Of a DNA stretch of 64,000 nt, positions 1 through 64,000 are shown piece after piece; the first letter of the stretch is position 1; every line of letters starts with the position of its first letter. Source of the stretch: Amoebophrya sp. A120. Its lineage: Eukaryota > Protista > Dinoflagellata. The notes under the pieces were generated by a model. That model worked only from the letters and a program-made list of their open reading frames with translations, was not told the origin of the DNA and searched no databases. The DNA lies in the NCBI GenBank assembly GCA_905178155.1, contig CAJINV010000013.1:2236281-2300280 (forward strand), in the 5' to 3' direction. Both the position numbers and the translations under genes were made by a program.

Positions 1-117
1 GTAGAGACGAATGCTGATAAAGAATCAAGTTTCTTTTTCGTACATAATTCTCCCGATCATTTCATGAAAGCGCTGTATGTTCGAGGCGACGCGGAGCTTG
101 GCTTTTGTCAATTGATA

Positions 118-607
118 CGCTTATCTTTTTGCTGAGTTCCATGATCGAGGGAAGAAAGTCTATTAGTGACAGTTTTTCTTTGCATGACACGAGAGGTTTT
201 TTTTCGCAGGTTGTTTCTGTTCGGCGCAATTGCAACAATTCCTCAGGAATCCTAGAGCAAGGAGGAACCTCATGATGTACAACAATGCAGCACAGGCTGA
301 GAGCACAAAATGCTCCGAGCCTTTGTGCCCTGAAATGCAAGCACATAGCTCCTGCCTGTGTTGACACAACAAGCGCTGCATCTATCTATCATCGTGTCCT
401 CCCTGTCCAATAACAATCTGAAAAATTTCCACTGCACTGTCACTGACCTCCTTTTCCGGTGATACCCTTGTCGGCCCGCGTTGGCTCGTATTTGTCCTCG
501 GGATCCTGCAGCTGCGCCGCCGCGGGCTCCGGCGCGGCCCCGGCGGCGACCGCCTCTTGTTTCTTGCTCTTACTCGCGCCGCCCCCCATTCCGAAGAATC
601 TGCGCAT
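118..607 (-). CDS. Hypothetical protein, partial (runs toward left window edge)
   Basis: Minus-strand ATG at 607 reads MRRFFGMGGGASKSKKQEAVAAG...RADK. Removing 161-464 plus 5 nt continues in frame as LPSIMELSKKIS, then another TAT-starting segment begins at 117. Confidence 0.35.
161..464. mobile_element. Degenerate introner-like intron (304 bp)
   Basis: TAT...ATA ends, weak inverted repeat (tagtgacag/ctgtcactg), frame restored on the minus strand by removing element plus 5 nt. Confidence 0.35.
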
Positions 608-2255
608 GGACAATAGTTCCTGCGGAGGGACGAGACACGGCCGAAAAGGGCCTGCTTACCTCGGTGTCGCGGTCGCAGGCAAAGTGCTTGGTCGTGCTGT
701 CAAAGGCTGCGCGGGCCAGCAGCTGCGCCGGCAAGCGGGTTCTTCACTTGCCGCAAGGATGGCGATCCCACCACCCCGGCTTCGATTGTTTCGACGTCAG
801 CCCGCTGTGTTACTTCCGCGCAGGATAAGTAGAAAGACGTTTTCGTGCGTTCTTGGCTAAACTTGGCCAAAGCGCCTACACGTGGTTGAACTGTTGACTG
901 GGATACAACGCGTGTGGTCCGGCAACTTGATCCGCTTGCCGCCGCGGTCTCCTGGTCGTGAGGCACTGCCCCGCGGCTGCGAAAAGACACCGCGACTCGT
1001 CAAACCCGAAGCGGCTCTGGTCTCCGGCCAACGAACGGCACGGGCGTGGTGTTCCTGTTAATCGATCGGGGTATAACTTTGCGGGCGGCCGGGTTGTGTC
1101 TACTTACTCTGAGTCCGGCCTCGTGCAGTGTGGAGTGGATCCTTAGCCGTACGGGTCTTGGAGGCATGAACTCATGTACTTCACCGCGGCCCCACGGGCC
1201 GGCGCCGCCACGGCACACGGACCCAGAAGATCCCGCCAACGCCGATCAGCCCCGCAGAGCCCGCTCGCGGCAACAGAATCTGGCACAAATCGCCGCAGCT
1301 TCAGCACCCCTTCATTATGATTGCTGGAAGAACATCGAGTGTCTGATTCCGAAAGTTCGTTGCAATCTTACATGCCGGTTACCAACATTGTGTAATGCAA
1401 ACCCAATCTCCACTTAACGCCCAAACGAACAAAGTAACTTCACGTCGGTACGCTGTGTGTAGAGGAAGATTAGGGCCGGGCTCTTCTAAATGCATCTGCT
1501 TCTTTATTTGCACACAACGACTAATGTAGATGTACAACGACAACCTTTTCAAAGAGGGCCTGTGTGTTAGCAGTCCATTATGTTTCTAATTTCTTCGCAA
1601 AAGACGGTGGCACCAAAGTACGGCGCTGCAGTTTTGACTACGGAACCTTGTTCAACCACCACGCTTTCAAGCGCTGCACTCGGAGGTCAGTTCAGACTTA
1701 TTTTGCGAGCAACATGCAGTACGTAGCAATTCGCGCCTCTGCCTCATTTGTGCTGATATGACGCGGGTATGCCGCCGCCGTCCTGCTTTGACCGCAGTCG
1801 TTCGTGAACGCAGCACGAAGGCCACTCTCTTGCACTACTTGAAAGCGGCGCTCGACCATTCTCTCTTTTTTGCGGAACGCGCAGCAGGCGCCGCGCATTT
1901 CGTTTCTCAACACTCCCACTCTTGCACTCTGACGGCCCGCTGGTGGCTTCTCTCGCACTTGCAGTGAAACCGCTGGCGTCTGGAAACGACGGCGCGGTCG
2001 TGTACAAAGGTGAAAGAAGACTCGGGTGGGAAGCAAGTCGAAGAAGTCCGTCGCACCCCGCGTTTCAGCGCCAAGCGCGATGGGAAAGACCGGCGCCATT
2101 CGCGATCTTCCGGCCCGGCGCTTCCCTTCCCTACGCGTGTACATAGGCGAGGGCAGCGCCGTATGCGGTGCGCATCCAGGCGGGGCAATTTAAAGGATAG
2201 AAACCGCGGCGGCCGAGTATGCCCTGCGCGCCCGGGCTCGGCCAAAGACGGAGGG

Positions 2256-2637
2256 AGGGCAGGGGAGGGCAAGGAGGGGGCAGGGGAGGGCAGGGGAGGG
2301 CAGGGGAGGGCAGGGGAGGGCAGGGGAGGGCAGGGGAGGGCAGGGGAGGGCAGGGGAGGGCAGGGGAGGGCAGGGGAGGGCAGGGGAGGGCAGGGGAGGG
2401 CAGGGGAGGGCAGGGGAGGGCAGGGGAGGGCAGGGGAGGGCAGGGGAGGGCAGGGGAGGGCAGGGGAGGGCAGGGGAGGGCAGGGGAGGGCAGGGGAGGG
2501 CAGGGGAGGGCAGGGGAGGGCAGGGGAGGGCAGGGGAGGGCAGGGGAGGGCAGGGGAGGGCAGGGGAGGGCAGGGGAGGGCAGGGGAGGGCAGGGGAGGG
2601 CAGGGGAGGGCAGGGGAGGGCAGGGGAGGGCAGGGGA
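2256..2637 (+). repeat. (CAGGGGAGGG)n 10-bp tandem array, G-quadruplex-prone
   Basis: Perfect 10-mer copies from 2281 running into the assembly gap. Confidence 0.97.
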
Positions 2638-3342
2638 NNNNNNNNNNNNNNNNNNNNNNNNNNNNNNNNNNNNNNNNNNNNNNNNNNNNNNNNNNNNNNN
2701 NNNNNNNNNNNNNNNNNNNNNNNNNNNNNNNNNNNNNNNNNNNNNNNNNNNNNNNNNNNNNNNNNNNNNNNNNNNNNNNNNNNNNNNNNNNNNNNNNNNN
2801 NNNNNNNNNNNNNNNNNNNNNNNNNNNNNNNNNNNNNNNNNNNNNNNNNNNNNNNNNNNNNNNNNNNNNNNNNNNNNNNNNNNNNNNNNNNNNNNNNNNN
2901 NNNNNNNNNNNNNNNNNNNNNNNNNNNNNNNNNNNNNNNNNNNNNNNNNNNNNNNNNNNNNNNNNNNNNNNNNNNNNNNNNNNNNNNNNNNNNNNNNNNN
3001 NNNNNNNNNNNNNNNNNNNNNNNNNNNNNNNNNNNNNNNNNNNNNNNNNNNNNNNNNNNNNNNNNNNNNNNNNNNNNNNNNNNNNNNNNNNNNNNNNNNN
3101 NNNNNNNNNNNNNNNNNNNNNNNNNNNNNNNNNNNNNNNNNNNNNNNNNNNNNNNNNNNNNNNNNNNNNNNNNNNNNNNNNNNNNNNNNNNNNNNNNNNN
3201 NNNNNNNNNNNNNNNNNNNNNNNNNNNNNNNNNNNNNNNNNNNNNNNNNNNNNNNNNNNNNNNNNNNNNNNNNNNNNNNNNNNNNNNNNNNNNNNNNNNN
3301 NNNNNNNNNNNNNNNNNNNNNNNNNNNNNNNNNNNNNNNNNN
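2638..3342. other. Assembly gap (N run)
   Basis: 705 Ns. Confidence 1.
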
Positions 3343-4928
3343 GGCTCGTGAAGAGGAGGCTGGCAGAGGGATGGTACGAGGTAGGGAGAAAAAAAAGACA
3401 GGAAACAGCAATCGAATATGGGTGTTTTTTCAGAGCTTGTTCTTTTTATTTTATTCAAATCCTTTCTGTTTTGTGTTTTTTCAAAAATTTAAAATTTTCA
3501 AAAATTAGGACTTTCAAATTTCGCCCCATTTATGTATTAACTATGGTCACACTTTGTGTATATGTGTGCATTTTTTTCAGGTTGAGTCCAGAGGTAGAGC
3601 CTATGGGATGTCATTTAGTGCATTTTTCATATTTTCAAAAATTGTTAAAAATTTGAAAAATTGCGTGTGTGGTAAATTTTCAGGAAACAAGAAACAAAAC
3701 CTGTAAAAAATTGATTTTGTTGGAGCATTGTGTCCTCCTATATTAATATTTATGGTGAATCTTCCGGGTGTGTGATATTTTATATGTTTCGTGAAAAAAT
3801 TTGAAAAGTGCCAAAAAAATGTGATTCCTAAGTTTTATGCTTCTAATAAGTATCTATCAGAAAAAGCTACATACTCAAGTCATGATTTGTAAGCTCTGTT
3901 GCTGCAGGTGCCAAATTTATCATATTTTGATAATTTTTTGAATTTTGGAAAAATGTGCAAAAATCTTGAAAAACTCACTGCGTGACCACAGCATTGAGAT
4001 ATCCAATCTGATAGGGAGCAAACAGACGCTAAACTCACTAAGTGAGTCCCTTTTCCTATCGACAGAACGCGACTACCTCTTTCCAGGTGGTATTTCCACT
4101 ATGTTGAAAACTTGAAAAACTGACTTTAATCTTGGCCCTGTTCCGGAATCCGGCGAAGAGGCCCGAGAGGGCATCTGAAAGGCTTCCGCAGTCCGGGGGT
4201 GGGGCCTATGACAGGCCCAACCGCCGCCCACTTGGTACAGGCGGGCGCACAGCCCCCGCACTCTCCGACATGCGCTTCTGGCCTGGTCCGTCGGGTGCGC
4301 AGCCCTTGCAGTGCCCCTGCTCGTTCCCTCCCCAAGGGCCCGCCCCTGTTTGCCCACCGATGTGCGCAGCCCCCGCCCTACGCGCCTCTGCAAGCGGGCC
4401 CCGCAAGCTGCGCAGACCCCGCAGTGGCCGCCCCCGCTGGTGGGGCCCGCGGCTCTTGTAGCCCGCCCGCGGTTGGCCCGCCGGGTGCGCAGCCAGCGAA
4501 AAGCGCACCCCGGCATGCGGGGCGGGTTTGCACTCGCTGCCCGCCCCCGCGGGGTTCGCGCGTCTTTTTTTTGACCAAGTAGGCAAGCCTTTTCTCTATC
4601 GCTTCAACGTCGGTAAAAATCCTCCCCCTCTCGCGTGCCATCTGCTTAGAGCTGCGAATTCGTAGTTTCCACCATTAGCCGGAGTGTCGGTTGCAGTAAA
4701 GACTTCGCGCATTAAAGATTTCGCCCAAACAATGTGTGCGAAAGAGCTCCGGACACATTGTCGGTTTCGTCCATGCAAAAGAGAAAGCGAGCGTCCTGTT
4801 TCTGGTACTCGTTAGTACGCGGTCTCGTCATTGATACTTCGGTTTGTTGACAGGCACTGCTTTAATACAGTCGGTCTGCACTAGCTGTTATCACTTCTTT
4901 ACCATCGGTTTGCCGAGTCGTTGTTTGC

Positions 4929-5180
4929 TTGTTGCTGGAATCTCGTACCCCGAATTAGAAAGCGATGGGTGGCTGGATCCACCTCGGAGGTTGAGTAATT
5001 ACTCGGTTTCATACGTATGGTGCCTTCTGCATTTTCTTTCGGTTCGTTTTTTTGCGCAACACGAAAAAGCTTCGCATTACGTACTGTTCTGAAAATCTTG
5101 AGTATATATGTAAAATCAGGACCTTACCCGACCTTCATCACTTTTCATAGACGCAGTGTAGTCCCACCAACGGAGCAAGG
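4929..5180 (+). repeat. Duplicated upstream block, copy 1
   Basis: Colinear similarity to 10637-10914 (ttgttgctgga, ccacctcgga, gagtaattac, actcggtttcat, gtagtcccaccaac). Confidence 0.85.
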
Positions 5181-5419
5181 CATTTTTATCTTGTCGGGCA
5201 GTTCATCAGACCAAAACTTAACACAACTACTTCATCCCCAATTGGCCCGGCGACCCCAAGCATCTGCGAACGGTTGACACGTCGGGAGTTTTCCCAACCT
5301 CGAATTTCCCGGCACAGCGTTGCTCGACCAACCACCTCGCGGCTGAAGAGAAGGACTAGTTCTGGCGCAACAAAACGCGCAGAATAAAGTAGCTCCGCTT
5401 CCGTGATCGACGACGTGCG

Positions 5420-8400
5420 ATGCTGGTCCGCTTTCGGTTTCGCCGCGCTTGCCTGGCTTCTGGCGCACTCTCGGTTTCGCAGCCTGTCGTTCAGGAAGTG
5501 CATGCAACGGACCTAGATGCGGGCTTGGAGGAGGGTGCATCCTCGGCGCACCCGGTGCACGCCGGCTCCGCGTTTCTGGAAAAATGCCGTGACTGCTACG
5601 AGGAAGCAAAGGCGTCCAATGCTGCGCCCGGGGGTCGAGTGCAGCTGCAAATGCAGCCGCAAATGCAGCGCGGTCGTATCGCGTGAAACGTTGTGGCGGG
5701 GGTCTGGAAATGAAAATATGCAGCACGTCTGAGTTTGCGAGGTAGCACCAGTGCCTTCCAAATAAAGGCACTTCTCTAGAGATATCTATACATAGCCTCT
5801 TATTGCACACACGGTCGGCCCAAACAAATCGAATAGCGGCTGACGAACTCTAGCTGGCACAAAATAAAGAGCTTGTTGCGTCCTTTCGTCATTGTGCCGC
5901 GGAATGAAAGCAAGAAAGGATTTGTCTTTCTCATAAGTACACCCGTGCAACCTTATTGGGAGACACTGTGCATGCCGTGATTTCACGGTCAGCACGACGA
6001 GGGCAGCATTGTGAAGCCTCGGACAGGAGCGCTCTTTTGTCATGCAAAATGAACAATGGTCTAATGCTGATAGTATGAAGTGCGGTCCTCGCGTTGGATC
6101 AGTCATGGGAACGAAGACTCTGCATTTCGCAGGACGCAGTCAAGTTGAGCGTTCACGACACCAAAAAACATGAAGAATATTTAGTGAACTTTTGCATACT
6201 ATGTCGTGTGCAGCTTTCCCTCTGGATGCCCATGCGAACACGCAGGCGCAAAATATGACTAAAAGCATCGAAATGGGTATGGGAGCTTGCCTCGAAGCCT
6301 AAACTTTTCTCGCTACTTTGTACTTGTTCCAAGTGTTGGCACGTTTTCTTGGCGTGTCAACATGGTCGCGGGCGTAGCTCGTCAGATAAGGCAGCACTTT
6401 TCATCCAGACCCACCACGCCGAGGCTTTTGTCCGTGAGGCAGAAAGCGGGACTGGAAACGCACCAGCGCCCGCAAGGCGGAGCGCCAAGCGGGATGACGG
6501 ACGCTCAAAAAGCCCAAAAACTGGAGCAGGTCCGGAATCAATGGGAACTCCAACGGACTCGCGACAACCAGGCCATTGTTGAGGAGTTGCAAGCGAAAAA
6601 CGTCCAAAGAGCTAAAGACGACAAAGCCTTGTCGGATCTCTGCGAATTTGTGAGGAACGCGCCGAAGGAGTCCGATTACGAACGGAACCTGGGCGATCTG
6701 GATGACCAAAGTATGGCTGGCCCGGTTGATGTCGTAATGTTCAGTAGTGCAAAAATTTGGACGCCGGGCATTCTAGAATATTTGGATGCCGGAGCAGCCG
6801 AGCGCGAGCACTTCCTGTTTTTTCGTTTTGGAACTGCTACTCGTGAGAAATTGCAGTTTTCGAAGCGCTCAACTGCCCTGGAATCGTTCGAAATTTGTAA
6901 AAGACGCACAATGTCTAAGGAGTTGCGTTTCTTTCCGTTAAGGCCTAGCAAATGCTCAGTACAGTTTCGCTGTAGACCTTGACATTATGACACTTGTGCG
7001 GGCCATAGCTTTCGAATCCGTCCGGGAGCGCGAAGCTGGCGACTACAAGAAACGCGTGGACGACCTCAAGGAGGCGTTGGATGATATCAAATCAATCAAA
7101 AAACACACCCAGCCCATTCTACCAAGTCGGCCCTTTGTGTGGTTTTTGTACGTGCCGCAATGCTTGCGCCTGCGTTGGATAGAAAGACAAAAACTCTTCC
7201 GCTTTCCGCTGCATTGATTCGCCACGAAAATCGCGGCTCCGCTCAGGTCGGATATTCGCTACGTTCCACGTGGTCTGCGTTGAGTGAGTGTGGCGCAGGA
7301 TCTTTCTCCACTCAGCAACTCTCCGGCCAGGCGACTTCACTTGAATTATTCGAATTTGTGACTCGTACGTCGCGGGCGCAAGTAGACCTGCTCGTGCGTA
7401 GCAGCGCGCGGGCGAGGGGGTGTTTTTTCAGTTCGATATACTAGATTCCGGGTGTAAGCGCGGACGACAAAACTGGGATCGAGACCAATTTCGCGTATCG
7501 AGGCTTCAGGTGGGAAACCGTCAAAGTGAAAACGAAAATACTTTCGCAGTGCGAAAGAGAAAAAGAGACAGTGCGCCACTCTAGATACAAGCGAGTCGAT
7601 TTCCCCACGCGATTGGTACTGATAGTCGATGCTCTCTCAAATACAAGGTGTCACCCCTTTCAGGAACCTCAGCCGCAGCCTTCATTGCCAGGCGCATACA
7701 ATTAGATAGAATTATTTTGTGGGGCTTCTGATTCGCATAGTTACTATCGGTATCGTATCGCAGCAGGGCGGCCTTTGTTTGCAGCCCCGTCTGGTGAGGG
7801 GGAAACGCGATGAAATTTTATTGATATTTGCATTCTGACAATTTCCCACGCGGCGCTTCCACAAGAACGAAGCCGGAAAGTTGCAGGACGAGATCACTGC
7901 AACCACGACCGGCCGGGTCCAAGCACTGCGAGACACGGCCATCTACCGCTACAAACAAAAGTGGGATGCTTTGAAGAAAGCGGCGGAGCGTTTCAAACAG
8001 TTGGAGAGCATTGCGAACACCAAGCAGCAGCATATGACACACAAAATAAAGCAAGCACACCCATACTAAATGACTAGCATGACTACAACTAATGACGCGG
8101 CGGCACTCGTAGTGACCTTTCTATTTCTAATTCAAATAGAAGTTTTTCAGTCAGCAGCGACTCTGCGGTGCGTTCTCTGTCGTTTTCTGCCATGCACTTT
8201 AGCAAGGGTTGCGTGCGCATCATTCTATTTCTGTGTAGTTCTTTTTGTTCAATTCATGTTCCGCGCAAACTGAATTATGTAAAACACGGCACTGCAAAAT
8301 ACTTGTCAAGCAGATTTTGGCGCCACAGATAACAAGGACCCTTTTTGGCCGCTCCTCGTCACAAATTTTCCTACGTTACGGGCCGCGGTTTGCATGAAAG

Positions 8401-8594
8401 AGACGCGCTTGGGTGGTGCGTCGGCAATGCAGACAAAAACGGGTGTGGGTGTAGTTTTCTGGAGGATAAAAGAGCAAGACTTGAAATTCAAAGAAATCCG
8501 AGACATGATTTCTCGTCAAAAAGTTGAAGCTGAAGTGGCAGCGGTCCAGAACGCGGCCCCCGCGGTGGGGGCCACCGGCTTTCTCGCGGCGTAG
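5420..8594 (+). CDS. Putative secreted coiled-coil protein, paralog 1 (multi-exon, structure partly unresolved)
   Basis: N-terminus MLVRFRFRRACLASG, AFLEKC motif, E/K/Q-rich helical exons (6400-6711, 7013-7084, 7850-8032, 8474-8594), ends GFLAA*. Resembles the gene at 11211. Confidence 0.6.
6712..7007. mobile_element. Degenerate introner (296 bp)
   Basis: tatggc...gccata termini; element plus 5 nt removal joins DLDDQ to ESVRERE in frame. Confidence 0.65.
7085..7438. mobile_element. Degenerate introner
   Basis: Left tatcaaat...aaaaaacacaccc versus right gggggtgttttttcagttcgata. Right end could be 7440. Confidence 0.5.
8033..8468. mobile_element. Degenerate introner (436 bp)
   Basis: TAT...ATA with cacaccc/gggtgtg inverted repeat; joins NTKQQ to QDLKFKE in frame. 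Confidence 0.5.
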
Positions 8595-8834
8595 TGCCGT
8601 GGTTGCGGCGGTAACGACATGACAAAAAAGGTATGACAGTGGACGTTTCGCCTGCATTGATTTGAAGGACACGTCTAGCGACAGAAACAAGTTGAGAAAT
8701 GTTGCTTCTGTACTGGATGCATCCACGCCCGCCAAGGCTGTAATGCCTTTTGGGCTTCGGCAACATGCTATGAGCATGCGAAACAAATACGGGGACAAAA
8801 GTGCTCATGACAAGTGTGGAGGGGATGTCCACTT

Positions 8835-10130
8835 TCATCGCAGGAAGAAATCGGGCAGGGCGTTGGCAGATCGTTATCGCATTGAAAAGCGCCCGCAAAC
8901 CCGAGGCCGGAAGCATTTGCATTTCAAAAGGTCTTTCCAGTAGAAACATTTACTTTTCTGTGTCTTCTAACAAGACAGATGCTGTATGCAGGAGACCGTA
9001 CGTGTCGATTTGTGTTGCACAAATGCCCATGCGTAAGCGCTGGCCTCGTCATTCCTGAACTGCCTGGTATGCCTGAACTGCCAGGCAAAGAGAGCCCTTG
9101 TGCTTTCATGCGAGACAAATGAGTCCATTCGGAAACTTTGCCGTGGAGACATTCCGCACTTCGGGGGCCGGGGCATTTTTCAGCGTGACAAAAGAGCTAT
9201 CTTTTTGTGCCGCAGCAGTCCTGTCTCAGTTTGAAGAAGTTGAAAAAATACCGCCACATCCTCTTTGGTCAAGTACGTTCTTGACTCATTCAAAAAATTG
9301 CCCAGCGTGGGTTTGGCCTGAGACGGCGTGTCGAGTTTTAACGTAACATCATCCAAGTTTGTTTTCCCATTAACGGTAATGAGACCGCTCAAGTCAACAT
9401 ACAAGAAAAATGGCACCGAGTTTGTTTCCCATTCAGTGCAGCCTGTGCTTACTCTTACTCATGTGGAACTTACGTCGGCAGGCTCCTTTTATTTCATTTA
9501 CTTCATCACTGACCATATAATTTCGAAAGTGAGAATTAAAATTTTTTTTGTGGCGGTCACCCTCGCGTCGTGTGTTTTCAGGCGAATAACGATCGGCAGG
9601 GGCAGCCACGGCAAAATTAATTGCGTAGTGCCCACAAGCTAGTAGTGAAAGACCGCTCACTTTGTTTTGTTGATTTTTACATTTCAGAACGTTTTTTGGT
9701 TTTTAATTTTACAACGTACATGCTGTCATTTTGGAGAACGGGTTATGCAACCACAAGTGATCTACTTTTCGTTTTTCCTTCTTAACAATCTCAAGCATTC
9801 AATCATTGAAAATGTAATCTCTCTGTAAGTAGCTTCCTTCATTTCCATCCCATTTGTATGTAGTAGTAAGGTCACGAGCGTTCCAATATACTTACTTCTT
9901 TCCGGTTCGACGAGCGCTCCGCAGGGTGGCCTTCCGCTTCCCTCGCGGCTCACAGACATCGAGGTCCACGTTTGCCGGTTTATTTATTTTTATCATGATG
10001 GCCGCCGAGACCGAGAGCAAGAAGACAAGGCCCTCTTCTTCGATGGTGTCGGAGGTGAGACTAACAAGTCTGACCTGATCGAAGTATTCGAACCTGCGCC
10101 CGTCACCACGAGGACAACTTCGAAGGACAC
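8835..10130 (-). CDS. Possible hypothetical protein (5' end unresolved)
   Basis: Protein-like minus-strand frames (RRFEYFDQVRLVSLTSDTIEEEG; LDDVTLKLDTP...RHKKIAL), a GTAAGT donor near 9895, and an in-frame end ANALPDFFLR* after removing 8875-9190 plus 5 nt. Confidence 0.3.
8875..9190. mobile_element. Introner family A, degenerate copy (316 bp)
   Basis: Left tatcgcattgaaaagcgccc and right ggggcatttttcagcgtgaca match family A TIR; interior agcatttg...ctttcc resembles the 51600 copy. Confidence 0.75.
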
Positions 10131-10636
10131 AACTGTCCCCGAAGGGAAAAAGCGCGGAGTCCCCAGTTGTGGCAGAAGGGCACGTCGCTGGCTTGACCCG
10201 TCTCGCTTGTTCTAATCAACACGAGAGGGGGACGTGGCAGTTGATATGCTTGCAGCACAATACTATCGTGATAATCAATCTTAACCTTGATGACCGCTAA
10301 AGAAAGGACGCTTTTACCAATGCACTTTAAGCGTCGGCGAGTTGCCGCCCCCCCTGTGCTGGGCCGTCTTGTCAGAGCTGGATTTTTGTTTTCTCCACTT
10401 GTCGGAGTGCTGTCGGTTGCTCAGCAAAGATTTCGCACAGCAAAGATTCGTGGGAAAGAGCACAGAGACACAGAAGGTCTTCGGTGTCGTCCATGCAGGA
10501 GAAAGCTCGGTGATATCTGGCGAAAAGTTGATCTCTTTCTGTTAGTCGGTTTGTTCTTCGTGAGGTGAAGAAAGGGCACTTCTTTACTGTCGGTTTTCCG
10601 CACCGGCCGTCGTGGTAAATCCTCTCACTGACTTGG

Positions 10637-10914
10637 TTGTTGCTGGAGTTGCGTAGCAGGAATTGATATAAAGCGATTGGGGGCTGGCCCCACCTCGGAA
10701 TTAGAGTAATTACCTACTCGGTTTCATTCGTACGGAGCTTTCCGCATTCTCTTTCGGTTTCTTCGCTTGCGGAACACTAAATTAAAAGCTTCGATGAGAG
10801 AACACTGTTCTGCAAATTTCACTACAACTTGCCATAAATCCGCAACCAGGGCCCCACCCGAAATTTTGACTTTTTCAAGTGATGTAAGTAGGGTAGTCCC
10901 ACCAACAGCAACAG
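10637..10914 (+). repeat. Duplicated upstream block, copy 2
   Basis: See 4929-5180. Confidence 0.85.
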
Positions 10915-11210
10915 AAGAGAATAATATCATTTTCGAAGCTGTAAAACAGTACTGAAAGACGTGGAACGAACTGTGACGCAGCGATATTGTTACGCAGGCA
11001 CCAACATTTCTCCGGTTTGTTTTTGTAACGTTTTTCAGCATTTGTTTCCCTCACAGGCCTGGAACCGAATCCAACCGCTGCTACCGATTCATAAGACGGC
11101 AGGTCCACGTCGAAAGCCGCTTTGCGACGAAACTATCGCGTTATACGGCCGATTGTTTTCACGACCCGCGTGGAAACACAAACCAGTTACATCCCACGAG
11201 GGCTTTTCCA

Positions 11211-14200
11211 ATGCGGGTGGGCTCAGGCATTCGCCGCGCCTGCCTGACCTCCGGCGTCGTCGCGAGTGGCCAACTTTTTATCCAGAATGCGCAAGCCGCA
11301 GAACAAGCAGCTGCGGTTTTGAAAACCAACACCGCAAGAACCCGCCGCCCCGCAGATGCCTCGACGGGGGAGAGTACGGAAAAAGCGGCCGCGCCTTCGC
11401 AAACCACGACCCCATGCGAAGCGGGTTGCGCAGATTCTGCTCATGCGGATACCCTGTGCAAAGAGAGAGATCCCCCCACGGGGCAAGCCCGGGAGTGGCT
11501 TTCTTATTTTTTGAGCCATGCGAAGGTCTCTGCACGTGAAAATTTCTGCCACGCAATCCTTTATATTTATGGCTGTCTACTGGTGTTCGACTCTCGCGTG
11601 GTCACTGCGTGGGAAAGTCGCGCTCAGGTGTTGGCATGGACGAGCCGCTGCAAACTAGGGCGTCCAACAAAACGTGCTTTATTGTTATTTAGCATGTGCC
11701 GCGGGAGTGGGGGGTCTTTCTCGGAGGATACGATGTGACGAATCGTTCTTGGAGAGGTGTGACTGCGACAAGGGTGCAGGAGTTGATCAGCAGAAACTCA
11801 AAGAGGTACATTTTGACAAGGTAGTTGCTCCGTATATAAGTCCCTTACCATGCGCGGCAATCTAAGCCTCCTCCAAGGGTTGAAATATAATGGAGGGGTG
11901 CGCAGGTATGCATAGAATGAGAAGATCCCAGCACCAAAGAGCCAGCATGACAAAGCCGAGAAACCAAAAGAAACGCTGCTGATTGTATTGGCATTCAGGC
12001 CCTTGGAGGAGACTATCCGCTTTGCTCATCCAAAATTTGTAATCCTGTGTGGTACTTTCCATGCCGGAGTCCATCATATACACACAACAGGCGCAGGATA
12101 TGAATTGCACGTGCAAGGATGTCGAGGTTTTCTGGAAAAAGGGGCGCGAGTCATCTGCAATGCTCATCTCCCCGCGCTGTGCATCCTGAAATATGTGCGC
12201 ACCGCACGCATTCATTCGGAAAACAGCGCAACTCGCCTTCTGTAATGCCGAAGCGGAGGCAAGCTACTTTGTTACACATACACTATACGCAGATACTCGC
12301 GCGTTAGGAATCATCACGGCAACATAGCAAATTAAAAAATTCTTTGCCACTCCTGTATATGGAAAGGATATTTCTAAGGCTACATTTGTGTGTGCAAGTC
12401 ATTTTCTTGTTTGCGGCTTATCTCTTTGGTATGACAGGAAAAAGCACACTACTGTACAGACGGGCAGAAGGAATTGCTAGCGAATGTGCAGCCCCATCAG
12501 AACCCCATAGCTCTTTTCCAAAGTGCGTTGAGTTGTGTACACATTTGAAATTGGGCCTCGAGACTGGTGCAGGGACACTTGGCCGGTGGCGTTGACCGAC
12601 CTTGCTCGCTGATGATGATGATGATGATGATGATGATGCCTATCATAACAGCAAAAATTCAAAACCTGAAATTCCTTTGTGAGCAGTTGTGTAGTAGTAG
12701 TTGTAGCGGGGAGTTTAGATAAGAAAAAAACCCGGTTTCCGTTCTTGCTTTTCTTGTCTCTTTAATCACCCCACTTGAGAAAGTTAAAGAACGTCCTCGG
12801 AAGGCAGCCGTCCCCGGAGCCTAGTATGCTTTTGGTAGCGGCACGTCTGTACTGCGCGGTACTGCGCTGCCCAAACGCTAAACCCTAAACCCATCCTCCA
12901 CTCCGAGGCGCCCGGGGACGGCGCTTTGTGGTCCTAAGTCTTCGAGCCACAGAAGTTACTTTCTGCATGGGACGAGGGGGGAATCATTTTCGACACACGA
13001 TAACAGCATTGCAGATGGCGCCGCATTCCTTTTTTCCGGGCATGCCGCCATCGTTACTTTCGTTTCATAAACTAGATGCTGAGGCGGCAAGGGGAAGCAG
13101 CGACGGAGCGGTCGCAGAGAGCCAACGCGAGGGACGCGCAAATGAAACAGGCGTCCGCGGTATCCTGTGTGAAAGTGTCCCCACCCCATAGTTGTCCTAC
13201 AATCCTGCATGCGTAAAACTAAAATGTGTCTCATGCGGAGCCTGATGAGACGCATTTTCTAGCGCTATTTTGAAACTTGTGATGCTCGAATCAGCATTGG
13301 ATGCTAGAATTGTAATGCTGCTGCACTAGCTAATGACGGTTGCACCGCGAGCCCAAACTTGCCATGCGCATCCGCCAAAGCTTGGCGATTTGTCTTGCAG
13401 AGTTCCCGACTTGGCTGCGGAGTGGGGACGTCTTTGCACAGGATGCGCGGACATGATTGCTTCGATTCAGCGGGCCAGGGATGAGCTCAGGAGCGCGCAC
13501 GAAAATATGAACTAGAAAATGACGACCCCTCCACCGGATATCGGGCTGTTTTGCCAGTTGTGCAGCCCCCGATGTACAATAGCTCGTCTTCTCTTGCCTT
13601 GCAAGTGGGAGAGGACCAGAGGCCAGCGGTCGAATCCTCAGCGGGTTCGACGAGATGGCAATGCGTACAAGATTTGTGTGGCCGCTTCTCCGCTGCTGCG
13701 AGTTCGAATCATGTATAGAAGAGGGCTGCTCTCTTAGTGGCAATGGCAAAAAGATTGGCTCACGAGATTCTTCCTTGTCGGCGGAAAACGTGTTCGTTTT
13801 CCGGGGGAGGGGGTTGGGTTTCAACGCGATACAAGAATCCGACGCCGAATTCGATGCGAACATGAAAGACTTCGAGGCGAAATATGCGGCATCGCTTCAA
13901 CAAGAAGCCGCTGCACAGAACGAATTTTTCACAAACGGCATACAAGACTTGAAGAAATTTCGAAAAGATTACCGCGCAGATAGGAATGCGCAGAACCAAA
14001 AGCAGAAGGAGGCCAACATGGAACAACTGCGGAATATCAAATGTGAGAGCAAGGCCTCCGTCCCCGCAGCGACCTGCTATATATCCCTGTTGCGAGGGTT
14101 GCGTGCGTATTTTCGCCTTGCATGGACTGAAGGCTCAAAGAACTACTTCCACTCTGTGGCGATTTGTAAAAAGTCGTGGCGTGGAGCCTCGCTCTGCTCT

Positions 14201-15038
14201 GGTCAGAAGCTTTTGACGCCCGGGTGTCGTGTTTCACCTTGGGCCTAGTCCGTGTGTCTGTCGTGCTTCTTCGCACACTTTGCTCATTTTTTTGCACCAC
14301 GGCGAGTCTTCTAAATGCATAGTGGCTGCACGACTCGCGGAATGGAACTTAGTCATGAGTCTGGTAATATAGAAATGGGGAGCGGTGGCGTATTTCTCCT
14401 TGATTGGGCAAATCAATGGCTTGGGCAAACCGGTAGCGGATGAGTTCGCGGGTAAGCTGCATTATGGAAGTGTTAGGTGGAAACATTGTCCGGATGGAAA
14501 TGACTACAGCGGTGCTCAGTCTAGTTCGATGAAATAGATCACAATGACGGGCTGTGCAAAAAAACCAACTTCTTTCAGCGCCGCAAGGCCAATTGGAATT
14601 TACCAATCATGTAGGCCGCCGCTGTTCATTTGGAAGTGGCGCTGTTTTGTTTTTGTACACTGGCGGGGCTGGGCGGATGGAGCCCTCTTGCCATGGCTCC
14701 GAGAATCCCAGCGGACGAGTGACCCTTCTTTTTATTGCAGTTTCAAACTACGGGTTGGCGCATGAGTTTGATTTCCATTCTGACAACTTTCCACCTGCCA
14801 CCTCCAAAACGATGCGCTCAATTTTTTCATGGACAAAATTTCCGCTGTGGAGGACGAGCGCTTTGACATGATGGTCGAACCCCGGCGCAGCGACGCGCAG
14901 CAAAGGAAGCTGGTCGAACTTGACGGACAACTGGCTGCTTTGCGGAAACAGCAAAAAGAACAAGAAGACGAAATTGCGCAGCACATCGGAAAGTTCTCCC
15001 GAGGCGGCGGCGGGAGCAGCAGCTTTCTCGCAGCCTAG
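11211..15038 (+). CDS. Putative secreted coiled-coil protein, paralog 2 (multi-exon, partly unresolved)
   Basis: MRVGSGIRRACLTSG...ESFLERCDC...MKQASADMIASIQRARDELRSAHE...SDAEFDANMKDFE...SSSFLAA*; exons joined by introner removal. Confidence 0.65.
11450..11730. mobile_element. Introner family D, degenerate (281 bp)
   Basis: taccctg...ccccccac / gtggggggtc...aggata; joins SAHA to DESFLERC in frame. Confidence 0.7.
12610..12638 (+). repeat. (TGA)n microsatellite
   Basis: About 9 copies of the trinucleotide. Confidence 0.9.
12825..13069. mobile_element. Possible degenerate introner
   Basis: tatg...tagcggcacg / catgccgcca...cata; joins QPSPEP to MLRRQG in frame. Confidence 0.4.
13161..13445. 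mobile_element. Introner family D (285 bp), TSD CGCGG
   Basis: Perfect 5-bp direct repeat; TIR tatcctgtg...gtccccac / gtggggac...cacaggatg; opposite orientation to the 62271 copy. Confidence 0.9.
13506..13831. mobile_element. Degenerate family A-like introner (326 bp)
   Basis: TAT...acccctcc / ggaggggg...ATA; flanks gaaaa/caaga; frame restored. Confidence 0.65.
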
Positions 15039-16903
15039 TTCGGCGGTCGCTTGACAGCTCTACTTATGTCGAAATGAAAACTGTGCCCAAGAACACTATG
15101 CAAATCTTTCTGAAGATGTACCGCGCAAAGAAGAATGCCGGCTGAGGAATTCGCAGTCCTCGTGTCTAGCTACACATGACGCATGCCACCGTCCTCTTTA
15201 CAACAGACCTGAAGCGCTATTTCGAAATTGCGAATATACCTGTCTAAGGTCGTGAAGGTGCGGAGTTATCTACCACACCAAAGGCTGATTGCGCCTCTCG
15301 TTGTAGCTTTGGGCATTTTAGTGCTATACTGGCGTATGTGTGTTGGGAGAGGTTTCATTTGGACAACTGCAGCATGGAAGAATGTTCAAACAAGTTCGTT
15401 GCGTCGAAGTTTTTTTTCACTGGCAGGCCCTACTCTCGCTCATACAAAACACCGTTCGGCCGCTGTATTTCTCTACTGTTTTCAGTATCAGTTTATTATT
15501 GTTTTCAGTTTACTTATTACTTTCTCAACCACTATTACCGTTCAACCGTGGACTGCAATTTTTCCGTCCAGGTCTGGTCAGGGATGACCTTCTACGTCCC
15601 TAGCTAGAGCAGGAATAGCACAGAAACTCGCTGAAGAGCGAGACTCGAGCGCACCCATGGAAGGACCAACCAATGCTCGCACAAAAGCAGATGATATCTA
15701 AAGACGTTTGTATTGTCCAATATTACCTATTAGTACATAAAGAGCACACTGTTAATGTTTGTTTACAACTCGGATTTTCTGCACGCAATTAATTTTCTAC
15801 TTCTGTTCCCGTTTAATGCTTTTACAGTTCGTTCACTGCCTCAAATTGAAGATCGTATCGCTTTATTCTTTCGTCTCTTCCACTCTAATAGCATTCAGCA
15901 TTTTGATCTTTCGCGACTCCTAATCACCAAGCTCCAATTTTGTCGGTTTTAGTTAGAATTATCATGATGGCCGTAGCTAACAAAAGCCGGGTCTTTCTTC
16001 AGTACTCTAACCGCTGGAAAGAAGTCCCTCGATCGAAAGACCTGCGCTACCAAGCTCCTCACACATAGTCTTTCCCGAGGAAGACAGAGCTGCTCGAGAG
16101 GGAGAAACAAGAAGGTGCTTCATCTGCTTTGCCTTGTGTAACAACGGATCTAGCTGATGTTGCGGCTATCATGATATTCTTCACTTGACCACCCAACAAA
16201 GACTTATGTATGATCTCCAGTATGTATCGCCAGCGCAGCGCCCTTTTTGCGCGCCGTTTTGTCTTCGATTTGATTTCCATTTTGAGTTCAGCTCGTTTGT
16301 CTATGGATCTTGGTTTTTAGTTGCTTGGATTCTTATCCATCGGACTCCGAGTCGCCGCATCTTGTTTCTTCTGAGTCTTCAGAGAGGAATATTCTTGTCG
16401 GTGCTTACATAGCGACACTACGCCACACTGCGGACGCTCAGCCACAGAGGTTGTCTTGGTCTCGACTGCGGTCGTGCAGGGCTTCGCTCAAACCTAGCGC
16501 GGTTTGCTGCGCAGCCTGTTTTTGATTTGGAAATGATCCCCACGGTAAAAGTAGAGTAGACCGCCTTTTCATCCTCGTGTTTGAGATTGCTCTTCCCCTA
16601 TAGAACGTCGTTTTCGTGCAAGAGCATCTTTTTGTGTGTATTGCAGCTTTGTTTTGAAGCCAGATCTGCGGAACTTTTGCTGCGTCCGGTGTAGTAACTA
16701 CACCGGACGCAGCAAAAGTTCCTTTTCAACAGGCATGCTTGGGAAAAAACTTTGCGTGAGCTGTGGACTCCAGATAGAATCTACAGCCAAAGCAGGCATA
16801 TTAAAGATTTCACACATACGTTTGACCAGATAAGAGTGATCGAGCGAAACCTAGAAGTGATCCACCTCATCGACAGCCAAGTAGCTGCGGGAAGACCAAG
16901 AGC

Positions 16904-19900
16904 ATGTCACCTGCTGAGCGTACTCCTGCAACCCAAGCCGGGCCACCGGTGCGCACGGTTCTTTGCTTGTACACGGGGGGCACGATTGGCATGCGTAAAA
17001 ATCCGGAAACCAATGTCGCGGAGCCGGTGCCGGGGTTTCTTTCGGACTGGGTGCAGAGTCTGCCTATGTTTCACGATGCGGAGTTTACGGCAGGCTTGGG
17101 ACGAAAATCTTCCAGCGCTTCTTCTTCGCCGGACCAGTCCAGCCCCTACCCTCGCAGCAAAAGCGTCTACAGGGCACCGGCCGTGAGAGGAACTACAATC
17201 GGGAGTACAACTTCTAGCAGTGTAGTTCTCGGTGATGGCAATCGGAAAAATGACCACGGCAGTGGTGCGGTACAGACTGCAACGAACGCCAGTGCAGCGA
17301 GGGAGATGAAGATGCAAAGATTTTTGGAGGAGCAGCAGAAAGTCGCTGGTGGCTCGACTTCGGAATCCCGAATAAATAAGGAACACGAAAAAGCTGCGCA
17401 CGACGACGAGCCCGAGCAGCGGCGCATGCCGCCTCGGGAGCTGATTTCGCCCTCGGTAAATTTTTTGTCGACAAACTTGGTCCATCCGCCTAGTGCTCCA
17501 CGGAGCCCGGGGAAGATGAAGTTGTCCTCTGCCGGAGACGAACAATTAGGGGACCGCGGTAATATATCTTCAATGCGACCACCGGGCGGGCAGCAGCCAC
17601 ACAGCTTGCCGTCCGCGGGTGGTGCTGCAGATCATGGCTCGCAGTTCGTTCCGCATTCTGCGTCGCACGAGCAGGCCAGCGAAAAGCGGCGCATTCACAC
17701 GACGTTGGTAGAGTACAACCCCCTGCTGGATAGCAGCAACTTCACGCACTTCATCTGGCAGGAGCTGGCGGAAGACATTTATGAAAACTACGAGCACTTC
17801 GACGGCTTCGTGATCCTGCACGGCACCGACACTATGGCCTTCACCGCAACCGCGTTAGCGTTCTTCTTCGCTATCAAAGGCAATAGGGAAACACGCGTCA
17901 CGCTGCTAGATAGTAACTATCGCTAAGTAGTAGACTGCTCACTACACGGAATCCTTGGAAAATTTCAGTCCTCGTAAAAACCAACTTGCGTTATTCTTGT
18001 GTCCACTTTTTCATCGCAGAAGGCAGTGGAGCGCCCGATGCCGCGCAGGACAATAATTGAGGACACCAATAATACGTATTCGCAGCGTGCTTTTGTCTTT
18101 GACAGAGGAAAGACTCAACAAGCCTGTGATCTTCACCGGGTCTCAGATCCCGATGGAGGAGCAAAGGAACGACGGCCTGATGAATTTCATCGGCGCACTG
18201 CAGCTCGCGGCCTTCTCGCGGATCGGCGAAGTCATGCTATGCGCTGGAAGTACGAGTCAACGTCTCAGCTTTTCAGTACAAATCCCTTGTGCGGTGGAAA
18301 TGCAGTGAATTAGAGTTAGCTTTCTGTGGTCCTACTGAAGCTTTCTATTTGATGCTGTTATGCAATGCAGCACTTGATTGCCAAGCCCGCACACGGCTGG
18401 AGGAGGTTGTTTCTTGTTCTTCGCTACAGAATTCTACTATGTACTTCCTGCTTGCGATGCATACCGCTTGTACTTTGACAATGTGCTTTACCGCGGGTGC
18501 CGCACGACCAAAGTTCACACGTCCTCCCCCCGGGCTTTTGACTCGCCAAACTTGCGGCCGCTGTGTATGGAAAGGAAAAGACGCCCCTCCCCATATCAAA
18601 ACGGAGTTTCTGATGCTGGATTTGTGTACACAAATCAGCTGTGTATTGCTGGAAGGCATTGCGGCCAGATACCCAGCCTAGGTAGAGGCGTTTGGCTCTA
18701 GTTGTTCAGCATGGCAAACGGCTCCGCTTTAGGCCCAACAGCATGACAAATCGCCTTGTCTTCTTGCAGCATAAATGTGATTTGTGACCTCAAATCAGCA
18801 GCACAAATCTTCGGAAACATGCCTTTTCAATATGGGGAGGGGGGATTTTTCTTTACGATGCTGTGTTTCGCGGGGATTCGGTACGCGTTCACGTCGGCTC
18901 TGCAGACCGGCGCGAAGAACAGAACGTTTGGGCTGACGTACGAAAATGGAAAAGTCGTTGCGGACCAACAAAAAAAGGAGGTGAACAGCACGACTTTATT
19001 CAGTGCGGACCAACAAAGCGAGGAGGGTGGTGCGAAGAGAAGGCGGACCTCGGGGCGCGTGAGTTCTGTGGCGGTGGTCGATCCGCCTCCTCCCGCTCCT
19101 TCTACCGATGGTACTGCAAGTAGTACGGGAGCTGCGCCGGCGCAAGAACCGCAAGTCGTATTGCCAACCGCCGGCGAAAATGCCTTCCATCAGCAAGACC
19201 TTCGCCTGCTGCCGCTGTTCGAGCCCCGGATCAGCATCCTGCGCATCTTCCCGGGCCTGTTCACGACCACGGCCGAGCTGATTCACGGACTGAAAGGACT
19301 GGTGCTGCAGACTTTTGGGGAGGGGAACGCGCCCAACAACCAGCCGTACCTGCTGAACACGCTGCGGGACGCCATCGAAAAGGAGCAGATCGTCGTGGTG
19401 AACGTGACCCAGTGCCTCAAGGGCGGCACGCCGGCCGGAAGTTACGCCACCGGGGCGGCGCTGACCAACATCGGGGTGTTGCCTGCCTACGATATGACGC
19501 CCGAGGCGGCGCTGGTGAAGTTGGGGTGGCTACTCGGCCTGTACCCGGAGCTCGAGGACCGGAAAAAGGATATGCAGTGGGCAAACCAGAACACAACGCG
19601 GGGATCGACTGCACTTAGACATTTATGGCAAAGTATGCATGTTTTTCAGGCGCGGAGTAGAGGCGTATGTGCATGAAGATGTGGCCACGTGTGTGAGGTA
19701 TGACCGATTTTCACCTGCTCGAGCGCTGCATCGGGCAAAGCAGATCTGGAAGTTTAGCAATTTTACTTTTTCGCCGGTTGTAGTCGTACTCGCAGTTCCT
19801 GTTCGTGTTGTCCTTTCCATATGCGTCAAGCAGCTCTTTCAGGAAGATTTGCGTGGAGAACTCACGCAGGTCTGGCAAACGAATGGACACCGAAACAGCC

Positions 19901-19923
19901 ATGTTGGCGGGGCGAAGTTGTGA
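16904..19923 (+). CDS. L-asparaginase type I (5 exons, all four introns non-canonical)
   Basis: Motifs LYTGGTIGM, PLLDSSN, GFVILHGTDTMA, KPVIFTGSQIP, YRGCRTTKV, AFDSPN, GLVLQTFGEGN, VVNVTQC, DMTPEAALVKL, DLRGELT. Long low-complexity insertions are present. Confidence 0.95.
17872..18104. mobile_element. Degenerate introner (233 bp)
   Basis: tatcaaaggcaa / ttgtctttgaca; removal gives ALAFFF(E)RLNKPV. Confidence 0.75.
18238..18463. mobile_element. Degenerate introner (226 bp)
   Basis: tatgc..ggaagtac / gtacttcc..gcata; removal gives GEVMLYFDN. Confidence 0.75.
18566..18860. mobile_element. Introner family A (295 bp), TSD CTGTG
   Basis: cccctccccatat / atatggggagggg; perfect TSD; removal gives NLRPLCFAGI. 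Confidence 0.9.
19571..19821. mobile_element. Degenerate introner (251 bp)
   Basis: tatgcagtgggcaa / ttgtcctttccata; removal gives RKK(V)KQLFQEDLRGELT. Confidence 0.75.
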
Positions 19924-21349
19924 CACTGGGGTGATGCAGCTGGGGGGATGATTGAAAAGAGAGTTTGTGTACATAGGGACATGTTGTATGTAGTGAGGTC
20001 ACGAACGTTCTAATCTAGCGATCTTTTTGCCAGTCATTACGCAAAACGACCGGCAGTTTTCAAGCGGCCGGAAGTGTTTTTGGGCATAAAAAATTTCCAA
20101 TTATCAAGCGGGCGGGGCTTTGCCGGCAAACAAGCCCGGTCGAAAACTATCGATCCCCGCTTGATAAAACGACGCAGGGGAGCCGGCAAAAGGGGCGCCC
20201 TTCTGAGGCGCCCACCGCCTTGGTTTCTGGCGGTTTGGGGCGCCCAAAAAGGGACGCCCAAAACGCAGCACTCCGAAAAAGACAGCGAATCCGCATAATA
20301 TGGGCCTCATTTTGGCCTACATTCGGGCCTCGCAAAATACGCCACCAAAATCCGCCACTTCAGAGGCGGACTGAAGGCCAGAAGATGCAGCATTTTGCCA
20401 AACAAAAACAAAAAAAGAAAGCCCGCCAAAAGCAAAAAGCCAATCCGCATGCTATGGGCCCGATTTGGGGCTCCCAAGGGTCCGACCCTGGCGCGGGCCC
20501 TGGCGGGGCCATAGCATGCGGGGAAGGTTTTTAAAATCGACACTAAATGGAGGCCAGCTCTGGAGTGAGATTTTTAGCGACTGCCGTGCCGTCGTGCATA
20601 ACATTACTCACGATGGCATGGCCGGCAGAGAAGTTGCGTCTTTTTTGGCGTGAAGACAAAAAGACCGCCATGACCTCACTACCTCCGCGGACGCGGCTAT
20701 TATTGGCAATAGGTCGAGACAAAGCGAAAGCCTTTTTTCTGCAGTGAGCCCGTATAATCGCCCCACATGAGTGGTTCATGGCCAAACTACACCCAGATTC
20801 TTAACACAGTTGCTTCTCGCACACGAGTGCGTCGATTCGGCACAAACACAAATATTTACCTGAAAGCAGAGGACAGGTGAGGTGGCGCGTTTTTCTTTCT
20901 GTTCTGTGGGGGGGCGACTTCTGCATCTGCTTGCAACCTTACGATCAAAAGCTTCGCCCGAGTCTCCGCTGCAGTATGCGATTTTTTTCTCATCTCGCGA
21001 GAGGTAGATGTCTGGGTTTTGTTTGCCGCCTTTTTAAAGAAACTCTGAGAGCGAGGACAATACGGATTCGTCGTTGTCGTTTTTTGAGTGACGAACGCCA
21101 GAGGAAAAGTCATATACATAAGGTAAAGTGATGCAACATGGGAGGACTTCTGTACGAGCATTTCGTACGAAAAAATCATTGTGTCATCACGATGTAAAAA
21201 TCCTACCCTGCTGGCGGCACTCCTGTTTCTTCACTAGCTGCCCCGATCCTCCCCGGCTGGCGAAAGACCGAGGGCTGCGAGTTTTACCGTTCAGACCGAG
21301 CGCGCCGGCGATCCAAATAAACTCCGCATTCAGCGTGCGAAATCACACC

Positions 21350-22714
21350 ATGCTGCGCGCGGCGTTGTCTTCCGTGCAGCCAAAAATCTTTTTCGGGATC
21401 GGGGGCGGGTCGGATGTGGATACGGCGGAACTCTTGGAGAAATACTCTCTGACCGTGCAAGAAAAACAATTTACTTCTTGCGAGGGAGCAAATGAAAGGG
21501 AAACTACCCTACCATCTAAAACCGCTAGCACACTGGTACTGCTTGCGCTGGGCGCGGGCGTGAAGGCAGACGGAACCTTTGATGCGGAGCAGACCAAGGC
21601 AAAGCAGCTGCAGCGGGGATTCACAGTTGTGGACGAGGCGTTTTGGGGAGCAGTGGCAGGTGCGAAAAGTAGTAGCGGAACAAGTCGTGGTTTGGGCAGC
21701 GATTTAGCAGATGAGGGAAAGAAGAAAGACTACAAACCACTACTGTACTCTGTCGTGAGGAACAAGGAAGTATCGTCAGAGACGGGCGCGGAGAACGAAG
21801 CTCCCCCACAAAACACAAACAACATTTTGGGTCTTGTTGTCGACCCCTGCTGTGCGGAAGAAAGCGCGATGATCTTTGCCGACCTTGTTACCTGGTTGCA
21901 GAAAGGCTTTTCGTCGCACACGACCTCACCGAATGTCCACGTCTTCGCCGTGGACACCGGTGGAGACGTCCTCGCCCCCCTGTTCGAGGAGAAAACCAGC
22001 GCCGATCTGTGTTTAAACGCGAAAATGTCCGCTTCATCAGACGAGGACGATCTGGAGCTGCGCGCGGTCCAGAATCCCACTCGCGACGTGGTCCTGGTGA
22101 GAGCCAACCAGCTGTATGTGCCCTTCGGGAGAGGGATGGGCGATCTGTCCTACCACCAGTTCGGGCCGGACAACTCGAAGCGCGACGAATACAGTCTGGA
22201 GCTGCTCGTTGCTGCCAAAAAGTTGCAACCGTTTTTCATGTCCCTTTGCGTGGTCGGGCCCGGCGCGGACGGGGAGTCGAGTGTGTTGGGTGTGAAAGAG
22301 ACTAGGGAGAAACTGTTCGGAGAACGACGAGATACGTACCTGACGGTGGAGTGCACGACGCTAGTACCGGCCCTTCTCTCCGAACATCCGGAAGAGCATT
22401 TTTCGAAAGTGGCAAAGTGGCGGGTCCCGGAGGAGGGTAAAACCCCTTGGATTATCCGCAAAGCGTGCGACCGGCTTGGTGGTCGGGTGGAAGATGAACA
22501 GGGAGAGAACTTCCACGTGGAAATAAAAGCAGAGATGAGGGAGCATCAAATCATCGCGTACCGGGGCAGGAAAATGCGGCGGACAGCCGGAGAGGAGAAA
22601 GACAGTTTATTTAAATGCGTTATGGACGCGGCGATGCTGCGGGAAGTGTGGTTTTTTGATGACAGGATGATCTTTAAACTGCTCGGGAAGGAAGCGATGG
22701 GGAAAGCGGAGTGA
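21350..22714 (+). CDS. DUF1152-like protein (intronless)
   Basis: Motifs FGIGGGSDV, AVDTGGDVL and VGPGADGE occur in the order I recall for DUF1152. Confidence 0.6.
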   Translation: MLRAALSSVQPKIFFGIGGGSDVDTAELLEKYSLTVQEKQFTSCEGANERETTLPSKTASTLVLLALGAGVKADGTFDAEQTKAKQLQRGFTVVDEAFWGAVAGAKSSSGTSRGLGSDLADEGKKKDYKPLLYSVVRNKEVSSETGAENEAPPQNTNNILGLVVDPCCAEESAMIFADLVTWLQKGFSSHTTSPNVHVFAVDTGGDVLAPLFEEKTSADLCLNAKMSASSDEDDLELRAVQNPTRDVVLVRANQLYVPFGRGMGDLSYHQFGPDNSKRDEYSLELLVAAKKLQPFFMSLCVVGPGADGESSVLGVKETREKLFGERRDTYLTVECTTLVPALLSEHPEEHFSKVAKWRVPEEGKTPWIIRKACDRLGGRVEDEQGENFHVEIKAEMREHQIIAYRGRKMRRTAGEEKDSLFKCVMDAAMLREVWFFDDRMIFKLLGKEAMGKAE

Positions 22715-23502
22715 GCGGCTTGTCAATTACATACAATATCCACGTACTAAAATGGACAGGTCGCGAGCTTGTAGTGAAGAAACTTCTAAGTGATCAAGTT
22801 GTGCAGCTAGTGTTGATCAACATTCACAACAAGAGGTGTTGGTCTGAAAATAATTGCACTAAAAGCCGAGATTTGCGGCTGAGCTACAGGATGCACGTCG
22901 AGGTAACGCCGCTCTCGTGCGTCGCGTTCGTGCGAAAAAGCAAATTGAGTCTCGAAATCTTTAGATCCACACGACCCGCAATAACATAAAAAGAGAAATC
23001 AATGCCGTCACATCAAGATCTGATCAGGGAAAAAGTGCAGGTTCTGAAAACGTGATTGTTTGCACGGAAGTTCACAACTCCCCCGATCCCAGACATTCTG
23101 TACGATCTGTTGTATCAGTCTTTGCGCTGTACTTTAGAAAGACGACCTGTCAGCAAGATCCAAATCACTTCTCTTGAGACATAGACACTAAATCGCCTGG
23201 AAGGCAGTTCTAAATCGTTCAAAATCGTCCACCGTGAAATTTAAAGATCCGAGAGGAGGTTCAACTGAAGATCTAAACCTTTACTTGAAGTTCGTAAATG
23301 TGGACTTCCGAAGCTCCACTATAGCGCCATGTCGAGGAGAGCACTGCTGCTACAGAACTATGTTCTCACCATGGAAGATCATCACTCCGACCACCTGAGC
23401 AATCCTTCTACGTTTTTTTTTCTATCCTCACAGGGAAAACACTTTTTACGGGTGTTTTAATCTACGGGTCTTAAGCGAAGTCGATTCAACACAAAACGCA
23501 AG

Positions 23503-24487
23503 ATGAAGGGAGGTTCCTTTGGTCGCGGCGCCAAGCTGCAGATGTCTCTGGGTTTGAACGTCGCCGCGCTGATCAACTGCGCCGACAACAGTGGAGCCCG
23601 CAACTTGTACATGATCGCCGCGAAAGGTATAATTGGCACTTTCTTTTTCGACTTTAGATTTGCATTTTCACGTCCTATCTTGTGGTGCTGGTTTGATGTC
23701 TGTGGCTCGTCAGTGCGCATGGAACTTTTATTCTGAAACTGCTTTCTGATATGTCGTAGCGCGATGAACCGATTTGGATTTAGAACATACAAGCCGAACA
23801 AATAACTCGTACGGCATGCCATTCTTATGGATGACTTGCGATCCACGCTAATTGAAAATTCCAGGTTGCGGTGCTCGTTTGAACCGTCTGCCGAAGGCCG
23901 GTCCGGGTGACATGATCCTGTGCTCCGTGAAGAAGGGGAAGCCAGAGCTCCGTAAGAAGGTCCTGCTCGCCGTCGTCGTGCGTCAGAAAAAGGTACATTG
24001 GTTTTTCTAATGTTTCAGCATTTGTATGTTTGCACCACTACTACCCACTTTCAGATTTGGTAAAGAGGGGCACCAGATGGGTTTTAAAACTTCTTGAGCG
24101 CGTACCTCCTTTGGAAGGAGGAACATCACGATATACGAGATCGTCTTCTACAGCGAAAAACACGCTCCATTCGGTTGCGAAGTTCCATAATTTTGCAAGA
24201 ATCTTCAAGTCGTCAAGACGTTTTCGCGGTTGTCTTGCCTGGAGCCATACTCATGACCTTATACACGTTGTTTCTTTCTCCACAACATACACATTCTATG
24301 TTTCATTCCAACAAAACAACAGGCGTGGCGCCGCAAGGAGGGTGTCTTCATCTACTTCGAAGACAACGCGGGCGTGATCGTGAACGAGAAGGGTGAGATG
24401 AAGGGATCCGCCGTCACCGGCCCGATCGCCAAGGAGTGCGCCGAAATCTGGCCCAAGGTTGCCTCCGCTGCCCCGGCTGTCTGCTAA
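23503..24487 (+). CDS. RPL23: 60S ribosomal protein L23 (uL14); exons 23503-23626, 23865-23992, 24323-24487
   Basis: [57 protein letters not shown]; two GT-AG introns. Confidence 0.98.
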
Positions 24488-25149
24488 GTTGTTTTGTCGC
24501 ATCTTCAATGTCTTTTTTGATCATGATATGGCAAAGCTGCTGGGAAAAGAAATTCTCTGTGGAAGGACGCTGTTCTCCAAAACTGTTCGCGACGCCTCGA
24601 GACTGCGCCTTCACAAATGAAACCTGTTTGAATCGACCAGATTAAGACTCACACCCTAGTAAAAAGAAACGCTTTCGAGAGGAAGCGACGGAGCGCAGGC
24701 GCCTCGTTGCTCTAGTAGCTTTGGTGGAGCAGGTGCTGTGTGGCATCTGGCTCTGCAGCCGGTGGGAATCCGTGTTCTGAGATCATATTATGCTGGAAAA
24801 TTCGTTCCCTGAGAGTGCGCTTTTGTTCCCCGCAGAATCATCCGTTTTTCGGTCTTGCAGAGGTACTCCGAATTCGAACGTGTCGCTGATCACTTTTGAA
24901 TATTTTCATCCCATTTTTGTTTCTTCTCGACGGAGCGAACACGAAGACGTGATATCATGTTAAATCCAGGAACCGCAACCCAGGCACATTTTTCGCCTTG
25001 CGCACTTCCCCGGGGCGGGACTTACCAGTAGAAAGATAGTAGGCCTCAGCACCAAAGCCACTCATGTCACACCTTGCGCAAATTTAAAGATATCGATTCG
25101 GTTTCAATTTCATCTTCTGTAACAACCCACAATTAAACCCGCGAAAACC

Positions 25150-26211
25150 ATGCTGCCTCAGCGTTCGTCGCAACTGCAAAAGGACTGGTTCCAGATCCTG
25201 ATTGGCCTGGTCTGGTTCACGGTCGTGCTGATCATGCTTTTGTCCAAAATGAAAGCGATCCAAGACGTGCTCCTACTCGCCTTTCTCTGCGGAGCCACGG
25301 CCGTGCAGAACGCCGAGCAGTTGGTGCCCTGGCTGGTGGCGGACAAAACGAAAAAGTTCGACAAAAATTTTATCGCCGTTCGGAAGCACGTGCGATTCGA
25401 ATGCCTGTATTCCTTTCTGATAACCTGGAGTTTGCTGGAGGTCGTACATCTGTGCGGCACGCGGTTGGAGACGGAAAGTTGGCTCTTTTTCGGCTGGACG
25501 TTCTGCCTCGTCACGAGTGTGTTGTACCACAGCGGCTTTAAACTTTTCGGACTTTCCAATGCCAACCAAACATGGCTCTTTAACCCTGTAATAACGCTGG
25601 CGCTGCTGCACGGAACGAAAAGCACGGGGAATTTGGTGATATCGGACATTCAGGCGCAGATCTACATCGGGTTCCAGGTATAGGATGGCAACTTCTCGCG
25701 ATTTTTGCATTCTATCGTGTACATGATGTCTGTAGAAGTTCGCGTTTTTTTTTCGCTTTTTTGAGTTCCGCCGAAGAACCATCGGCTCCATAAAAATTTC
25801 GCACGCGCACTTCAATTGCTCAAGCCTTTTCTCCAAACTAAGGTAACAGGCATGGTTCTCGGCCTTTTACTCCATTGTGTGCGGACTTCCGGCACCGATT
25901 ATCTGTCGCTCTTTCACACACTGGAACCAAATTTCCTCGCTGTCACAGAGCTCGTGATCGCCTGCGCAATCAGCTACCTTGTAGCCCGCATGCAGATAAC
26001 AGCGAGCGAGAAGGCGAAAGGTGAGGGGAGGCGAAATGTTATGAACAAAAACAGCGGCTTCGGCAGCGGAGTAGAGATGAGAAATTTTGCCAGTGTAGAT
26101 CATGCCGGGAACGGAACGACAGGGATAGAACCATCTTCCGTACAACTTCAAGGAGCGGGGAGCAGCGCAACTGTGATTCCTGGAACTAGTGAGGAGGCGA
26201 AAATTGACTAA
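25150..26211 (+). CDS. Multi-pass membrane protein, weak MIP/aquaporin-like segment; GT-AG intron 25678-25842
   Basis: Several hydrophobic helices; FNPVITLALL...YIGFQVTGMVLG resembles the first NPA region of MIP channels, but no second NPA is seen. Confidence 0.55.
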
Positions 26212-26899
26212 AGTTATGCAGATTTGGCGCTAGTAGGCCTGTAACATGCGCCGCCCGCTGTTGTACGATTGAGAAATGAACAAGACCGGAAGATTTGGCA
26301 CAGTCTCTACAGCCGAAAAACGCCCGATACTCCACCGATGTACTTCTTGTAAAAAATTCGTGTTCGGACAAGCGGCCACAATCGCTTTTAAAAACATACA
26401 CTCTGCGGAACCTCGTTTGCTCACTTGGTTTCTATTCTTGTACCAAAGTGAGTCAGAAAGGTCTTCCTAAAGAAAACCCATCAGCGTCCTCTACACCGGA
26501 TACGCGTTTCTCATTCCTACGCATGGCCGGCTGTGCAAGCGCTTGAAACAATTCGCTAGATTCATTCACAAGAAAACCTGGGCGAGGGCGCAAGCACCGA
26601 CTCAAATTCAAAATTCGGTTCTATTCTGTCGTTGGGTTTATTCAGTATTTCCTGCTGCTGAACATGGTTTCCTTTCTACACGTCGTTTCGAAGCTGATTT
26701 CAGGTCTCCCCCCGGGCCCTTTTGGCCTTTAAGTACATGAGTAGATCGACACGGGTAAAGATGTTGTGCTGGTTTATCTGTGATGTGTCCAAAGCTTATG
26801 TCGATGTAGCAGCCGCAAGGCTGTCCTGTAAATGCTCTACCATTTACCGGTAAGAATTTTCTAGCCTTGTCAACGTCACCCTGTCCGCCAAATAGAAAA

Positions 26900-29198
26900 A
26901 TGCTGGCCTCTCTCCCGCTCCTGTCCCGGCAGGAGGTGCAGCACCAGTGCGAGGTGAAGGGGAAGAAGTGGATCATTGTGGACAACACGGTTCTCGATGT
27001 CGCACCGCTGATCAACGACAAGGATGGGGCGCACAAGGGTGGCAACGTCTTTGCGATCGGCCGGGACAACACACACCTGTTCCACGAACTGCACGCCAAC
27101 TTGCCAATCATGAAGTCCGCGCACCGGCCCGACTTGCCCTCCATCACCGCGCACATCTTCGAAAAGGTGCAGAAGCACGCGGTGGGAAAAATAGGAACCG
27201 GGTCCTCTGCCTCAACTACTTCCGACGTGCCTCTCATCTCCCCGAGCCACCGGTTCTGGCAGCCGTCGGAGCGACGGCCGCCGTTTTTGGAAAAGGTCAA
27301 GACCAGCATCGGGGATACAAACGTGGCCGCGGAGCTTGTAGCAAACGCAGTTGCCGGTTTGACGGACGTTCAGCTCCGCGCATTTTACGCGATTGTCGGG
27401 CTCCTGACCGCGGACGCCGCCGCGCAGCCGACGCACTGGAACTACAAAGTGACGTATTACCACCGAAATTTGAAGGACCTAAACCGGTTTGAAACCCCGG
27501 AGTTCTTGTGCCCCAGTCAGAACCAGTACTACGAAGTGCCCTGCGGGTCCAACAGCTGTTTCGGTGACCAGGCCTTCGTGATTCTGGAATCCATGGCGAG
27601 GTGCGGGAAACTGGAAGTGGACGATTTGGTGAAACAACACGTGCTCGCGTTCGGACCGAACACGAGCAACTACGGCCCGCTCGGGAACACAAACGTCCAA
27701 TCCGCGTATCCTGCTGCAAAAACGTGTTTGTCCCCGACTTTTGAGGTTTGCGTTTTGTCATGCGCCTGCGCATGATGTGGAAGAGAGCCACTTATTTCCA
27801 CTCGTGCTTTGTCGTGCTGTGCAGATATGCAGAAACAACTCGCTTTATGTATTGCGGCCGTCCTGGCTGCGCCTGCGTACGGTTACGCGTGACACTGCGC
27901 TACAATTGTCTACCCCAGCTTCCTGATGTGTGGCAGAAAGCGTGCCGCAATACTTGCCTCGGGGGTGTGTGCGTTTTCACTCAGGATACCGTGGGCGATT
28001 TACCGATCCGCGGGCCGTGGCGACACGGCAGCTTGGATAAGTTTCTGCGGAATGTGACGATCTTGGGGAAGAAATTTCCCACCTGCGGGTCGAATGACGG
28101 AAGCTCGGACTGCTTCATTCGGGCGGTTCCGGTTGTTGCGCTCCACGCCGGGAGGGAAGACTATGAGAGTGCATAATCATCCCCCTTTCCTCTCGTCGTG
28201 TTTACAAACAAACGCATGAAGAGGACCAGCAACACAAGCAACGACAGAAATGTGGCCTCTGCGTGACAAATCCGCGCAGGGTTTGTTGTACTGTCTGAGT
28301 TCCGGATGTTCATGTTCTTGATGCAGACAGTCATCATCGGGAATGAATACTTATCTGCGTTTGGTAATAGTTTTGCACAACACAAATGAGGCGGACGGGA
28401 AGGGTTTTTTTGCTCTTTCATACCGACATGCTGGAGCAAGTGGCGGCGGTCGTTCGCATCACCCAGAACAATGCGCTCACCGTCGCGTACGCTTGCGCGG
28501 CCGCGCGGATTTTGGAGCAGATCATTCTTTTTGGATCCACGGGAAATCAGGCCGTGAAGCACTGCGCCGACGCGCTGCTGTCCACTTCGGCCGGACAAAG
28601 CAGAACAAGTCAGAGGGCGAGAGCCAGTTCCGGGTTGGATTCCGAGATTGGCGAGCAACTTGTCGAGCTGGAGGAGCAGCTGAGCGACATGCCTTACCTG
28701 GACGGCGTGCGCGCCTACTCCGGCGGGCAATACAACGCCGTGACCGTGAGCTGAGGACTGCCCAACTCGTTTTTGTTGCCGTGTTTGCGGGTCACGAACG
28801 ACACCGTCGTTCGAGCTGATAGAAGTACTGGTTCGCTTGATGGAGCAGAAGGGGTAGAAGTTTCAGTGCAAAAATTGCGTCGAAAAGCCACTGCTACTTC
28901 TTCTTCCGCTTCCCCTTCGCTCGTCTCTGGAGAGGATTTGTTGCAGGCGAAACTACTTCGCGAGAAGCTGCAAAAAGGCAACCGAGAAATTCATTTCGCA
29001 GACGCGGTGCGTCAAGCCATGCTGGCGGGCGGCTGATCCGCATCGCGGTGCGGGCTCGTTGGCGCCTGCTATGGCGCTGCTGCGGGAACGCTTGGGGGAG
29101 GTAACGGTCTTTTCCCCGTTCCACTTGACTGGATCGCACAGGTGCGCGACGGAAAAAAAATGTTGGAACTTGCGCGGGTGCTGGTGCTGCTGCGGTAG
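26900..29198 (+). CDS. SELENOJ: Cytochrome b5 domain fused to selenoprotein J / crystallin J1-like ADP-ribosylglycohydrolase; two in-frame TGA (28752, 29034)
   Basis: b5 motifs WIIVDNTVLDV, HKGG, GRDNTHLFHELH. SelJ-like motifs ADAAAQPTHWNY, GDQAFVILES, LPIRGPWRH, VRITQNN, VS*GLPNSF, AGG*SASR, GACYGA, PLDWI; frame runs to TAG 29196-29198. Confidence 0.88.
27707..27988. mobile_element. Introner family D (282 bp), TSD CCG(C/T)G
   Basis: tatcctg...aaaacg / cgtttt..caggata; removal gives NVQS(A/V)GDLPIRGPWRH. Confidence 0.88.
28162..28422. mobile_element. Degenerate introner (261 bp)
   Basis: tatgagagtgca / tgctctttcata; flanks aagac/ccgac; removal gives HAGREDMLEQV. Confidence 0.8.
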
Positions 29199-29520
29199 GC
29201 AGAAACGCTTCAAAAAATTTCAATATGTGCACTTTTCTAGAAGACTCAGGTTTTGTATTAGCAGGCAATTGGTTGTACAATTATTCTCCACAAGCACGAC
29301 ACCGCAAAGCTTTCTTTTTCCAAAAGTCGTTATTGATGAAACAAAGTTTGGGCCAGTAGAAGAAGAGTCACATCATCAGGTCGCGTGTGCAGTAGAGACA
29401 CTGATGCGATCTCCGCTACTCCGTCACTTGTAGGAGCGCCATTTGCAGTTTTACCAAACACAAGCAACCTCACTTCGCGAATCGGAATTCTGAGCTCCGG
29501 GCGGTAGAAGATACTTCTAT

Positions 29521-29582
29521 GCGTGAATTTGTGATCCATTTCGGAGGGGCAGACCGCTCGCTCCGCTAGTGGTGATTTTTGC
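29521..29582 (+). promoter_or_regulatory. Candidate SECIS-like hairpin
   Basis: GUGAU (29531) and UGAU (29573) flank a stem CCAUU-CGGAG / CUCCG-AGUGG. It lacks the canonical apical AA. Confidence 0.3.
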
Positions 29583-30559
29583 TTTCTTTCTTAACATAGA
29601 AGACACCACTGGGCAAAACATGATTCCGTAGTGACTGAGTTCTTGTTCTACTATGCGTCGTGCTGTTAGTACAGAAACAGAGCAGCGCGTGCTCGTAATA
29701 ACTCGTACGAAAGATGATTTTTATTTGTCTCATGTGAAGCAAGGAACAAAAAATAGCCTGCTTTCGGAGAAGAAGAAACCCAAGCCGCGAGGACATGAAG
29801 TGGCAATGTCGCATCGATATCATTCCTTCAAAATGAACTGGAAGAATAGCAACAGTCGCAGAATAGGTATGGTTTCAGAAACGGAAAAAGCACCACGTAA
29901 TGAAAGTGGATGACTGACGCAATGGCGTGGTGCGAACTACGGTCGATCCCAGATTCCTTTTCCCGATCGTGAGGGATTATTACTGCCGTGGTGTAGTTCT
30001 CACACGGTGATCCGGAGCACGTGCTGCTTTTCATGACTGTCTCTAGAGCGACAGCTTCTCTTGGCAAGATTTCGGTTTTCGTGCCGAGGCAAGAATGTCT
30101 CAATAGTTTTTGTGCTGGCTCAGATCCTGCAGGGAACAGAAATCAATGATCCAGGTTCTAGAAATAAAATGGAGAGGAAAAACTTCTGGTCCTTGGCGGA
30201 GAGTGATGAGGCGATGGAGAAGCAATAGCAAACTTCGAGAATTTCGTAAAAGTGCATGAGGAGCCCCGATCTGACAAATCATTCTTGGCGCAGTGCCAGC
30301 CGAGCAAAGTCGATCATTTTGATTCCATGCGAATTTGTCTGGTTGTTACATACCTTCATGGCGAATTGGGATTCAAAGTTGCACACTCGCAGTTTGTTGC
30401 TTGTCAAGAAATTTAGGTAGCGGCTTCGTGTAAAATTTAAATTTTCATATAAGTACTACTCGACTTTCTTTTACTCTCTACGAATTGGGACTTGGTTTTG
30501 TGTCGGGCGAAAAATACTGTCCTATCCGACGACCAACGCTGACACCACAAAAAATAACC

Positions 30560-31108
30560 ATGTCCCGACGACTTAGTCGCACCCCGGTGCTGGTTCTGCT
30601 CTTGGCTCTGACCGGGCTCTCCGAAACGGTTCTCCCCGTCGAAGCTGCTTCGGGGGTCCCGCCAAGCGGTCTTCTGTCGCGTTGCCTTGGTTGCTGGAGG
30701 CCGAAGGCTCGGGTACCTTTTGTGGAAGCGGAAAATGGGAGAGACCACCTGATTATGAACCAAGAATCTTCTACGCGGTACGGTGGGAAAACAAGAGCAG
30801 TCGAGTTGGCGCGTCCGAAGGCAGCCGCCACAGGCCGAACCGTACGACCGGGCAGGAAGTCACAAAAATCGACATTTTCGGCGCAACCTGACCTGCAAAA
30901 TCATACTCTTGAAGCGCGTTGGAACCCCCCGCTCCCAGCCCAGCGAAGGACAAGCAAAAGGCCGGCAAGGAATTCGAAATCCAAAGGAATGAAGCGCGAC
31001 TCAAGAATGAAGTCGCTGCATAGGCTTCCTCCCATCGCGGAAAATTTTTTAGAGAGCGACAGCGAAAATGAGAACGACGCTGATGGCACTACCTCGGAAA
31101 TTGTATAA
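30560..31108 (+). CDS. Hypothetical signal-peptide protein
   Basis: MSRRLSRTPVLVLLLALTGLSE leader, basic middle, acidic tail; single ORF. Confidence 0.5.
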   Translation: MSRRLSRTPVLVLLLALTGLSETVLPVEAASGVPPSGLLSRCLGCWRPKARVPFVEAENGRDHLIMNQESSTRYGGKTRAVELARPKAAATGRTVRPGRKSQKSTFSAQPDLQNHTLEARWNPPLPAQRRTSKRPARNSKSKGMKRDSRMKSLHRLPPIAENFLESDSENENDADGTTSEIV

Positions 31109-32057
31109 TGAGCAGCTGAGTACCATGGCGCCGCCAGTGGTTCTGGTTCATTTTCTGGTTGAAGCAAGAAGTTGTCTTTTTTTTTCATGTATGATTTCAT
31201 TGGACTGCTGCAACTGCAACAAAGAACCTTTTCTCGACGCACTCCGTAGAAGTTGTGATGCTGATGATTCAGAATTCACGACCCATACATTCTTTCCGTT
31301 TCTGTTTCCAAAGCATGGAGACCATCTATTGCTTGTGGCATGTATGAAGAAAAAGCACCGATAGTATTGATTTCCTGACCTCGGGCAACCGAGATTCCAA
31401 GGGAGCGCGCGATGCTGGTGCAGTGGTAGCTCCTGGAGTTGTTGTCTCAGGATGAAAAACCCTGAGTGAATAATCACGACTCGTCTTGTTCTTTTGTTGT
31501 TCATCTATCTGTTACAAGCTGTCTCCGGAATTTCTATGTTCTTACAAGTCGAACGCAAACCGGTGGTCACCGACTGAGTCTTCTTTCTTTTCGAATCTTT
31601 TTCTTTTGTCTTCTCGGCAAGAGCAGCCCCGTGCCGATTTCTCGGACTTTTTTTCTTTCTGCGTCTTGTCCGGCAGTCGATCTGAAGGTCGGTGTATTTT
31701 GAGATGCTGCGATCGTGTATCTATGTGTGAACAAAAAACGCTCCGTAGCCCCAGCTGCACGGTGCTGGAATCTGTACTAACGCTGTAGTCCTGAGTTTGT
31801 TGTTTCATTTACTTCGGTTCCAGTTTTTTTTTGTCAGCAGGACACCAGAGTAAACTTGTCGACTTACAACAGTTACGAATACAAGTTCGTCGTTTCTCGC
31901 AGAGAAAAGCGTTCAAGAGGATGTGCATCAAGTAGAACCCCGTGCTTGTTTGCTCGTTGTAGCACAACGAACTGGAGGTGCTGTCTTCAGTGTGGATTGC
32001 TGCCGCGAAGTAGTTGCGTAAGGTAGAACTACACACGAGAACTGAACGCTGTTCGAA

Positions 32058-35000
32058 ATGGAAACGGCAGCCAGTCGGCGCAGAAGCACAAACAGCTCGG
32101 CTTCATCACCTCGGTCGACAGCGGCGGCAACAGCGGTCGCCGTCACGAACAAGGCACCGCTGGAGTTTGCCGACCCGGGATCTAGATTGCGTCAACACCC
32201 GGGACAAAAACACGAAACAGCACAACTTCTCGTCCACGATAGGTTTGTAGACGAAGCACGGAGCAGTTCCTTTACTAGTCGGCGTACAAGCGGTCGTGTC
32301 TACTTTCGAAGTGGTACTCCAGCTTCTCCCAGCACCGCGCGCTGGTTTTTATCGAAGCTGCCTGAGTTCTTGTATGCAACTGCAAAGAAAGCCGCGAAGA
32401 AATGGAGGCGATTCGAGTGTCAACTGCACTGGGAGAAATATTCTTCTAGGGAGCAGGACGAACCAGCAGGAAATAGAAATGCATGCTCAAAGACGGATGG
32501 GCGTTGCATTTTACTTTCCACCCGGCCGCGGTGGCGAGCGCGCAGACGAAGACCGGACAGAAGTTTTTGCCAAGGAGGTGATAGTGCAAGCGACGGAGAA
32601 GAGTGGGGTAGTTGCAGTAATTCCAGTGCAACAAGAAGACGCAGGTCAAAACTTAAAAATGCTGTCGATAAAGAACAACCACGTGTTTGTAACAACGTCG
32701 AAAATTATAACCCCAAGGCAAGAAGAGCGATTTCCATTTCTCCTTCATCGTTATTCGTCCTTCTATTCTCGGCCCTGGTGAAGATCTCGCAACTACTGCA
32801 CTTCGCAAGTGTACTCCTTCCGGCCGGAACGACCGCTACCGACCGGACAGGTGTCGATGAGGAGAAGCGAATGTTTGCCGCAGACAATGCGATCAATTAC
32901 GCCGAACAAGATAGCACCTCCGCAACAGCAGGTTCATCGAACAGCGCTCCTGCGATACCCGCGGCCCAAGGTTCTGCTATCTTCTACAAAAGTGTCCCCA
33001 CCACCGCACGCCAACAGCTGGTGGCGCGACGCCTTCATTTCTTCACGTGGTTTGATTTATCAATGGCGAGAGGCAACAAGGTCCTCGGCTGATTTTTTTG
33101 TGGCCTAGGCTTGGGGTCAATATCTCCGAATCACTTGACTCTGAAGGACGGTTTGTCAATATCTCTGAATAGTCGCTTTTGTTTGACCTACTAGGGAGTC
33201 GTCCAGGGTGGGGACGTTTTTGCACAGAATACTACGATCCTCCACCCTGTCCCCAGGTTGCGCGGAGATCCCGGAGATCGTAGCGCTCCAGAATTCCATC
33301 CAGCGCATGTCCCAGATGACCACGCAGATGCAGGACAGCGAGGATCCCATGCAGTGGAGTGCGAAAGTGTACGACAAGTACCTGGTCGAGCAAACGCAGC
33401 TGTTCGAAAAGTGTCCCGGGGGCGTGCTCACCTCGCTGATCTACCTGTCCATCGCCCAGGAGACGGAGCTCAAGTACGACTTGCTGCGGAAGGCCACGTA
33501 CCTCCTCTTCTCCGAACTGCAGGAAAGCATGAAGCCGGATTTAAAGCGCGACTGGCCGTCGGTGAAGGACGAACTGATCCGTACCCTGTACGCGAACACG
33601 GAGTCGGCGGAAAAGCCCGGGCTGGTGATTCCCAAGAAGCTGCGTCTTCCGGTCGGGACCGACGTTTCTGAGGTTGTGGACCGCAATCTGAAGTACGAAA
33701 ACACGCTCACCGTCCACTTTTCCTCCATCATTTTCTATTACTGGTACTCGTTCCAGGACCAAAACTACGCCACCCACGGCGGGCGCGCGGTGAACGCGAA
33801 CGCCAACGGGTGCGTGTGTCGCACGCAGTCCTGGTGTCTCCCCTACTGGGTCCGCGCGCTGACGAACAGCAGCATCGACATCTGGCTGGTCGGTCGCGAC
33901 TACAACAAGACCGTGTACCGGATGGACGGCAAGGGCTGTTTCGTGTCGCTGCAGCAGGGCCTCACGCACTACTCGTTCATGGGGAAGGTCAGTAATCCGC
34001 AGGAGCCGCAGAAGCAGAAGCCGAAGGAGTTCGACCTCATGTTCATCTTCGAAGTGAACAGCTTCATGCACGCCGAGGCGCGCGGCGGGATTTTGTATGC
34101 ATTGTAATGAATCTGTCTTGGTCAGCAATTATGACTTTATGACGCTGATGAATTTTGAACGAGTCAAGAACAAGGAAACCGTCAATTTGAGTCAGTGTGC
34201 CCACGCAGGAGGGCAAGTTTTATGTCAAACTCTTTCTCATGACCCCCGGTGCGCATGACCACAAACTGCGTCGTGGCACGAAAGGAGAACATATTCCTGC
34301 ACAAGTCTTACTGGTCGATCTCCGACCGAGACAGATTTGCAGTTGATATTTGCGCGAAGAAGACCATTTTGTACCCGACATTTCACCTGTCGAAAACGCA
34401 GATTTCGAACTTCGAGCAGCAGAAAATCTCGATCCTGAAGGACGACGAGGTGCTAAAGCCGCCTAATCCGTGGTTCCGGGAGTTACTGGAAGGTCGGTAC
34501 GCGGTGGGAAGGAATGTGCACGAAATCATTGAGGACGACGAGCAGGAGCTGGCCCGGGTGTACGGGATCCAGAATGTTTCCGCGTTGCCCTTTCCGAACC
34601 AGACCAAAGTGGACGAGACAGATCCAAACCGGACCATCGTGCTGCCCTACCCGAATGTGACCGCCCCTCGGATCCCGAGCCGGATGCTGCAATTCCCGGT
34701 GAACAAGAAGGCGCTGGTGTACCCGGCCGTGCTGAAACCCGCCAAGGGACAGCTCGCCTTCTTGAACCTCTTCTACGAGCACAGCCTGCGGACCTCCAGT
34801 AGGGGAACGGGCGGAACTGCCGCTGGTGTTGGTTCGGCGATATGAAGTTTGCAATAAAAGTGTCGCACTACGAGATGTTAAAATGAAATTGCAATGAATT
34901 GCGATTGTTAAGAATGTTATTCAGAGGGAGCAAAGGAACTTGCGACACAGATTCAGATCACAGGACGTATTTCGAATATGCAGGGCCGCAATTTGTACTT

Positions 35001-35907
35001 GTAGTGGCACTACTACGACTTCCAATGCGACACTTTTTCCGCAGGATACGCAGCAGCTGCCGCTCTGCATAAATCGCACCACCACCTCGAGCCGGCGTAC
35101 CAGCTTCCCGAGGAACTGCGCGACACGCACATTTATTTCGTGGGCAGCTGCGGCGGCAACGTGACGTACTGTAGCCAGACCGTGAACCGCTGCGCGCAAC
35201 TGTTGGGGCGGAAGGTGGGGATCTCCTGCACGTTTTTGAACCAGTTGTCGTCGCGGGAGATGGCGTTGGTCTACAAAAACAGCGCCGGCACCATCCTGTA
35301 CAGCAACAACGACTGCAACCCGCGGGTAATTTATGAGTCGATCATCATGAACAAACCCTTCTTCGCCACCACGGAGGCGCAGATCCCGGGCAAGGTCCAG
35401 CACTTGGGGCACATTGTGGACTACGCCGAGCCGAATTTCAACTTTTTGCCTGCGCACAAAAAGCGAGAAGAGGTAGTAACGGAAGACTCAACATCATTGT
35501 TATCCAAGAAAAAAAGTGTGTAAGGGTTGTGTAATACAAACTTTCTTGGATGAACAGTATCACAAATGTGTTCTGCATGACAGAGAAAACCTCTCATGCG
35601 CAGCCAGTACGTGAAAACACGTACGAAGCAAACCTCTGATGCATGTCCAGCGTGACCAGTGCAAGTGTCTTTCATCCTCTGCAACACAGATTTATTGTAC
35701 AGTTTTTTTCTTGCATAAACATCTTCAGCTGCGAATGAGGACGGCGCGGCGACGGAGGAGGTGGTGGAGGAATTTGTGCTCTTCCTGAACGCCATAGGGA
35801 AAAACATGTGGGGTGACCGGCCGCGAACGTTCGCCGAGGAGCACTTGACAGACAGGATGGCCTATGGAAAAGTCGTAGAGTTCATAGAAAAACAGTGGTG
35901 GGGGTAG
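32058..35907 (+). CDS. Membrane-anchored protein with C-terminal GT-B (GT4-like) glycosyltransferase domain, 5 exons
   Basis: Hydrophobic segment SLFVLLFSALV; LVYPAVLKPAKGQ and SNNDCNPRVIYESIIMNKPFF resemble nucleotide-sugar binding motifs; ends KQWWG*. Non-canonical introns near 33058, 34096, 34841, 35501. Confidence 0.6.
33058..33231. mobile_element. Degenerate family D-like introner
   Basis: Right end gggtggggacgtttttgcacagaata matches family D; left end decayed; the plus-5 rule does not restore frame. Confidence 0.5.
34841..35048. mobile_element. Degenerate introner (208 bp)
   Basis: tat...aaaagtgtcgca / tgcgacactttt...gata; frame restored. Confidence 0.7.
35501..35717. mobile_element. 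Introner family E (217 bp)
   Basis: tatccaagaaaaaaagtgt / acagtttttttcttgcata; frame restored. Confidence 0.8.
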
Positions 35908-36931
35908 AAGCAGGCGCGAGCGATAGGATATACAACTCGTCTAGCACCAGGATGGGGACCACGATTGAAGTAGAGGACATCAGGCGGACGACGACCCGAG
36001 TGCCGGTGGATACTGATTTTTTCTTGGACCGCAGGAACGAGCCGGTGGAGGGAAAGTGCGGTGGCTTCGCAGTGTTGGGCAGCTAGGACTCTCTTCACAT
36101 CAAGGAGGTCAACATGATCGCGCGCCAGAGCCTCACGCGGTCGCGGAGGCCGTGGGGAGGGGGGGAAAGCGGTAGGGTCGTGCTTCTGTTTGGTAAGAAG
36201 AAGAACTAGCTGGTCTAGTGTATGTAGCAATAAACATTGGAGCCAGGGCCACCAGATGCAGACGGGAAAAAGTCCGACTGTGGTTCATGGACCACAACCA
36301 GATGCAGATGGAAATACAACATGTATACGCGAGTAATGTCAAAGTGATGAATACCTGTACACTAGTGGGGATGAAAATCGACATTTTTCTGAAATGAACG
36401 GAGGGAATATGTTTATGTGTCAAATTCAAAGTCAATCAGGAGGACTTTCAGAACAAATTTAGATTCATCTACAACAAAACGCACTCCGCGAGCAGTGTCC
36501 TCATGCCTTGCGTGATCGGCGCACGACTCTGGATTTTATCGACGAAGTAGTTGAAGTTTGTATCATCTCGTCGTGTCATCTGCCGTCGTGAATCGTGATC
36601 GCCAAGTCCTCGCTTCCGTCGTTGTCCTTTCGTTTCGCCTAGAAGTGAGTGTTTGTGTCAATCGTGATGTTTGGTATTCGCTAAGAGCAACGAAGTTGAT
36701 GTCGTGTTGATAAGGCTCGACTCTTCTATCTCGCTTCGTCATCGTATCGGCTTCAAAGCGAATCGCCCCCACCTGAAACACGACAAAGGACAACTAAAAG
36801 AAGGTATCTTTTGTGACATAAATCGGAAGAACGCCAGTACCTTGTTAGGTGTAGAAACGACAAGAAGCCGCAGTTTGCGCGCTGTGCATCAGAGGCAGAT
36901 TGCGAACAGCAAGAGAAGCAAGTAAGAAGCA

Positions 36932-39576
36932 ATGGTGCAGCAGCATCACTCGCACAGTTCGCACGGCGAGGATTTCGGCGACGAGCATTACCGAAATGAC
37001 CACAGAAGTCACAGGAGAGGGTCCGGCGGACGCCACCGGCGCGGAAGCCGGAGCGGTAGGAGAAGCGCAGACACGAATGGTAGCAGTAGACACGGAGGTC
37101 ATTACCACCGACAAAATAAGCGCAGGAACGGCTACAACCTTCGTGCGTCGACGAGGCAACATTTCAGTGCAGGATCCTCTTCACACAGTCATCGAGATCA
37201 TGATGATTTTTACGACTCTGCTTTCGAAGACCCGTCGCTAGAGCAGCCTCTGGAACAGGAGCACTCGTTTTTGCAGAAGCTGCAGCACAGCACTGATGTC
37301 GAGAAGAAGAGAGAGGATCATGACGATGCCTCCTTGCAGCTAAAAAAAGGGCGTACTAGTGGATCTACGACTTCCGGTGGAACAAGCGCATCTTCGTCAT
37401 CCTCTGCCATGATAAGTACAACACTGAGTTCTAGTACCCCATCGAGAAACAACCTCCGCGGCAGCAGTAGCATCCACGCGGCGTCGTTGGTGCAGAAGAC
37501 CGCTGTTTTCGACGGCGGGCAAAACAATCCGCCGGCACCAGCTCCGGCAACTGCGGGAGCGGCGGATGGCGCTGCACCCGCACCGGCTCCGGCTCCAGCG
37601 TCACCCGCCCCGGCGCCGTCAAGCGCCGCGGAACCGACGGAAGGGGGAACCACGTGGTTTGGCTGTTTCACCGGGATTCTTGGTAGTCCGACGTACTTGG
37701 CCGTGACGATTGCAGTGGTGCTGCTCGTATTACTGGGGCTGTATTTCATCAACTGGAGAAGGTTTGGCTTAGTGAAACGGCTTTTAAGGTTCCTGCACTG
37801 GGACAATATGCACCAGGGAAAAAAGTGTGTCAGTGTAAGTCTGTGAAGATGCTGCAGAGAATGCAACTCGGTTGCAATTGTCATGTTCATCCATCAGTAG
37901 AGCGTGTTTATTTCATGTACGCTTGCACGTACCAGCAGCAGCAGCGCATGCCAAGTTTTCATTTGTCATGCTACTCAGTAGCAAAAAAGTTCTGCTAACA
38001 CAGTTTTTTCCCTTGATACACAAGTACGGGGATTTGGAGTTAACTGTCACTGTTCACGACTTGCAGTTGGAAATGCAGCGGGCCATAACCTCTGGGGACG
38101 CGACATGTATAGAAAAATGCAAACTAGAGACCTGCTTTCACTTCTTTTGCTCGATCACGTATATTCGTATTGTTTGGACAACCACACTGTGCCTTGTTGA
38201 TGAACGCAGAGAAGTCGTGATGTTGAAGAAAAAATTTTTCTTCAACATCACGACTTCTCAACATATCAAAACCGTTTTGATAGCGTTCCAAAAAGAACCG
38301 CGGCACTACTTACTACAGGTGCCGTGAAGATTGTTGCGGGCGGCCAGGAGTACTGGACCGAGCAGAAAGCGCACAATTACCACTACGAGCAGGCGTTTGA
38401 GGTGTTCGTACCGCAGGGCTACCGGAAAATTGTGGTCGAACTCTGGACGGTGTCGGGGTTTTTCAAGTCGAAGCACCGCACGGCACAGCGGATCATCGAT
38501 ATTCTGGAGGTGGTGGTTTCCCGCCGCCCCTACGGCTGCGTGCGGAAGGAGTGGTTCAGCCTGATGAAAAAGTCCGACGGGAGCAAAGACGCGGAAGAGT
38601 AAGTTTATTGGAAATTCTTGCATACAGCCTGCTTTTTTGTAGAAGTTGAAGAATTTTTGTATCATACTCCACCTGGTGTGTACTTTTTACGCATGATGTG
38701 TCCTGCCCGGTGTCTCGTGCCTCGACAAATGTTGAGTACGGCAGCTTTGCACTTCCTACTGAAACCAAACTGTATCAGATTCAAATCCGGCAAAGCGCAG
38801 CTTTCGATCCAGTACTCCGAGGATGTGCACAAAATCTCGGATGAGAAGGTGCAGATGCTCGAGCGCTTCACGGAGCACCCGGTTTCCCAGCCGATGAGTG
38901 CGGCTTTGTCGAAGGCGGTGGCGGGGCACTTGGAGAAAAAGATCAACGGCGTGGACGATTTACTGCCCATGATCGGCTCGTGCTGCGCCTGCGCCATCAA
39001 GTGGGTTTCCAAGTTTGGCTTTCCCAGGACAAAATACGCGGATGTGTTTTTAGCGAAAAACGCCAAGGGAAAAGATACCTGGTAATTTAGAAGGAGCTGG
39101 CTCTACCACTCACTGCATCTCTTGCGGCTTCGAATTTTTTTGCGCGCAAACTAAGTACTCGCACAGCTTCCTAATTCATATGCAGCTTCAGGTTTGAAAG
39201 AAAAGACGAACCTTTGCGCACTCGAAAAAATAAAAAAAGGTACTTCGCGATTTTCGAGTCCGAAAGCGCGCGGTCCCGGCGGTCGCTAACGGAGACCAAG
39301 GCCAGCGCGTCACTTTTGACCATTTCCGCACTTGTGCCGGATCCCAAAAAGCCGGGGTACGTGTGTCTCCAGTACCAGCCCTCGAAGAAGGCGGACATTC
39401 ACGATTTGTACTTCCAGGTCAAAGACGACAGCTCGAACACCATGGCAAGCATCGTCTGGATCGAAGCCATGCACGTCATGATCGAGTGCGTGCGGCGGCT
39501 CCGCATGCTCCAGCTCGAAAACAAGCGGAAGGAAATGGTGAACTCCCCGGTCGCGGGGCCACCCGCGATCGAGTAA
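36932..39576 (+). CDS. CERLI/RASP-like C2 + PH domain protein with transmembrane helix
   Basis: TM helix, then LLRFLHWDKYGDLELTVTVHD, VKIVAGG, YEQAFEVFVPQG (C2-like) and LLTISALVPDP...VWIEAMHVMI (PH-like). One introner plus GT-AG introns 38107-38318, 38599-38778, 39082-39239 (or 39191). Confidence 0.65.
37807..38018. mobile_element. Introner family E (212 bp), TSD (G/C)ACAA
   Basis: agggaaaaaagtgtgt / acacagttttttccct; removal gives WDKYGD. Confidence 0.85.
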
Positions 39577-40600
39577 AAGAACATGGGAGGCGAGGAACGC
39601 GAGAACAGTTGTCATACGTAGTTCAAGAAACACCCTTCTAGTACAATACGAATCTTTTGTGGACTGAACACAAGTATTAAAAGACGTATAGTTTTTCCGT
39701 TCGCTTGTTCTGTTTCTGTACTTACGTGTGTGATTTACAATACTTTGCTTGCAGCTCCATCCACTCTGCTAATTGTATCAATTCTGGCTCTTCTTGAAGT
39801 ATTTTCGCAGAAAATGAAAAATTAAGATCTCGGACGAGTTGTATCACACTGCGATGCGACAAAAATTGAAGCTCGACTGTATGTGCCTTGTATGATTTGT
39901 ACCACTTAGTTTGACTTGATTCGGTGTTGACCAGATATCGTTTTTGTTTCCGAGAAGACGAATCGCGCAACAGAAACAGTACATATCGTCCACCTCGAAT
40001 CTGGAAAGGTAAAAAATCACCCGGGAGCAGAACCTGCCGGGCTGAGCCTGACGCTCGCTCTGGAATCGGATAATAAATCCGTCGGGAGCAGCAGTAATAT
40101 CTTCCGCTCTCATCTCAGATGGTGGCGTCACGGAGCAGAAACCCTGCTATACCGACTCGGTAAATAGTACAGGAATCAACACACGGACGAGAGGACAAGC
40201 GCATTTGGACAGAGAAATTTTGAAGCTTGCCGGCGAGCGGGGTATCTATTTTTCACGATCGAATCATGACGAGTGTCGGAGTGGTGGTTTTTTTTTCCTT
40301 CGCACTGACTCGTCCTCCTGTGTGAGCGTCTTGATATCACGTCGCAAAGCTGCCTCCATTCAAAACGGTTTTTAAAGTTTTTTGCGCAAAAGAAATCAAG
40401 GCGTAAGTACCGAGTTGGATAGTCATAAATCCGACAGCTTACGAGGAGTACTATCAGGTCTGTGCGGCACGACTTCGACTAGCGAAGAGATTTGGGATGT
40501 GCTGTTGAGCAGTCAAAACTAAATTTCTAATCTGCCGCTGCTCATCGCCCACACAGTAAGTAGCTGGTTTCCGCTTAACACCCTTCGAAAAGGAACACTT

Positions 40601-41898
40601 ATGGGCGTTTTCTGTTTCCGCCTCCGTCCCTCTCCGACAGGGGTGAAGACGCGGTTTAAGTTTTTTCGCGAAGACACCTTTGAGGTCGAAGCGATCGAAG
40701 AGGTAGATAACAAACCGGAGCTTTTCGCGAAGCCACGACTCACGCAGGCGTTTGACCACTTGCCAACACTAGTGCTCCATGTCGAAATCTTCAACGAAGC
40801 CGAGGAAAGGGTAGACACCTGGGTGCTTGATGAGTTAGACAAGGACAAAATAGGCCAGGATTTTGATTCCACAGAAAAAACAAGAAATCTACTCTGCTTC
40901 GGGGATGTGAGCGAGTTGGCAAATCCAGTTCCGCCGCCCGTGGGGGAGGGAGTCGGCGTGGTATTTTCTGTGCGCAGGAAGGATAGTTCGTTTTAGCAAA
41001 GATGACTTTTAGTGTGCTGTGCAGAAGAGTGTAAGAAAGTACGAAGCCGGAGCTCTGGTTTATGAACTCAAGTCGCTGAATATGTGAAAGAAAAAACAGC
41101 CGAAGCGAGATGCGCAAGAATATCGGCAAGACGACGGCGCTTTGGAGGTGGAGTTTCGAACCTCGCAAACTAATCTCGGCCTGGAGCAAACGAAGGAAGA
41201 GGAACAAATCGCCGCTGCGGAAGCGGAGTTGCAGGTAAATAGTTAAAATTAGATTATTTTGAATGGCATAATTGAGATCCAAGAATGATTCGGATGCAGC
41301 ATGCCACATGTCGTTTGTCACATAAGTACTTACCTTGTGTTTCAAAAACCTGCGCCCAGTAGCGCCGTGGCCGTAGAGCAGTTGGCCAGTTTTTCCGAAC
41401 ATGAACAAATCATCAGGTGCCGCCAAAGTTGCATGAGTACTCTCTGACCCTGCGGGTCGACCGGTTGGCCGAGAGAATAGCGGAGTTGAGAAAATTGAAG
41501 CTGGAGATAGTGAAGGCAGAATTGATAAAAAGCGGCGCAGCAGGGAGTCTAACCGAGGAGGAGTGCCAGAAGTTTGTCACGGTATAGATTAGAAGTAGTA
41601 CGAAATAAAGTTTGCCGAAGTTTGTCATGCATGCAGTCAAAAAAAATTGAACTGCAACTGCAGGTAGCAATCGTGGGATCAACGAAAAAAATCACAAATA
41701 CAGGAAACGGAGTCAGACCTGTTGCAGAAAATAAGCTCCTTCCGTGCGGAAATGTTTGAGCCCTGGACAAATACGCAAGAGCGTGAACACGAGCGGACGG
41801 GGGTGGATTTGGGGAACATGCAGCGGTCCAGGAAAGAACACGTGGAGTCAGTGGACTTGCTTTCCCGCAGACTGCGAGAATTGGAGTTCCAAAGGTGA
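40601..41898 (+). CDS. Hypothetical acidic/coiled-coil protein, 4 exons
   Basis: Frame continuous after removing introner 40962-41122 plus 5 nt and GT-AG introns 41235-41416 and 41582-41727; ends RRLRELEFQR*. Confidence 0.55.
40962..41122. mobile_element. Short degenerate introner (161 bp)
   Basis: tattttctgtgcgca / tgcgcaagaata; frame restored. Confidence 0.6.
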
Positions 41899-44763
41899 AG
41901 GTGGAAGGATGAGGAGGCTTCAGAAGTTTCCGTAGCGCATTCAGTGCTGCAGCGAGTTGAGTTCGCACTTTTTGTATCAACGCACTCGGATGGACTAGCT
42001 TGTTCTTGCCATCCATAACTTGTTGAAGTGAAAATGTACCGTTTCCGGGATCGTTGCAATTACATCCCGTAGTTTTGACGCTTCAAATTAATGCTGTTGG
42101 TGTACAATGCAGGAGTTTGACACAGCTTCTTGGACTTTTGAACTTGATCACGAACTTTTCTTGTTGAGCAGAACTCTGTTCCCACTTGTTGGCCAAAATA
42201 TTGAACTTTGTTGATTGGTACAAAAAATGCACACGGTTAATGCAGTCGGTAAGATTACTCATTAGGATTAGGCACAAAGCAGGGAAGAGGCCCTGCCAGA
42301 GTCTGGCACTTGCCGGCTTTCGATGAAGGAGCGTAGATGTTCGCCAGCTTTGCCCCCTTCTCAGGGGGCCCCGTGTTTGTAGTTGTTTTCCGCTTTTGCA
42401 ACGCCCCGAAACGCAGAAGGCAGGACAGGGCCGCTGTCACGAAGCGGCGCCGCGATTGCGGGGGGGGAATTCTGCGCGACATCGGCAGCGCAGGCGCAGG
42501 GCCGCCGCACATGCCGGCGCGCATTCCGAAGGTATCAGGGCCGCCGTGCAGCATAGGGGCGCCCTGCCCGCCTACCGGCTTGATAGGCCCCGCGGTTCCA
42601 TCGTTTTCGGTTTCGCGGCTTTGGCGAAAATGAAGCGCCGGGGGGGCCGGAAGCAGTTCCCGGGGTTGCGCGTCATCACCCTCCGAGCTGGAGCCCGCGC
42701 AGATAGCGGAAGCGTTGGCCCTCCATCGTCAGCCTCCGAGCTGGGACTTCTGGAAGCTTGCGGGCCTGCTTTCACGGGACAAGGCCCGGAGGCGCGCGGC
42801 CGCGCTGTTTTTTCGGGACTACGATGGCGGCGGCCGTTTTCTGCAGCATTTCAGCAACGACGCTCCCGCGTTCGGCGCCCCATCCCCGAAGCCCCCCGGC
42901 CGGGCAGCACTTTTCCGGGGCCCTTGGCCTCCGGGTTGCCGGTGTGGAATAGGTAAGCTCAGCGGGGGCCGCCGGCGGCGCTAGGCGCCTTCCCGTGCCG
43001 CCTGCGCCCGGGAGGCTGCCGGCGGAAGCGGAAGGGAGGCGGGCGGGGGGCTGGGTATGCGCGCGCAAACTCCTGCCGCCCGTGTCACAGCCCGCGAACA
43101 GCGCGCCGGCTAAGGCGGGCGGCAGGCAGGGCGTCAGAGCCGCCGTCGCCCGTTCAGCAGTTGTTCTCGCAGATCCGGGCGCGGGTATAGGGCGCAGCGT
43201 GCTGGCTTCGGCTAGGCGAAGGAGGACAGCGGCAGCGCGGGGTGGTTGCTGGGCAATTGACCGCCCCGGGCTGGCTCAACTTGCGGGAAAACCACGGGGC
43301 GGGCGCGCGGAAATGGGGCCTGCCCCAGTATGGGCGGCCGGCTGCGCCAGTTCCCCGCGGCCGGAATCCCCGTCCCGCAGCATGCCCAGGCTTTCTTGGA
43401 CCTGGTCAACAGTGGCGCCCTGAAGAACCACGCGCCGATCTTTAGTGGATCGAGAGGCGGCCCGTGGCCTTGGAGTTCCCAGGGGGGTAAGGCGCCCCGC
43501 GTTCCGACCCAGACGGCTCGCCGCGCATGGGGTCGCATTGCGCCGCATGGGGCCGCGCGGAAGAACCCCAAGCGCCGGGCCGCTTGGCGGCCTGCGCCAT
43601 TGCTGCGCACGGACTGGCGCCACTGCGCCGCCGCTTTGCTGAAGTGCAGCGGGTGGCGAGGGCCTGCCGCGCACAGTCAGCCAGGGGCGGGGCCAGCGCA
43701 GCCGCCGCCGGCACGGAGCCGGGCCAGCCGGGCAGACTGGGCGGCGCGCGCCCGCGATGGGGGCGGCGCGCCCCGCATAGCTAACAGCAAGCCGCGGGGC
43801 CGCCGGGCGCAGGCGGCAGCGCGTGTGGCTGCGCCGCGCGGCCGGCCCGGGTGTGGCGCGGTTGAAAACGCGCATCGAAAAATTTCACGCGCCGCCTTCT
43901 AAATCTATACAGAACAACGCGGAAGCGGTGCAGTTTGTTCGTGGCGAAATAAACACGCCCGCGGACGCCAGCGGTTGTGTCGACAAGATCACGGCGATGG
44001 CGTGCGGAACTGCAGGCCAGGAGGACGCGCGCCGCCTGCGCCGTGGCGACCTTTGCCGGCGCTGCTCCTGCCCTGCGGCCGTGTGGTGCAAGGACCTGGA
44101 GAAGCTCCGCGCCGACGCGTGCGCGCGCTTGCTGGCAGAGAAGAGGCGGGACGTCTCAGCATTGGCGGCCCACTAGCGGGGCGGTCGGCAGCCGCCGGGC
44201 CCAGCGCGCGGCCTTCGCCCGCGCAATCAGCGCCCGCCCGCTGGCGAGCCCCACGAAGGGGCCGCGCGATCCCGGCAGCCCGGGAACTGAGGCGTGCCGC
44301 GCCTGTGCGCTTTGCCTCTTATTGTCCGCCGCCGCGACGCGGCGCAATTGGATTGCGGGCCCGCTCGGTGTCGGTGGTTGCCGCCTCAGTCTCCGGCGGG
44401 GGTAGGAGCACGGCGCCCGCCCCCACCGCTTTGCGCAGTTTCGGAGTGCTCTCAAATGCCTGCCGTGTGCCTGCTGCAGCTCGCTTCCTTTAAGTGCCCC
44501 CCTTTGCGCGGCCAAGAACCGCGCACACCCCACACTCATTTTTTGTGAGGCAAAAAGTCACACAGTTTTGCATTGTGTTCAGGCGGCTATGCTGCAGTGC
44601 GCACGGCACTTGCGCGCGCACTTCTTTTGATCTTCGACGCCCGTTCATTGTTTTGCTGCTGCCGCTCCTCTACAACTGGAACTACCCAAACATCTTTTGT
44701 GAATAATCTCAACTAGCCGTAGCCCTATCAAAAACCAGACTCGCACAATCCCCGCCCGAAGTG

Positions 44764-47700
44764 ATGGCCGGCCCCTCGTCGCGGGGGCACCAGCAGCCGA
44801 CCTCGGGCGGCGCGTCCGCCGCCGCGTCCCAGCAGGGCCAGCGGGGTTTGGTCCCCAATAAGGCTGGCCCCTCCGCCCGGGCCGCGACGAACTACCACTA
44901 CCGGGGCACAACGACCGCGGACTCCTGGCAGCACCCCTTCGTGTCCATCTTCAAGAAGTTTGCTCATTTGATCCACAAGCAGGGCGACTGCCAGGAGGAC
45001 CTCGATGCGGTCATCTCGAAGCGGGTCTTCAAAATCTCCGGTGCCATTTCCGCCAACAACTACGTCCAGGTCCCCGGGGCGGCCAGCTCCAGCTCGAATT
45101 CCCGCAGTCGCGAGCGGTCTGTGTCCACCACAGCAGCCTCCGCGACCCGCTCCCTGAACCTCACGGGGGAGTACCTCTACGTGCAGCTGCGCACGCACTC
45201 CAGCCGGTTCTTCAACGTGCATTTGGATTTTCAGGTGGCCGACCGGAACATAATGGAAAGAATCACCTTGACGAACATGGTGAAGGACATCCAGCAGCAG
45301 GCAAGGGTGATCTTGTACCCACTGCATCTCGACCAGGCGAACGTCTCCGCTACTGTAGAAGCAAGTGCAAGCGGAAATAAGGCTGGCGCGCAAGGAAGCG
45401 ACAGCTGGGCCACGGTGTGCGTCCACGTGCCGTCGGTGTTGAAGCTGTTCTCGTCTCTCGGCGGAAATGCGCACTTGATGCCGCACGCGCACGTGTTGAA
45501 GAGCGTGCAGATCTGCGCGACCTGTGTCGTCAGGAACATTTTCACCAGCGACATGTGCTTCTCCTGCCACGCGGAATTGCCGAGGGAAATGAAACTGACG
45601 CAGAAGGTACTTGCATTTCAGTATACAGGACTAATATGCACCGATTTGGAAAACAATGACAGGACCAGGACGCATAGCGAAGACAACGAGGCAACACACA
45701 CATAGTCCTCTTCCGATTCCCTCGTCTTTATTGCAATGGTACAGCAGCTGCTCTGATGTCGTGCAAAAAGTACGTTTGCTGTTACTTTAAAAAATCAGGA
45801 ATCCAGTGCGGCATTGGTGAGCAATTGGATCAACATTCCTGCGTCGATTGGTACAACGGCAGGGGGTACAACTTCCAAGATGGCCGCACCAGCCTTGAAA
45901 AATAAATCAGCGGAGAACACGGGCGGAAACGGGGTCTCCTTCCTGAGCAACCCAGTCGGTATAATGTCTGGCACTTCCGCTTCCGAATTTGGTGCGGGAG
46001 TGCGACCCGCCCGGCAGCAGCAACTCGCCGAGCAGCTACACGTCGGTAATATGAACACGATCAATCAGACCCTCGACGCAAGTACGATCATGGGCTCGGC
46101 CAGCGAGATTATGGAACAGTCGAACTACTTGACGCAACAGTCGACGAAGATCGCGATCAACACCGGTCCACAACAGGCGCAAGCGTTCGCGAACCAGCAG
46201 CAGGGGACTTCACAGAGCCAAAAGCTGCTTCCCGACCCGCTCCTAGAGGTATCGAACCTGCTCGGGGTGTCCGCGGGGAGCAAAAACATGGCTTTCTGGC
46301 TCGGCGATTCCGGGCGCATCGTCTTCGCGAGCGCGTCCGCGCTGATCGTCATGCCGATAGGAGGACCCACGAATGCTGTAGACGAAAGTTCGTTCGTCGA
46401 GACCGCTGCTATTGGCTTCGACCGCACGCCCATGACTCTGTTTGGACACACAAAACCGATCTCCCTACTCATGACCTCCGCAGCCGGGGACTGGATTGCG
46501 AGCGTACAACAAGGAAGTAGTACAACTTCGGCGGGAGGTGCTGGTGAAGCGACTGGTACTACGAGTAAAGCAGCAGCAGTAGCAGCAATTCCAGGCGGGG
46601 ATCAAGCGACTTCCTCTACGCCTTCCGTCCGCCTCTGGCATGTGGCGAATGTGAAGTTTTCCCGGCCGAAGTGTGTGACCATTCTGTCCTGCCAGTCGCT
46701 GCTGGTGATCAAGCAGATGGCGTTTGACCCCTGGAGCAAGTACCTTGCGATCGCCGGAATCGACACGCAGCGGCGACAGCAGATCTTCGTCTGGGATATC
46801 GGTCGTGTGACGCGAGGAAACAATGCGGTGCTGTACGCGCGGCAGATGAGTGATTGGGACTTGAACGCGATCAAATTCTCCCCCTACGAGGATCTAAAAC
46901 TTGTTACCTGCGGCAAGGAAAACATCCGGTTCTGGCGCGTGAAGGACGCGCACCTCCCGGGTCAGAGCGTCACTTTGAATAGCCTCGCCCGGAACACGGT
47001 GTTCACGGACCTGTGCTTTGAAGCGAACATCAAAAAAGACCGGGGCGAGGCGTTTGTCGGTATAGAAGTTGTCGTACACAACTACCGGGTTTTTATTTCA
47101 TCTGTATTGGTTCTTCGGACTCCAGCTGTAGTGCATGATGTGTGGCGGTGATATTGATCGTAGGTTTCGTCCGATCATGCGTACGTAAACAAGAAACTAT
47201 TCTATACTAAGAATAAAATCTTTGTTCTAGGGGCCGACACCTCCCTGGGTTACAATCTGAACGTGTTCGTCGCGACCCAAGCGGGCGAGGTTGCGGTCGT
47301 CTCCTACAAGGACCGACAGGTGCTGATGCTGCACAAGCTGCACAATTCGCCCATCACCGCGATCTCGGCGACCGACAGCTTCTGCGTCACCGCCGCGGAG
47401 GACAAGTACATCCGGGTTTGTATTACAGTGAAAAATGCCCCCACCCCCAAAGTTGCAACAACTTGTGATGCGAAGTTTCCAAATGAAAACTTTTTGTCAT
47501 GCATTGAAGGAGTCTGAACCTTTCTGATGCAGAGTCTAGGCGTGTATCGCATCGCTTGCATGACAAGCTCCGCTCTTGCTGGGGTCTTTTGCAATACAAA
47601 TTTTTGCTATTGACGATTGGAAACCTGTGCTGCTGATAGATGCATGAGGGCGAATGTTTCATTTGGAAAGGTTTGCAATACAAATGCTCCCAAGTTCGGG

Positions 47701-50700
47701 GGTGGGGCATTTTTCATTGTAATAGTTTGCCCACTGGATTTCCAGTCCTTCTTCCTCCACTGCATGCACGAGGCAGTGCCGAAGGGGATCGATTTGTCCT
47801 TGTCCGGGACGAAAGTGTTAAGCTACTGTGCGGACGGGACCATTGGGCAACTGGACCTGCAGACGCAGGCGTTTGACGTCTTGCATATGACTTGCTCAAA
47901 CGTTACAATCTCGAACGTTACAATAGAATCTGGAATTTGTGTTGCATGATGAGCATGACAGACTCGCACAGCGTTCCACCTTTTGCAATACAAATTTCGC
48001 AAGATTGTAGTGGGGTTTGGGGCTCCGGGACTTGTCATGCGCAATCCTATGAAAGTTGGCTAGATCATGCAATCTTGCATCACAGATTTCCATATTCTAT
48101 TGTAACGTTTGACTTTGTAACACCTGAGCGGGTTATATTGCACCGGAGCCACGCTGGGAAAATCAAGGACGCGTGCGTGTATCAAAGTCAAAAAAGCCCC
48201 CGCCCCATATCGGAAACGGAAGATGCGCGAGTTTGTGATGCTGTATTTGAGTACACAAATCGACTTGTATTGCTAGAAGGCCAAGAGACGAAGCTGCGGC
48301 CTAAATTGCAGGTAATCTGTCATGCTGCTTCCCACTTCCAGCTGCCTCCTGTCATCCTGGGGCTGCAAGGCTTTGCCACGCTAGACAGCACTACAGTCCG
48401 CATCTTTTGCCTTCTAGCATCACAAAGCTCATTTGTGGCCACAAATCTGCCTCACAGATTTCCGTTTTGCTATGGGGAGGGGGCATTTTTCATTGTGATA
48501 GCGTGTCGCATTTGTTCGAGGAAATCTGCACGGTCACGGAGGACGGCTTCATCAAAATCTGGAACCTGAACACAATGCGACAACACACAGAATTCTTTTC
48601 TGGTATAGGTCGTGCTTGTATGAAAATAAAAAAATGCCTCCAACGCGTGACTCAAAGTATGCACGAGCATGCCAAACCCATTGTTGTTCTTGTGTGGCAT
48701 AAGTACGCATAAGTACGCCATCATTATTAAACAGGTAACGACACCCCTCTGGCCGTGAATTGTCACCCCAAGAAGCATCTGATCGCGGTTGGGTTCGCGA
48801 CCGGCACGCTCCGGCTTTTCGACATTGACGGGCCGAAAGTGGTCGGCGAGTACGTGAATTTCACACTGCCGATCAAGTCGCTCGCCTTCGCGGAGCTGCA
48901 GGAGACCAACATTCTCCTGGCGTGCGACGAGAAGGGCGGTATGATGCTGTATTGTGAAAACGAGGAGACGGGGAGTTTCGTACCGAAGAAGAATTTGGAA
49001 TTGTTCGCCGGCGTCCACGAGCCGCCGGTGGAAAATTGCTCGTTCTTCGAACTGGCCAACAACCACAGGATGCTGTTAAAGTGGTACGATTCGCGAACGG
49101 TTGTTTTGTTTGCATTCACCAGCGGGAATGGGAATCCTGATGGAATATCGTGTGGAAAAACGTGGTCCCCGAGGACCACCCAGAGTTGGCAACATGCGAG
49201 TCTGCATGTAGGTAGTTGCCCAGGAACTACGTCTTTCATGCGCAATAGTCAAAACGTCAAATTACATCCTGGTTCGTAAAGATGTAGTGCCTCGCAGTAT
49301 TTTGTCGACTCCGGGGTCCTCGGGAGATTTTTCCCTAGAATTTCATGCCCTCGATGGCGTGACGGGCATGCAAGTGGAAGAGAACAATGCGGATATCAAC
49401 ATTTCTGCGACAGCTTTGGACCAAACGCGGTCGAGACAGGACATCACAAACGTCCAGATCGAGGGACTGAACGCGTCTTCGCTCTCCACCGGCGGTGCGC
49501 AGCACCAGGGCGGTGCCAATTTTACGCCGGACCTGGACTTCTTGCGGAAGTTTCAGCTCCGATCTGGAGTAGCGTCCAGTGCGTCGGACCAACAGAAAAT
49601 CACGACTTTTCAGTTTTCCTTCGATTCGACGAAAGTGATTATCGGCACCTCTCACGCGAAGTTGAAAGTGTTTTCGGTGAAAGGCCCGCTGCTCTACGAC
49701 ATCCCCTTAGTCGCGGGGATGGTGTCCGCGGTGTCCCTCGTGGGCCCGGTTTTCACATCAAGCGCCGGAAATGGGCAACAGCAGCAAATGAATAACCTGA
49801 CGACCGATTCGCTTTTATTTACAGCTTCGAAGGAAGATTCTTTGGTGAAGGCGTCGCTGCTGCAAAAGCCGTTTAACCAAATGAACAATCTGTCCGTATC
49901 GACGCACTCGAACAACAAGTTTTCTCTACTGAGGCAGGAAGAACAGTGCTTTTTGGGCCACGCGGTCGCGCCGTTCAAGTTACTGGTCACCCCGAGCCGG
50001 CTTGTGGGGGTGAGCAACATGGAAGTGATCACGTGGAAAATGAGCAGCGGAGGTTCATCATCCGCTGGCGCAAGAACTGGTAGTAGCAATAACATTTTCG
50101 AGGAGCTCTTCTACAACCAACACCTTCGACAGGACGCGTTGCCAACCGCTGGGTCGACTGCGATCAATATGAATGCGCTGAGTCAGAGCACAACTTCAGT
50201 GGCGGTTCTTGACCAGCAACAAACGTTAGCAACGGCCGGTCTAGTGGCACATCAGCAGCCGAAGATGGGGAATTCCTTTATGTTCTACCCTGCGTCAAAA
50301 AACAGCAACATCTCGACGGACAACGGGGCGTCGACGTCGTTGTATCATCAACAGCAGCAGTCGGCTCTGCTAATGGACACCACCATCGTGGAGCCGGGGT
50401 ACCAGCAGCCCTACTCCAGTGAGTCGCCCGTGAAGGTCACCCAGATGAAAAAGCAACAACAGCAAGGTGTAAACAACTCATCCGCTTTATTGCAGGACGT
50501 CAGCACGGCGACAATCTTATTGCGAAAGAGCGCAGAGATGAAGGACCAACAGCAGGAGCTCCAGGAGAAAACAATCCTGAAGCACACTGCAGATAAGCTT
50601 GCATTGAGCTCGCAATCCGTGAAAAGCGCGAAGAGCAACGCCTCCTCAAATCCGAAGATGAACACGAGCGGAAATAATAAAGTAACGATCAACGAAACGC

Positions 50701-53700
50701 AGAACTTGAGTATGTTGATCGAAGCAAACCTCCAAGCAGAGCAGGACATCAAGAAGAAAGGCGGCAATGAAGACGAAGTGCAAACTGCGTTGTTAGAGGA
50801 GAAAGATTGCACAGTGGAATTCGAGGATGAGACGCTGATCGAAACTAGCGGTAAAACAAGCATGTTGCGACAAGCAGCGGAAGTGGAAGGCAGCAAACCA
50901 GTAAAATACGTCGCTAGTTGTACAACAGGTCTTGAGCAAACTGTTGAATCTAGTCCTACCACTCCCCCCGTAGCCGAGCTTGCGACCATCGTCGGCACGG
51001 GGTCGCCGTTCTGTTGGCAGGAATGCTACCTGGCCGTTGGCGTGGGCAACTGGGTGTCGATAGAGAGCAAAGGAGGGTTAGGAGGAACTACAAGTTCCAA
51101 TACTATCACGTCCGGCGCGCCTCCTGCCGTCGCATCTTCTGCCAGTGGTTCAAAAACCTCGACGAGCTCGGCCGCGACTGTGAAAACGACTGTTGCGCCA
51201 AGGGCCTCGAAAACGGTGATTCCGAACCTGGAGGGGAACGTCTGCAGTCTGGACGGGTTGGGAAAGAAAAACTGGCTGGCGGTTCTGGCCGAAGAGGCCG
51301 TGTACTTGTACAAGATCGAACTGGATGAAAATAACGCGGACAGAGAAATAGAACAGAGACAGAGACTCGAAGCTGCGGAGGACACGACGGATTGCAATCT
51401 CAACTGTCCACACAAACTTCTCGCGGCAATTCCGCTATCCGAGTTCGTGGCAGAGGGCGCGGAAGAGCAGGAGGAGAAAAAGACAGCAAAATCTTTATCC
51501 CCGTCCGCCTCCGGCGGATTTTTTGTCAAGTTCCTCGAGGACGGGGAGCACCTGATCGTCACCACAAATTCCGTTGCACCTCCAAAAGACGGTAACAAAT
51601 ATTACAATGAAAAATGCCCCCACCCCCAACCTGGCAGCATTTGTATTGCAAACCTTTCCAATCGAAACATTCCCCGTCTTGCATATCTCAACATCACAGA
51701 TTTTCCATGCTGAATAGCTCAAATTTGTGTTGCGAAGGAGCCCATCAGCAGCCGGATCTGTTATGCACAAGACACCTTGCGCACCTATATTCTGCATCAG
51801 AAAGGCTCGCAATCCTTTCGCGCAAGACAAAAAGCTTTCATTTGGAAACTTTGCATGACAAACTTCTGCAAATTCCGGGGTGGGGGCATTTATCATTGTA
51901 ATAACAAAAATAGCGGTTTCACGACAACCAGCAGCATCCACGTGATCCGGATTATTCACGACACCATTGAAAACCAATATTGTCTCGAAGTCATCTGCGC
52001 CACAACCTTGATGAACGAAACGACAAAAATCCTGGATTTGCAAGTCGCGCCGTGGAATGAGTTTATCACGTTGACCGCGTACGGCTTGACTTTTTGGCGG
52101 TTGGATTCCGTCACGAAGTCCCTGCAGTTTCAAGAGACCAACAAGCCCGACTGGTTGGTGCAGCAACAAGTTGGCAGTCTACAAGGGAAGAATAAGGAAA
52201 AAGATCCTGCTTCCAGCAAGACGGCGCACCAGGAAAAAATAGTTGGAAACCAGAACAACAGCAAGACCACAGATCACGTGTACACCTGCATGACGTTCGT
52301 GCAGATTTCGCAGGACGTCTCCCGGGTCTTGGTGGGGACCAGTCGAGGCACACTTTTGACGTTTGATTTCGAGGAGAACCTGCCGATCAACGAGATTAAA
52401 TCGCTTCCGAACAACTACAACAGCGACAAAATCACGAACGTGCAAGCTTATCAAATGCAAAAATGTCTGGGTCTGGAAGAATCTAACTTGTCATGCTAAA
52501 TCTGAATCATTCAAGAATCTGTGTTGCATGATTACCAAAAGCTGGCCACTTTTGACCTAATCGAGAGGGAGTTTCTCATGCAGAATAGGCATGATAGAAC
52601 TCTCACAGAATCTGTCATGCTATGTCCTACATGCCAGACCTCATGGGTCATGGAAAACCTGCATGACAAGTCTGCATTCTTCCAGACCCAGACATTTTTA
52701 CATCTGATAAAGCTCCGGCGTATCCAATTCTGCTCTGTGCCATCGGGGCGACGATTTGCAAGTATGTGATTTACGAGGCGGGGAACAAGTTGCTGTCGAT
52801 AAACAGCGGGGCCTCCTCTGGCGGAGCGGGCGCGACTGCTAAAGCTGCTGACAACTGTTACAATTCTAGCGGTATGAACATCAAATCGGCGTCGAAAGCG
52901 AGCACCGGCTCTAGTTCCTCCACCGCTATGGCGCTGGTCGAGAAGCCGATTGCGCTGGATTCCGATCTGAAATCCTGTGCAGGCTTTTCCACAGAGCGGG
53001 GCAACGGGATTTTCGCGACCAATGCGAGCTTGTGGTACGTGAACTGGCGAACCAACGTGAAAATGCGGCTGCACAGTTTTCACACGAAGGTTCATCTTGG
53101 GGGAGGTTCTAGTAATTCGGAACAAGATCAACACGCTGCAGCAACCGCCTTTTCCTGTCAGTCCTTCGACGTATTGGAGTGCAGCAGTTCTTCCAAGCAT
53201 GACGGCAACAAAATCGCCACGTGTGGCGCAGTGGACGGGCTCGTAAGGCTGTGGAGCTGCAGCAGCAGCAATAACTCAAGTGAACAATCGGGAAAAAATG
53301 GTTCAAAAACCAGTACGCTATCCAGCGCAGCGACCAACGCCATCACAGCGACGAGTCCGCAGGTGCTGACCAGCCTCGCGCAATTTTCCGGCGTTTCCCC
53401 GTGCTTGTCTTTGACGTTTTTGTCTTCCCGCGTGTTATTCTGCGGTTTTGAGGACGGCTGCGTCCGGCTGTTTGATCTGGAAAATTTGACATCCATCGGT
53501 CGTGTGGAGGTGGAGGAGAGCGATGCGATCGTCGTAGTGAAGGCCTTGAGCCCACAGGCGGCCATTGCGGCGACCAGAAACGGGAAAGTCGTGCAGATCA
53601 TGGTATAAGGCCTTTACAACTACTCTGGTGAGAGAAAATGGTGTTTCTTCATGTATAAGTTTTGATGTTCAACGTTTGAGAGGACTTGTGAGACTCTACA

Positions 53701-54736
53701 CAGGCAAGGGCAGCGCGACTCGAGACCGAGATGTTGTTGAGTACTATGTTTTTTGAATTGCAAGAGAAAATCCCTCGCCCAATGGAAAACCCCAGATCCG
53801 GCTTTCCTCCACGCGCGAGGTGATCGACGCCCGGCGGGCCGAGTTGAAGCCAGCAAACAACGAGAAAAACGTGACCAGTGCCATCGACGTAAACCACAAC
53901 ACCGATCAATTTCTCATCGCGTTTAGCAACAGTGAGGTCTACATTTGGCAGACGGAGAGGAAGAGGAAACCCGTACTGAAAGACGTTTGGGTGATGCCAA
54001 AGTCAGCAGAAATGATGAACACGACAACAAGCAGTACTATGGCGAAGATGAATCTGGTGCAGGCGTGCTTTATTCCGCAGCACAACTCCTCCGCGATTCC
54101 CACCGCGTCCAACAAAGAAGATTTGATCGCGGCGTCCAGTAACAAGATTTTCTACGTTTACGATCTCAGCAACAAGAAAGTGCTACATCGACTGGAGCTA
54201 GACGCCGAGATCTACCGGGTTTGCTGCTTTCCGAAACTTTTTGATCAGACACCAGCCGCCGGGATACCGCGTACGGAAATTTTATATTTGTTGTGATTTA
54301 TGTTTATTTTGTCATGCTCATCATGCAGCTTTTATCGCTTTCCTTTTGCACCATCCGGGGGTCCATCCGGAGTAACATACTTAGCCATAATCGCCGATAT
54401 GTACGCCGTGGGCAAGTTATCCATTGGAAGAAGGAAAGAAAACCGAACCTATCAGGCACCAACAGAACCAGTCGCGTGTCCGCTTCTCACGACAAGTCGA
54501 AGCAAAACTCGGTGATGGTGCTGACGAAAGACAACGTTTTGGGGGAAATCTACTGGCCGGAGCAATCTACAGCTCACGCTCCTAGCAACGCGTTAGAGAA
54601 CCCTGCGCTGTATCGCGAGCGCGTCCCCTTCGCAGGCCCCGGCACCAGCGTGAATGGAAACACGGATTTGAAGTTTTTGCACGACAGCAGGCTGGTGGTC
54701 AAAACGGAGAGCGGGCTGTGTGTTTGGGATCTGTAG
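44764..54736 (+). CDS. WDR90: WD repeat protein 90 (centriolar POC16), CFAP20-like N-terminal domain, about 12 exons
   Basis: WQHPFVSIF, KQGD, ANNYVQVP, SLNLTGEYLYV, LLPDPLL, SCGKENIRFWRVK-like LVTCGKENIRFWRVK, PLDF, RSH and WD40 repeats. GT-AG introns 45607-45798, 47060-47230, 48603-48734, 54271-54455; seven non-canonical introns. Confidence 0.9.
47421..47724. mobile_element. Introner family A (304 bp), TSD GTTTG
   Basis: TIR tattaca(g/a)tgaaaaatgcccc; perfect TSD. Confidence 0.97.
47886..48137. mobile_element. Introner family B (252 bp), TSD TTGCA
   Basis: Long imperfect TIR with repeated gttacaa unit; removal gives FDVLHRSHAG. Confidence 0.95.
48180..48500. mobile_element. Introner family A (321 bp), TSD GCGTG
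   Basis: Right TIR ggggcatttttcattgtgata; removal gives DACVSHLFEEICTV. Confidence 0.95.
51600..51903. mobile_element. Introner family A (304 bp), TSD ACAAA
   Basis: TIR tattacaatgaaaaatgccccc; interior is the reverse complement homolog of 47421-47724. Confidence 0.97.
52449..52709. mobile_element. Introner family C (261 bp), TSD AAGCT
   Basis: TIR tatca(a/g)atg(c/t)aaaaatgtctgggtctggaagaat; removal gives NVQAPAYPILL. Confidence 0.97.
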
Positions 54737-54878
54737 TAAAGCAGACGACAGGGTTAGTTTGCGGCCCTGAAAAGTAGGTCTATCAGCAAAGCTAGCAGAT
54801 GAAAAATTCAAATGCAGTAAAGGCATTTTTTTTTATTTTTCCGATTTCTATCATGATTTACATTTAGATTTTCTTTGT

Positions 54879-54952
54879 ATTTGGTCTTACCGGTATGATT
54901 TTGGTCTTACCAGCACACAAGTCTGATTTTGGTCTTACCAGCACAAAAGTCT
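54879..54952 (+). repeat. Short tandem repeat (TTTGGTCTTACC core x3; 28-bp unit x2)
   Basis: Directly visible downstream of the WDR90 stop. Confidence 0.85.
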
Positions 54953-56083
54953 ACTTTGCTTTTTTAGTGCCGGGACGAGCAAAGACCTCTCCCGGGGACA
55001 GTATGTCAAGTATCTATGTACACTAGATATACCTTTTCCATTTAAACTAGATAAACTGGTTGTAGCATGCGTCCCATATTTGCATCTTCACTTTCAAAAA
55101 AATTCCTGAAGTCTTGGATTTATTTGGTATCCGTTCTTTTGTGGTATCCACACTACTAGTGTGTACAGTTCTCGAGTACTGAAGAAGAGCCCCTTCAGCA
55201 CTTAGAGACATTTGCGCCATTATTTTCATCGACCGTGTGATGATCCTTGGAGTCTTACGAGGCAGCTCTTCTGATTTCTTGTGTATTTTCTGCAAAAAAT
55301 ACGCAAAATTCAAGGCGGAGATGGGACGCTGTGGCGATGTGGTTCCAGAATCGGCAAAGTTTCGATTTTGGCAATAAAAAATTTCATATGTAAATCAGTT
55401 CTTTTTGGATACAGATAAACGTTCGGAAAATGCTTCTTGTGGTTACAAAAAAGCGGTTTGATTGCAACGACGCGGGCCGCGAGCTGTTCTTTTGGATTCT
55501 CGCGGCTGGGTTCAGGTTGGCGAGTAGACGTAGCGGGCTGCACGGAGGATGAGAAGCCGCTGCGCAACAAGATTGCAGTGTCTTTTTTGCTGGAGGGATT
55601 CCGAGGAAAGAAAAGAAGGAGAACAAGAGATGGAGCGAAATATGGGCCGAGTGGTCCTTTGTTTTTTTGTGTCCGGATTAGAGTAAGTACGGGCAAAGAA
55701 GAACATATGTGCGATTGCGTTTTTGCCTGCATGCAAAAGCAATGCTTATGCTTTACATCACCAAAAGATAGAATTAGAACTCTATCATCAGACAGACACT
55801 CATCGCTGCAGTCCTCAGAGCTCTTGATTTGTACCTGCCTCCGAACTACAATGAATACTGACAACCGACATCAACAATGCCACATCCATTTCCATTGATG
55901 CATAAAGTCGATAAATAAGAAGGCAATCACAGAGTATTGGTTGCGGCTAATGCCTGACTTACTTGTCGTGAGGACCGACCACAAAATCCTGGGTTTGACG
56001 AAACTCGTCCACCCAAGTAAAAAAGTTTGTGTACGATAAAGTCAAATTAAAGACCTACGTGTACGATATACTAAAACCAGAAG

Positions 56084-59000
56084 ATGTCGAGCTGGCTCCA
56101 GAGTCTTTGGTCCGGGTCCTCAGGGGGTAGCCCCGGCGGCACCGCTAGCAGCAAGTCACCACGTGCCACCGGCACGTCCCCACGAAACAGCCCCAACGAC
56201 GGTTCTTTGATATTACCAACGGGGGCAGACGGTAATAAACCCGTGGGGCAGCAGCTGCCGACCGGGTAATTATGATTTTTGGGGTTTGATGTTGTGCAAT
56301 ACGCGATTTGCTTTTGCATGAGAAATTGAAGACATTGTTGATCATCTGGATCCCGATTCTGCAAAACAAAACCAGCGCTTCCCAGGACAACCTCGGCGGC
56401 GCTACAACGGTTGCTGCAGTATCCACCCCTCAGCCGGCCTCGTCTCCCACGAACCAAAACCCCACGGCGAATTTTGTCCGCACGTTTTTCCGCTTCGCCT
56501 GGGACCAGGCAAACGACGTGGAGATCCGCGTGGTCGGTTCCTGTCCGCAGCTCGGCGACTGGCAATGGCAGAAGGGCGCGATCCTGCAAACTTCGTTTGA
56601 ATACTTTCCCAGCTGGATTTCCAAGGACCCGGTGTATTTGCCCCTCGGCGAAAAAATCGAGTACCAGTACGTGGTCATAGTCAGAAATAACCTGGGAGAA
56701 CAAAGTCAAAGAGGGTCCAGCGGGAACCTGTTACCCTCCGCTTCTAGCAATAGCCGGTTGCAAATCTCTAAAGCGAGCTCTTCCTCCAGACTGGATAGGG
56801 AAAACAAGCAAGAGCAGGACAATGTCGTCTCGGTCAAGTGGGTGACTTCTCCCGGAACAGTAAGGCTGCCTAGTTCTACCGGTGGTGGAGTAGTAGAGAG
56901 CACGTTCAATTATGCAAATCAAAATCAACAGCAAAGCTCCTCTATGGACTACAAAAGCGGTGCTGGTGTGCAAAGGAACAACAATCAGAAACAACTGAGC
57001 AAAGATTCCACAATCACGATCGACAACGGGGCGAAGGAGGGGGAGTGTTTGCAGCTGGTCCCCACGGGAAATGAAATGACGGCGGAGGACGACGGGGGTC
57101 TGTTCCGGAAATTCAGCGGAAAAACGGCGGAGAATTTGAACACCATCTCCGGAAACACGATGACGGACACGACCCTAAACTACCAGCAGAATTCGTCCTC
57201 CCCCGAGAAGGGCGGGCAGTTCGGGCAGGGGAGCGACCGGGAATTGGATTTGCTGGATTCGAGGATATTGGAGTTGGAAGAGGAAGGGAAGTGGAGCAGC
57301 AAGGGGACCGTGTTGTTTTTAACCTTCTTGCTCCCGGTGCAAGTGGTCCGCACGGCGGACGACAAGTGGGCGGTGACGCCGATGAAGGACCACTTTTTAA
57401 CGTCGTTGAAGCAAGCGAGGAAGCAACACAAAGCCAGTAAAAACAAAACCGGGATGATGAACCACAAAAGTGGTCAACATCAACAGCAGCAGAACAGCAG
57501 TGACGATTTGCAGATTTTATGCGTCGGGTGGCCGGGGGTGCATGTGGAGTCGGAGTACGACAAAAGGCTGATTTCGGAGCTCTTACTCGCGCACGACTGC
57601 ATCCCGGTCTTTCCCAGTCCCTACGATTTTGAGAATTTTGTGCAGTTCGCGTTCGGCCTGTTGTCCCCGATTTTTCACGACGTCATGCAGCACATGCTGT
57701 TTTTCGACGCAAAGATGACCAGTTTCGACGAGGAACAGTGGGCGAGCTACCAGCGGGTCAACTTCTGCTACGCCGACGTCGCGATTCGGCACAGTCACGA
57801 CTCGGATTACTTTTGGGTCCACGACTACCATCTGATGGTGGTGCCGCAATACCTAACCCGGAAGCTGCGGATGGCAAACATCGGCTTCTTCCTGCACTGC
57901 CCGTGGCCCTCCTTTGACATTTTCAAGGCGATTCCGGTCCGGGACGATTTGCTCCGGGCGCTGCTGTGTGCGGACCTGATCGGGTAAGTAGTTGAGAAGT
58001 TATAATTTTCTGGAGATAATTTTTTTTTGCTGCGAGTTATCTGATCAGATTTACATTTGGATTTTATGTTGTCATTCGGCGCATTACATGTACAGGTTTC
58101 AGTTCTACGATCACGCGCGAAAATTCTTCGTTTCCACCAAGCGCCTACTCGGCCTCGACTGGACCTTCCTCCCCAACGGACAGCTTTCCCTGGACTACAG
58201 CGGACGCACGGTGTGCATCAAAGTGTCCCACGTCTGCATCTCGCTCACCCAAGTCGCCTCCGCCGCGGAAAGGTTCCGAACAGCCATGAATGCCGACCGC
58301 AACGAGCTGGCTGCGTTTGCGAAAACGATCCGGGAAAGTAATTTGGACGAAAGCAACCGGAGCTCGTCTGTTCCCAAAAGCAGCGGAGGAGGCGGTGGAA
58401 CAACGACAACAAGCATTCCAAATTTCGCCGACCAAACGCCTTTGATCACGCAACGAAGCATCTCCGAGGCGACGGGCCGGAACACCCCGAGCAGCGGTGG
58501 AATATTGAACAACCAAAAGACCATAGCGATGAGTTTCAATCGGAAAAGAAGTTCCTACGCGTCCAGTACCTCCGGCTTTTCCAGCAGCAATTTAGACGGC
58601 ACAGGAGGTGGTACTTCGGGTGGAAACGGCTCGCCGCAGATGAAGCGAGTGCCACTGCTGTTCGAGCTGGAGAAGCAGTTTGCGGGGAAGATCATCTTCG
58701 CGGGTTTAGACCGGCTAGAATCACTCAGCGGGATGATGCTGAAGGTGAACGCGTGGAAATCTTTCCTTTCCGAGCACAAACAGTGGCGGAACAAAGTGAT
58801 TTTGGTCCAATGTGCGTACCCGTCGGAACACCGTTTCAGGATGGGCATGAACAACAAAATGCGCACTAGTAGTACAGAGACGGAGAACGGGGTAGTTCTC
58901 GGCGGGGGCAGCAGTGGAACTGAAAATACGCATAGTGGCACGACCAAGGAGAAAGAACAGACCGATATTAAATCATCACCAGCGAAGAAGTTCGGCGAGG

Positions 59001-62000
59001 CTGCAAGTAGTGGTCCAGGAGCTGCTACACCAAATAGACAAGAACAGCACCAACAAGCGGGATCAAACACTACAACCTCACCGAACAACAGTAAAGCCGC
59101 CTCACCTGGTGCCGAAGCAGATGTCCCCTCTCCACAGCAGCAGCAAACGCTCAGCAAGTCGACGCTGGAACAGGATTTAGAGGGTTTAGTCCTGGAAGTG
59201 AACGAGCTCTTCGGGCAGCACATCGTGCTGTTACTTTCCAGCGAGGAAATGGAGATGGAGGAGAAATTTGCCCTCTTCCAGTCCGCCCACGTTCTGATTA
59301 ACACCACCGTGAAAGACGGACTGAACGTCAACCCGCTCGAGTTTCTCGCCTGCCACGCGTCCATCGGCGACCAGAAAGCGCCCATGATTCTCTCGGAGTT
59401 CGCCGGCGTTTCCCAGATCCTCCAGGGCGCGCTGATTGTGAACCCGTGGAACACGCCCGAAATCGTGAACGCAATTGTCCGGTGTTGCCGCATGTCCGAG
59501 GAGGAAAAAGAGTACCGGTTCGCGAAGGATTTGGCCTACGTTGCGGAAAAGAACCCGGTGACCTGGTTGGAATCGTTTTTAACGGACTTGTATCAAGTGC
59601 CAACATTATCTGGGTCTGGAAGACTGGGGAAGTTTGTCATGCAAATTGTACATGGCGATGGCCCGCTATGCCTGTGATGCATGCTCTAGCATCACAGCTT
59701 TAGCGGAAGCTTGTTGATGCAAATAGACTCTCCTGCATGAGAAGTGCCCGCTCCGGTTGGCAACAATCTGAGTACCTTTTACTGCTCATGTTGCAAGACA
59801 GGCTTTTGTACGCTTGAAAGTTAGCAACACAAATCCCATTCTTTCCAGACCGAGACATCTTTGCACTTGATAACTTAAAAGCAAGTCGGAAAAAAGACGA
59901 CAAAAACTACGTCGCGGTCGGGTTCGGCGCGAACTTCTATCAAATGTAAAAATGTCTGGGTCTGGAAGAATGCAACTTGTCATGCTGTTTTTGGATTCTA
60001 AAAAAATTAGTGTTGCATGACCAGCAAGAAAGGTCCAGTTTGTGCTACACGGAGAGGGCACTTCTCATGCGGAAGGCGCATCAGGAGGCCCTCTAAAAGT
60101 CTGTGATGCTAGGTCATGCATTACAGGCATCAGGGGTCATGAGAAATATGCATGACAAGGCTGCATTCTTCCAGACCCAGACATTTATACATTTGATAAC
60201 TTCCGCATTCTCTCGATGGACAGCACCTTTGCCAAATTGATGACCGACGACGTGATCCACGCGTACCGAAACGCGCGTGGTTGCCGGGTCTTCTTCCTCG
60301 ACAACGAGGGGACGCTGGCGCCGAACTTCGCCAGTCGGTACGCCAGAGCCAAGGACCACCTCCGGTTGAAGGACGTGTCCGAGCTGCAGTCCTTTGGCGT
60401 CGCGCCGAGTCCAAACGTCTTGCACTGTCTGAACGAGCTGATGCAGGACCCGCGGAACATTGTCGTCGTCATCTCCGGGCGGACGAGAAAGCAGCTGTCC
60501 GAGTGGTTCTCCCCGGTCTTCAACAACATTGGCCTCGCGGCCGAGCACGGGTTCTGCTACCGGATTCCCTCGGTCTTGGGCGACGAGTGGTACCAGGAGC
60601 AGGTGGAGAGCGACATGAGCTGGAAAAACGTGGCGTTCGAACTGATGCGGGAGTACACGGCGCGGACGCAGGGGAGCTGGATGGAGAACAAGGGGTCGGC
60701 GCTCGTCTGGCAGTATCGGGACGCGGACCCGGAATTCGGGGACCTGCAGGCCAAGGAGTTGGGGCAGCACTTGCGGGAATTTTTGGCCAACTCTTCCGTG
60801 ATGTCGAACGCGCAGACGGGGACGAACCAGCCAGGCAGCAGCGGCCAGAAGATTTTGCACAGTTCCGGCGTGGAAAACCAGTTTGGGTTGACGGATACCG
60901 GGTTGACGGGGGGCATATCACCGATGCGAATTTGTCGAAAATTCTGGAAAAAACTTGTGATGCTAAATTGTGGATAATGGAAGCTAGCACGTCCAAGTGC
61001 ACCCAAGCGTGGATGACAAGTGCTTGAAACGCTTTGGCATCCTTCCAGGCGTAGTAGTACGCATTATCACAAAGAGTATAGGAACAGGAAGCAGCGGCGT
61101 TTTTTTTGGCGATACAGATTTTCCAGTAAAACTCAATGTAAAACAAGCCTTGCACCAAAATCGACTTTCATTCCAGACCCAGACATGTTTGCGTTTGATA
61201 AGGCAGTATGCTGCACAAAGTGGAAGTGACCAACGGGAAGGGGTACGTGGAGTGCCGGGTAGCGGGGATCAACAAGGGCGCAGCCGTGTCGAAAATTCTG
61301 CAGAAGATATCCTTGATCCGCGGAGACTATCCAGTGCAGAAGTAAATTACTCGTATGACGGATTAATTGCGGGTATGCACGACACGCCTACTAGTTGTTT
61401 CTCACCTGAATCAGCAAAAGAAGTGGCTGTGTTTTTCCTACTTGTGAAAAAGAAAAACTTTGGATTGATTCCATATCCACTAGTGCGATACTTTTGCAAT
61501 GCATACAAACCCGGATTTCATCCTGTGCATGGGCGATGATCGGTCGGACGATATCCTGAGTAAAAACGTACCCACACCAGAGTCTCGATGGGGATTTTGC
61601 AACACAAGCCTAGGAGTTTTGTGAGTCACGCATGACAAGTTGCACTATGCAGTGTAGTGCAGGTTAGCAAGTGCAGCCGCATCACAGATTCATCTGCTCA
61701 TCCTGTTCACAGCATCACAAATTCCAAAACACGATTGGAAATGGCTCTCATGGGGATGCGCATTACAAGTCTTCCTCTCTTTGCAAATCTGCATTACAAC
61801 TCTGGCGTGGGTACGTTTTTACTCAGGATAGACGAAGACATGTTTGAAGTGGTGAACCAGCTATCCCTAGCGGAAGGGGACGACGGGGGCGGAAGCGTCA
61901 TGTACTCACTTTACTGTTTTATTTTTACTTCTGCTACTAACAGAAGCTTTTGGATGATTCAAATTTTTCAATATTTTTTTATACAACTTTGTCAACATCA

Positions 62001-63436
62001 TGCGAGATGATGAAGAACAACATGAAAGACCACGGCTGTCATTCGACTCCCGCCTGCATTAGACTCGTGCCAATCTATTCCTGCGAAAGCTACCATTGCT
62101 TTTCAACTTCCACAGGGACGGCGCCAAGTCCACTTCGGAGTCCAACCTGCAGTTCTTTGCCGGTGGGATGCGCTCTATCGGTGGGTTGCAGCGCGGGTCT
62201 CGGGGGAGCGCGTCTTCGTCCCGGATGAACCTGCTGGGGGGGATTCAGCCCGTGAGTAACCTCGGCGTGATATCCTGAGCGAAAACGTCCTCACCCCGTA
62301 GTCAAGATGGGGAATCTGCTAGACAAATGAGCCAGCTTCGGGCGTTGCGCATGACAAGTTTGGCCTCGTAGTGTAATCTTGTTTAATAGCTAGTTCATCA
62401 GCATCACAGACCTAGCCTATTGCGCTCATTAGAGCATCACAAATTCCAAAACACGACCGGAAAACACTTCTCAGGGGACTACGCACGAGAAACATTTTCA
62501 GCATGCAGATTTGCATGACAGCTATGGGGTGGGGACGTTTTTACATAGGATACGTGAACACCTTCGCGGGCGACGGGTCGGATTTGAAACAGCAGTACAA
62601 CTATTACAATGAAAAATGCCTCCTCCCCATATCAAAACGGAAATTTGTGATGCAGATTTGTGGCCACAAATCAGCTTTGTCATGCTAGAAGGGAAAAGAT
62701 GCGGACTCTAGTGCTGGTTGGCGTGGGAAAGCCTTGCATCTTCAGCATGACAGGGGGCAGCTGGAAGTGGGAAACAGCATGACAAATTGCCTGCAAACGA
62801 GGCCACAGCTGCGTCTCTTGGCCTTCTAGCATTACAAGTCGATTTGTGTACTCAAATACAGCATCACAAATTTCGTTTTCGATATGGGGAGGGAGGATTT
62901 TTCCTTTTGATAACAACGTGAACAACATCATGTCCTGCACCATAGGGCAGAAACCGTCGAAGGCCAAATACTATCTCCACGACGTTGAGGAGGTGACGGA
63001 GTTGCTCGAAGCGCTGAAAAACTCGGTCCGCAGCTGCCTGGAAGGGGACGAAACGAAATTGCAGCAAGTGTACAAATCCACTCCCGCGAAGCTGCAAGGG
63101 ACGTCGAATAGTAATGCAAAGTACAACAACACGCCCGGGGGCGGGGCGCGCGGCGGGCTGTACGGCGCGCCACCCTTTCAACAGGGAGACAATCTCAACC
63201 AGCAACCCGAAGCAGGCGACGTGCAGCGGCAGGGAAGCAAAATAAAAACACCACTAGATCAGTTGAGTTTCGGCGGGCACCAGCGAGGGATGAGGCCGCA
63301 AGACAGAGGACCAGAGTCGGAGCAAAGCGAGGACGGGGGGACATCGGTAGTGTCATCGGTGTCTGATCATGACTACGTGGTCGGTAGTTCCTTCCAGCAA
63401 CAGGGAAGCAGTGCCGGGTACAGGAGCGGAAGGTAA
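56084..63436 (+). CDS. TPS: CBM20 + trehalose-6-phosphate synthase (GT20) + HAD phosphatase fusion, 11 exons
   Basis: CBM20 VVGSCPQLGDW; GT20 WVHDYHL, IGFFLHCPWPS, ADLIGFQ, DGLN, ILSEFAG, VNPWN; TPP FLDNEGTL, VISGR, LAAEHG, NKG, GDDRSDEDMF, KPSKAKYYL. GT-AG introns 56266-56375, 57984-58095, 61902-62115; seven introners. Confidence 0.95.
59591..59872. mobile_element. Introner family C-like (282 bp), TSD ACTT(G/A)
   Basis: tatcaagtgc / gcacttgata; removal gives TDLKASRKK. Confidence 0.93.
59938..60198. mobile_element. Introner family C (261 bp), TSD ACTTC
   Basis: Near-perfect TIR of more than 30 bp; removal gives GFGANFRILSM. Confidence 0.97.
60916..61200. mobile_element. Introner family C-like (285 bp), TSD (G/A)GGCA
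   Basis: Right TIR ttccagacccagacat...tttgata; removal gives GGSMLHKVEVTNGKGYVE. Confidence 0.9.
61328..61505. mobile_element. Degenerate introner (178 bp)
   Basis: tatccagtgcagaagta / tacttttgcaatgcata; removal gives RGDPDFILCMGDD. Confidence 0.85.
61552..61830. mobile_element. Introner family D (279 bp), TSD GACGA
   Basis: 32-bp TIR with one mismatch; splits the GDDRSD-EDMF motif, which is restored on removal. Confidence 0.98.
62271..62552. mobile_element. Introner family D (282 bp), TSD CGTGA
   Basis: tatcct...aaaacgtcctcacccc / ggggtggggacgtttt...aggata; frame restored. Confidence 0.95.
62602..62912. mobile_element. Introner family A (311 bp), TSD ACAAC
   Basis: Left TIR tattacaatgaaaaatgcc; reverse orientation relative to 48180 and 18566; removal gives QYNVNNIMSCTIGQKPS. 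Confidence 0.96.
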
Positions 63437-64000
63437 AGAAGATGCTGATTTTTAAGTACCTACTTAAATGTTCGAAGATCATGGACTATTCTCACCTTTA
63501 CTTCTTAAGTAGCTTCAAGTAGTTTTCAACGATTTTGAGGACGTATTTCAAAGTTATTTTCTGGTTCAAACCTTCACCTTCTGCAATGAAAAAAAACACA
63601 CTGTAAAATGCTTGGAGACCGGACCTTGCCAAATGGTTCACGAGACTCGCTGTAAAGATTTTTGCACCTTCTTCGTGGCAATGTTTTGTATATGAAAAAG
63701 AACAAGATGTCGCCGCCCATGCATGGTGGCTCCGCCTACGAACTCGCGCCAGCCGAGCCACAGAGCCCCTGTCTTGAGGGATCAGGTTCTTTGTGCAAGT
63801 TGCTGTTCGGCAGTCTTGATATTACTTTTACAATCAGAATCATTACTACACCATGTCGTGCACCATCAGTCTTGTTAATATAATGGCCTAAATGACGCCG
63901 GACCTGCGGCCTTGTCGATAACCGGCCTGTGCGTCCAATATTCCTCTGTTTGTCAGTCTTCAAGGTTTACAGGTAGTACTAGAAAATGTTTCCTTCGCGC

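What the first reader, a model, noticed from the sequence alone, without database searches (positions are those of the whole stretch)
6712..62912. A second intron class built from TIR transposons: NNNNN-TAT...ATA-NNNNN
Seen: roughly 30 insertions in coding exons, at least five TIR families with different sequences, almost all starting TAT and ending ATA. Young copies have exact 5-bp TSDs (GTTTG, TTGCA, GCGTG, ACAAA, AAGCT, ACTTC, GACGA, CGTGA, ACAAC, CGCGG, CTGTG). In-frame removal generally cannot use GT-AG, yet element plus 5 nt restores conserved motifs such as GDDRSDEDMF. They coexist with GT-AG introns in the same genes. Known: non-canonical introners with inverted and direct repeats are reported in Amoebophrya, and their splicing mechanism is unresolved as far as I know. 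The single end rule shared across families is the point to follow up.
Basis: partly seen in the sequence, partly recalled or inferred. Interest (0 to 1): 0.8.

Follow-up and report, generated by a model that had tools for sequence, protein, structure and literature searches.

The report
Amoebophrya transposon introns, fixed polarised cut
These are the already published hairpin-ended transposon introns of the marine parasite Amoebophrya A120; transcript contigs lack each element plus five bases, one cut position fits every usable junction, and the two ends tolerate different mutations, which likely means a relaxed spliceosome reads them.

Summary
The window is Amoebophrya sp. A120: the spliced TPS gene equals its annotated protein. 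Farhat et al. 2021 already report the TAT-starting inverted repeats and 5-bp direct repeats. I list 27 candidates; all 11 quoted TSDs are exact, two of them flanking TAT...ATG. Spliced contigs lack element+5 nt at 11 of 13 elements laid, while DNA contigs keep them. Decayed TSDs leave one register that fits all junctions: intron = N.TAT...ATA.NNNN (-1/+4). In 292 gene-oriented copies, mostly from related contigs, the first T never varies but the last A varies 11 times (p=0.001); a cruder first test showed nothing. TSD composition is unbiased. Best reading: non-autonomous TIR transposons removed by a spliceosome that keeps donor +2U/+3A but ignores G and AG (about 0.6); a hairpin-guided nuclease/ligase remains open (0.25). 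No transposase was found. This scan reported the same system and register on other DNA of this genome (44 matching notes, 8 seen).

The parts
6712..7007 (+). Old candidate element, short TIR (TATGGC/GCCATA); could also be a GT-AG intron
   Evidence: sequence; junction ambiguous, read by eye, no transcript evidence
8632..8839 (+). Old candidate element TAT..ATC; the -1/+4 register gives GT-AG ends
   Evidence: host gene not established
8875..9190 (+). Old candidate element TAT..ACA
   Evidence: weak
13161..13445 (+). Element TAT..ATG, exact TSD CGCGG
   Evidence: junction open in one frame
16904..19920 (+). Host gene: asparaginase, annotated A120 protein P0122, four elements
17872..18104 (+). 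Element TAT..ACA, TSD decayed (1/5); annotated protein allows cut register 3 or 4 only
18238..18463 (+). Element TAT..ATA, TSD decayed (1/5); annotated protein needs register 4 or more
18566..18860 (+). Element TAT..ATG, exact TSD CTGTG; skip 300 = element+5
19571..19821 (+). Element TAT..ATA, TSD decayed (1/5); register 3 or 4
27707..27988 (+). Element TAT..ATA, TSD 4/5
   Evidence: junction open, no transcript evidence
28162..28422 (+). Element TAT..ATA, TSD 3/5
   Evidence: no transcript evidence
32978..33231 (+). Element TAT..ATA, TSD 0/5
   Evidence: part of a 751-aa open frame
34096..34348 (+). Element TAT..ATA, TSD 3/5; -1/+4 cut gives the junction residue of the A25 orthologue
   Evidence: P0124; other registers worked out by hand
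34841..35048 (+). Element TAT..ATA, TSD 2/5
35501..35717 (+). Element TAT..ATA, TSD 2/5
44764..54738 (+). Host gene: WD40-like protein (label from motifs read by eye), 2476 aa after removing 6 elements and 5 GT-AG introns
47421..47724 (+). Element, exact TSD GTTTG
   Evidence: joint not among the rows shown
47886..48137 (+). Element, exact TSD TTGCA
   Evidence: joint not among the rows shown
48180..48500 (+). Element, exact TSD GCGTG
   Evidence: loose end in X3 is upstream exon joined to one TSD copy
49146..49342 (+). Element TAT..ATT, TSD decayed (1/5); unambiguous joint 49144>49347 = -1/+4
   Evidence: (table 8)
51600..51903 (+). Element, exact TSD ACAAA; skip 309
52449..52709 (+). Element, exact TSD AAGCT; skip 266
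56084..63437 (+). Host gene: trehalose-6-phosphate synthase/phosphatase; spliced product identical to A120 protein P0001 (1667 aa)
59591..59872 (+). Element, TSD 4/5; skip 287; register 4 or less
59938..60198 (+). Element, exact TSD ACTTC; skip 266
60916..61200 (+). Element, TSD 4/5; skip 290
61328..61505 (+). Element, TSD 3/5; skip 183; register 3 or more
61552..61830 (+). Element, exact TSD GACGA, splits the GDDRSDEDMF motif; skip 284
62271..62552 (+). Element, exact TSD CGTGA; skip 287
62602..62912 (+). Element, exact TSD ACAAC; skip 316

Best explanation
These are the introner elements of Amoebophrya sp. A120: small non-coding TIR elements with 5-bp target duplications that stay in the DNA, are absent (element plus 5 nt) from spliced transcript contigs, and are likely cut by the cell's own spliceosome with relaxed rules at a fixed register, one base before TAT and four bases after ATA. 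Shown: anatomy, 5-bp TSD, removal length, DNA retention, either orientation in the gene, unconstrained TSD sequence. Inferred: one unidentified DDE transposase mobilises all families (shared ends and a shared inward-facing subterminal motif); N-U-A-Y is read as a donor site (intron +2 U, +3 A); the 3' cut is set by distance from the element end, perhaps from the A at -7 acting as branch point, with the hairpin bringing the ends together. Because the ends are symmetric, an insertion in either orientation brings its own signals and removal restores the exon exactly.
For: Removal of element+5 at 11 of 13 elements laid, in contigs that also skip GT-AG introns, and at 4 of 4 asparaginase junctions in the annotated protein. 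All 9 predominant A120 non-canonical motifs in Farhat Table S4 have T at +2. Ten of 10 canonical donors checked in the window are GTA, 8 of them GTAY. In 292 gene-oriented copies the 5' first T varies 0 times and the 3' last A 11 times (p=0.001; loci only 0 vs 9 of 281, p=0.004), while position 3 goes the other way, 8 vs 3. With TSDs masked and an ORF required: 1 vs 9 and 13 vs 3 of 228. A transposase or plain pairing would treat both arms alike. Farhat et al. report a nearly complete spliceosome without U1.
Against: No lariat, circle or knockdown data. The first asymmetry test (local strand call, no register filter, 301 copies) gave 8 vs 7 at position 1. The test was prompted by three window cases, three positions were examined, and searches use the same loci. 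No enrichment of G at +1 or AG at the end: AG at TSD 3-4 in 20 of 251 against 14 for the antisense equivalent; no drift toward GT-AG in 51 decayed TSDs. G.U versus A.C mismatches in the stems are 208:221, so RNA pairing is not shown to be selected. A polarised code would also fit a dedicated non-spliceosomal enzyme, as in Euglena. The transcript contigs come from two samples of one study and their RNA status is the tool's guess.
Confidence: 0.6

Rival explanations
1. A separate, non-spliceosomal pathway (hairpin-guided endonuclease plus ligase, like the unknown machinery of euglenid nonconventional introns) cuts at fixed distances from the base of the TIR stem.
For: No requirement for G at +1 or AG at the end; minimum-energy folds pair the two ends in 8 of 8 elements folded (no shuffle control); U1 snRNA not found in A120; Euglena uses a paired motif with fixed spacers (abstract).
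Against: The constrained bases fall on donor positions +2/+3 and tolerate the same T/C at +4 as the genome's canonical donors; no G.U over A.C excess; removal persists with only 9 to 11 of 20 terminal pairs (60916, 49146).
Confidence: 0.25
2. Removal is RNA-catalysed or maturase-assisted, group II-like, using the A at -7 as branch point.
For: The A at -7 varies less than the last A (3 vs 11 of 292); group II branch points lie 7-8 nt from the 3' end (recalled).
Against: Elements are 150-320 nt with unrelated interiors (45 clusters among 292); no conserved catalytic core was seen, and no Rfam search was run.
Confidence: 0.04
3. The elements are excised from somatic DNA (IES-like) and transcripts come from excised templates.
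For: TIR plus TSD anatomy; removal of element+TSD is what precise excision gives. Contigs drop rare variants, so low-level excision is not excluded.
Against: DNA run X5 contigs at depth 41-56 run from unique flanks into the elements, and no exon-exon joint is among the 15 of 314 joints shown; end constraints follow transcription direction.
Confidence: 0.03
4. The clean junctions are reverse-transcriptase template-switching artefacts across hairpins with direct repeats.
For: Exact TSDs and strong hairpins are the known setting for such artefacts (recalled); all transcript evidence here is presumably cDNA-based.
Against: Joints are equally exact where the repeat has decayed (49146, 1/5; 61328, 3/5); the genes are open and match orthologues only after removal.
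Confidence: 0.03

Closest known systems
Introner elements / non-canonical introns of Amoebophrya sp. A120 (Farhat et al. 2021, PMC7789003; Gozashti et al. 2025, PMC12130899)
   Same: Same organism; IRs starting TAT + 7 nt + at least 3 A; 3-5-nt direct repeats (5 bp in Fig. S19 legend); many families; mixed with GT-AG introns; no transposase inside.
   Different: The paper calls the splice position relative to the hairpin variable or unknown (Fig. 3 legend). The text I read does not state the single -1/+4 register, the strict 5-bp TSD or the transcription-polarised end constraints. I could not see the figures (Fig. 3, S19-S25), which may show part of this.
Non-canonical introns of Fritillaria borealis (via review PMC11282704, section 6; primary paper not read)
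   Same: MITE-derived introns with TIRs and TSDs, removed by an adapted U2 spliceosome.
   Different: Preferred AG-AC/AG-AT ends and an exonic TAC target; here the first and last intron bases are free.
Nonconventional introns of euglenids (PMC12501133 abstract; review PMC11282704)
   Same: Paired ends at fixed spacers from the cut sites, no GT-AG, likely MITE origin, unknown machinery.
   Different: Signature N3CDG...CHGN5-6|R, excised as circles; here N.TAT...ATA.N4, excised form unknown.
Ginger2/Tdd transposons (PMC2836005, passages)
   Same: TIRs; TDD-4 and TDD-5 make 5-bp TSDs; Gozashti et al. describe an integrase-like A120 introner family (family 38).
   Different: Ginger termini are TGTNR, not TAT; no enzyme was found here, and Gozashti et al. 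say family 38 lacks Ginger termini and TSDs.

Membership tests
Amoebophrya A120 introner elements | Occurs in the Amoebophrya sp. A120 genome | tested here: met
   Spliced TPS identical to A120 protein P0001; asparaginase exon 100% to P0122
Amoebophrya A120 introner elements | Terminal IRs starting TAT, 7 variable nt, then an A run | tested here: met
   Arm composition in 292 copies, A at positions 11-14 in 246-280; definition
Amoebophrya A120 introner elements | 3-5-nt direct repeats at the borders | tested here: met
   242 of 328 TAT..ATA registers have an exact 5-nt repeat
Amoebophrya A120 introner elements | Spliced out with non-GT-AG ends | tested here: met
   11 of 13 elements laid
Amoebophrya A120 introner elements | Repeated in families | tested here: met
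   45 clusters among 292 copies; window pairs 68-86% identical
MITE / non-autonomous TIR DNA transposon | Short, TIRs, fixed TSD, no coding capacity | tested here: met
   Median 261 nt; longest stop-free stretch 59-150 aa in six longer copies
MITE / non-autonomous TIR DNA transposon | Cognate autonomous element with the same TIRs | tested here: inconclusive
   Six long TIR pairs in about 630 kb of loci: three inspected were separate copies or host gene between ends, the others had no long ORF; whole genome not available
U2 spliceosomal intron | GT...AG ends | tested here: not met
   At the -1/+4 register 1 of 26 correctly registered window candidates has GT-AG
U2 spliceosomal intron | Donor +2 U (+3 A) constrained on the transcribed strand | tested here: met
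   0 vs 11 of 292, 1 vs 9 of 228; null in the cruder
U2 spliceosomal intron | Lariat intermediate and snRNP dependence | not testable with these tools
   Needs lariat sequencing or knockdown
Euglenid-type nonconventional intron | N3CDG / CHGN5-6|R signature | tested here: not met
   Ends are N.TAT and ATA.N4; the first exonic base (TSD position 5) takes all four letters
Ginger transposons | TGTNR termini and integrase-like transposase | tested here: not met
   Termini TAT..ATA in 397 of 452; no transposase found

The most novel reading that the evidence does not exclude
Amoebophrya runs a second, non-spliceosomal splicing pathway that reads a transposon's end code on the RNA (U at +2, A at -7, fixed -1/+4 cut), so that any insertion of these TIR families into an exon is removed without trace.
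Probability: 0.25. Interest if true: 0.85.

Novelty: already known. Interest (0 to 1): 0.4.

Why it matters
How Amoebophrya removes tens of thousands of non-GT-AG introns is an open question (Farhat et al. 2021). The elements themselves are not new. The fixed -1/+4 register and the strand-polarised constraints turn the question into specific predictions: a donor-like N-U-A-Y, a possible branch A at -7, and free first and last bases. A spliceosome that ignores both terminal G residues, or a separate excision enzyme, would each interest splicing specialists and would explain how a transposon can fill exons at little cost.

Tried and rejected
No whole genome is held for the window and the related contigs could not be extended, so the statistics rest on 133 loci picked by one TIR pattern. 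No run is on record as RNA holder. AG|G protosplice preference in TSDs: not seen. Drift of decayed TSDs toward GT-AG: not seen. G.U versus A.C skew in stems: none. First end-asymmetry test: null. Autonomous copies: six long TIR pairs found; three inspected were chance pairings of separate copies around host genes, and the 631- and 972-nt copies have no long ORF. The two viral-contig matches lack a partner TIR; L134 lies in a helicase-like frame (label by eye) and was rejected as chance. The A120 protein for the 32.7-35.9 kb gene was not returned, only the A25 orthologue. Three literature searches listed no paper after 2021 whose title or abstract start points to a resolved mechanism; subscription papers (Roy et al. 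2023, Henriet et al. 2019) were not read, and PMC12787238 was seen only as a listing.
Full report
Identity. An exon of the last gene hit an Amoebophrya sp. A120 protein at 100%. Splicing the gene at the transcript-supported joints gave a 1667-aa protein identical to that record. An asparaginase exon likewise hit an A120 protein at 100%. The window is therefore A120 DNA.

Observation. Nine TAT...ATA elements with exact 5-nt flanking repeats and strong terminal pairing were found among 21 such pairs. I list 27 candidates (the 6712 entry was entered two bases off there and is read). A relaxed scan gave 27 hits, some mis-registered, against 0, 1 and 0 in shuffles. A TIR pattern retrieved 133 loci from contigs of one assembly (JACKZZ01, organism not given), whose element copies are up to 96% identical to window copies. 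An unbiased scan of these and the window examined 8331 hairpin registers. Of 260 with an exact 5-nt direct repeat, 242 were TAT..ATA; of 328 TAT..ATA registers, 242 had exact 5-nt repeats and 6, 1 and 0 had 3-, 4- and 6-nt repeats. A profile that ignores the terminal three bases found 452 elements, 397 TAT..ATA, 338 with exact TSD, median 261 nt.

RNA versus DNA. Contigs of runs X1-X4 (two samples, one study; RNA status is the tool's guess, but they skip six GT-AG introns in the table shown) lack element+5 nt at nine elements in the joint table. They also lack it at 49146 by the piece table and at 48180 by a loose end: 11 of the 13 elements in 47000-63500. Five joints were not displayed; 47421 and 47886 are supported only by the 2476-aa open frame. 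Contigs of X5, at depth 41-56 in unique DNA, run from flanks into the elements, and none of the 15 of 314 joints shown joins exon to exon. X5 may be the assembly's own source and contigs hide rare variants. Raw RNA runs X8 and X9 were uninformative.

Register. Exact TSDs leave the cut ambiguous, decayed ones do not. Counting TSD bases kept from the left copy: 49146 gives exactly 4, 59591 at most 4, 61328 at least 3, 60916 at least 1. The annotated asparaginase allows 3-4 at 17872, 4 or more at 18238, and 3-4 at 19571 (this rests on the annotation). At 34096 a -1/+4 cut gives the GGIFAKK of the A25 orthologue, whereas registers 3 and 5 would change the F (by hand). Register 4 is the only value allowed by all, so the intron is N.TAT...ATA.NNNN. 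All nine predominant A120 non-canonical motifs in Farhat Table S4 have T as second base, as this predicts. Exact joints at decayed repeats also argue against template switching.

Polarity. Gene strand was called from coding scores without using element ends: 320 of 449 elements were oriented, and the 292 with TSD 4/5 or better were used (neighbour agreement 218 of 224, partly circular). The first T of the upstream arm varied in 0 copies, the last A of the downstream arm in 11 (p=0.001; 0 vs 9 of 281 without the window, p=0.004). Position 3 varied 8 times upstream (all T to C) and 3 times downstream (Fisher p=0.001 for the crossing). A second method on the same loci, with TSDs masked and an ORF across the junction required, gave 1 vs 9 and 13 vs 3 among 228 of 459 (p=0.02 each; the single upstream case looks mis-registered). 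An earlier, cruder test gave 8 vs 7 among 301. The p values are uncorrected for three positions, and three window cases prompted the test. The upstream pattern N-U-A-Y matches the window's canonical donors: 10 of 10 GTA, 8 GTAY; seven are transcript-supported and three were read by eye. Against a near-normal spliceosome: TSDs take all bases at all positions, AG at positions 3-4 is not enriched (20 vs 14 of 251), decayed TSDs do not drift to GT-AG, and stems show no G.U excess (208:221).

Mobility. Families sit in both orientations in genes. An inward-facing motif TGT(C/G)ATGC occurs in 268 of 292 copies across clusters, at 9.45 per kb inside elements against 0.84 outside, 9 hits in shuffled elements and none in 12.4 kb of coding sequence. 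It is likely a shared transposase-binding site (inference), and is mostly absent from old copies that are still removed (0 hits at 49146 and 61328), so splicing does not need it. No autonomous copy was found.

Mechanism. I favour a spliceosome that has kept donor +2 U/+3 A, lost its need for the terminal G residues, and places the 3' cut by distance from the element end (about 0.6). A dedicated hairpin-guided nuclease/ligase remains possible (0.25). DNA excision, self-splicing and cDNA artefact are unlikely.

What is known. Farhat et al. 2021 (PMC7789003: abstract, sections 10, 11, 12 and 16, passages, supplement passages including Table S4 rows) describe these elements, including the TAT start, 3-5-nt repeats, missing U1 and no A120 transposase. 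They call the splice position variable or unknown. Figures were not visible and may bear on the register. Gozashti et al. 2025 (PMC12130899: passages; 21 of 58 A120 rows of one dataset; two supplementary files not searched) class most A120 families seen as TIR DNA of unknown superfamily. Comparators came from PMC11282704 (section 6, passages), PMC12501133 (abstract) and PMC2836005 (passages). Earlier notes of this scan on other pieces of the genome report the same system and register; they are not independent support, and my register note predates them.

Verdict. Real, already known as a class; the register and the polarity are useful refinements that make an open mechanism testable. Interest 0.4.

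Noticed in passing
window 19984-20706; L043 1155-1919: A different intergenic repeat, 78% identical over 552 bp to a stretch of a related contig; not a TAT element; no ORF in it stood out.
   Followed up: partly
window 42250-44500: GC-rich (60-72%) intergenic block without a convincing ORF, perhaps a decayed mobile element.
   Followed up: partly
window 2253-3342: 10-bp G-rich tandem repeat (about 38 units) running into a 705-N gap, followed by an AT-rich stretch.
   Followed up: no
window 16670-16722 and 38209-38259: Near-perfect 51-53-bp palindromes, the second inside an apparent intron.
   Followed up: no
window 23504-24488: Ribosomal protein L23/uL14-like gene (label by eye) with two GT-AG introns and no TAT element, in line with the reported depletion in translation genes.
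   Followed up: no
L043 6001-6972; L028 3862-4492: Longer copies (972 and 631 bp) with good TIRs and exact TSD; the L043 copy has unrelated non-coding DNA replacing its right part.
   Followed up: partly
window 61590 and 62328 (run X9): About 120 raw RNA reads of another sample with the same species label match a short piece of one element family at 90-95%, suggesting a related element in another strain.
   Followed up: no
window 4624-5074 and 10350-10793; 9960-10300 and 15940-16200: Decayed duplicated stretches in the left part of the window; the first pair by blastn, the second by eye, each of the second pair with a TAT..ATA-like hairpin in AT-rich flanks (15960-16176).
   Followed up: no

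Follow-up and report, generated by a model that had tools for sequence, protein, structure and literature searches.

Introner elements of Amoebophrya sp. A120 and A25 were described by Farhat et al. in 2021 (PMC7789003), and non-GT-AG introns exceed 60% in both genomes. The A120 elements form repeated families, their inverted repeat (IR) starts with TAT, and direct repeats of 3–5 nt lie at the boundaries, the text of that paper placing the commonest of them four nucleotides before the IR and no more than two after it; the A25 repeat begins with TTA. The accessible part of the same paper describes A120 splicing as being without a clear signature, with sites that are variable relative to the hairpin, and derives the A120 gene models from transcript alignments. 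It also reports that nearly all spliceosomal proteins are present, that U1 was not found in A120, and that A25 and A120 yielded no U11, U12, U4atac, or U6atac. Its Table S4 gives GT-AC, CT-AG, AT-AG, GT-CG, GT-AA, CT-AC, AT-AT, AT-AC, and TT-AG as the nine top non-canonical classes of A120, and the nine top classes of A25 are all TT-NN. AT5 and the Karlodinium strain retain GT-AG.

Comparable introns occur in other lineages. The MITE-derived introns of Fritillaria borealis resemble those of A120 in possessing a TIR and TSD, in being non-GT-AG, and in dominating the genome, and their removal has been attributed to the U2-type spliceosome (PMC11282704, PMC13326754). Nonconventional introns of euglenids and hemistasiids share with A120 an offset terminal stem, junction repeats, and variable end dinucleotides (PMC11282704, PMC11170887, PMC12621601). 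Introners of algae and core dinoflagellates likewise have splice sites within or beside the TSDs and leave a restored mRNA; their GY and AG sites, carried along or recruited, are near-canonical (PMC9860276), whereas the A120 elements need neither, so that the insertion site of the latter appears unconstrained. A branch A at a fixed distance has been described for Entamoeba invadens (−8), diplomonads, parabasalids, and some yeasts (10.1101/2022.06.08.495308).

The stretch of DNA analyzed here (64,000 nt, hereafter the window) carries genes that match named A120 proteins with 100% identity, namely an asparaginase-like gene, whose exon 16907–17869 corresponds to the 664-aa protein P0001, and two others; a fourth gene matches protein P0123, also at 100%. 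The window introns and the A120 introners thus share the host and the elements, including the TAT-starting IR, the boundary repeats, and the families. Three or four of the first four TSD bases are kept over the boundaries in 13 of 29 non-GT-AG introns, and the repeat is decayed in the other 16. Families with 68–86% identity were found within the window, and the older introns are without any copy in it. A metagenome scan gave one distant locus (L001, 33% identity), and Rfam scans of window positions 1–16900 and 35300–64000 gave no hits. The elements are already known; what is added here is a fixed cut register together with an invariant A at −7. Whereas variable sites and no signature are reported in the accessible part of PMC7789003, one register fits all 29 window introns, with T at +2, A at +3, and A at −7 invariant. 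Neither the register nor the −7A was found stated for Amoebophrya in the literature searched, although Figures 3 and S19–S23 of PMC7789003 may show part of it, and the accessible texts of PMC12130899, PMC9860276, PMC12005148, and PMC11453091 do not give a fixed register for these introns.

The original prediction held that the intron probably runs as N-TAT...ATA-NNNN, with the cut inside the TSD. A fixed 4+1 cut in the transposon-derived introns was confirmed, in which the cut lies, almost certainly, one base 5′ of TAT and four bases past the end of the element. The mRNA therefore retains four TSD bases from the left copy and one from the right, which restores the target. This register is compatible with 29/29 non-GT-AG introns, compared with 21/29 for 5+0 and 19/29 for 3+2. 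Twelve of these introns were taken from transcript-like contigs and 17 from deposited proteins. The latter comprise 4 in the asparaginase-like gene (P0001), 7 in P0121, and 6 in P0123, all of which allow 4+1 at codon-level resolution; they are not independent of RNA data because the A120 annotation is itself transcript-based.

The contig junctions came from two runs, X1 and X4, covering 6000–25900, which are RNA only by guess. They gave 26 joints, of which 15 were listed, 11 of these 15 being flagged as "between: not known". The 15 consist of two GT-AG introns, 11 TIR introns, one composite (11806–13074), and one misfit (11307–11743). Raw-read runs X8 and X9 over the same stretch covered 1 and 2 of 30 bins, respectively. 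The principal junctions, together with those in two further genes, are as follows.

6711–7011, plus strand: TIR intron with a GT donor and a non-AG acceptor, uniquely 4+1 (joint 6710–7012, unambiguous in X1 and X4).
7495–7867, plus strand: TIR intron G-TAT...ACA-AGAA, uniquely 4+1 (joint 7494–7868).
11449–11734, plus strand: TIR intron A-TAC...ATA-CGAT, uniquely 4+1 (joint 11448–11735).
12091–12097, plus strand: 7-nt micro-exon, deduced from 6 letters between the sides of joint 11806–13074.
13505–13835, plus strand: TIR intron (13506 in the original prediction), 4+1 or 5+0 (joint 13504–13836).
15064–15369, plus strand: TIR intron of a 3′ UTR with its stem slipped by 2 nt (unique joint 15063–15370, X1 and X4).
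47420–52713, plus strand: six non-GT-AG introns at 47420, 47885, 48179, 49145, 51599, and 52448 in a long WD40-like gene (P0123), all compatible with 4+1.
59590–62916, plus strand: seven TIR introns in the gene of P0121 (Pfam PF00982, PF02358), which we take to be trehalose-phosphate synthase, all compatible with 4+1.

All 12 RNA junctions fit 4+1, as compared with 7 for 5+0, 3 for 3+2, and 1 for 0+5. Four of them are unambiguous (6711, 7495, 11449, and 15064), and each permits 4+1 only. The chance that 12/12 junctions would fit T+2/A+3/A−7 within their ambiguity was approximately 1e-21 by simulation, where A−7 was chosen after seeing the data. Among the sites whose cDNA junctions had been proposed for inspection, 6712 and 11450 were thus placed uniquely at 4+1 by the contigs. 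The flanks predicted for 11450 (gcgga/cgatg) are correct, while a slightly better fit of 3+2 at 13506 did not hold, since the contigs allow 4+1 or 5+0 there and exclude 3+2. As a general register, 3+2 was rejected, as it fits only 3/12 RNA junctions and is excluded at 13506 and at asparaginase intron 2. On the same 12 junctions, cutting right at the TIR ends was rejected as well (5+0, 7/12; 0+5, 1/12).

The micro-exon 12091–12097 sits between GT-AG intron 11806–12090 and a 976-nt TIR intron (12098–13073), and the ORF stays open across it. Joined at the RNA junctions, the sequence reads through two ORFs without interruption (253 and 311 aa), each with FLAA at its end. These belong to two weakly similar genes, 6362–8592 and approximately 11211–15039, which contain several old TIR introns each, and some of these introns may share ancestry. 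Contig depth over the pair is high in X1 and low in X4, and loose ends suggest further paralogs elsewhere. The upstream regions 4925–5074 and 10633–10793 share approximately 160 nt at 76% identity. Joint 11307–11743 fits no rule and was left out of the 29; it probably derives from a paralog transcript, since loose ends occur in X1 at 11280 and 11772, the former resembling a diverged copy of the local sequence.

That joint, the guessed RNA nature of X1 and X4, and the lack of a DNA control would fit removal of the elements from the DNA itself in some members of the population, or joints that are artefacts of assembly or paralogs. The same contigs nevertheless skip GT-AG introns, with a depth range of more than 100-fold that follows the genes, TSD-decayed elements are cut at the same register, and the deposited transcript-based proteins agree, so that this explanation is very hard to credit.

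The original prediction further proposed TIR introns at 27707, 34841, and 40962. The sequences at 27707 and 34841 fit the pattern. At 40962, the intron that follows from deposited protein P0273 is of the ordinary GT-AG type (40961–41099), and a single TIR intron at 40962–41733 was rejected, as P0273 shows three GT-AG introns there and 40962 is a GTAT donor. The GT-AG introns of 40961–41703 are A-rich near the 3′ end. In the plus-strand region 26900–29198, removal of introns 27706–27992 and 28161–28426 by the 4+1 cut leaves a 581-codon frame to TAG that contains two in-frame TGA codons, at 28752 (VS*GLP) and 29034 (GG*SASR). Its product is likely a two-selenocysteine protein, as predicted from this frame, and may be SelJ-like. 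Near-perfect palindromes of approximately 50 nt lie at 16670–16722 and 38209–38259, the second inside a probable GT-AG intron. At approximately 2260–2637, a GGGCAGGGGA tandem repeat runs into a 705-base assembly gap (2638–3342).

For the asparaginase-like gene, the deposited 664-aa P0001 was mapped and every cut was translated, which gave the following structure.

16904–17870, plus strand: exon 1, coding part (P0001 residues 1–322 exact; an X4 piece ends at 17869).
17871–18108, plus strand: intron 1, C-TAT...ACA-GAGG (P0001), TSD decayed (1 of 5), with 10/12 pairs at +5 to +16.
18109–18236, plus strand: exon 2 (P0001).
18237–18467, plus strand: intron 2, C-TAT...ATA-CCGC (P0001 GEVMLYFD).
18468–18564, plus strand: exon 3 (P0001).
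18565–18864, plus strand: intron 3, G-TAT...ATG-CTGT, perfect TSD ctgtg (P0001; an X4 piece starts at 18860).
18865–19569, plus strand: exon 4 (P0001; X4 piece 18860–19568).
19570–19825, plus strand: intron 4, A-TAT...ATA-TGCG (P0001 RKKVKQLF).
19826–19923, plus strand: last exon to the stop codon (P0001).

None of the 15 joints listed among the 26 falls in this gene, where X4 pieces end at 17869, 18860, and 19568. The flanks predicted for intron 1 (ttcgc/gagga) and intron 4 (aagga/tgcgt) are correct. It had been argued that F-E-R-L-N-K-P at intron 1 requires a cut inside the TSD, and FFFERLNKP in P0001 indeed allows only 3+2 or 4+1. At intron 2, GEVMLYFD allows 4+1 or a cut further right, as 3+2 would read VIL. 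Intron 3, whose ends are related to those of other copies in the window, has a perfect TSD, and its register is uninformative. At intron 4, RKKVKQLF allows 3+2 or 4+1; the V of K-V-K-Q-L-F expected there is borne out by the deposited protein but not by homologs, which have K in 96/119 and were hence set aside as proof of this residue. With 5+0 ruled out by introns 1 and 4 and 3+2 by intron 2, the four introns have 4+1 alone in common. A repeated element lies just 3′ of the gene (19986–20640), to which many contigs and a few X8 and X9 raw reads match at 90–95%.

Aligned at the 4+1 register, the 29 introns have A (13), G (7), C (5), or T (4) at +1, followed by T at +2 and A at +3 in 29/29 and T at +4 in 28/29, with the element starting with TAT in 28 and TAC in one. 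The N-TA(T) donor was therefore as predicted. T at +2 is also found in 9/9 top A120 classes of Table S4 in PMC7789003 as read here, a genome-scale agreement. All 14 GT-AG introns of the window start with GTA (GTAT, 6; GTAC, 5; GTAA, 3), and the six donors cited earlier as ordinary are all GTAT. At the 3′ end, −1 to −4 are free, −5 is A in 25/29, −6 is T in 24/29, and −7 is A in 29/29, this being the sole invariant base among the last 16 nt. A strict ATA end does not hold, since ATA (20) is accompanied by ACA (4), ATG (2), ATT (2), and AAA (1), and only its first A is invariant. At 11449, where +4 is C, −7 is still A. The invariance at −7 compares with 9 changes in 58 at −5/−6 (Fisher p = 0.026). 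In the GT-AG introns, A occupies −7 in 8/14 (p = 0.03 against 0.30); its absence from the other six led us to reject A at −7 as a universal rule. A is the commonest base at −10 to −7 of these 14, in place of a pyrimidine tract.

Known spliceosomes employ a G-G contact between the intron ends. By contrast, the +1/−1 combinations of the 29 introns are scattered, which counts against a spliceosome, with GT at the 5′ end in 7/29, AG at the 3′ end in 3/29, and GT-AG in 0/29. Another AG is present within 15 nt of the 3′ end in 21/29 and is passed over, in agreement with the AG-independent acceptor postulated earlier. The GT-donor introns with unique junctions, 6711 and 7495, skip an AG located 2–3 nt away; at 6711, the GT donor is joined to a TT end despite an in-frame AG 3 nt upstream.

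The end-to-end stem was evaluated in the 16 introns in which no more than two of the first four TSD positions match, a group defined by this low match whose members may never have had a TSD. Their matches total 16/64, which is chance level. Pairing between their arms persists, with 106/192 Watson–Crick pairs at +5 to +16, peaking at offset 0 (44–68 elsewhere), and swapping of the 3′ ends among them never reached 106 in 20000 permutations (p < 1/20000). Duplexes of an intron's own ends averaged −21.8 kcal/mol as compared with −13.0 kcal/mol for swapped ends, and GT-AG introns exhibited no excess end pairing. The persistence of pairing in TSD-decayed introns points to selection on pairing. In the 29 introns, the best ungapped stem is at offset 0 in 26. 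Members of three families lie either way round in plus-strand genes and are removed in each case, which indicates that a strand-specific internal signal is not needed.

The two outer stem pairs changed unequally: 0 changes were counted on the 5′ arm (+2/+3) versus 9 on the 3′ arm (−5/−6), 7 of them to non-pairs (binomial p = 0.004). As all nine changes are on the 3′ arm, U+2 and A+3 are kept as sequence rather than as pairs, which fits the earlier suggestion that +2T/+3A are read as a donor. The related suggestion that the stem positions the acceptor stood in part. The stem is kept in old introns, but in 15064–15369 the best pairing is at offset +2 (12 versus 4 pairs), and X1 and X4 cut this intron with ACA at −7 to −5, that is, the cut follows −7A and not the slipped stem. 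In this single intron, sequence wins over stem.

These observations bear on whether a spliceosome is involved at all. The same 4+1 cut beside the TIR stem could be made by a nuclease and ligase guided by structure, a mechanism suggested for euglenozoan introns (PMC11282704, PMC12621601, PMC11170887), with U+4:A−7 as a required pair and not a branch. Pairing that outlasts the TSD, the predominance of offset 0, free bases at both ends, elements that work either way round, and the U1 not found in A120 (PMC7789003) are all in keeping with it, as are euglenid introns with offset terminal stems, which leave as circles (PMC11282704). Speaking against it are +2T/+3A, kept as sequence while their partners drift and matching 14/14 GT-AG donors, and the off-stem cut at 15064. 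Three introns with P(+4:−7) near 0 keep both bases, and in full-length folds hardly any end-to-end pairing is predicted for two of them, 8032 and 13505; the spliceosomal proteins are moreover nearly all present (PMC7789003). The euglenid consensus, CAG at +4 to +6 paired with CTG at −8 to −6, occurs in 0/29 window introns, and euglenid introns have no donor core in common with canonical introns and exit as circles, whereas the A120 introns share the GTA-type core. Removal by a nuclease and ligase is accordingly regarded as unlikely.

The U12 donor core is RTATCC, and U12 introns tolerate other end bases. A transformed minor spliceosome would thus suit the free ends, and RTATCC starts 3/29 introns, with CCTTRAY in the last 40 nt of 2/29; in Physarum, new U12 introns often have short inverted repeats (PMC11282704). 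The remaining 26/29 are without RTATCC, +5 is G in 10/29, and U11, U12, U4atac, and U6atac are those not found in the accessible account of A25 and A120 (PMC7789003), which makes a U12-type removal improbable.

We consider it likely that the spliceosome removes these introns, and moderately probable that a fixed cut N-TA(T)...A-NN-NNNN is made by a major spliceosome so modified that it disregards the two end bases and reads the transposon end in their place. The stem would define the intron, its left arm giving U-A-U and its right arm the branch A seven bases from the end. The two TIR arms would pair and join the ends, perhaps standing in for U1. The stem would then open, and U+2, A+3, and U+4 would be recognized as ordinary GTA donors are, with U6 as the probable reader; PMC13326754 discusses the pairing of U at +4 with the ACAGAGA box of U6. 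The −7A would be the most likely branch nucleotide, and the acceptor would be set by the distance from it without AG. As both arms carry signals, a copy would work in either orientation.

A branch point at −7A itself is a serious candidate that falls short of being probable. Group II introns have a branch-to-end distance of 7–8 nt, which parallels this position. Predicted folds of young copies have −7A completely paired to U+4, so that no bulged A is formed unless the stem is unwound, and YTRAY surrounds this A in only 7/29. Since U+4 is nearly as invariant (28/29), U+4:A−7 could simply be a required base pair. Fixed-branch-point introns of the Entamoeba type end in AG. They also have a strong AYURAY-like motif (10.1101/2022.06.08.495308), whereas A120 has a weak motif, no AG, and a putative branch A.

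The weak U2 complementarity at −7 and the burial of −7A in the predicted stem would also agree with a spliceosome that reads the N-UAU donor and branches elsewhere, with the base of the stem, or a protein binding the 3′ arm, setting the acceptor; in F. borealis, non-AG ends are handled by divergent U2AF paralogs (PMC13326754). This is rather unlikely, as removal in both orientations makes a strand-specific internal branch site unnecessary and −7A alone is invariant in the last 16 nt. F. borealis retains U1 and has mainly AG-AC and AG-AT ends, as far as the accessible sources go (PMC11282704, PMC13326754), in contrast to the free end bases, the canonical +2T/+3A, and the U1 not found in A120.

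Returning to the modified major spliceosome with −7A as its putative branch, we tentatively propose that it has lost the requirement for U1, G+1, and AG, and that the TIR is the whole intron signal. TAT...ATA with a 5-bp TSD would then make an intron anywhere and in either orientation, and the TTA of A25 would be an independent solution to the +2T/+3A rule. A single rule makes the non-GT-AG introns predictable and ambiguous junctions re-annotatable, and it names three nucleotides and one stem as testable signals. If the spliceosome is responsible, it works without two end contacts that were thought to be central, which would explain the large-scale invasion of exons by these transposons.

Follow-up and report, generated by a model that had tools for sequence, protein, structure and literature searches.

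Structure and transcription of the gene

The window analysed here, a stretch of 64,000 nucleotides from Amoebophrya sp. A120, carries on its forward strand a SelJ-family gene of three exons at 26900–29198, comprising 581 codons. Once joined, the exons share one frame that runs through a TGA at 28752 and another at 29034 (codons 434 and 528) to the terminal TAG at 29196–29198 and holds no further stop. Exon 1 (26900–27705), defined by transcript contigs and the spliced frame, begins with the ATG at 26900 and encodes a cytochrome b5-like domain together with the start of the ARH/SelJ domain. Exon 2 (27993–28158), supported by contigs, the spliced frame and a 36-row protein alignment, carries the GPWRH and SDCF motifs as well as Cys309, a cysteine in 36/36 alignment rows. 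Exon 3 (28425–29198), placed by spliced contigs, contains both TGAs and the TAG; it is followed by a 683-nt 3′ untranslated region (29199–29881), whose end is set by the X1 contig. The sequence-only reading, which had reported a SelJ-like frame with two TGAs at 28740–29198, was right about both codons and the TAG, but it covered just the last third of the gene and missed exons 1 and 2 along with the cytochrome b5-like domain.

Spliced contigs from runs X1, X2 and X4 (X1 and X2 being one sample) remove 27706–27992 and 28159–28424 and keep both TGAs, matching the window without a single differing letter or gap. The 5′ ends of the transcript contigs fall at 26702–26709 and the 3′ ends in these three runs at 29859–29881. 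The "RNA" label of the three runs is a tool's guess, supported by the fact that their contigs are spliced. Coverage by X5 is confined to parts upstream of both TGAs, and the gene lies outside the coverage of the raw-read runs X9 and X10. A 9161-nt contig from X6, whose run type is not on record, spans 26438–35598 with 0 differences from the window; because it is unspliced across 9 kb, we read it as DNA. Both UGAs are retained in these spliced transcripts, which speaks to the cDNA check that the sequence-only reading had proposed. Sequencing error or RNA editing at the TGAs was rejected, since spliced and unspliced contigs show 0 differences.

Both introns are non-canonical and introner-like. 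Intron 1 (27706–27992) has GT..GT ends and a terminal inverted repeat, GTATCCTG/CAGGATAC, and its joint is seen in X1, X2 and X4. Intron 2 (28159–28424), with a joint in X1, X2, X4 and X5, has a 3-nt direct repeat, GAC, and an imperfect inverted repeat. Introners with non-canonical ends and inverted repeats are an intron type described for Amoebophrya (PMC7789003). An intron across or between the TGAs was considered and rejected: X1, X2 and X4 have no joint there, and we found no clear repeat pair. The interval between the two sites contains a low-complexity in-frame insertion (approximately 28794–28990) that is kept in the spliced contigs.

The database protein for this gene, P0002, is named as an Amoebophrya sp. 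A120 protein, in keeping with the alveolate origin proposed from sequence. It is 433 amino acids long, is identical to the spliced frame throughout and ends at the first TGA, the kind of truncation that had been anticipated from standard gene calling.

Conservation of the two UGA positions among relatives

Two homologue searches yielded 36 proteins (P0002–P0037). Of the 35 homologues other than P0002 (a count that also excludes the three cluster mates P0038–P0040), 32 end at the residue just before the first UGA position (site 1), the exceptions being P0013, P0014 and P0037. The type of stop codon behind such cut-off records is not visible in protein data, and we therefore compared the DNA of relatives. 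Ten of 113 pattern matches in JGI metagenome contigs encode relatives (L001–L010).

Site 1 (28752–28754) lies at the conserved U.LP position of SelJ, and its codon is TGA in 10/10 of these loci, which bears out the assignment of the first TGA to the canonical SelJ Sec site. At site 2 (29034–29036), within a GG-U-SASR context, four of the nine loci that reach the position carry TGA (L002, L003, L009 and L010) and five carry a Cys codon (TGC/TGT in L004–L008); L001 ends before it. L004 and L005 are near copies and L009 and L010 close relatives, so that, apart from the window, two TGAs occur in three independent lineages. Retention of both TGA codons spans 43–57% identity. The two sites are 94 amino acids apart here; eight of the loci have a spacing of 32–53, and L009, with an apparent intron, has 71.

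We also examined the residues at both columns in an exhaustive search, using 65 of 67 representatives (P0002 and P0033 were left out). The site-2 column contains C 43 times, D 14 times, E and R once each and W in none, with six unaligned; the site-1 column contains C seven times and W once (P0048), with 57 unaligned. Cys homologues are thus present at both positions, in 43/59 aligned representatives at site 2 and in 7/8 at site 1, where alignment A5 also has them. The TGAs accordingly fall in Cys/Sec columns, the outcome by which their reading as Sec was to be judged.

Protein sequence is also conserved beyond the TGAs. Compared with L003, 12 of the 13 residues after the first TGA are the same, nine of them through different codons, as are 26 of the 49 after the second, 16 of them through different codons. 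Shifted-frame controls against L003 gave 12/48 identical residues (one by a different codon) and 16/48 (four by different codons). Family-like protein sequence after both TGAs, as first noticed from the frame itself, is therefore in excess of chance by this comparison.

The second TGA had been proposed as an extra Cys-to-Sec change. Such a change is not peculiar to this organism, as four distant loci carry TGA there too. Nor is a second Sec new as such: algal SELENOJ sequences in print include a two-Sec one from Alexandrium tamarense ESTs (Jiang et al. 2020, PMC7539508). In that dinoflagellate protein the first Sec is common to algae and animals; it is a single EST case, compared here by its main-text description (PMC7539508), and its second Sec site may differ from ours. 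Here the second Sec codon recurs in five sequences across a subfamily, versus that one EST case.

These comparisons indicate that the A120 gene product is very likely a double selenoprotein. We consider it highly probable that ribosomes insert Sec at each of the two in-frame UGAs, and a stem-loop at 29531–29576 probably directs this decoding.

Alternative readings of the UGA codons

UGA is reported to encode Trp in an ambiguous code in Amoebophrya sp. ex Karlodinium veneficum (PMC6394959, PMC12005148), so that a code of this kind is present in the genus, and the representative P0048 has W at site 1. Yet W occurs at site 2 in 0/59 aligned representatives, and conserved Trp codons here are TGG. 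Counts of TGG are five in the SelJ coding sequence, seven in a spliced neighbouring gene that has 0 TGA, and 86 across 19 long frames. Within this one window, these 19 frames and the two spliced genes show no conserved Trp position written as TGA. Matching TGAs also occur in GC-rich, unrelated loci whose Trp codon is TGG. Because Trp is written TGG here, a UGA=Trp code does not fit; TGG usage and the site-2 column largely refute this reading, to which we assign a negligible probability.

Somewhat less remote, although still improbable, is read-through of the UGAs with insertion of Cys or some other selenium-free residue, by leaky decoding or by a code of the Euplotes kind, an example of non-selenium UGA read-through. 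The richness of both columns in Cys would suit it, as would the status of the stem-loop as a candidate. Against it, the remaining 12 Cys of the SelJ coding sequence are written TGC or TGT, L002, L005 and L008 are each followed by a SECIS-like AUGA stem, and TGA terminates 9/19 long frames, a weak point given that many of these are exon fragments. A genuine stop at the first TGA would give the 433-residue protein of the public annotation, or the gene could be a pseudogene; in favour of this, querying for homologues with the 72 C-terminal residues turned up no candidate of 39–126 aa. However, amino acids are conserved with synonymous change past both TGAs, the same TGA positions recur in distant loci, and the part downstream of the first TGA completes the ARH fold (model range 150–503). 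We therefore regard termination as very improbable and continue with the reading of both UGAs as Sec.

A SECIS candidate in the 3′ untranslated region

The stem-loop at 29531–29576 (+) emerged from a home-made scan and folding. It has a GUGAU...UGAU core and an 11-bp helix with a mini-stem, lacks an apical AA, and has an inner stem of -17.7 kcal/mol. It is the sole scan match in the 683-nt untranslated region; shuffled versions of this region gave any match in 10/300 cases and an equally stable one in 0/300, at a threshold chosen after seeing the match. Scanning the whole window on both strands returned 13 matches in 128 kb. As a 70-mer the candidate folds no better than shuffles (z -1.17, 28/200).

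Rfam SECIS models found none in 28700–30600 at E 10 and none window-wide at the gathering threshold. The AUGA-core stems that follow L002 and L005 likewise escaped Rfam, and the one after L008 reached a score below gathering only. When four SECIS candidates were aligned with MAFFT their cores did not line up, and we therefore built no covariance model. The element at 29531–29576 is a SECIS candidate with modest support, not a demonstrated one.

No tRNA genes were found within the 64-kb window. In another Amoebophrya, tRNA-Sec and three selenoprotein genes (selT, selM and selO) are reported (PMC6394959). Separately, a stable GUGA-core stem at 39538–39594 (+) overlies the terminal part of an ordinary frame that has no evident Sec codon, and probably arose by chance.

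The ARH/SelJ domain and its former active site

P0002 matches PF03747 (Pfam, E 2.8e-18) and contains SelJ-type motifs. Those shared with SelJ and J1 crystallins are ADAAAQP.HW, GPWRH, TQNN, U.LP and GG[C/U]..SR. Among Atlas structure clusters the closest bears the name Selenoprotein J; searching the Atlas by features produced no match of use, and phmmer of P0002 against the PDB returned nothing at E 0.1. For structural comparison we modelled L002, an intronless two-TGA homologue, from a 35-row alignment in place of the full spliced A120 protein (pLDDT 91.9, pTM 0.92). The model has an ARH fold (Z 35.4, rmsd 2.3, 299 aligned), with which Foldseek agrees, and together with the Pfam match it upholds both the SelJ family assignment and the ADP-ribosylglycohydrolase fold put forward in the sequence-only reading. 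DSSP places single-residue bridges at 414 and 450 of the model, adjoining U413 and U451, with the bridge partners unspecified.

The L002 model shares its fold with ARH1/ARH3, DraG and MJ1187 (Z 27–35), and the Sec sites map to the active site of these enzymes. Profile alignments put site 2 on the leading Asp of the GGDTDT motif of ARH. Cys220 (27557–27559, + strand), within SCFGDQ and Cys in 33/36 rows, matches the leading Asp of [T/S]DDT, a register that is weak for 1t5j alone and the same in 8za7. Site 1 aligns with the Ile of ARH3 GNGI, 43 residues upstream of the site-2 Asp. The mapping of the two sites onto ARH3 comes from a profile alignment that contains gaps and has about 15% identity. 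In coelacanth ARH3, Ile260 and the Mg ligand Asp303 lie together at the distal ribose (PMC6309922); their separation is likewise 43. Because sites 1 and 2 map to this Ile and Asp, both Sec are predicted to line the former ADP-ribose hydrolase active site.

The [T/S]DDT and DTDT motifs carried by ARH1/ARH3, DraG and MJ1187 supply the Mg ligands of ARH, and loss of one ligand is described as abolishing hydrolysis (PMC6309922). At the aligned places the A120 protein has SCFG instead of SDDT and USAS instead of DTDT. With the acidic Mg ligands lost, Mg-dependent ADP-ribose hydrolysis is predicted to be absent.

SELENOJ of ray-finned fish, sea urchin and amphioxus and the J1 crystallins (PF03747) have the same fold, with Sec at site 1 in SELENOJ. 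The A120 protein differs from them in having a predicted second Sec where they have Cys, an insertion of about 55 amino acids between the sites, and the extra N-terminal b5-like domain.

An N-terminal cytochrome b5-like domain

This domain covers about residues 10–70 (26927–27109, + strand) and was identified from Pfam, profile matches and the homologue model. The Pfam PF00173 match to the A120 protein (E 0.005) is below the curated cut-off, and that of the homologue P0035 is at the cut-off. Profile matches are to b5 and flavocytochrome b2 structures. His45, within HKGG (codon at 27032), and His65 (codon at 27092) are both present in 29/29 covering rows, out of 36, and are the predicted heme ligands. 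In the L002 model the domain has a b5 fold (Z 8.7, rmsd 3.2, 84 aligned). With a modelled b5 fold and two candidate axial His, heme binding is predicted.

In flavocytochrome b2, sulfite oxidase and Ncb5or a b5 domain likewise stands at the N terminus and carries an HxGG motif and another His; in these b5 fusion enzymes the partner is a flavin or molybdenum domain rather than the Sec-bearing ARH fold of the A120 protein. The main-text description of Alexandrium SELENOJ makes no mention of a b5 domain (PMC7539508). We found no description of a b5–SelJ fusion in the full-text literature, a search whose coverage leaves out most subscription papers. One homologue of this architecture, P0035, has in addition an N-terminal ankyrin-like, Cys-rich segment.

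Members and history of the subfamily

The b5-like domain is common to a whole SelJ subfamily, whose named members come from Amoebophrya A25 and AT5.2 and the dinoflagellates TGD and MGD. We built a tree of 50 rows from the N-terminal part of the domain, 34 of them without a known site-2 residue, omitting L005, L006, P0003 and 58 of P0041–P0105 that lack the anchor motif. The b5-bearing group has support of 97/91, with two-TGA rows at three spread places within it. A weak branch (89/60) has all five two-TGA rows on the same side, and the placement of the two-TGA rows is compatible with a single old gain of the second Sec.

L009 (2880–4009) and L010, on a long branch in the tree, represent a second, distant SelJ subfamily that has no visible b5 domain and carries TGA at both sites.

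Proposed function

Taken together, these observations describe a transcribed, three-exon SelJ gene whose two UGAs likely encode Sec, and whose product would be a 581-residue b5–ARH fusion; we think it probable that this is a redox enzyme and not a hydrolase. Sec434 and Sec528, together with Cys220, would border the former ADP-ribose pocket and switch between a diselenide and a two-selenol state, and the b5 heme would supply electrons. The substrate would probably be a nucleotide-like or ADP-ribose-bearing molecule, and one-Sec SelJ proteins may have an Se–S pair at the same place. Given two Sec, we see about an even chance of such a diselenide/diselenol couple in a repurposed pocket fed by the b5 heme. 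More tentative, and somewhat less likely than not, is that this widespread, unannotated subfamily of marine protist proteins is a heme-fed diselenide oxidoreductase of non-thioredoxin fold, with its diselenide set in a former ADP-ribose hydrolase site.

Both UGAs could be Sec and the protein still have another role. The selenols, with Cys220 and Cys309, might bind a soft metal instead of Mg, making an altered-specificity hydrolase or a metal-binding protein, or the protein might be a structural pseudoenzyme resembling J1 crystallin. Sec528 and Cys220 do occupy metal-ligand positions, the Asp at site 2 is kept by 14/65 relatives, and catalytically reduced ARH folds are found in large complexes (mt-SAF23). 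SELENOJ, called functionally uncharacterized, is suggested in the same source to be possibly structural (PMC13134290). The b5-like domain points to electron transfer rather than to either role, as both His are present in every covering row, and a structural role hardly explains why two costly Sec codons would be kept at the identity levels given above. We consider these roles unlikely, though not negligible, and prefer the redox reading.

Fusion to a predicted heme domain and two Sec at an ancestral active site hint that SelJ proteins as a family are redox enzymes. If so, SelJ, long linked to crystallins, would act on ADP-ribose or NAD-like substrates, and the b5 fusion and two Sec would give the uncharacterized SELENOJ family a concrete, testable function. 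Few known proteins carry two Sec that are widely separated in sequence. Here the two Sec are partly precedented and for the heme fusion we found no precedent. As nearly all homologue records stop at the first UGA, the second was never seen and the subfamily has stayed hidden in databases. The gene further gives this parasite a very likely selenoprotein; the main text of its genome paper nowhere uses the stem "selen".

Neighbouring genes and repeats

The gene immediately upstream (24968–26374, +) has two exons and encodes a hydrophobic protein of 298 aa; its first exon has no Pfam match. Contig depth for this gene and the SelJ gene is 82 and 84 in X1 and 80 and 83 in X2, with other neighbours far lower. 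Co-expression of the two is possible, contig depth being a poor measure. Farther upstream, 23500–24490 is presumably a ribosomal protein L23-like gene. Pfam matches identify a weak DUF1152 at 21122–22714 and an asparaginase gene at 16826–19676. Downstream they identify a CFA20-domain gene, with long WD-like frames after it (44707–54300), and a glycosyltransferase family 20 gene, trehalose-phosphate synthase-like (56290–63436).

High-copy repeats occupy 20001–20700 and 35500–35700, where X6 coverage is very deep and divergent and Rfam gives no match. Hundreds of X10 reads match 20042–20103 only in part.
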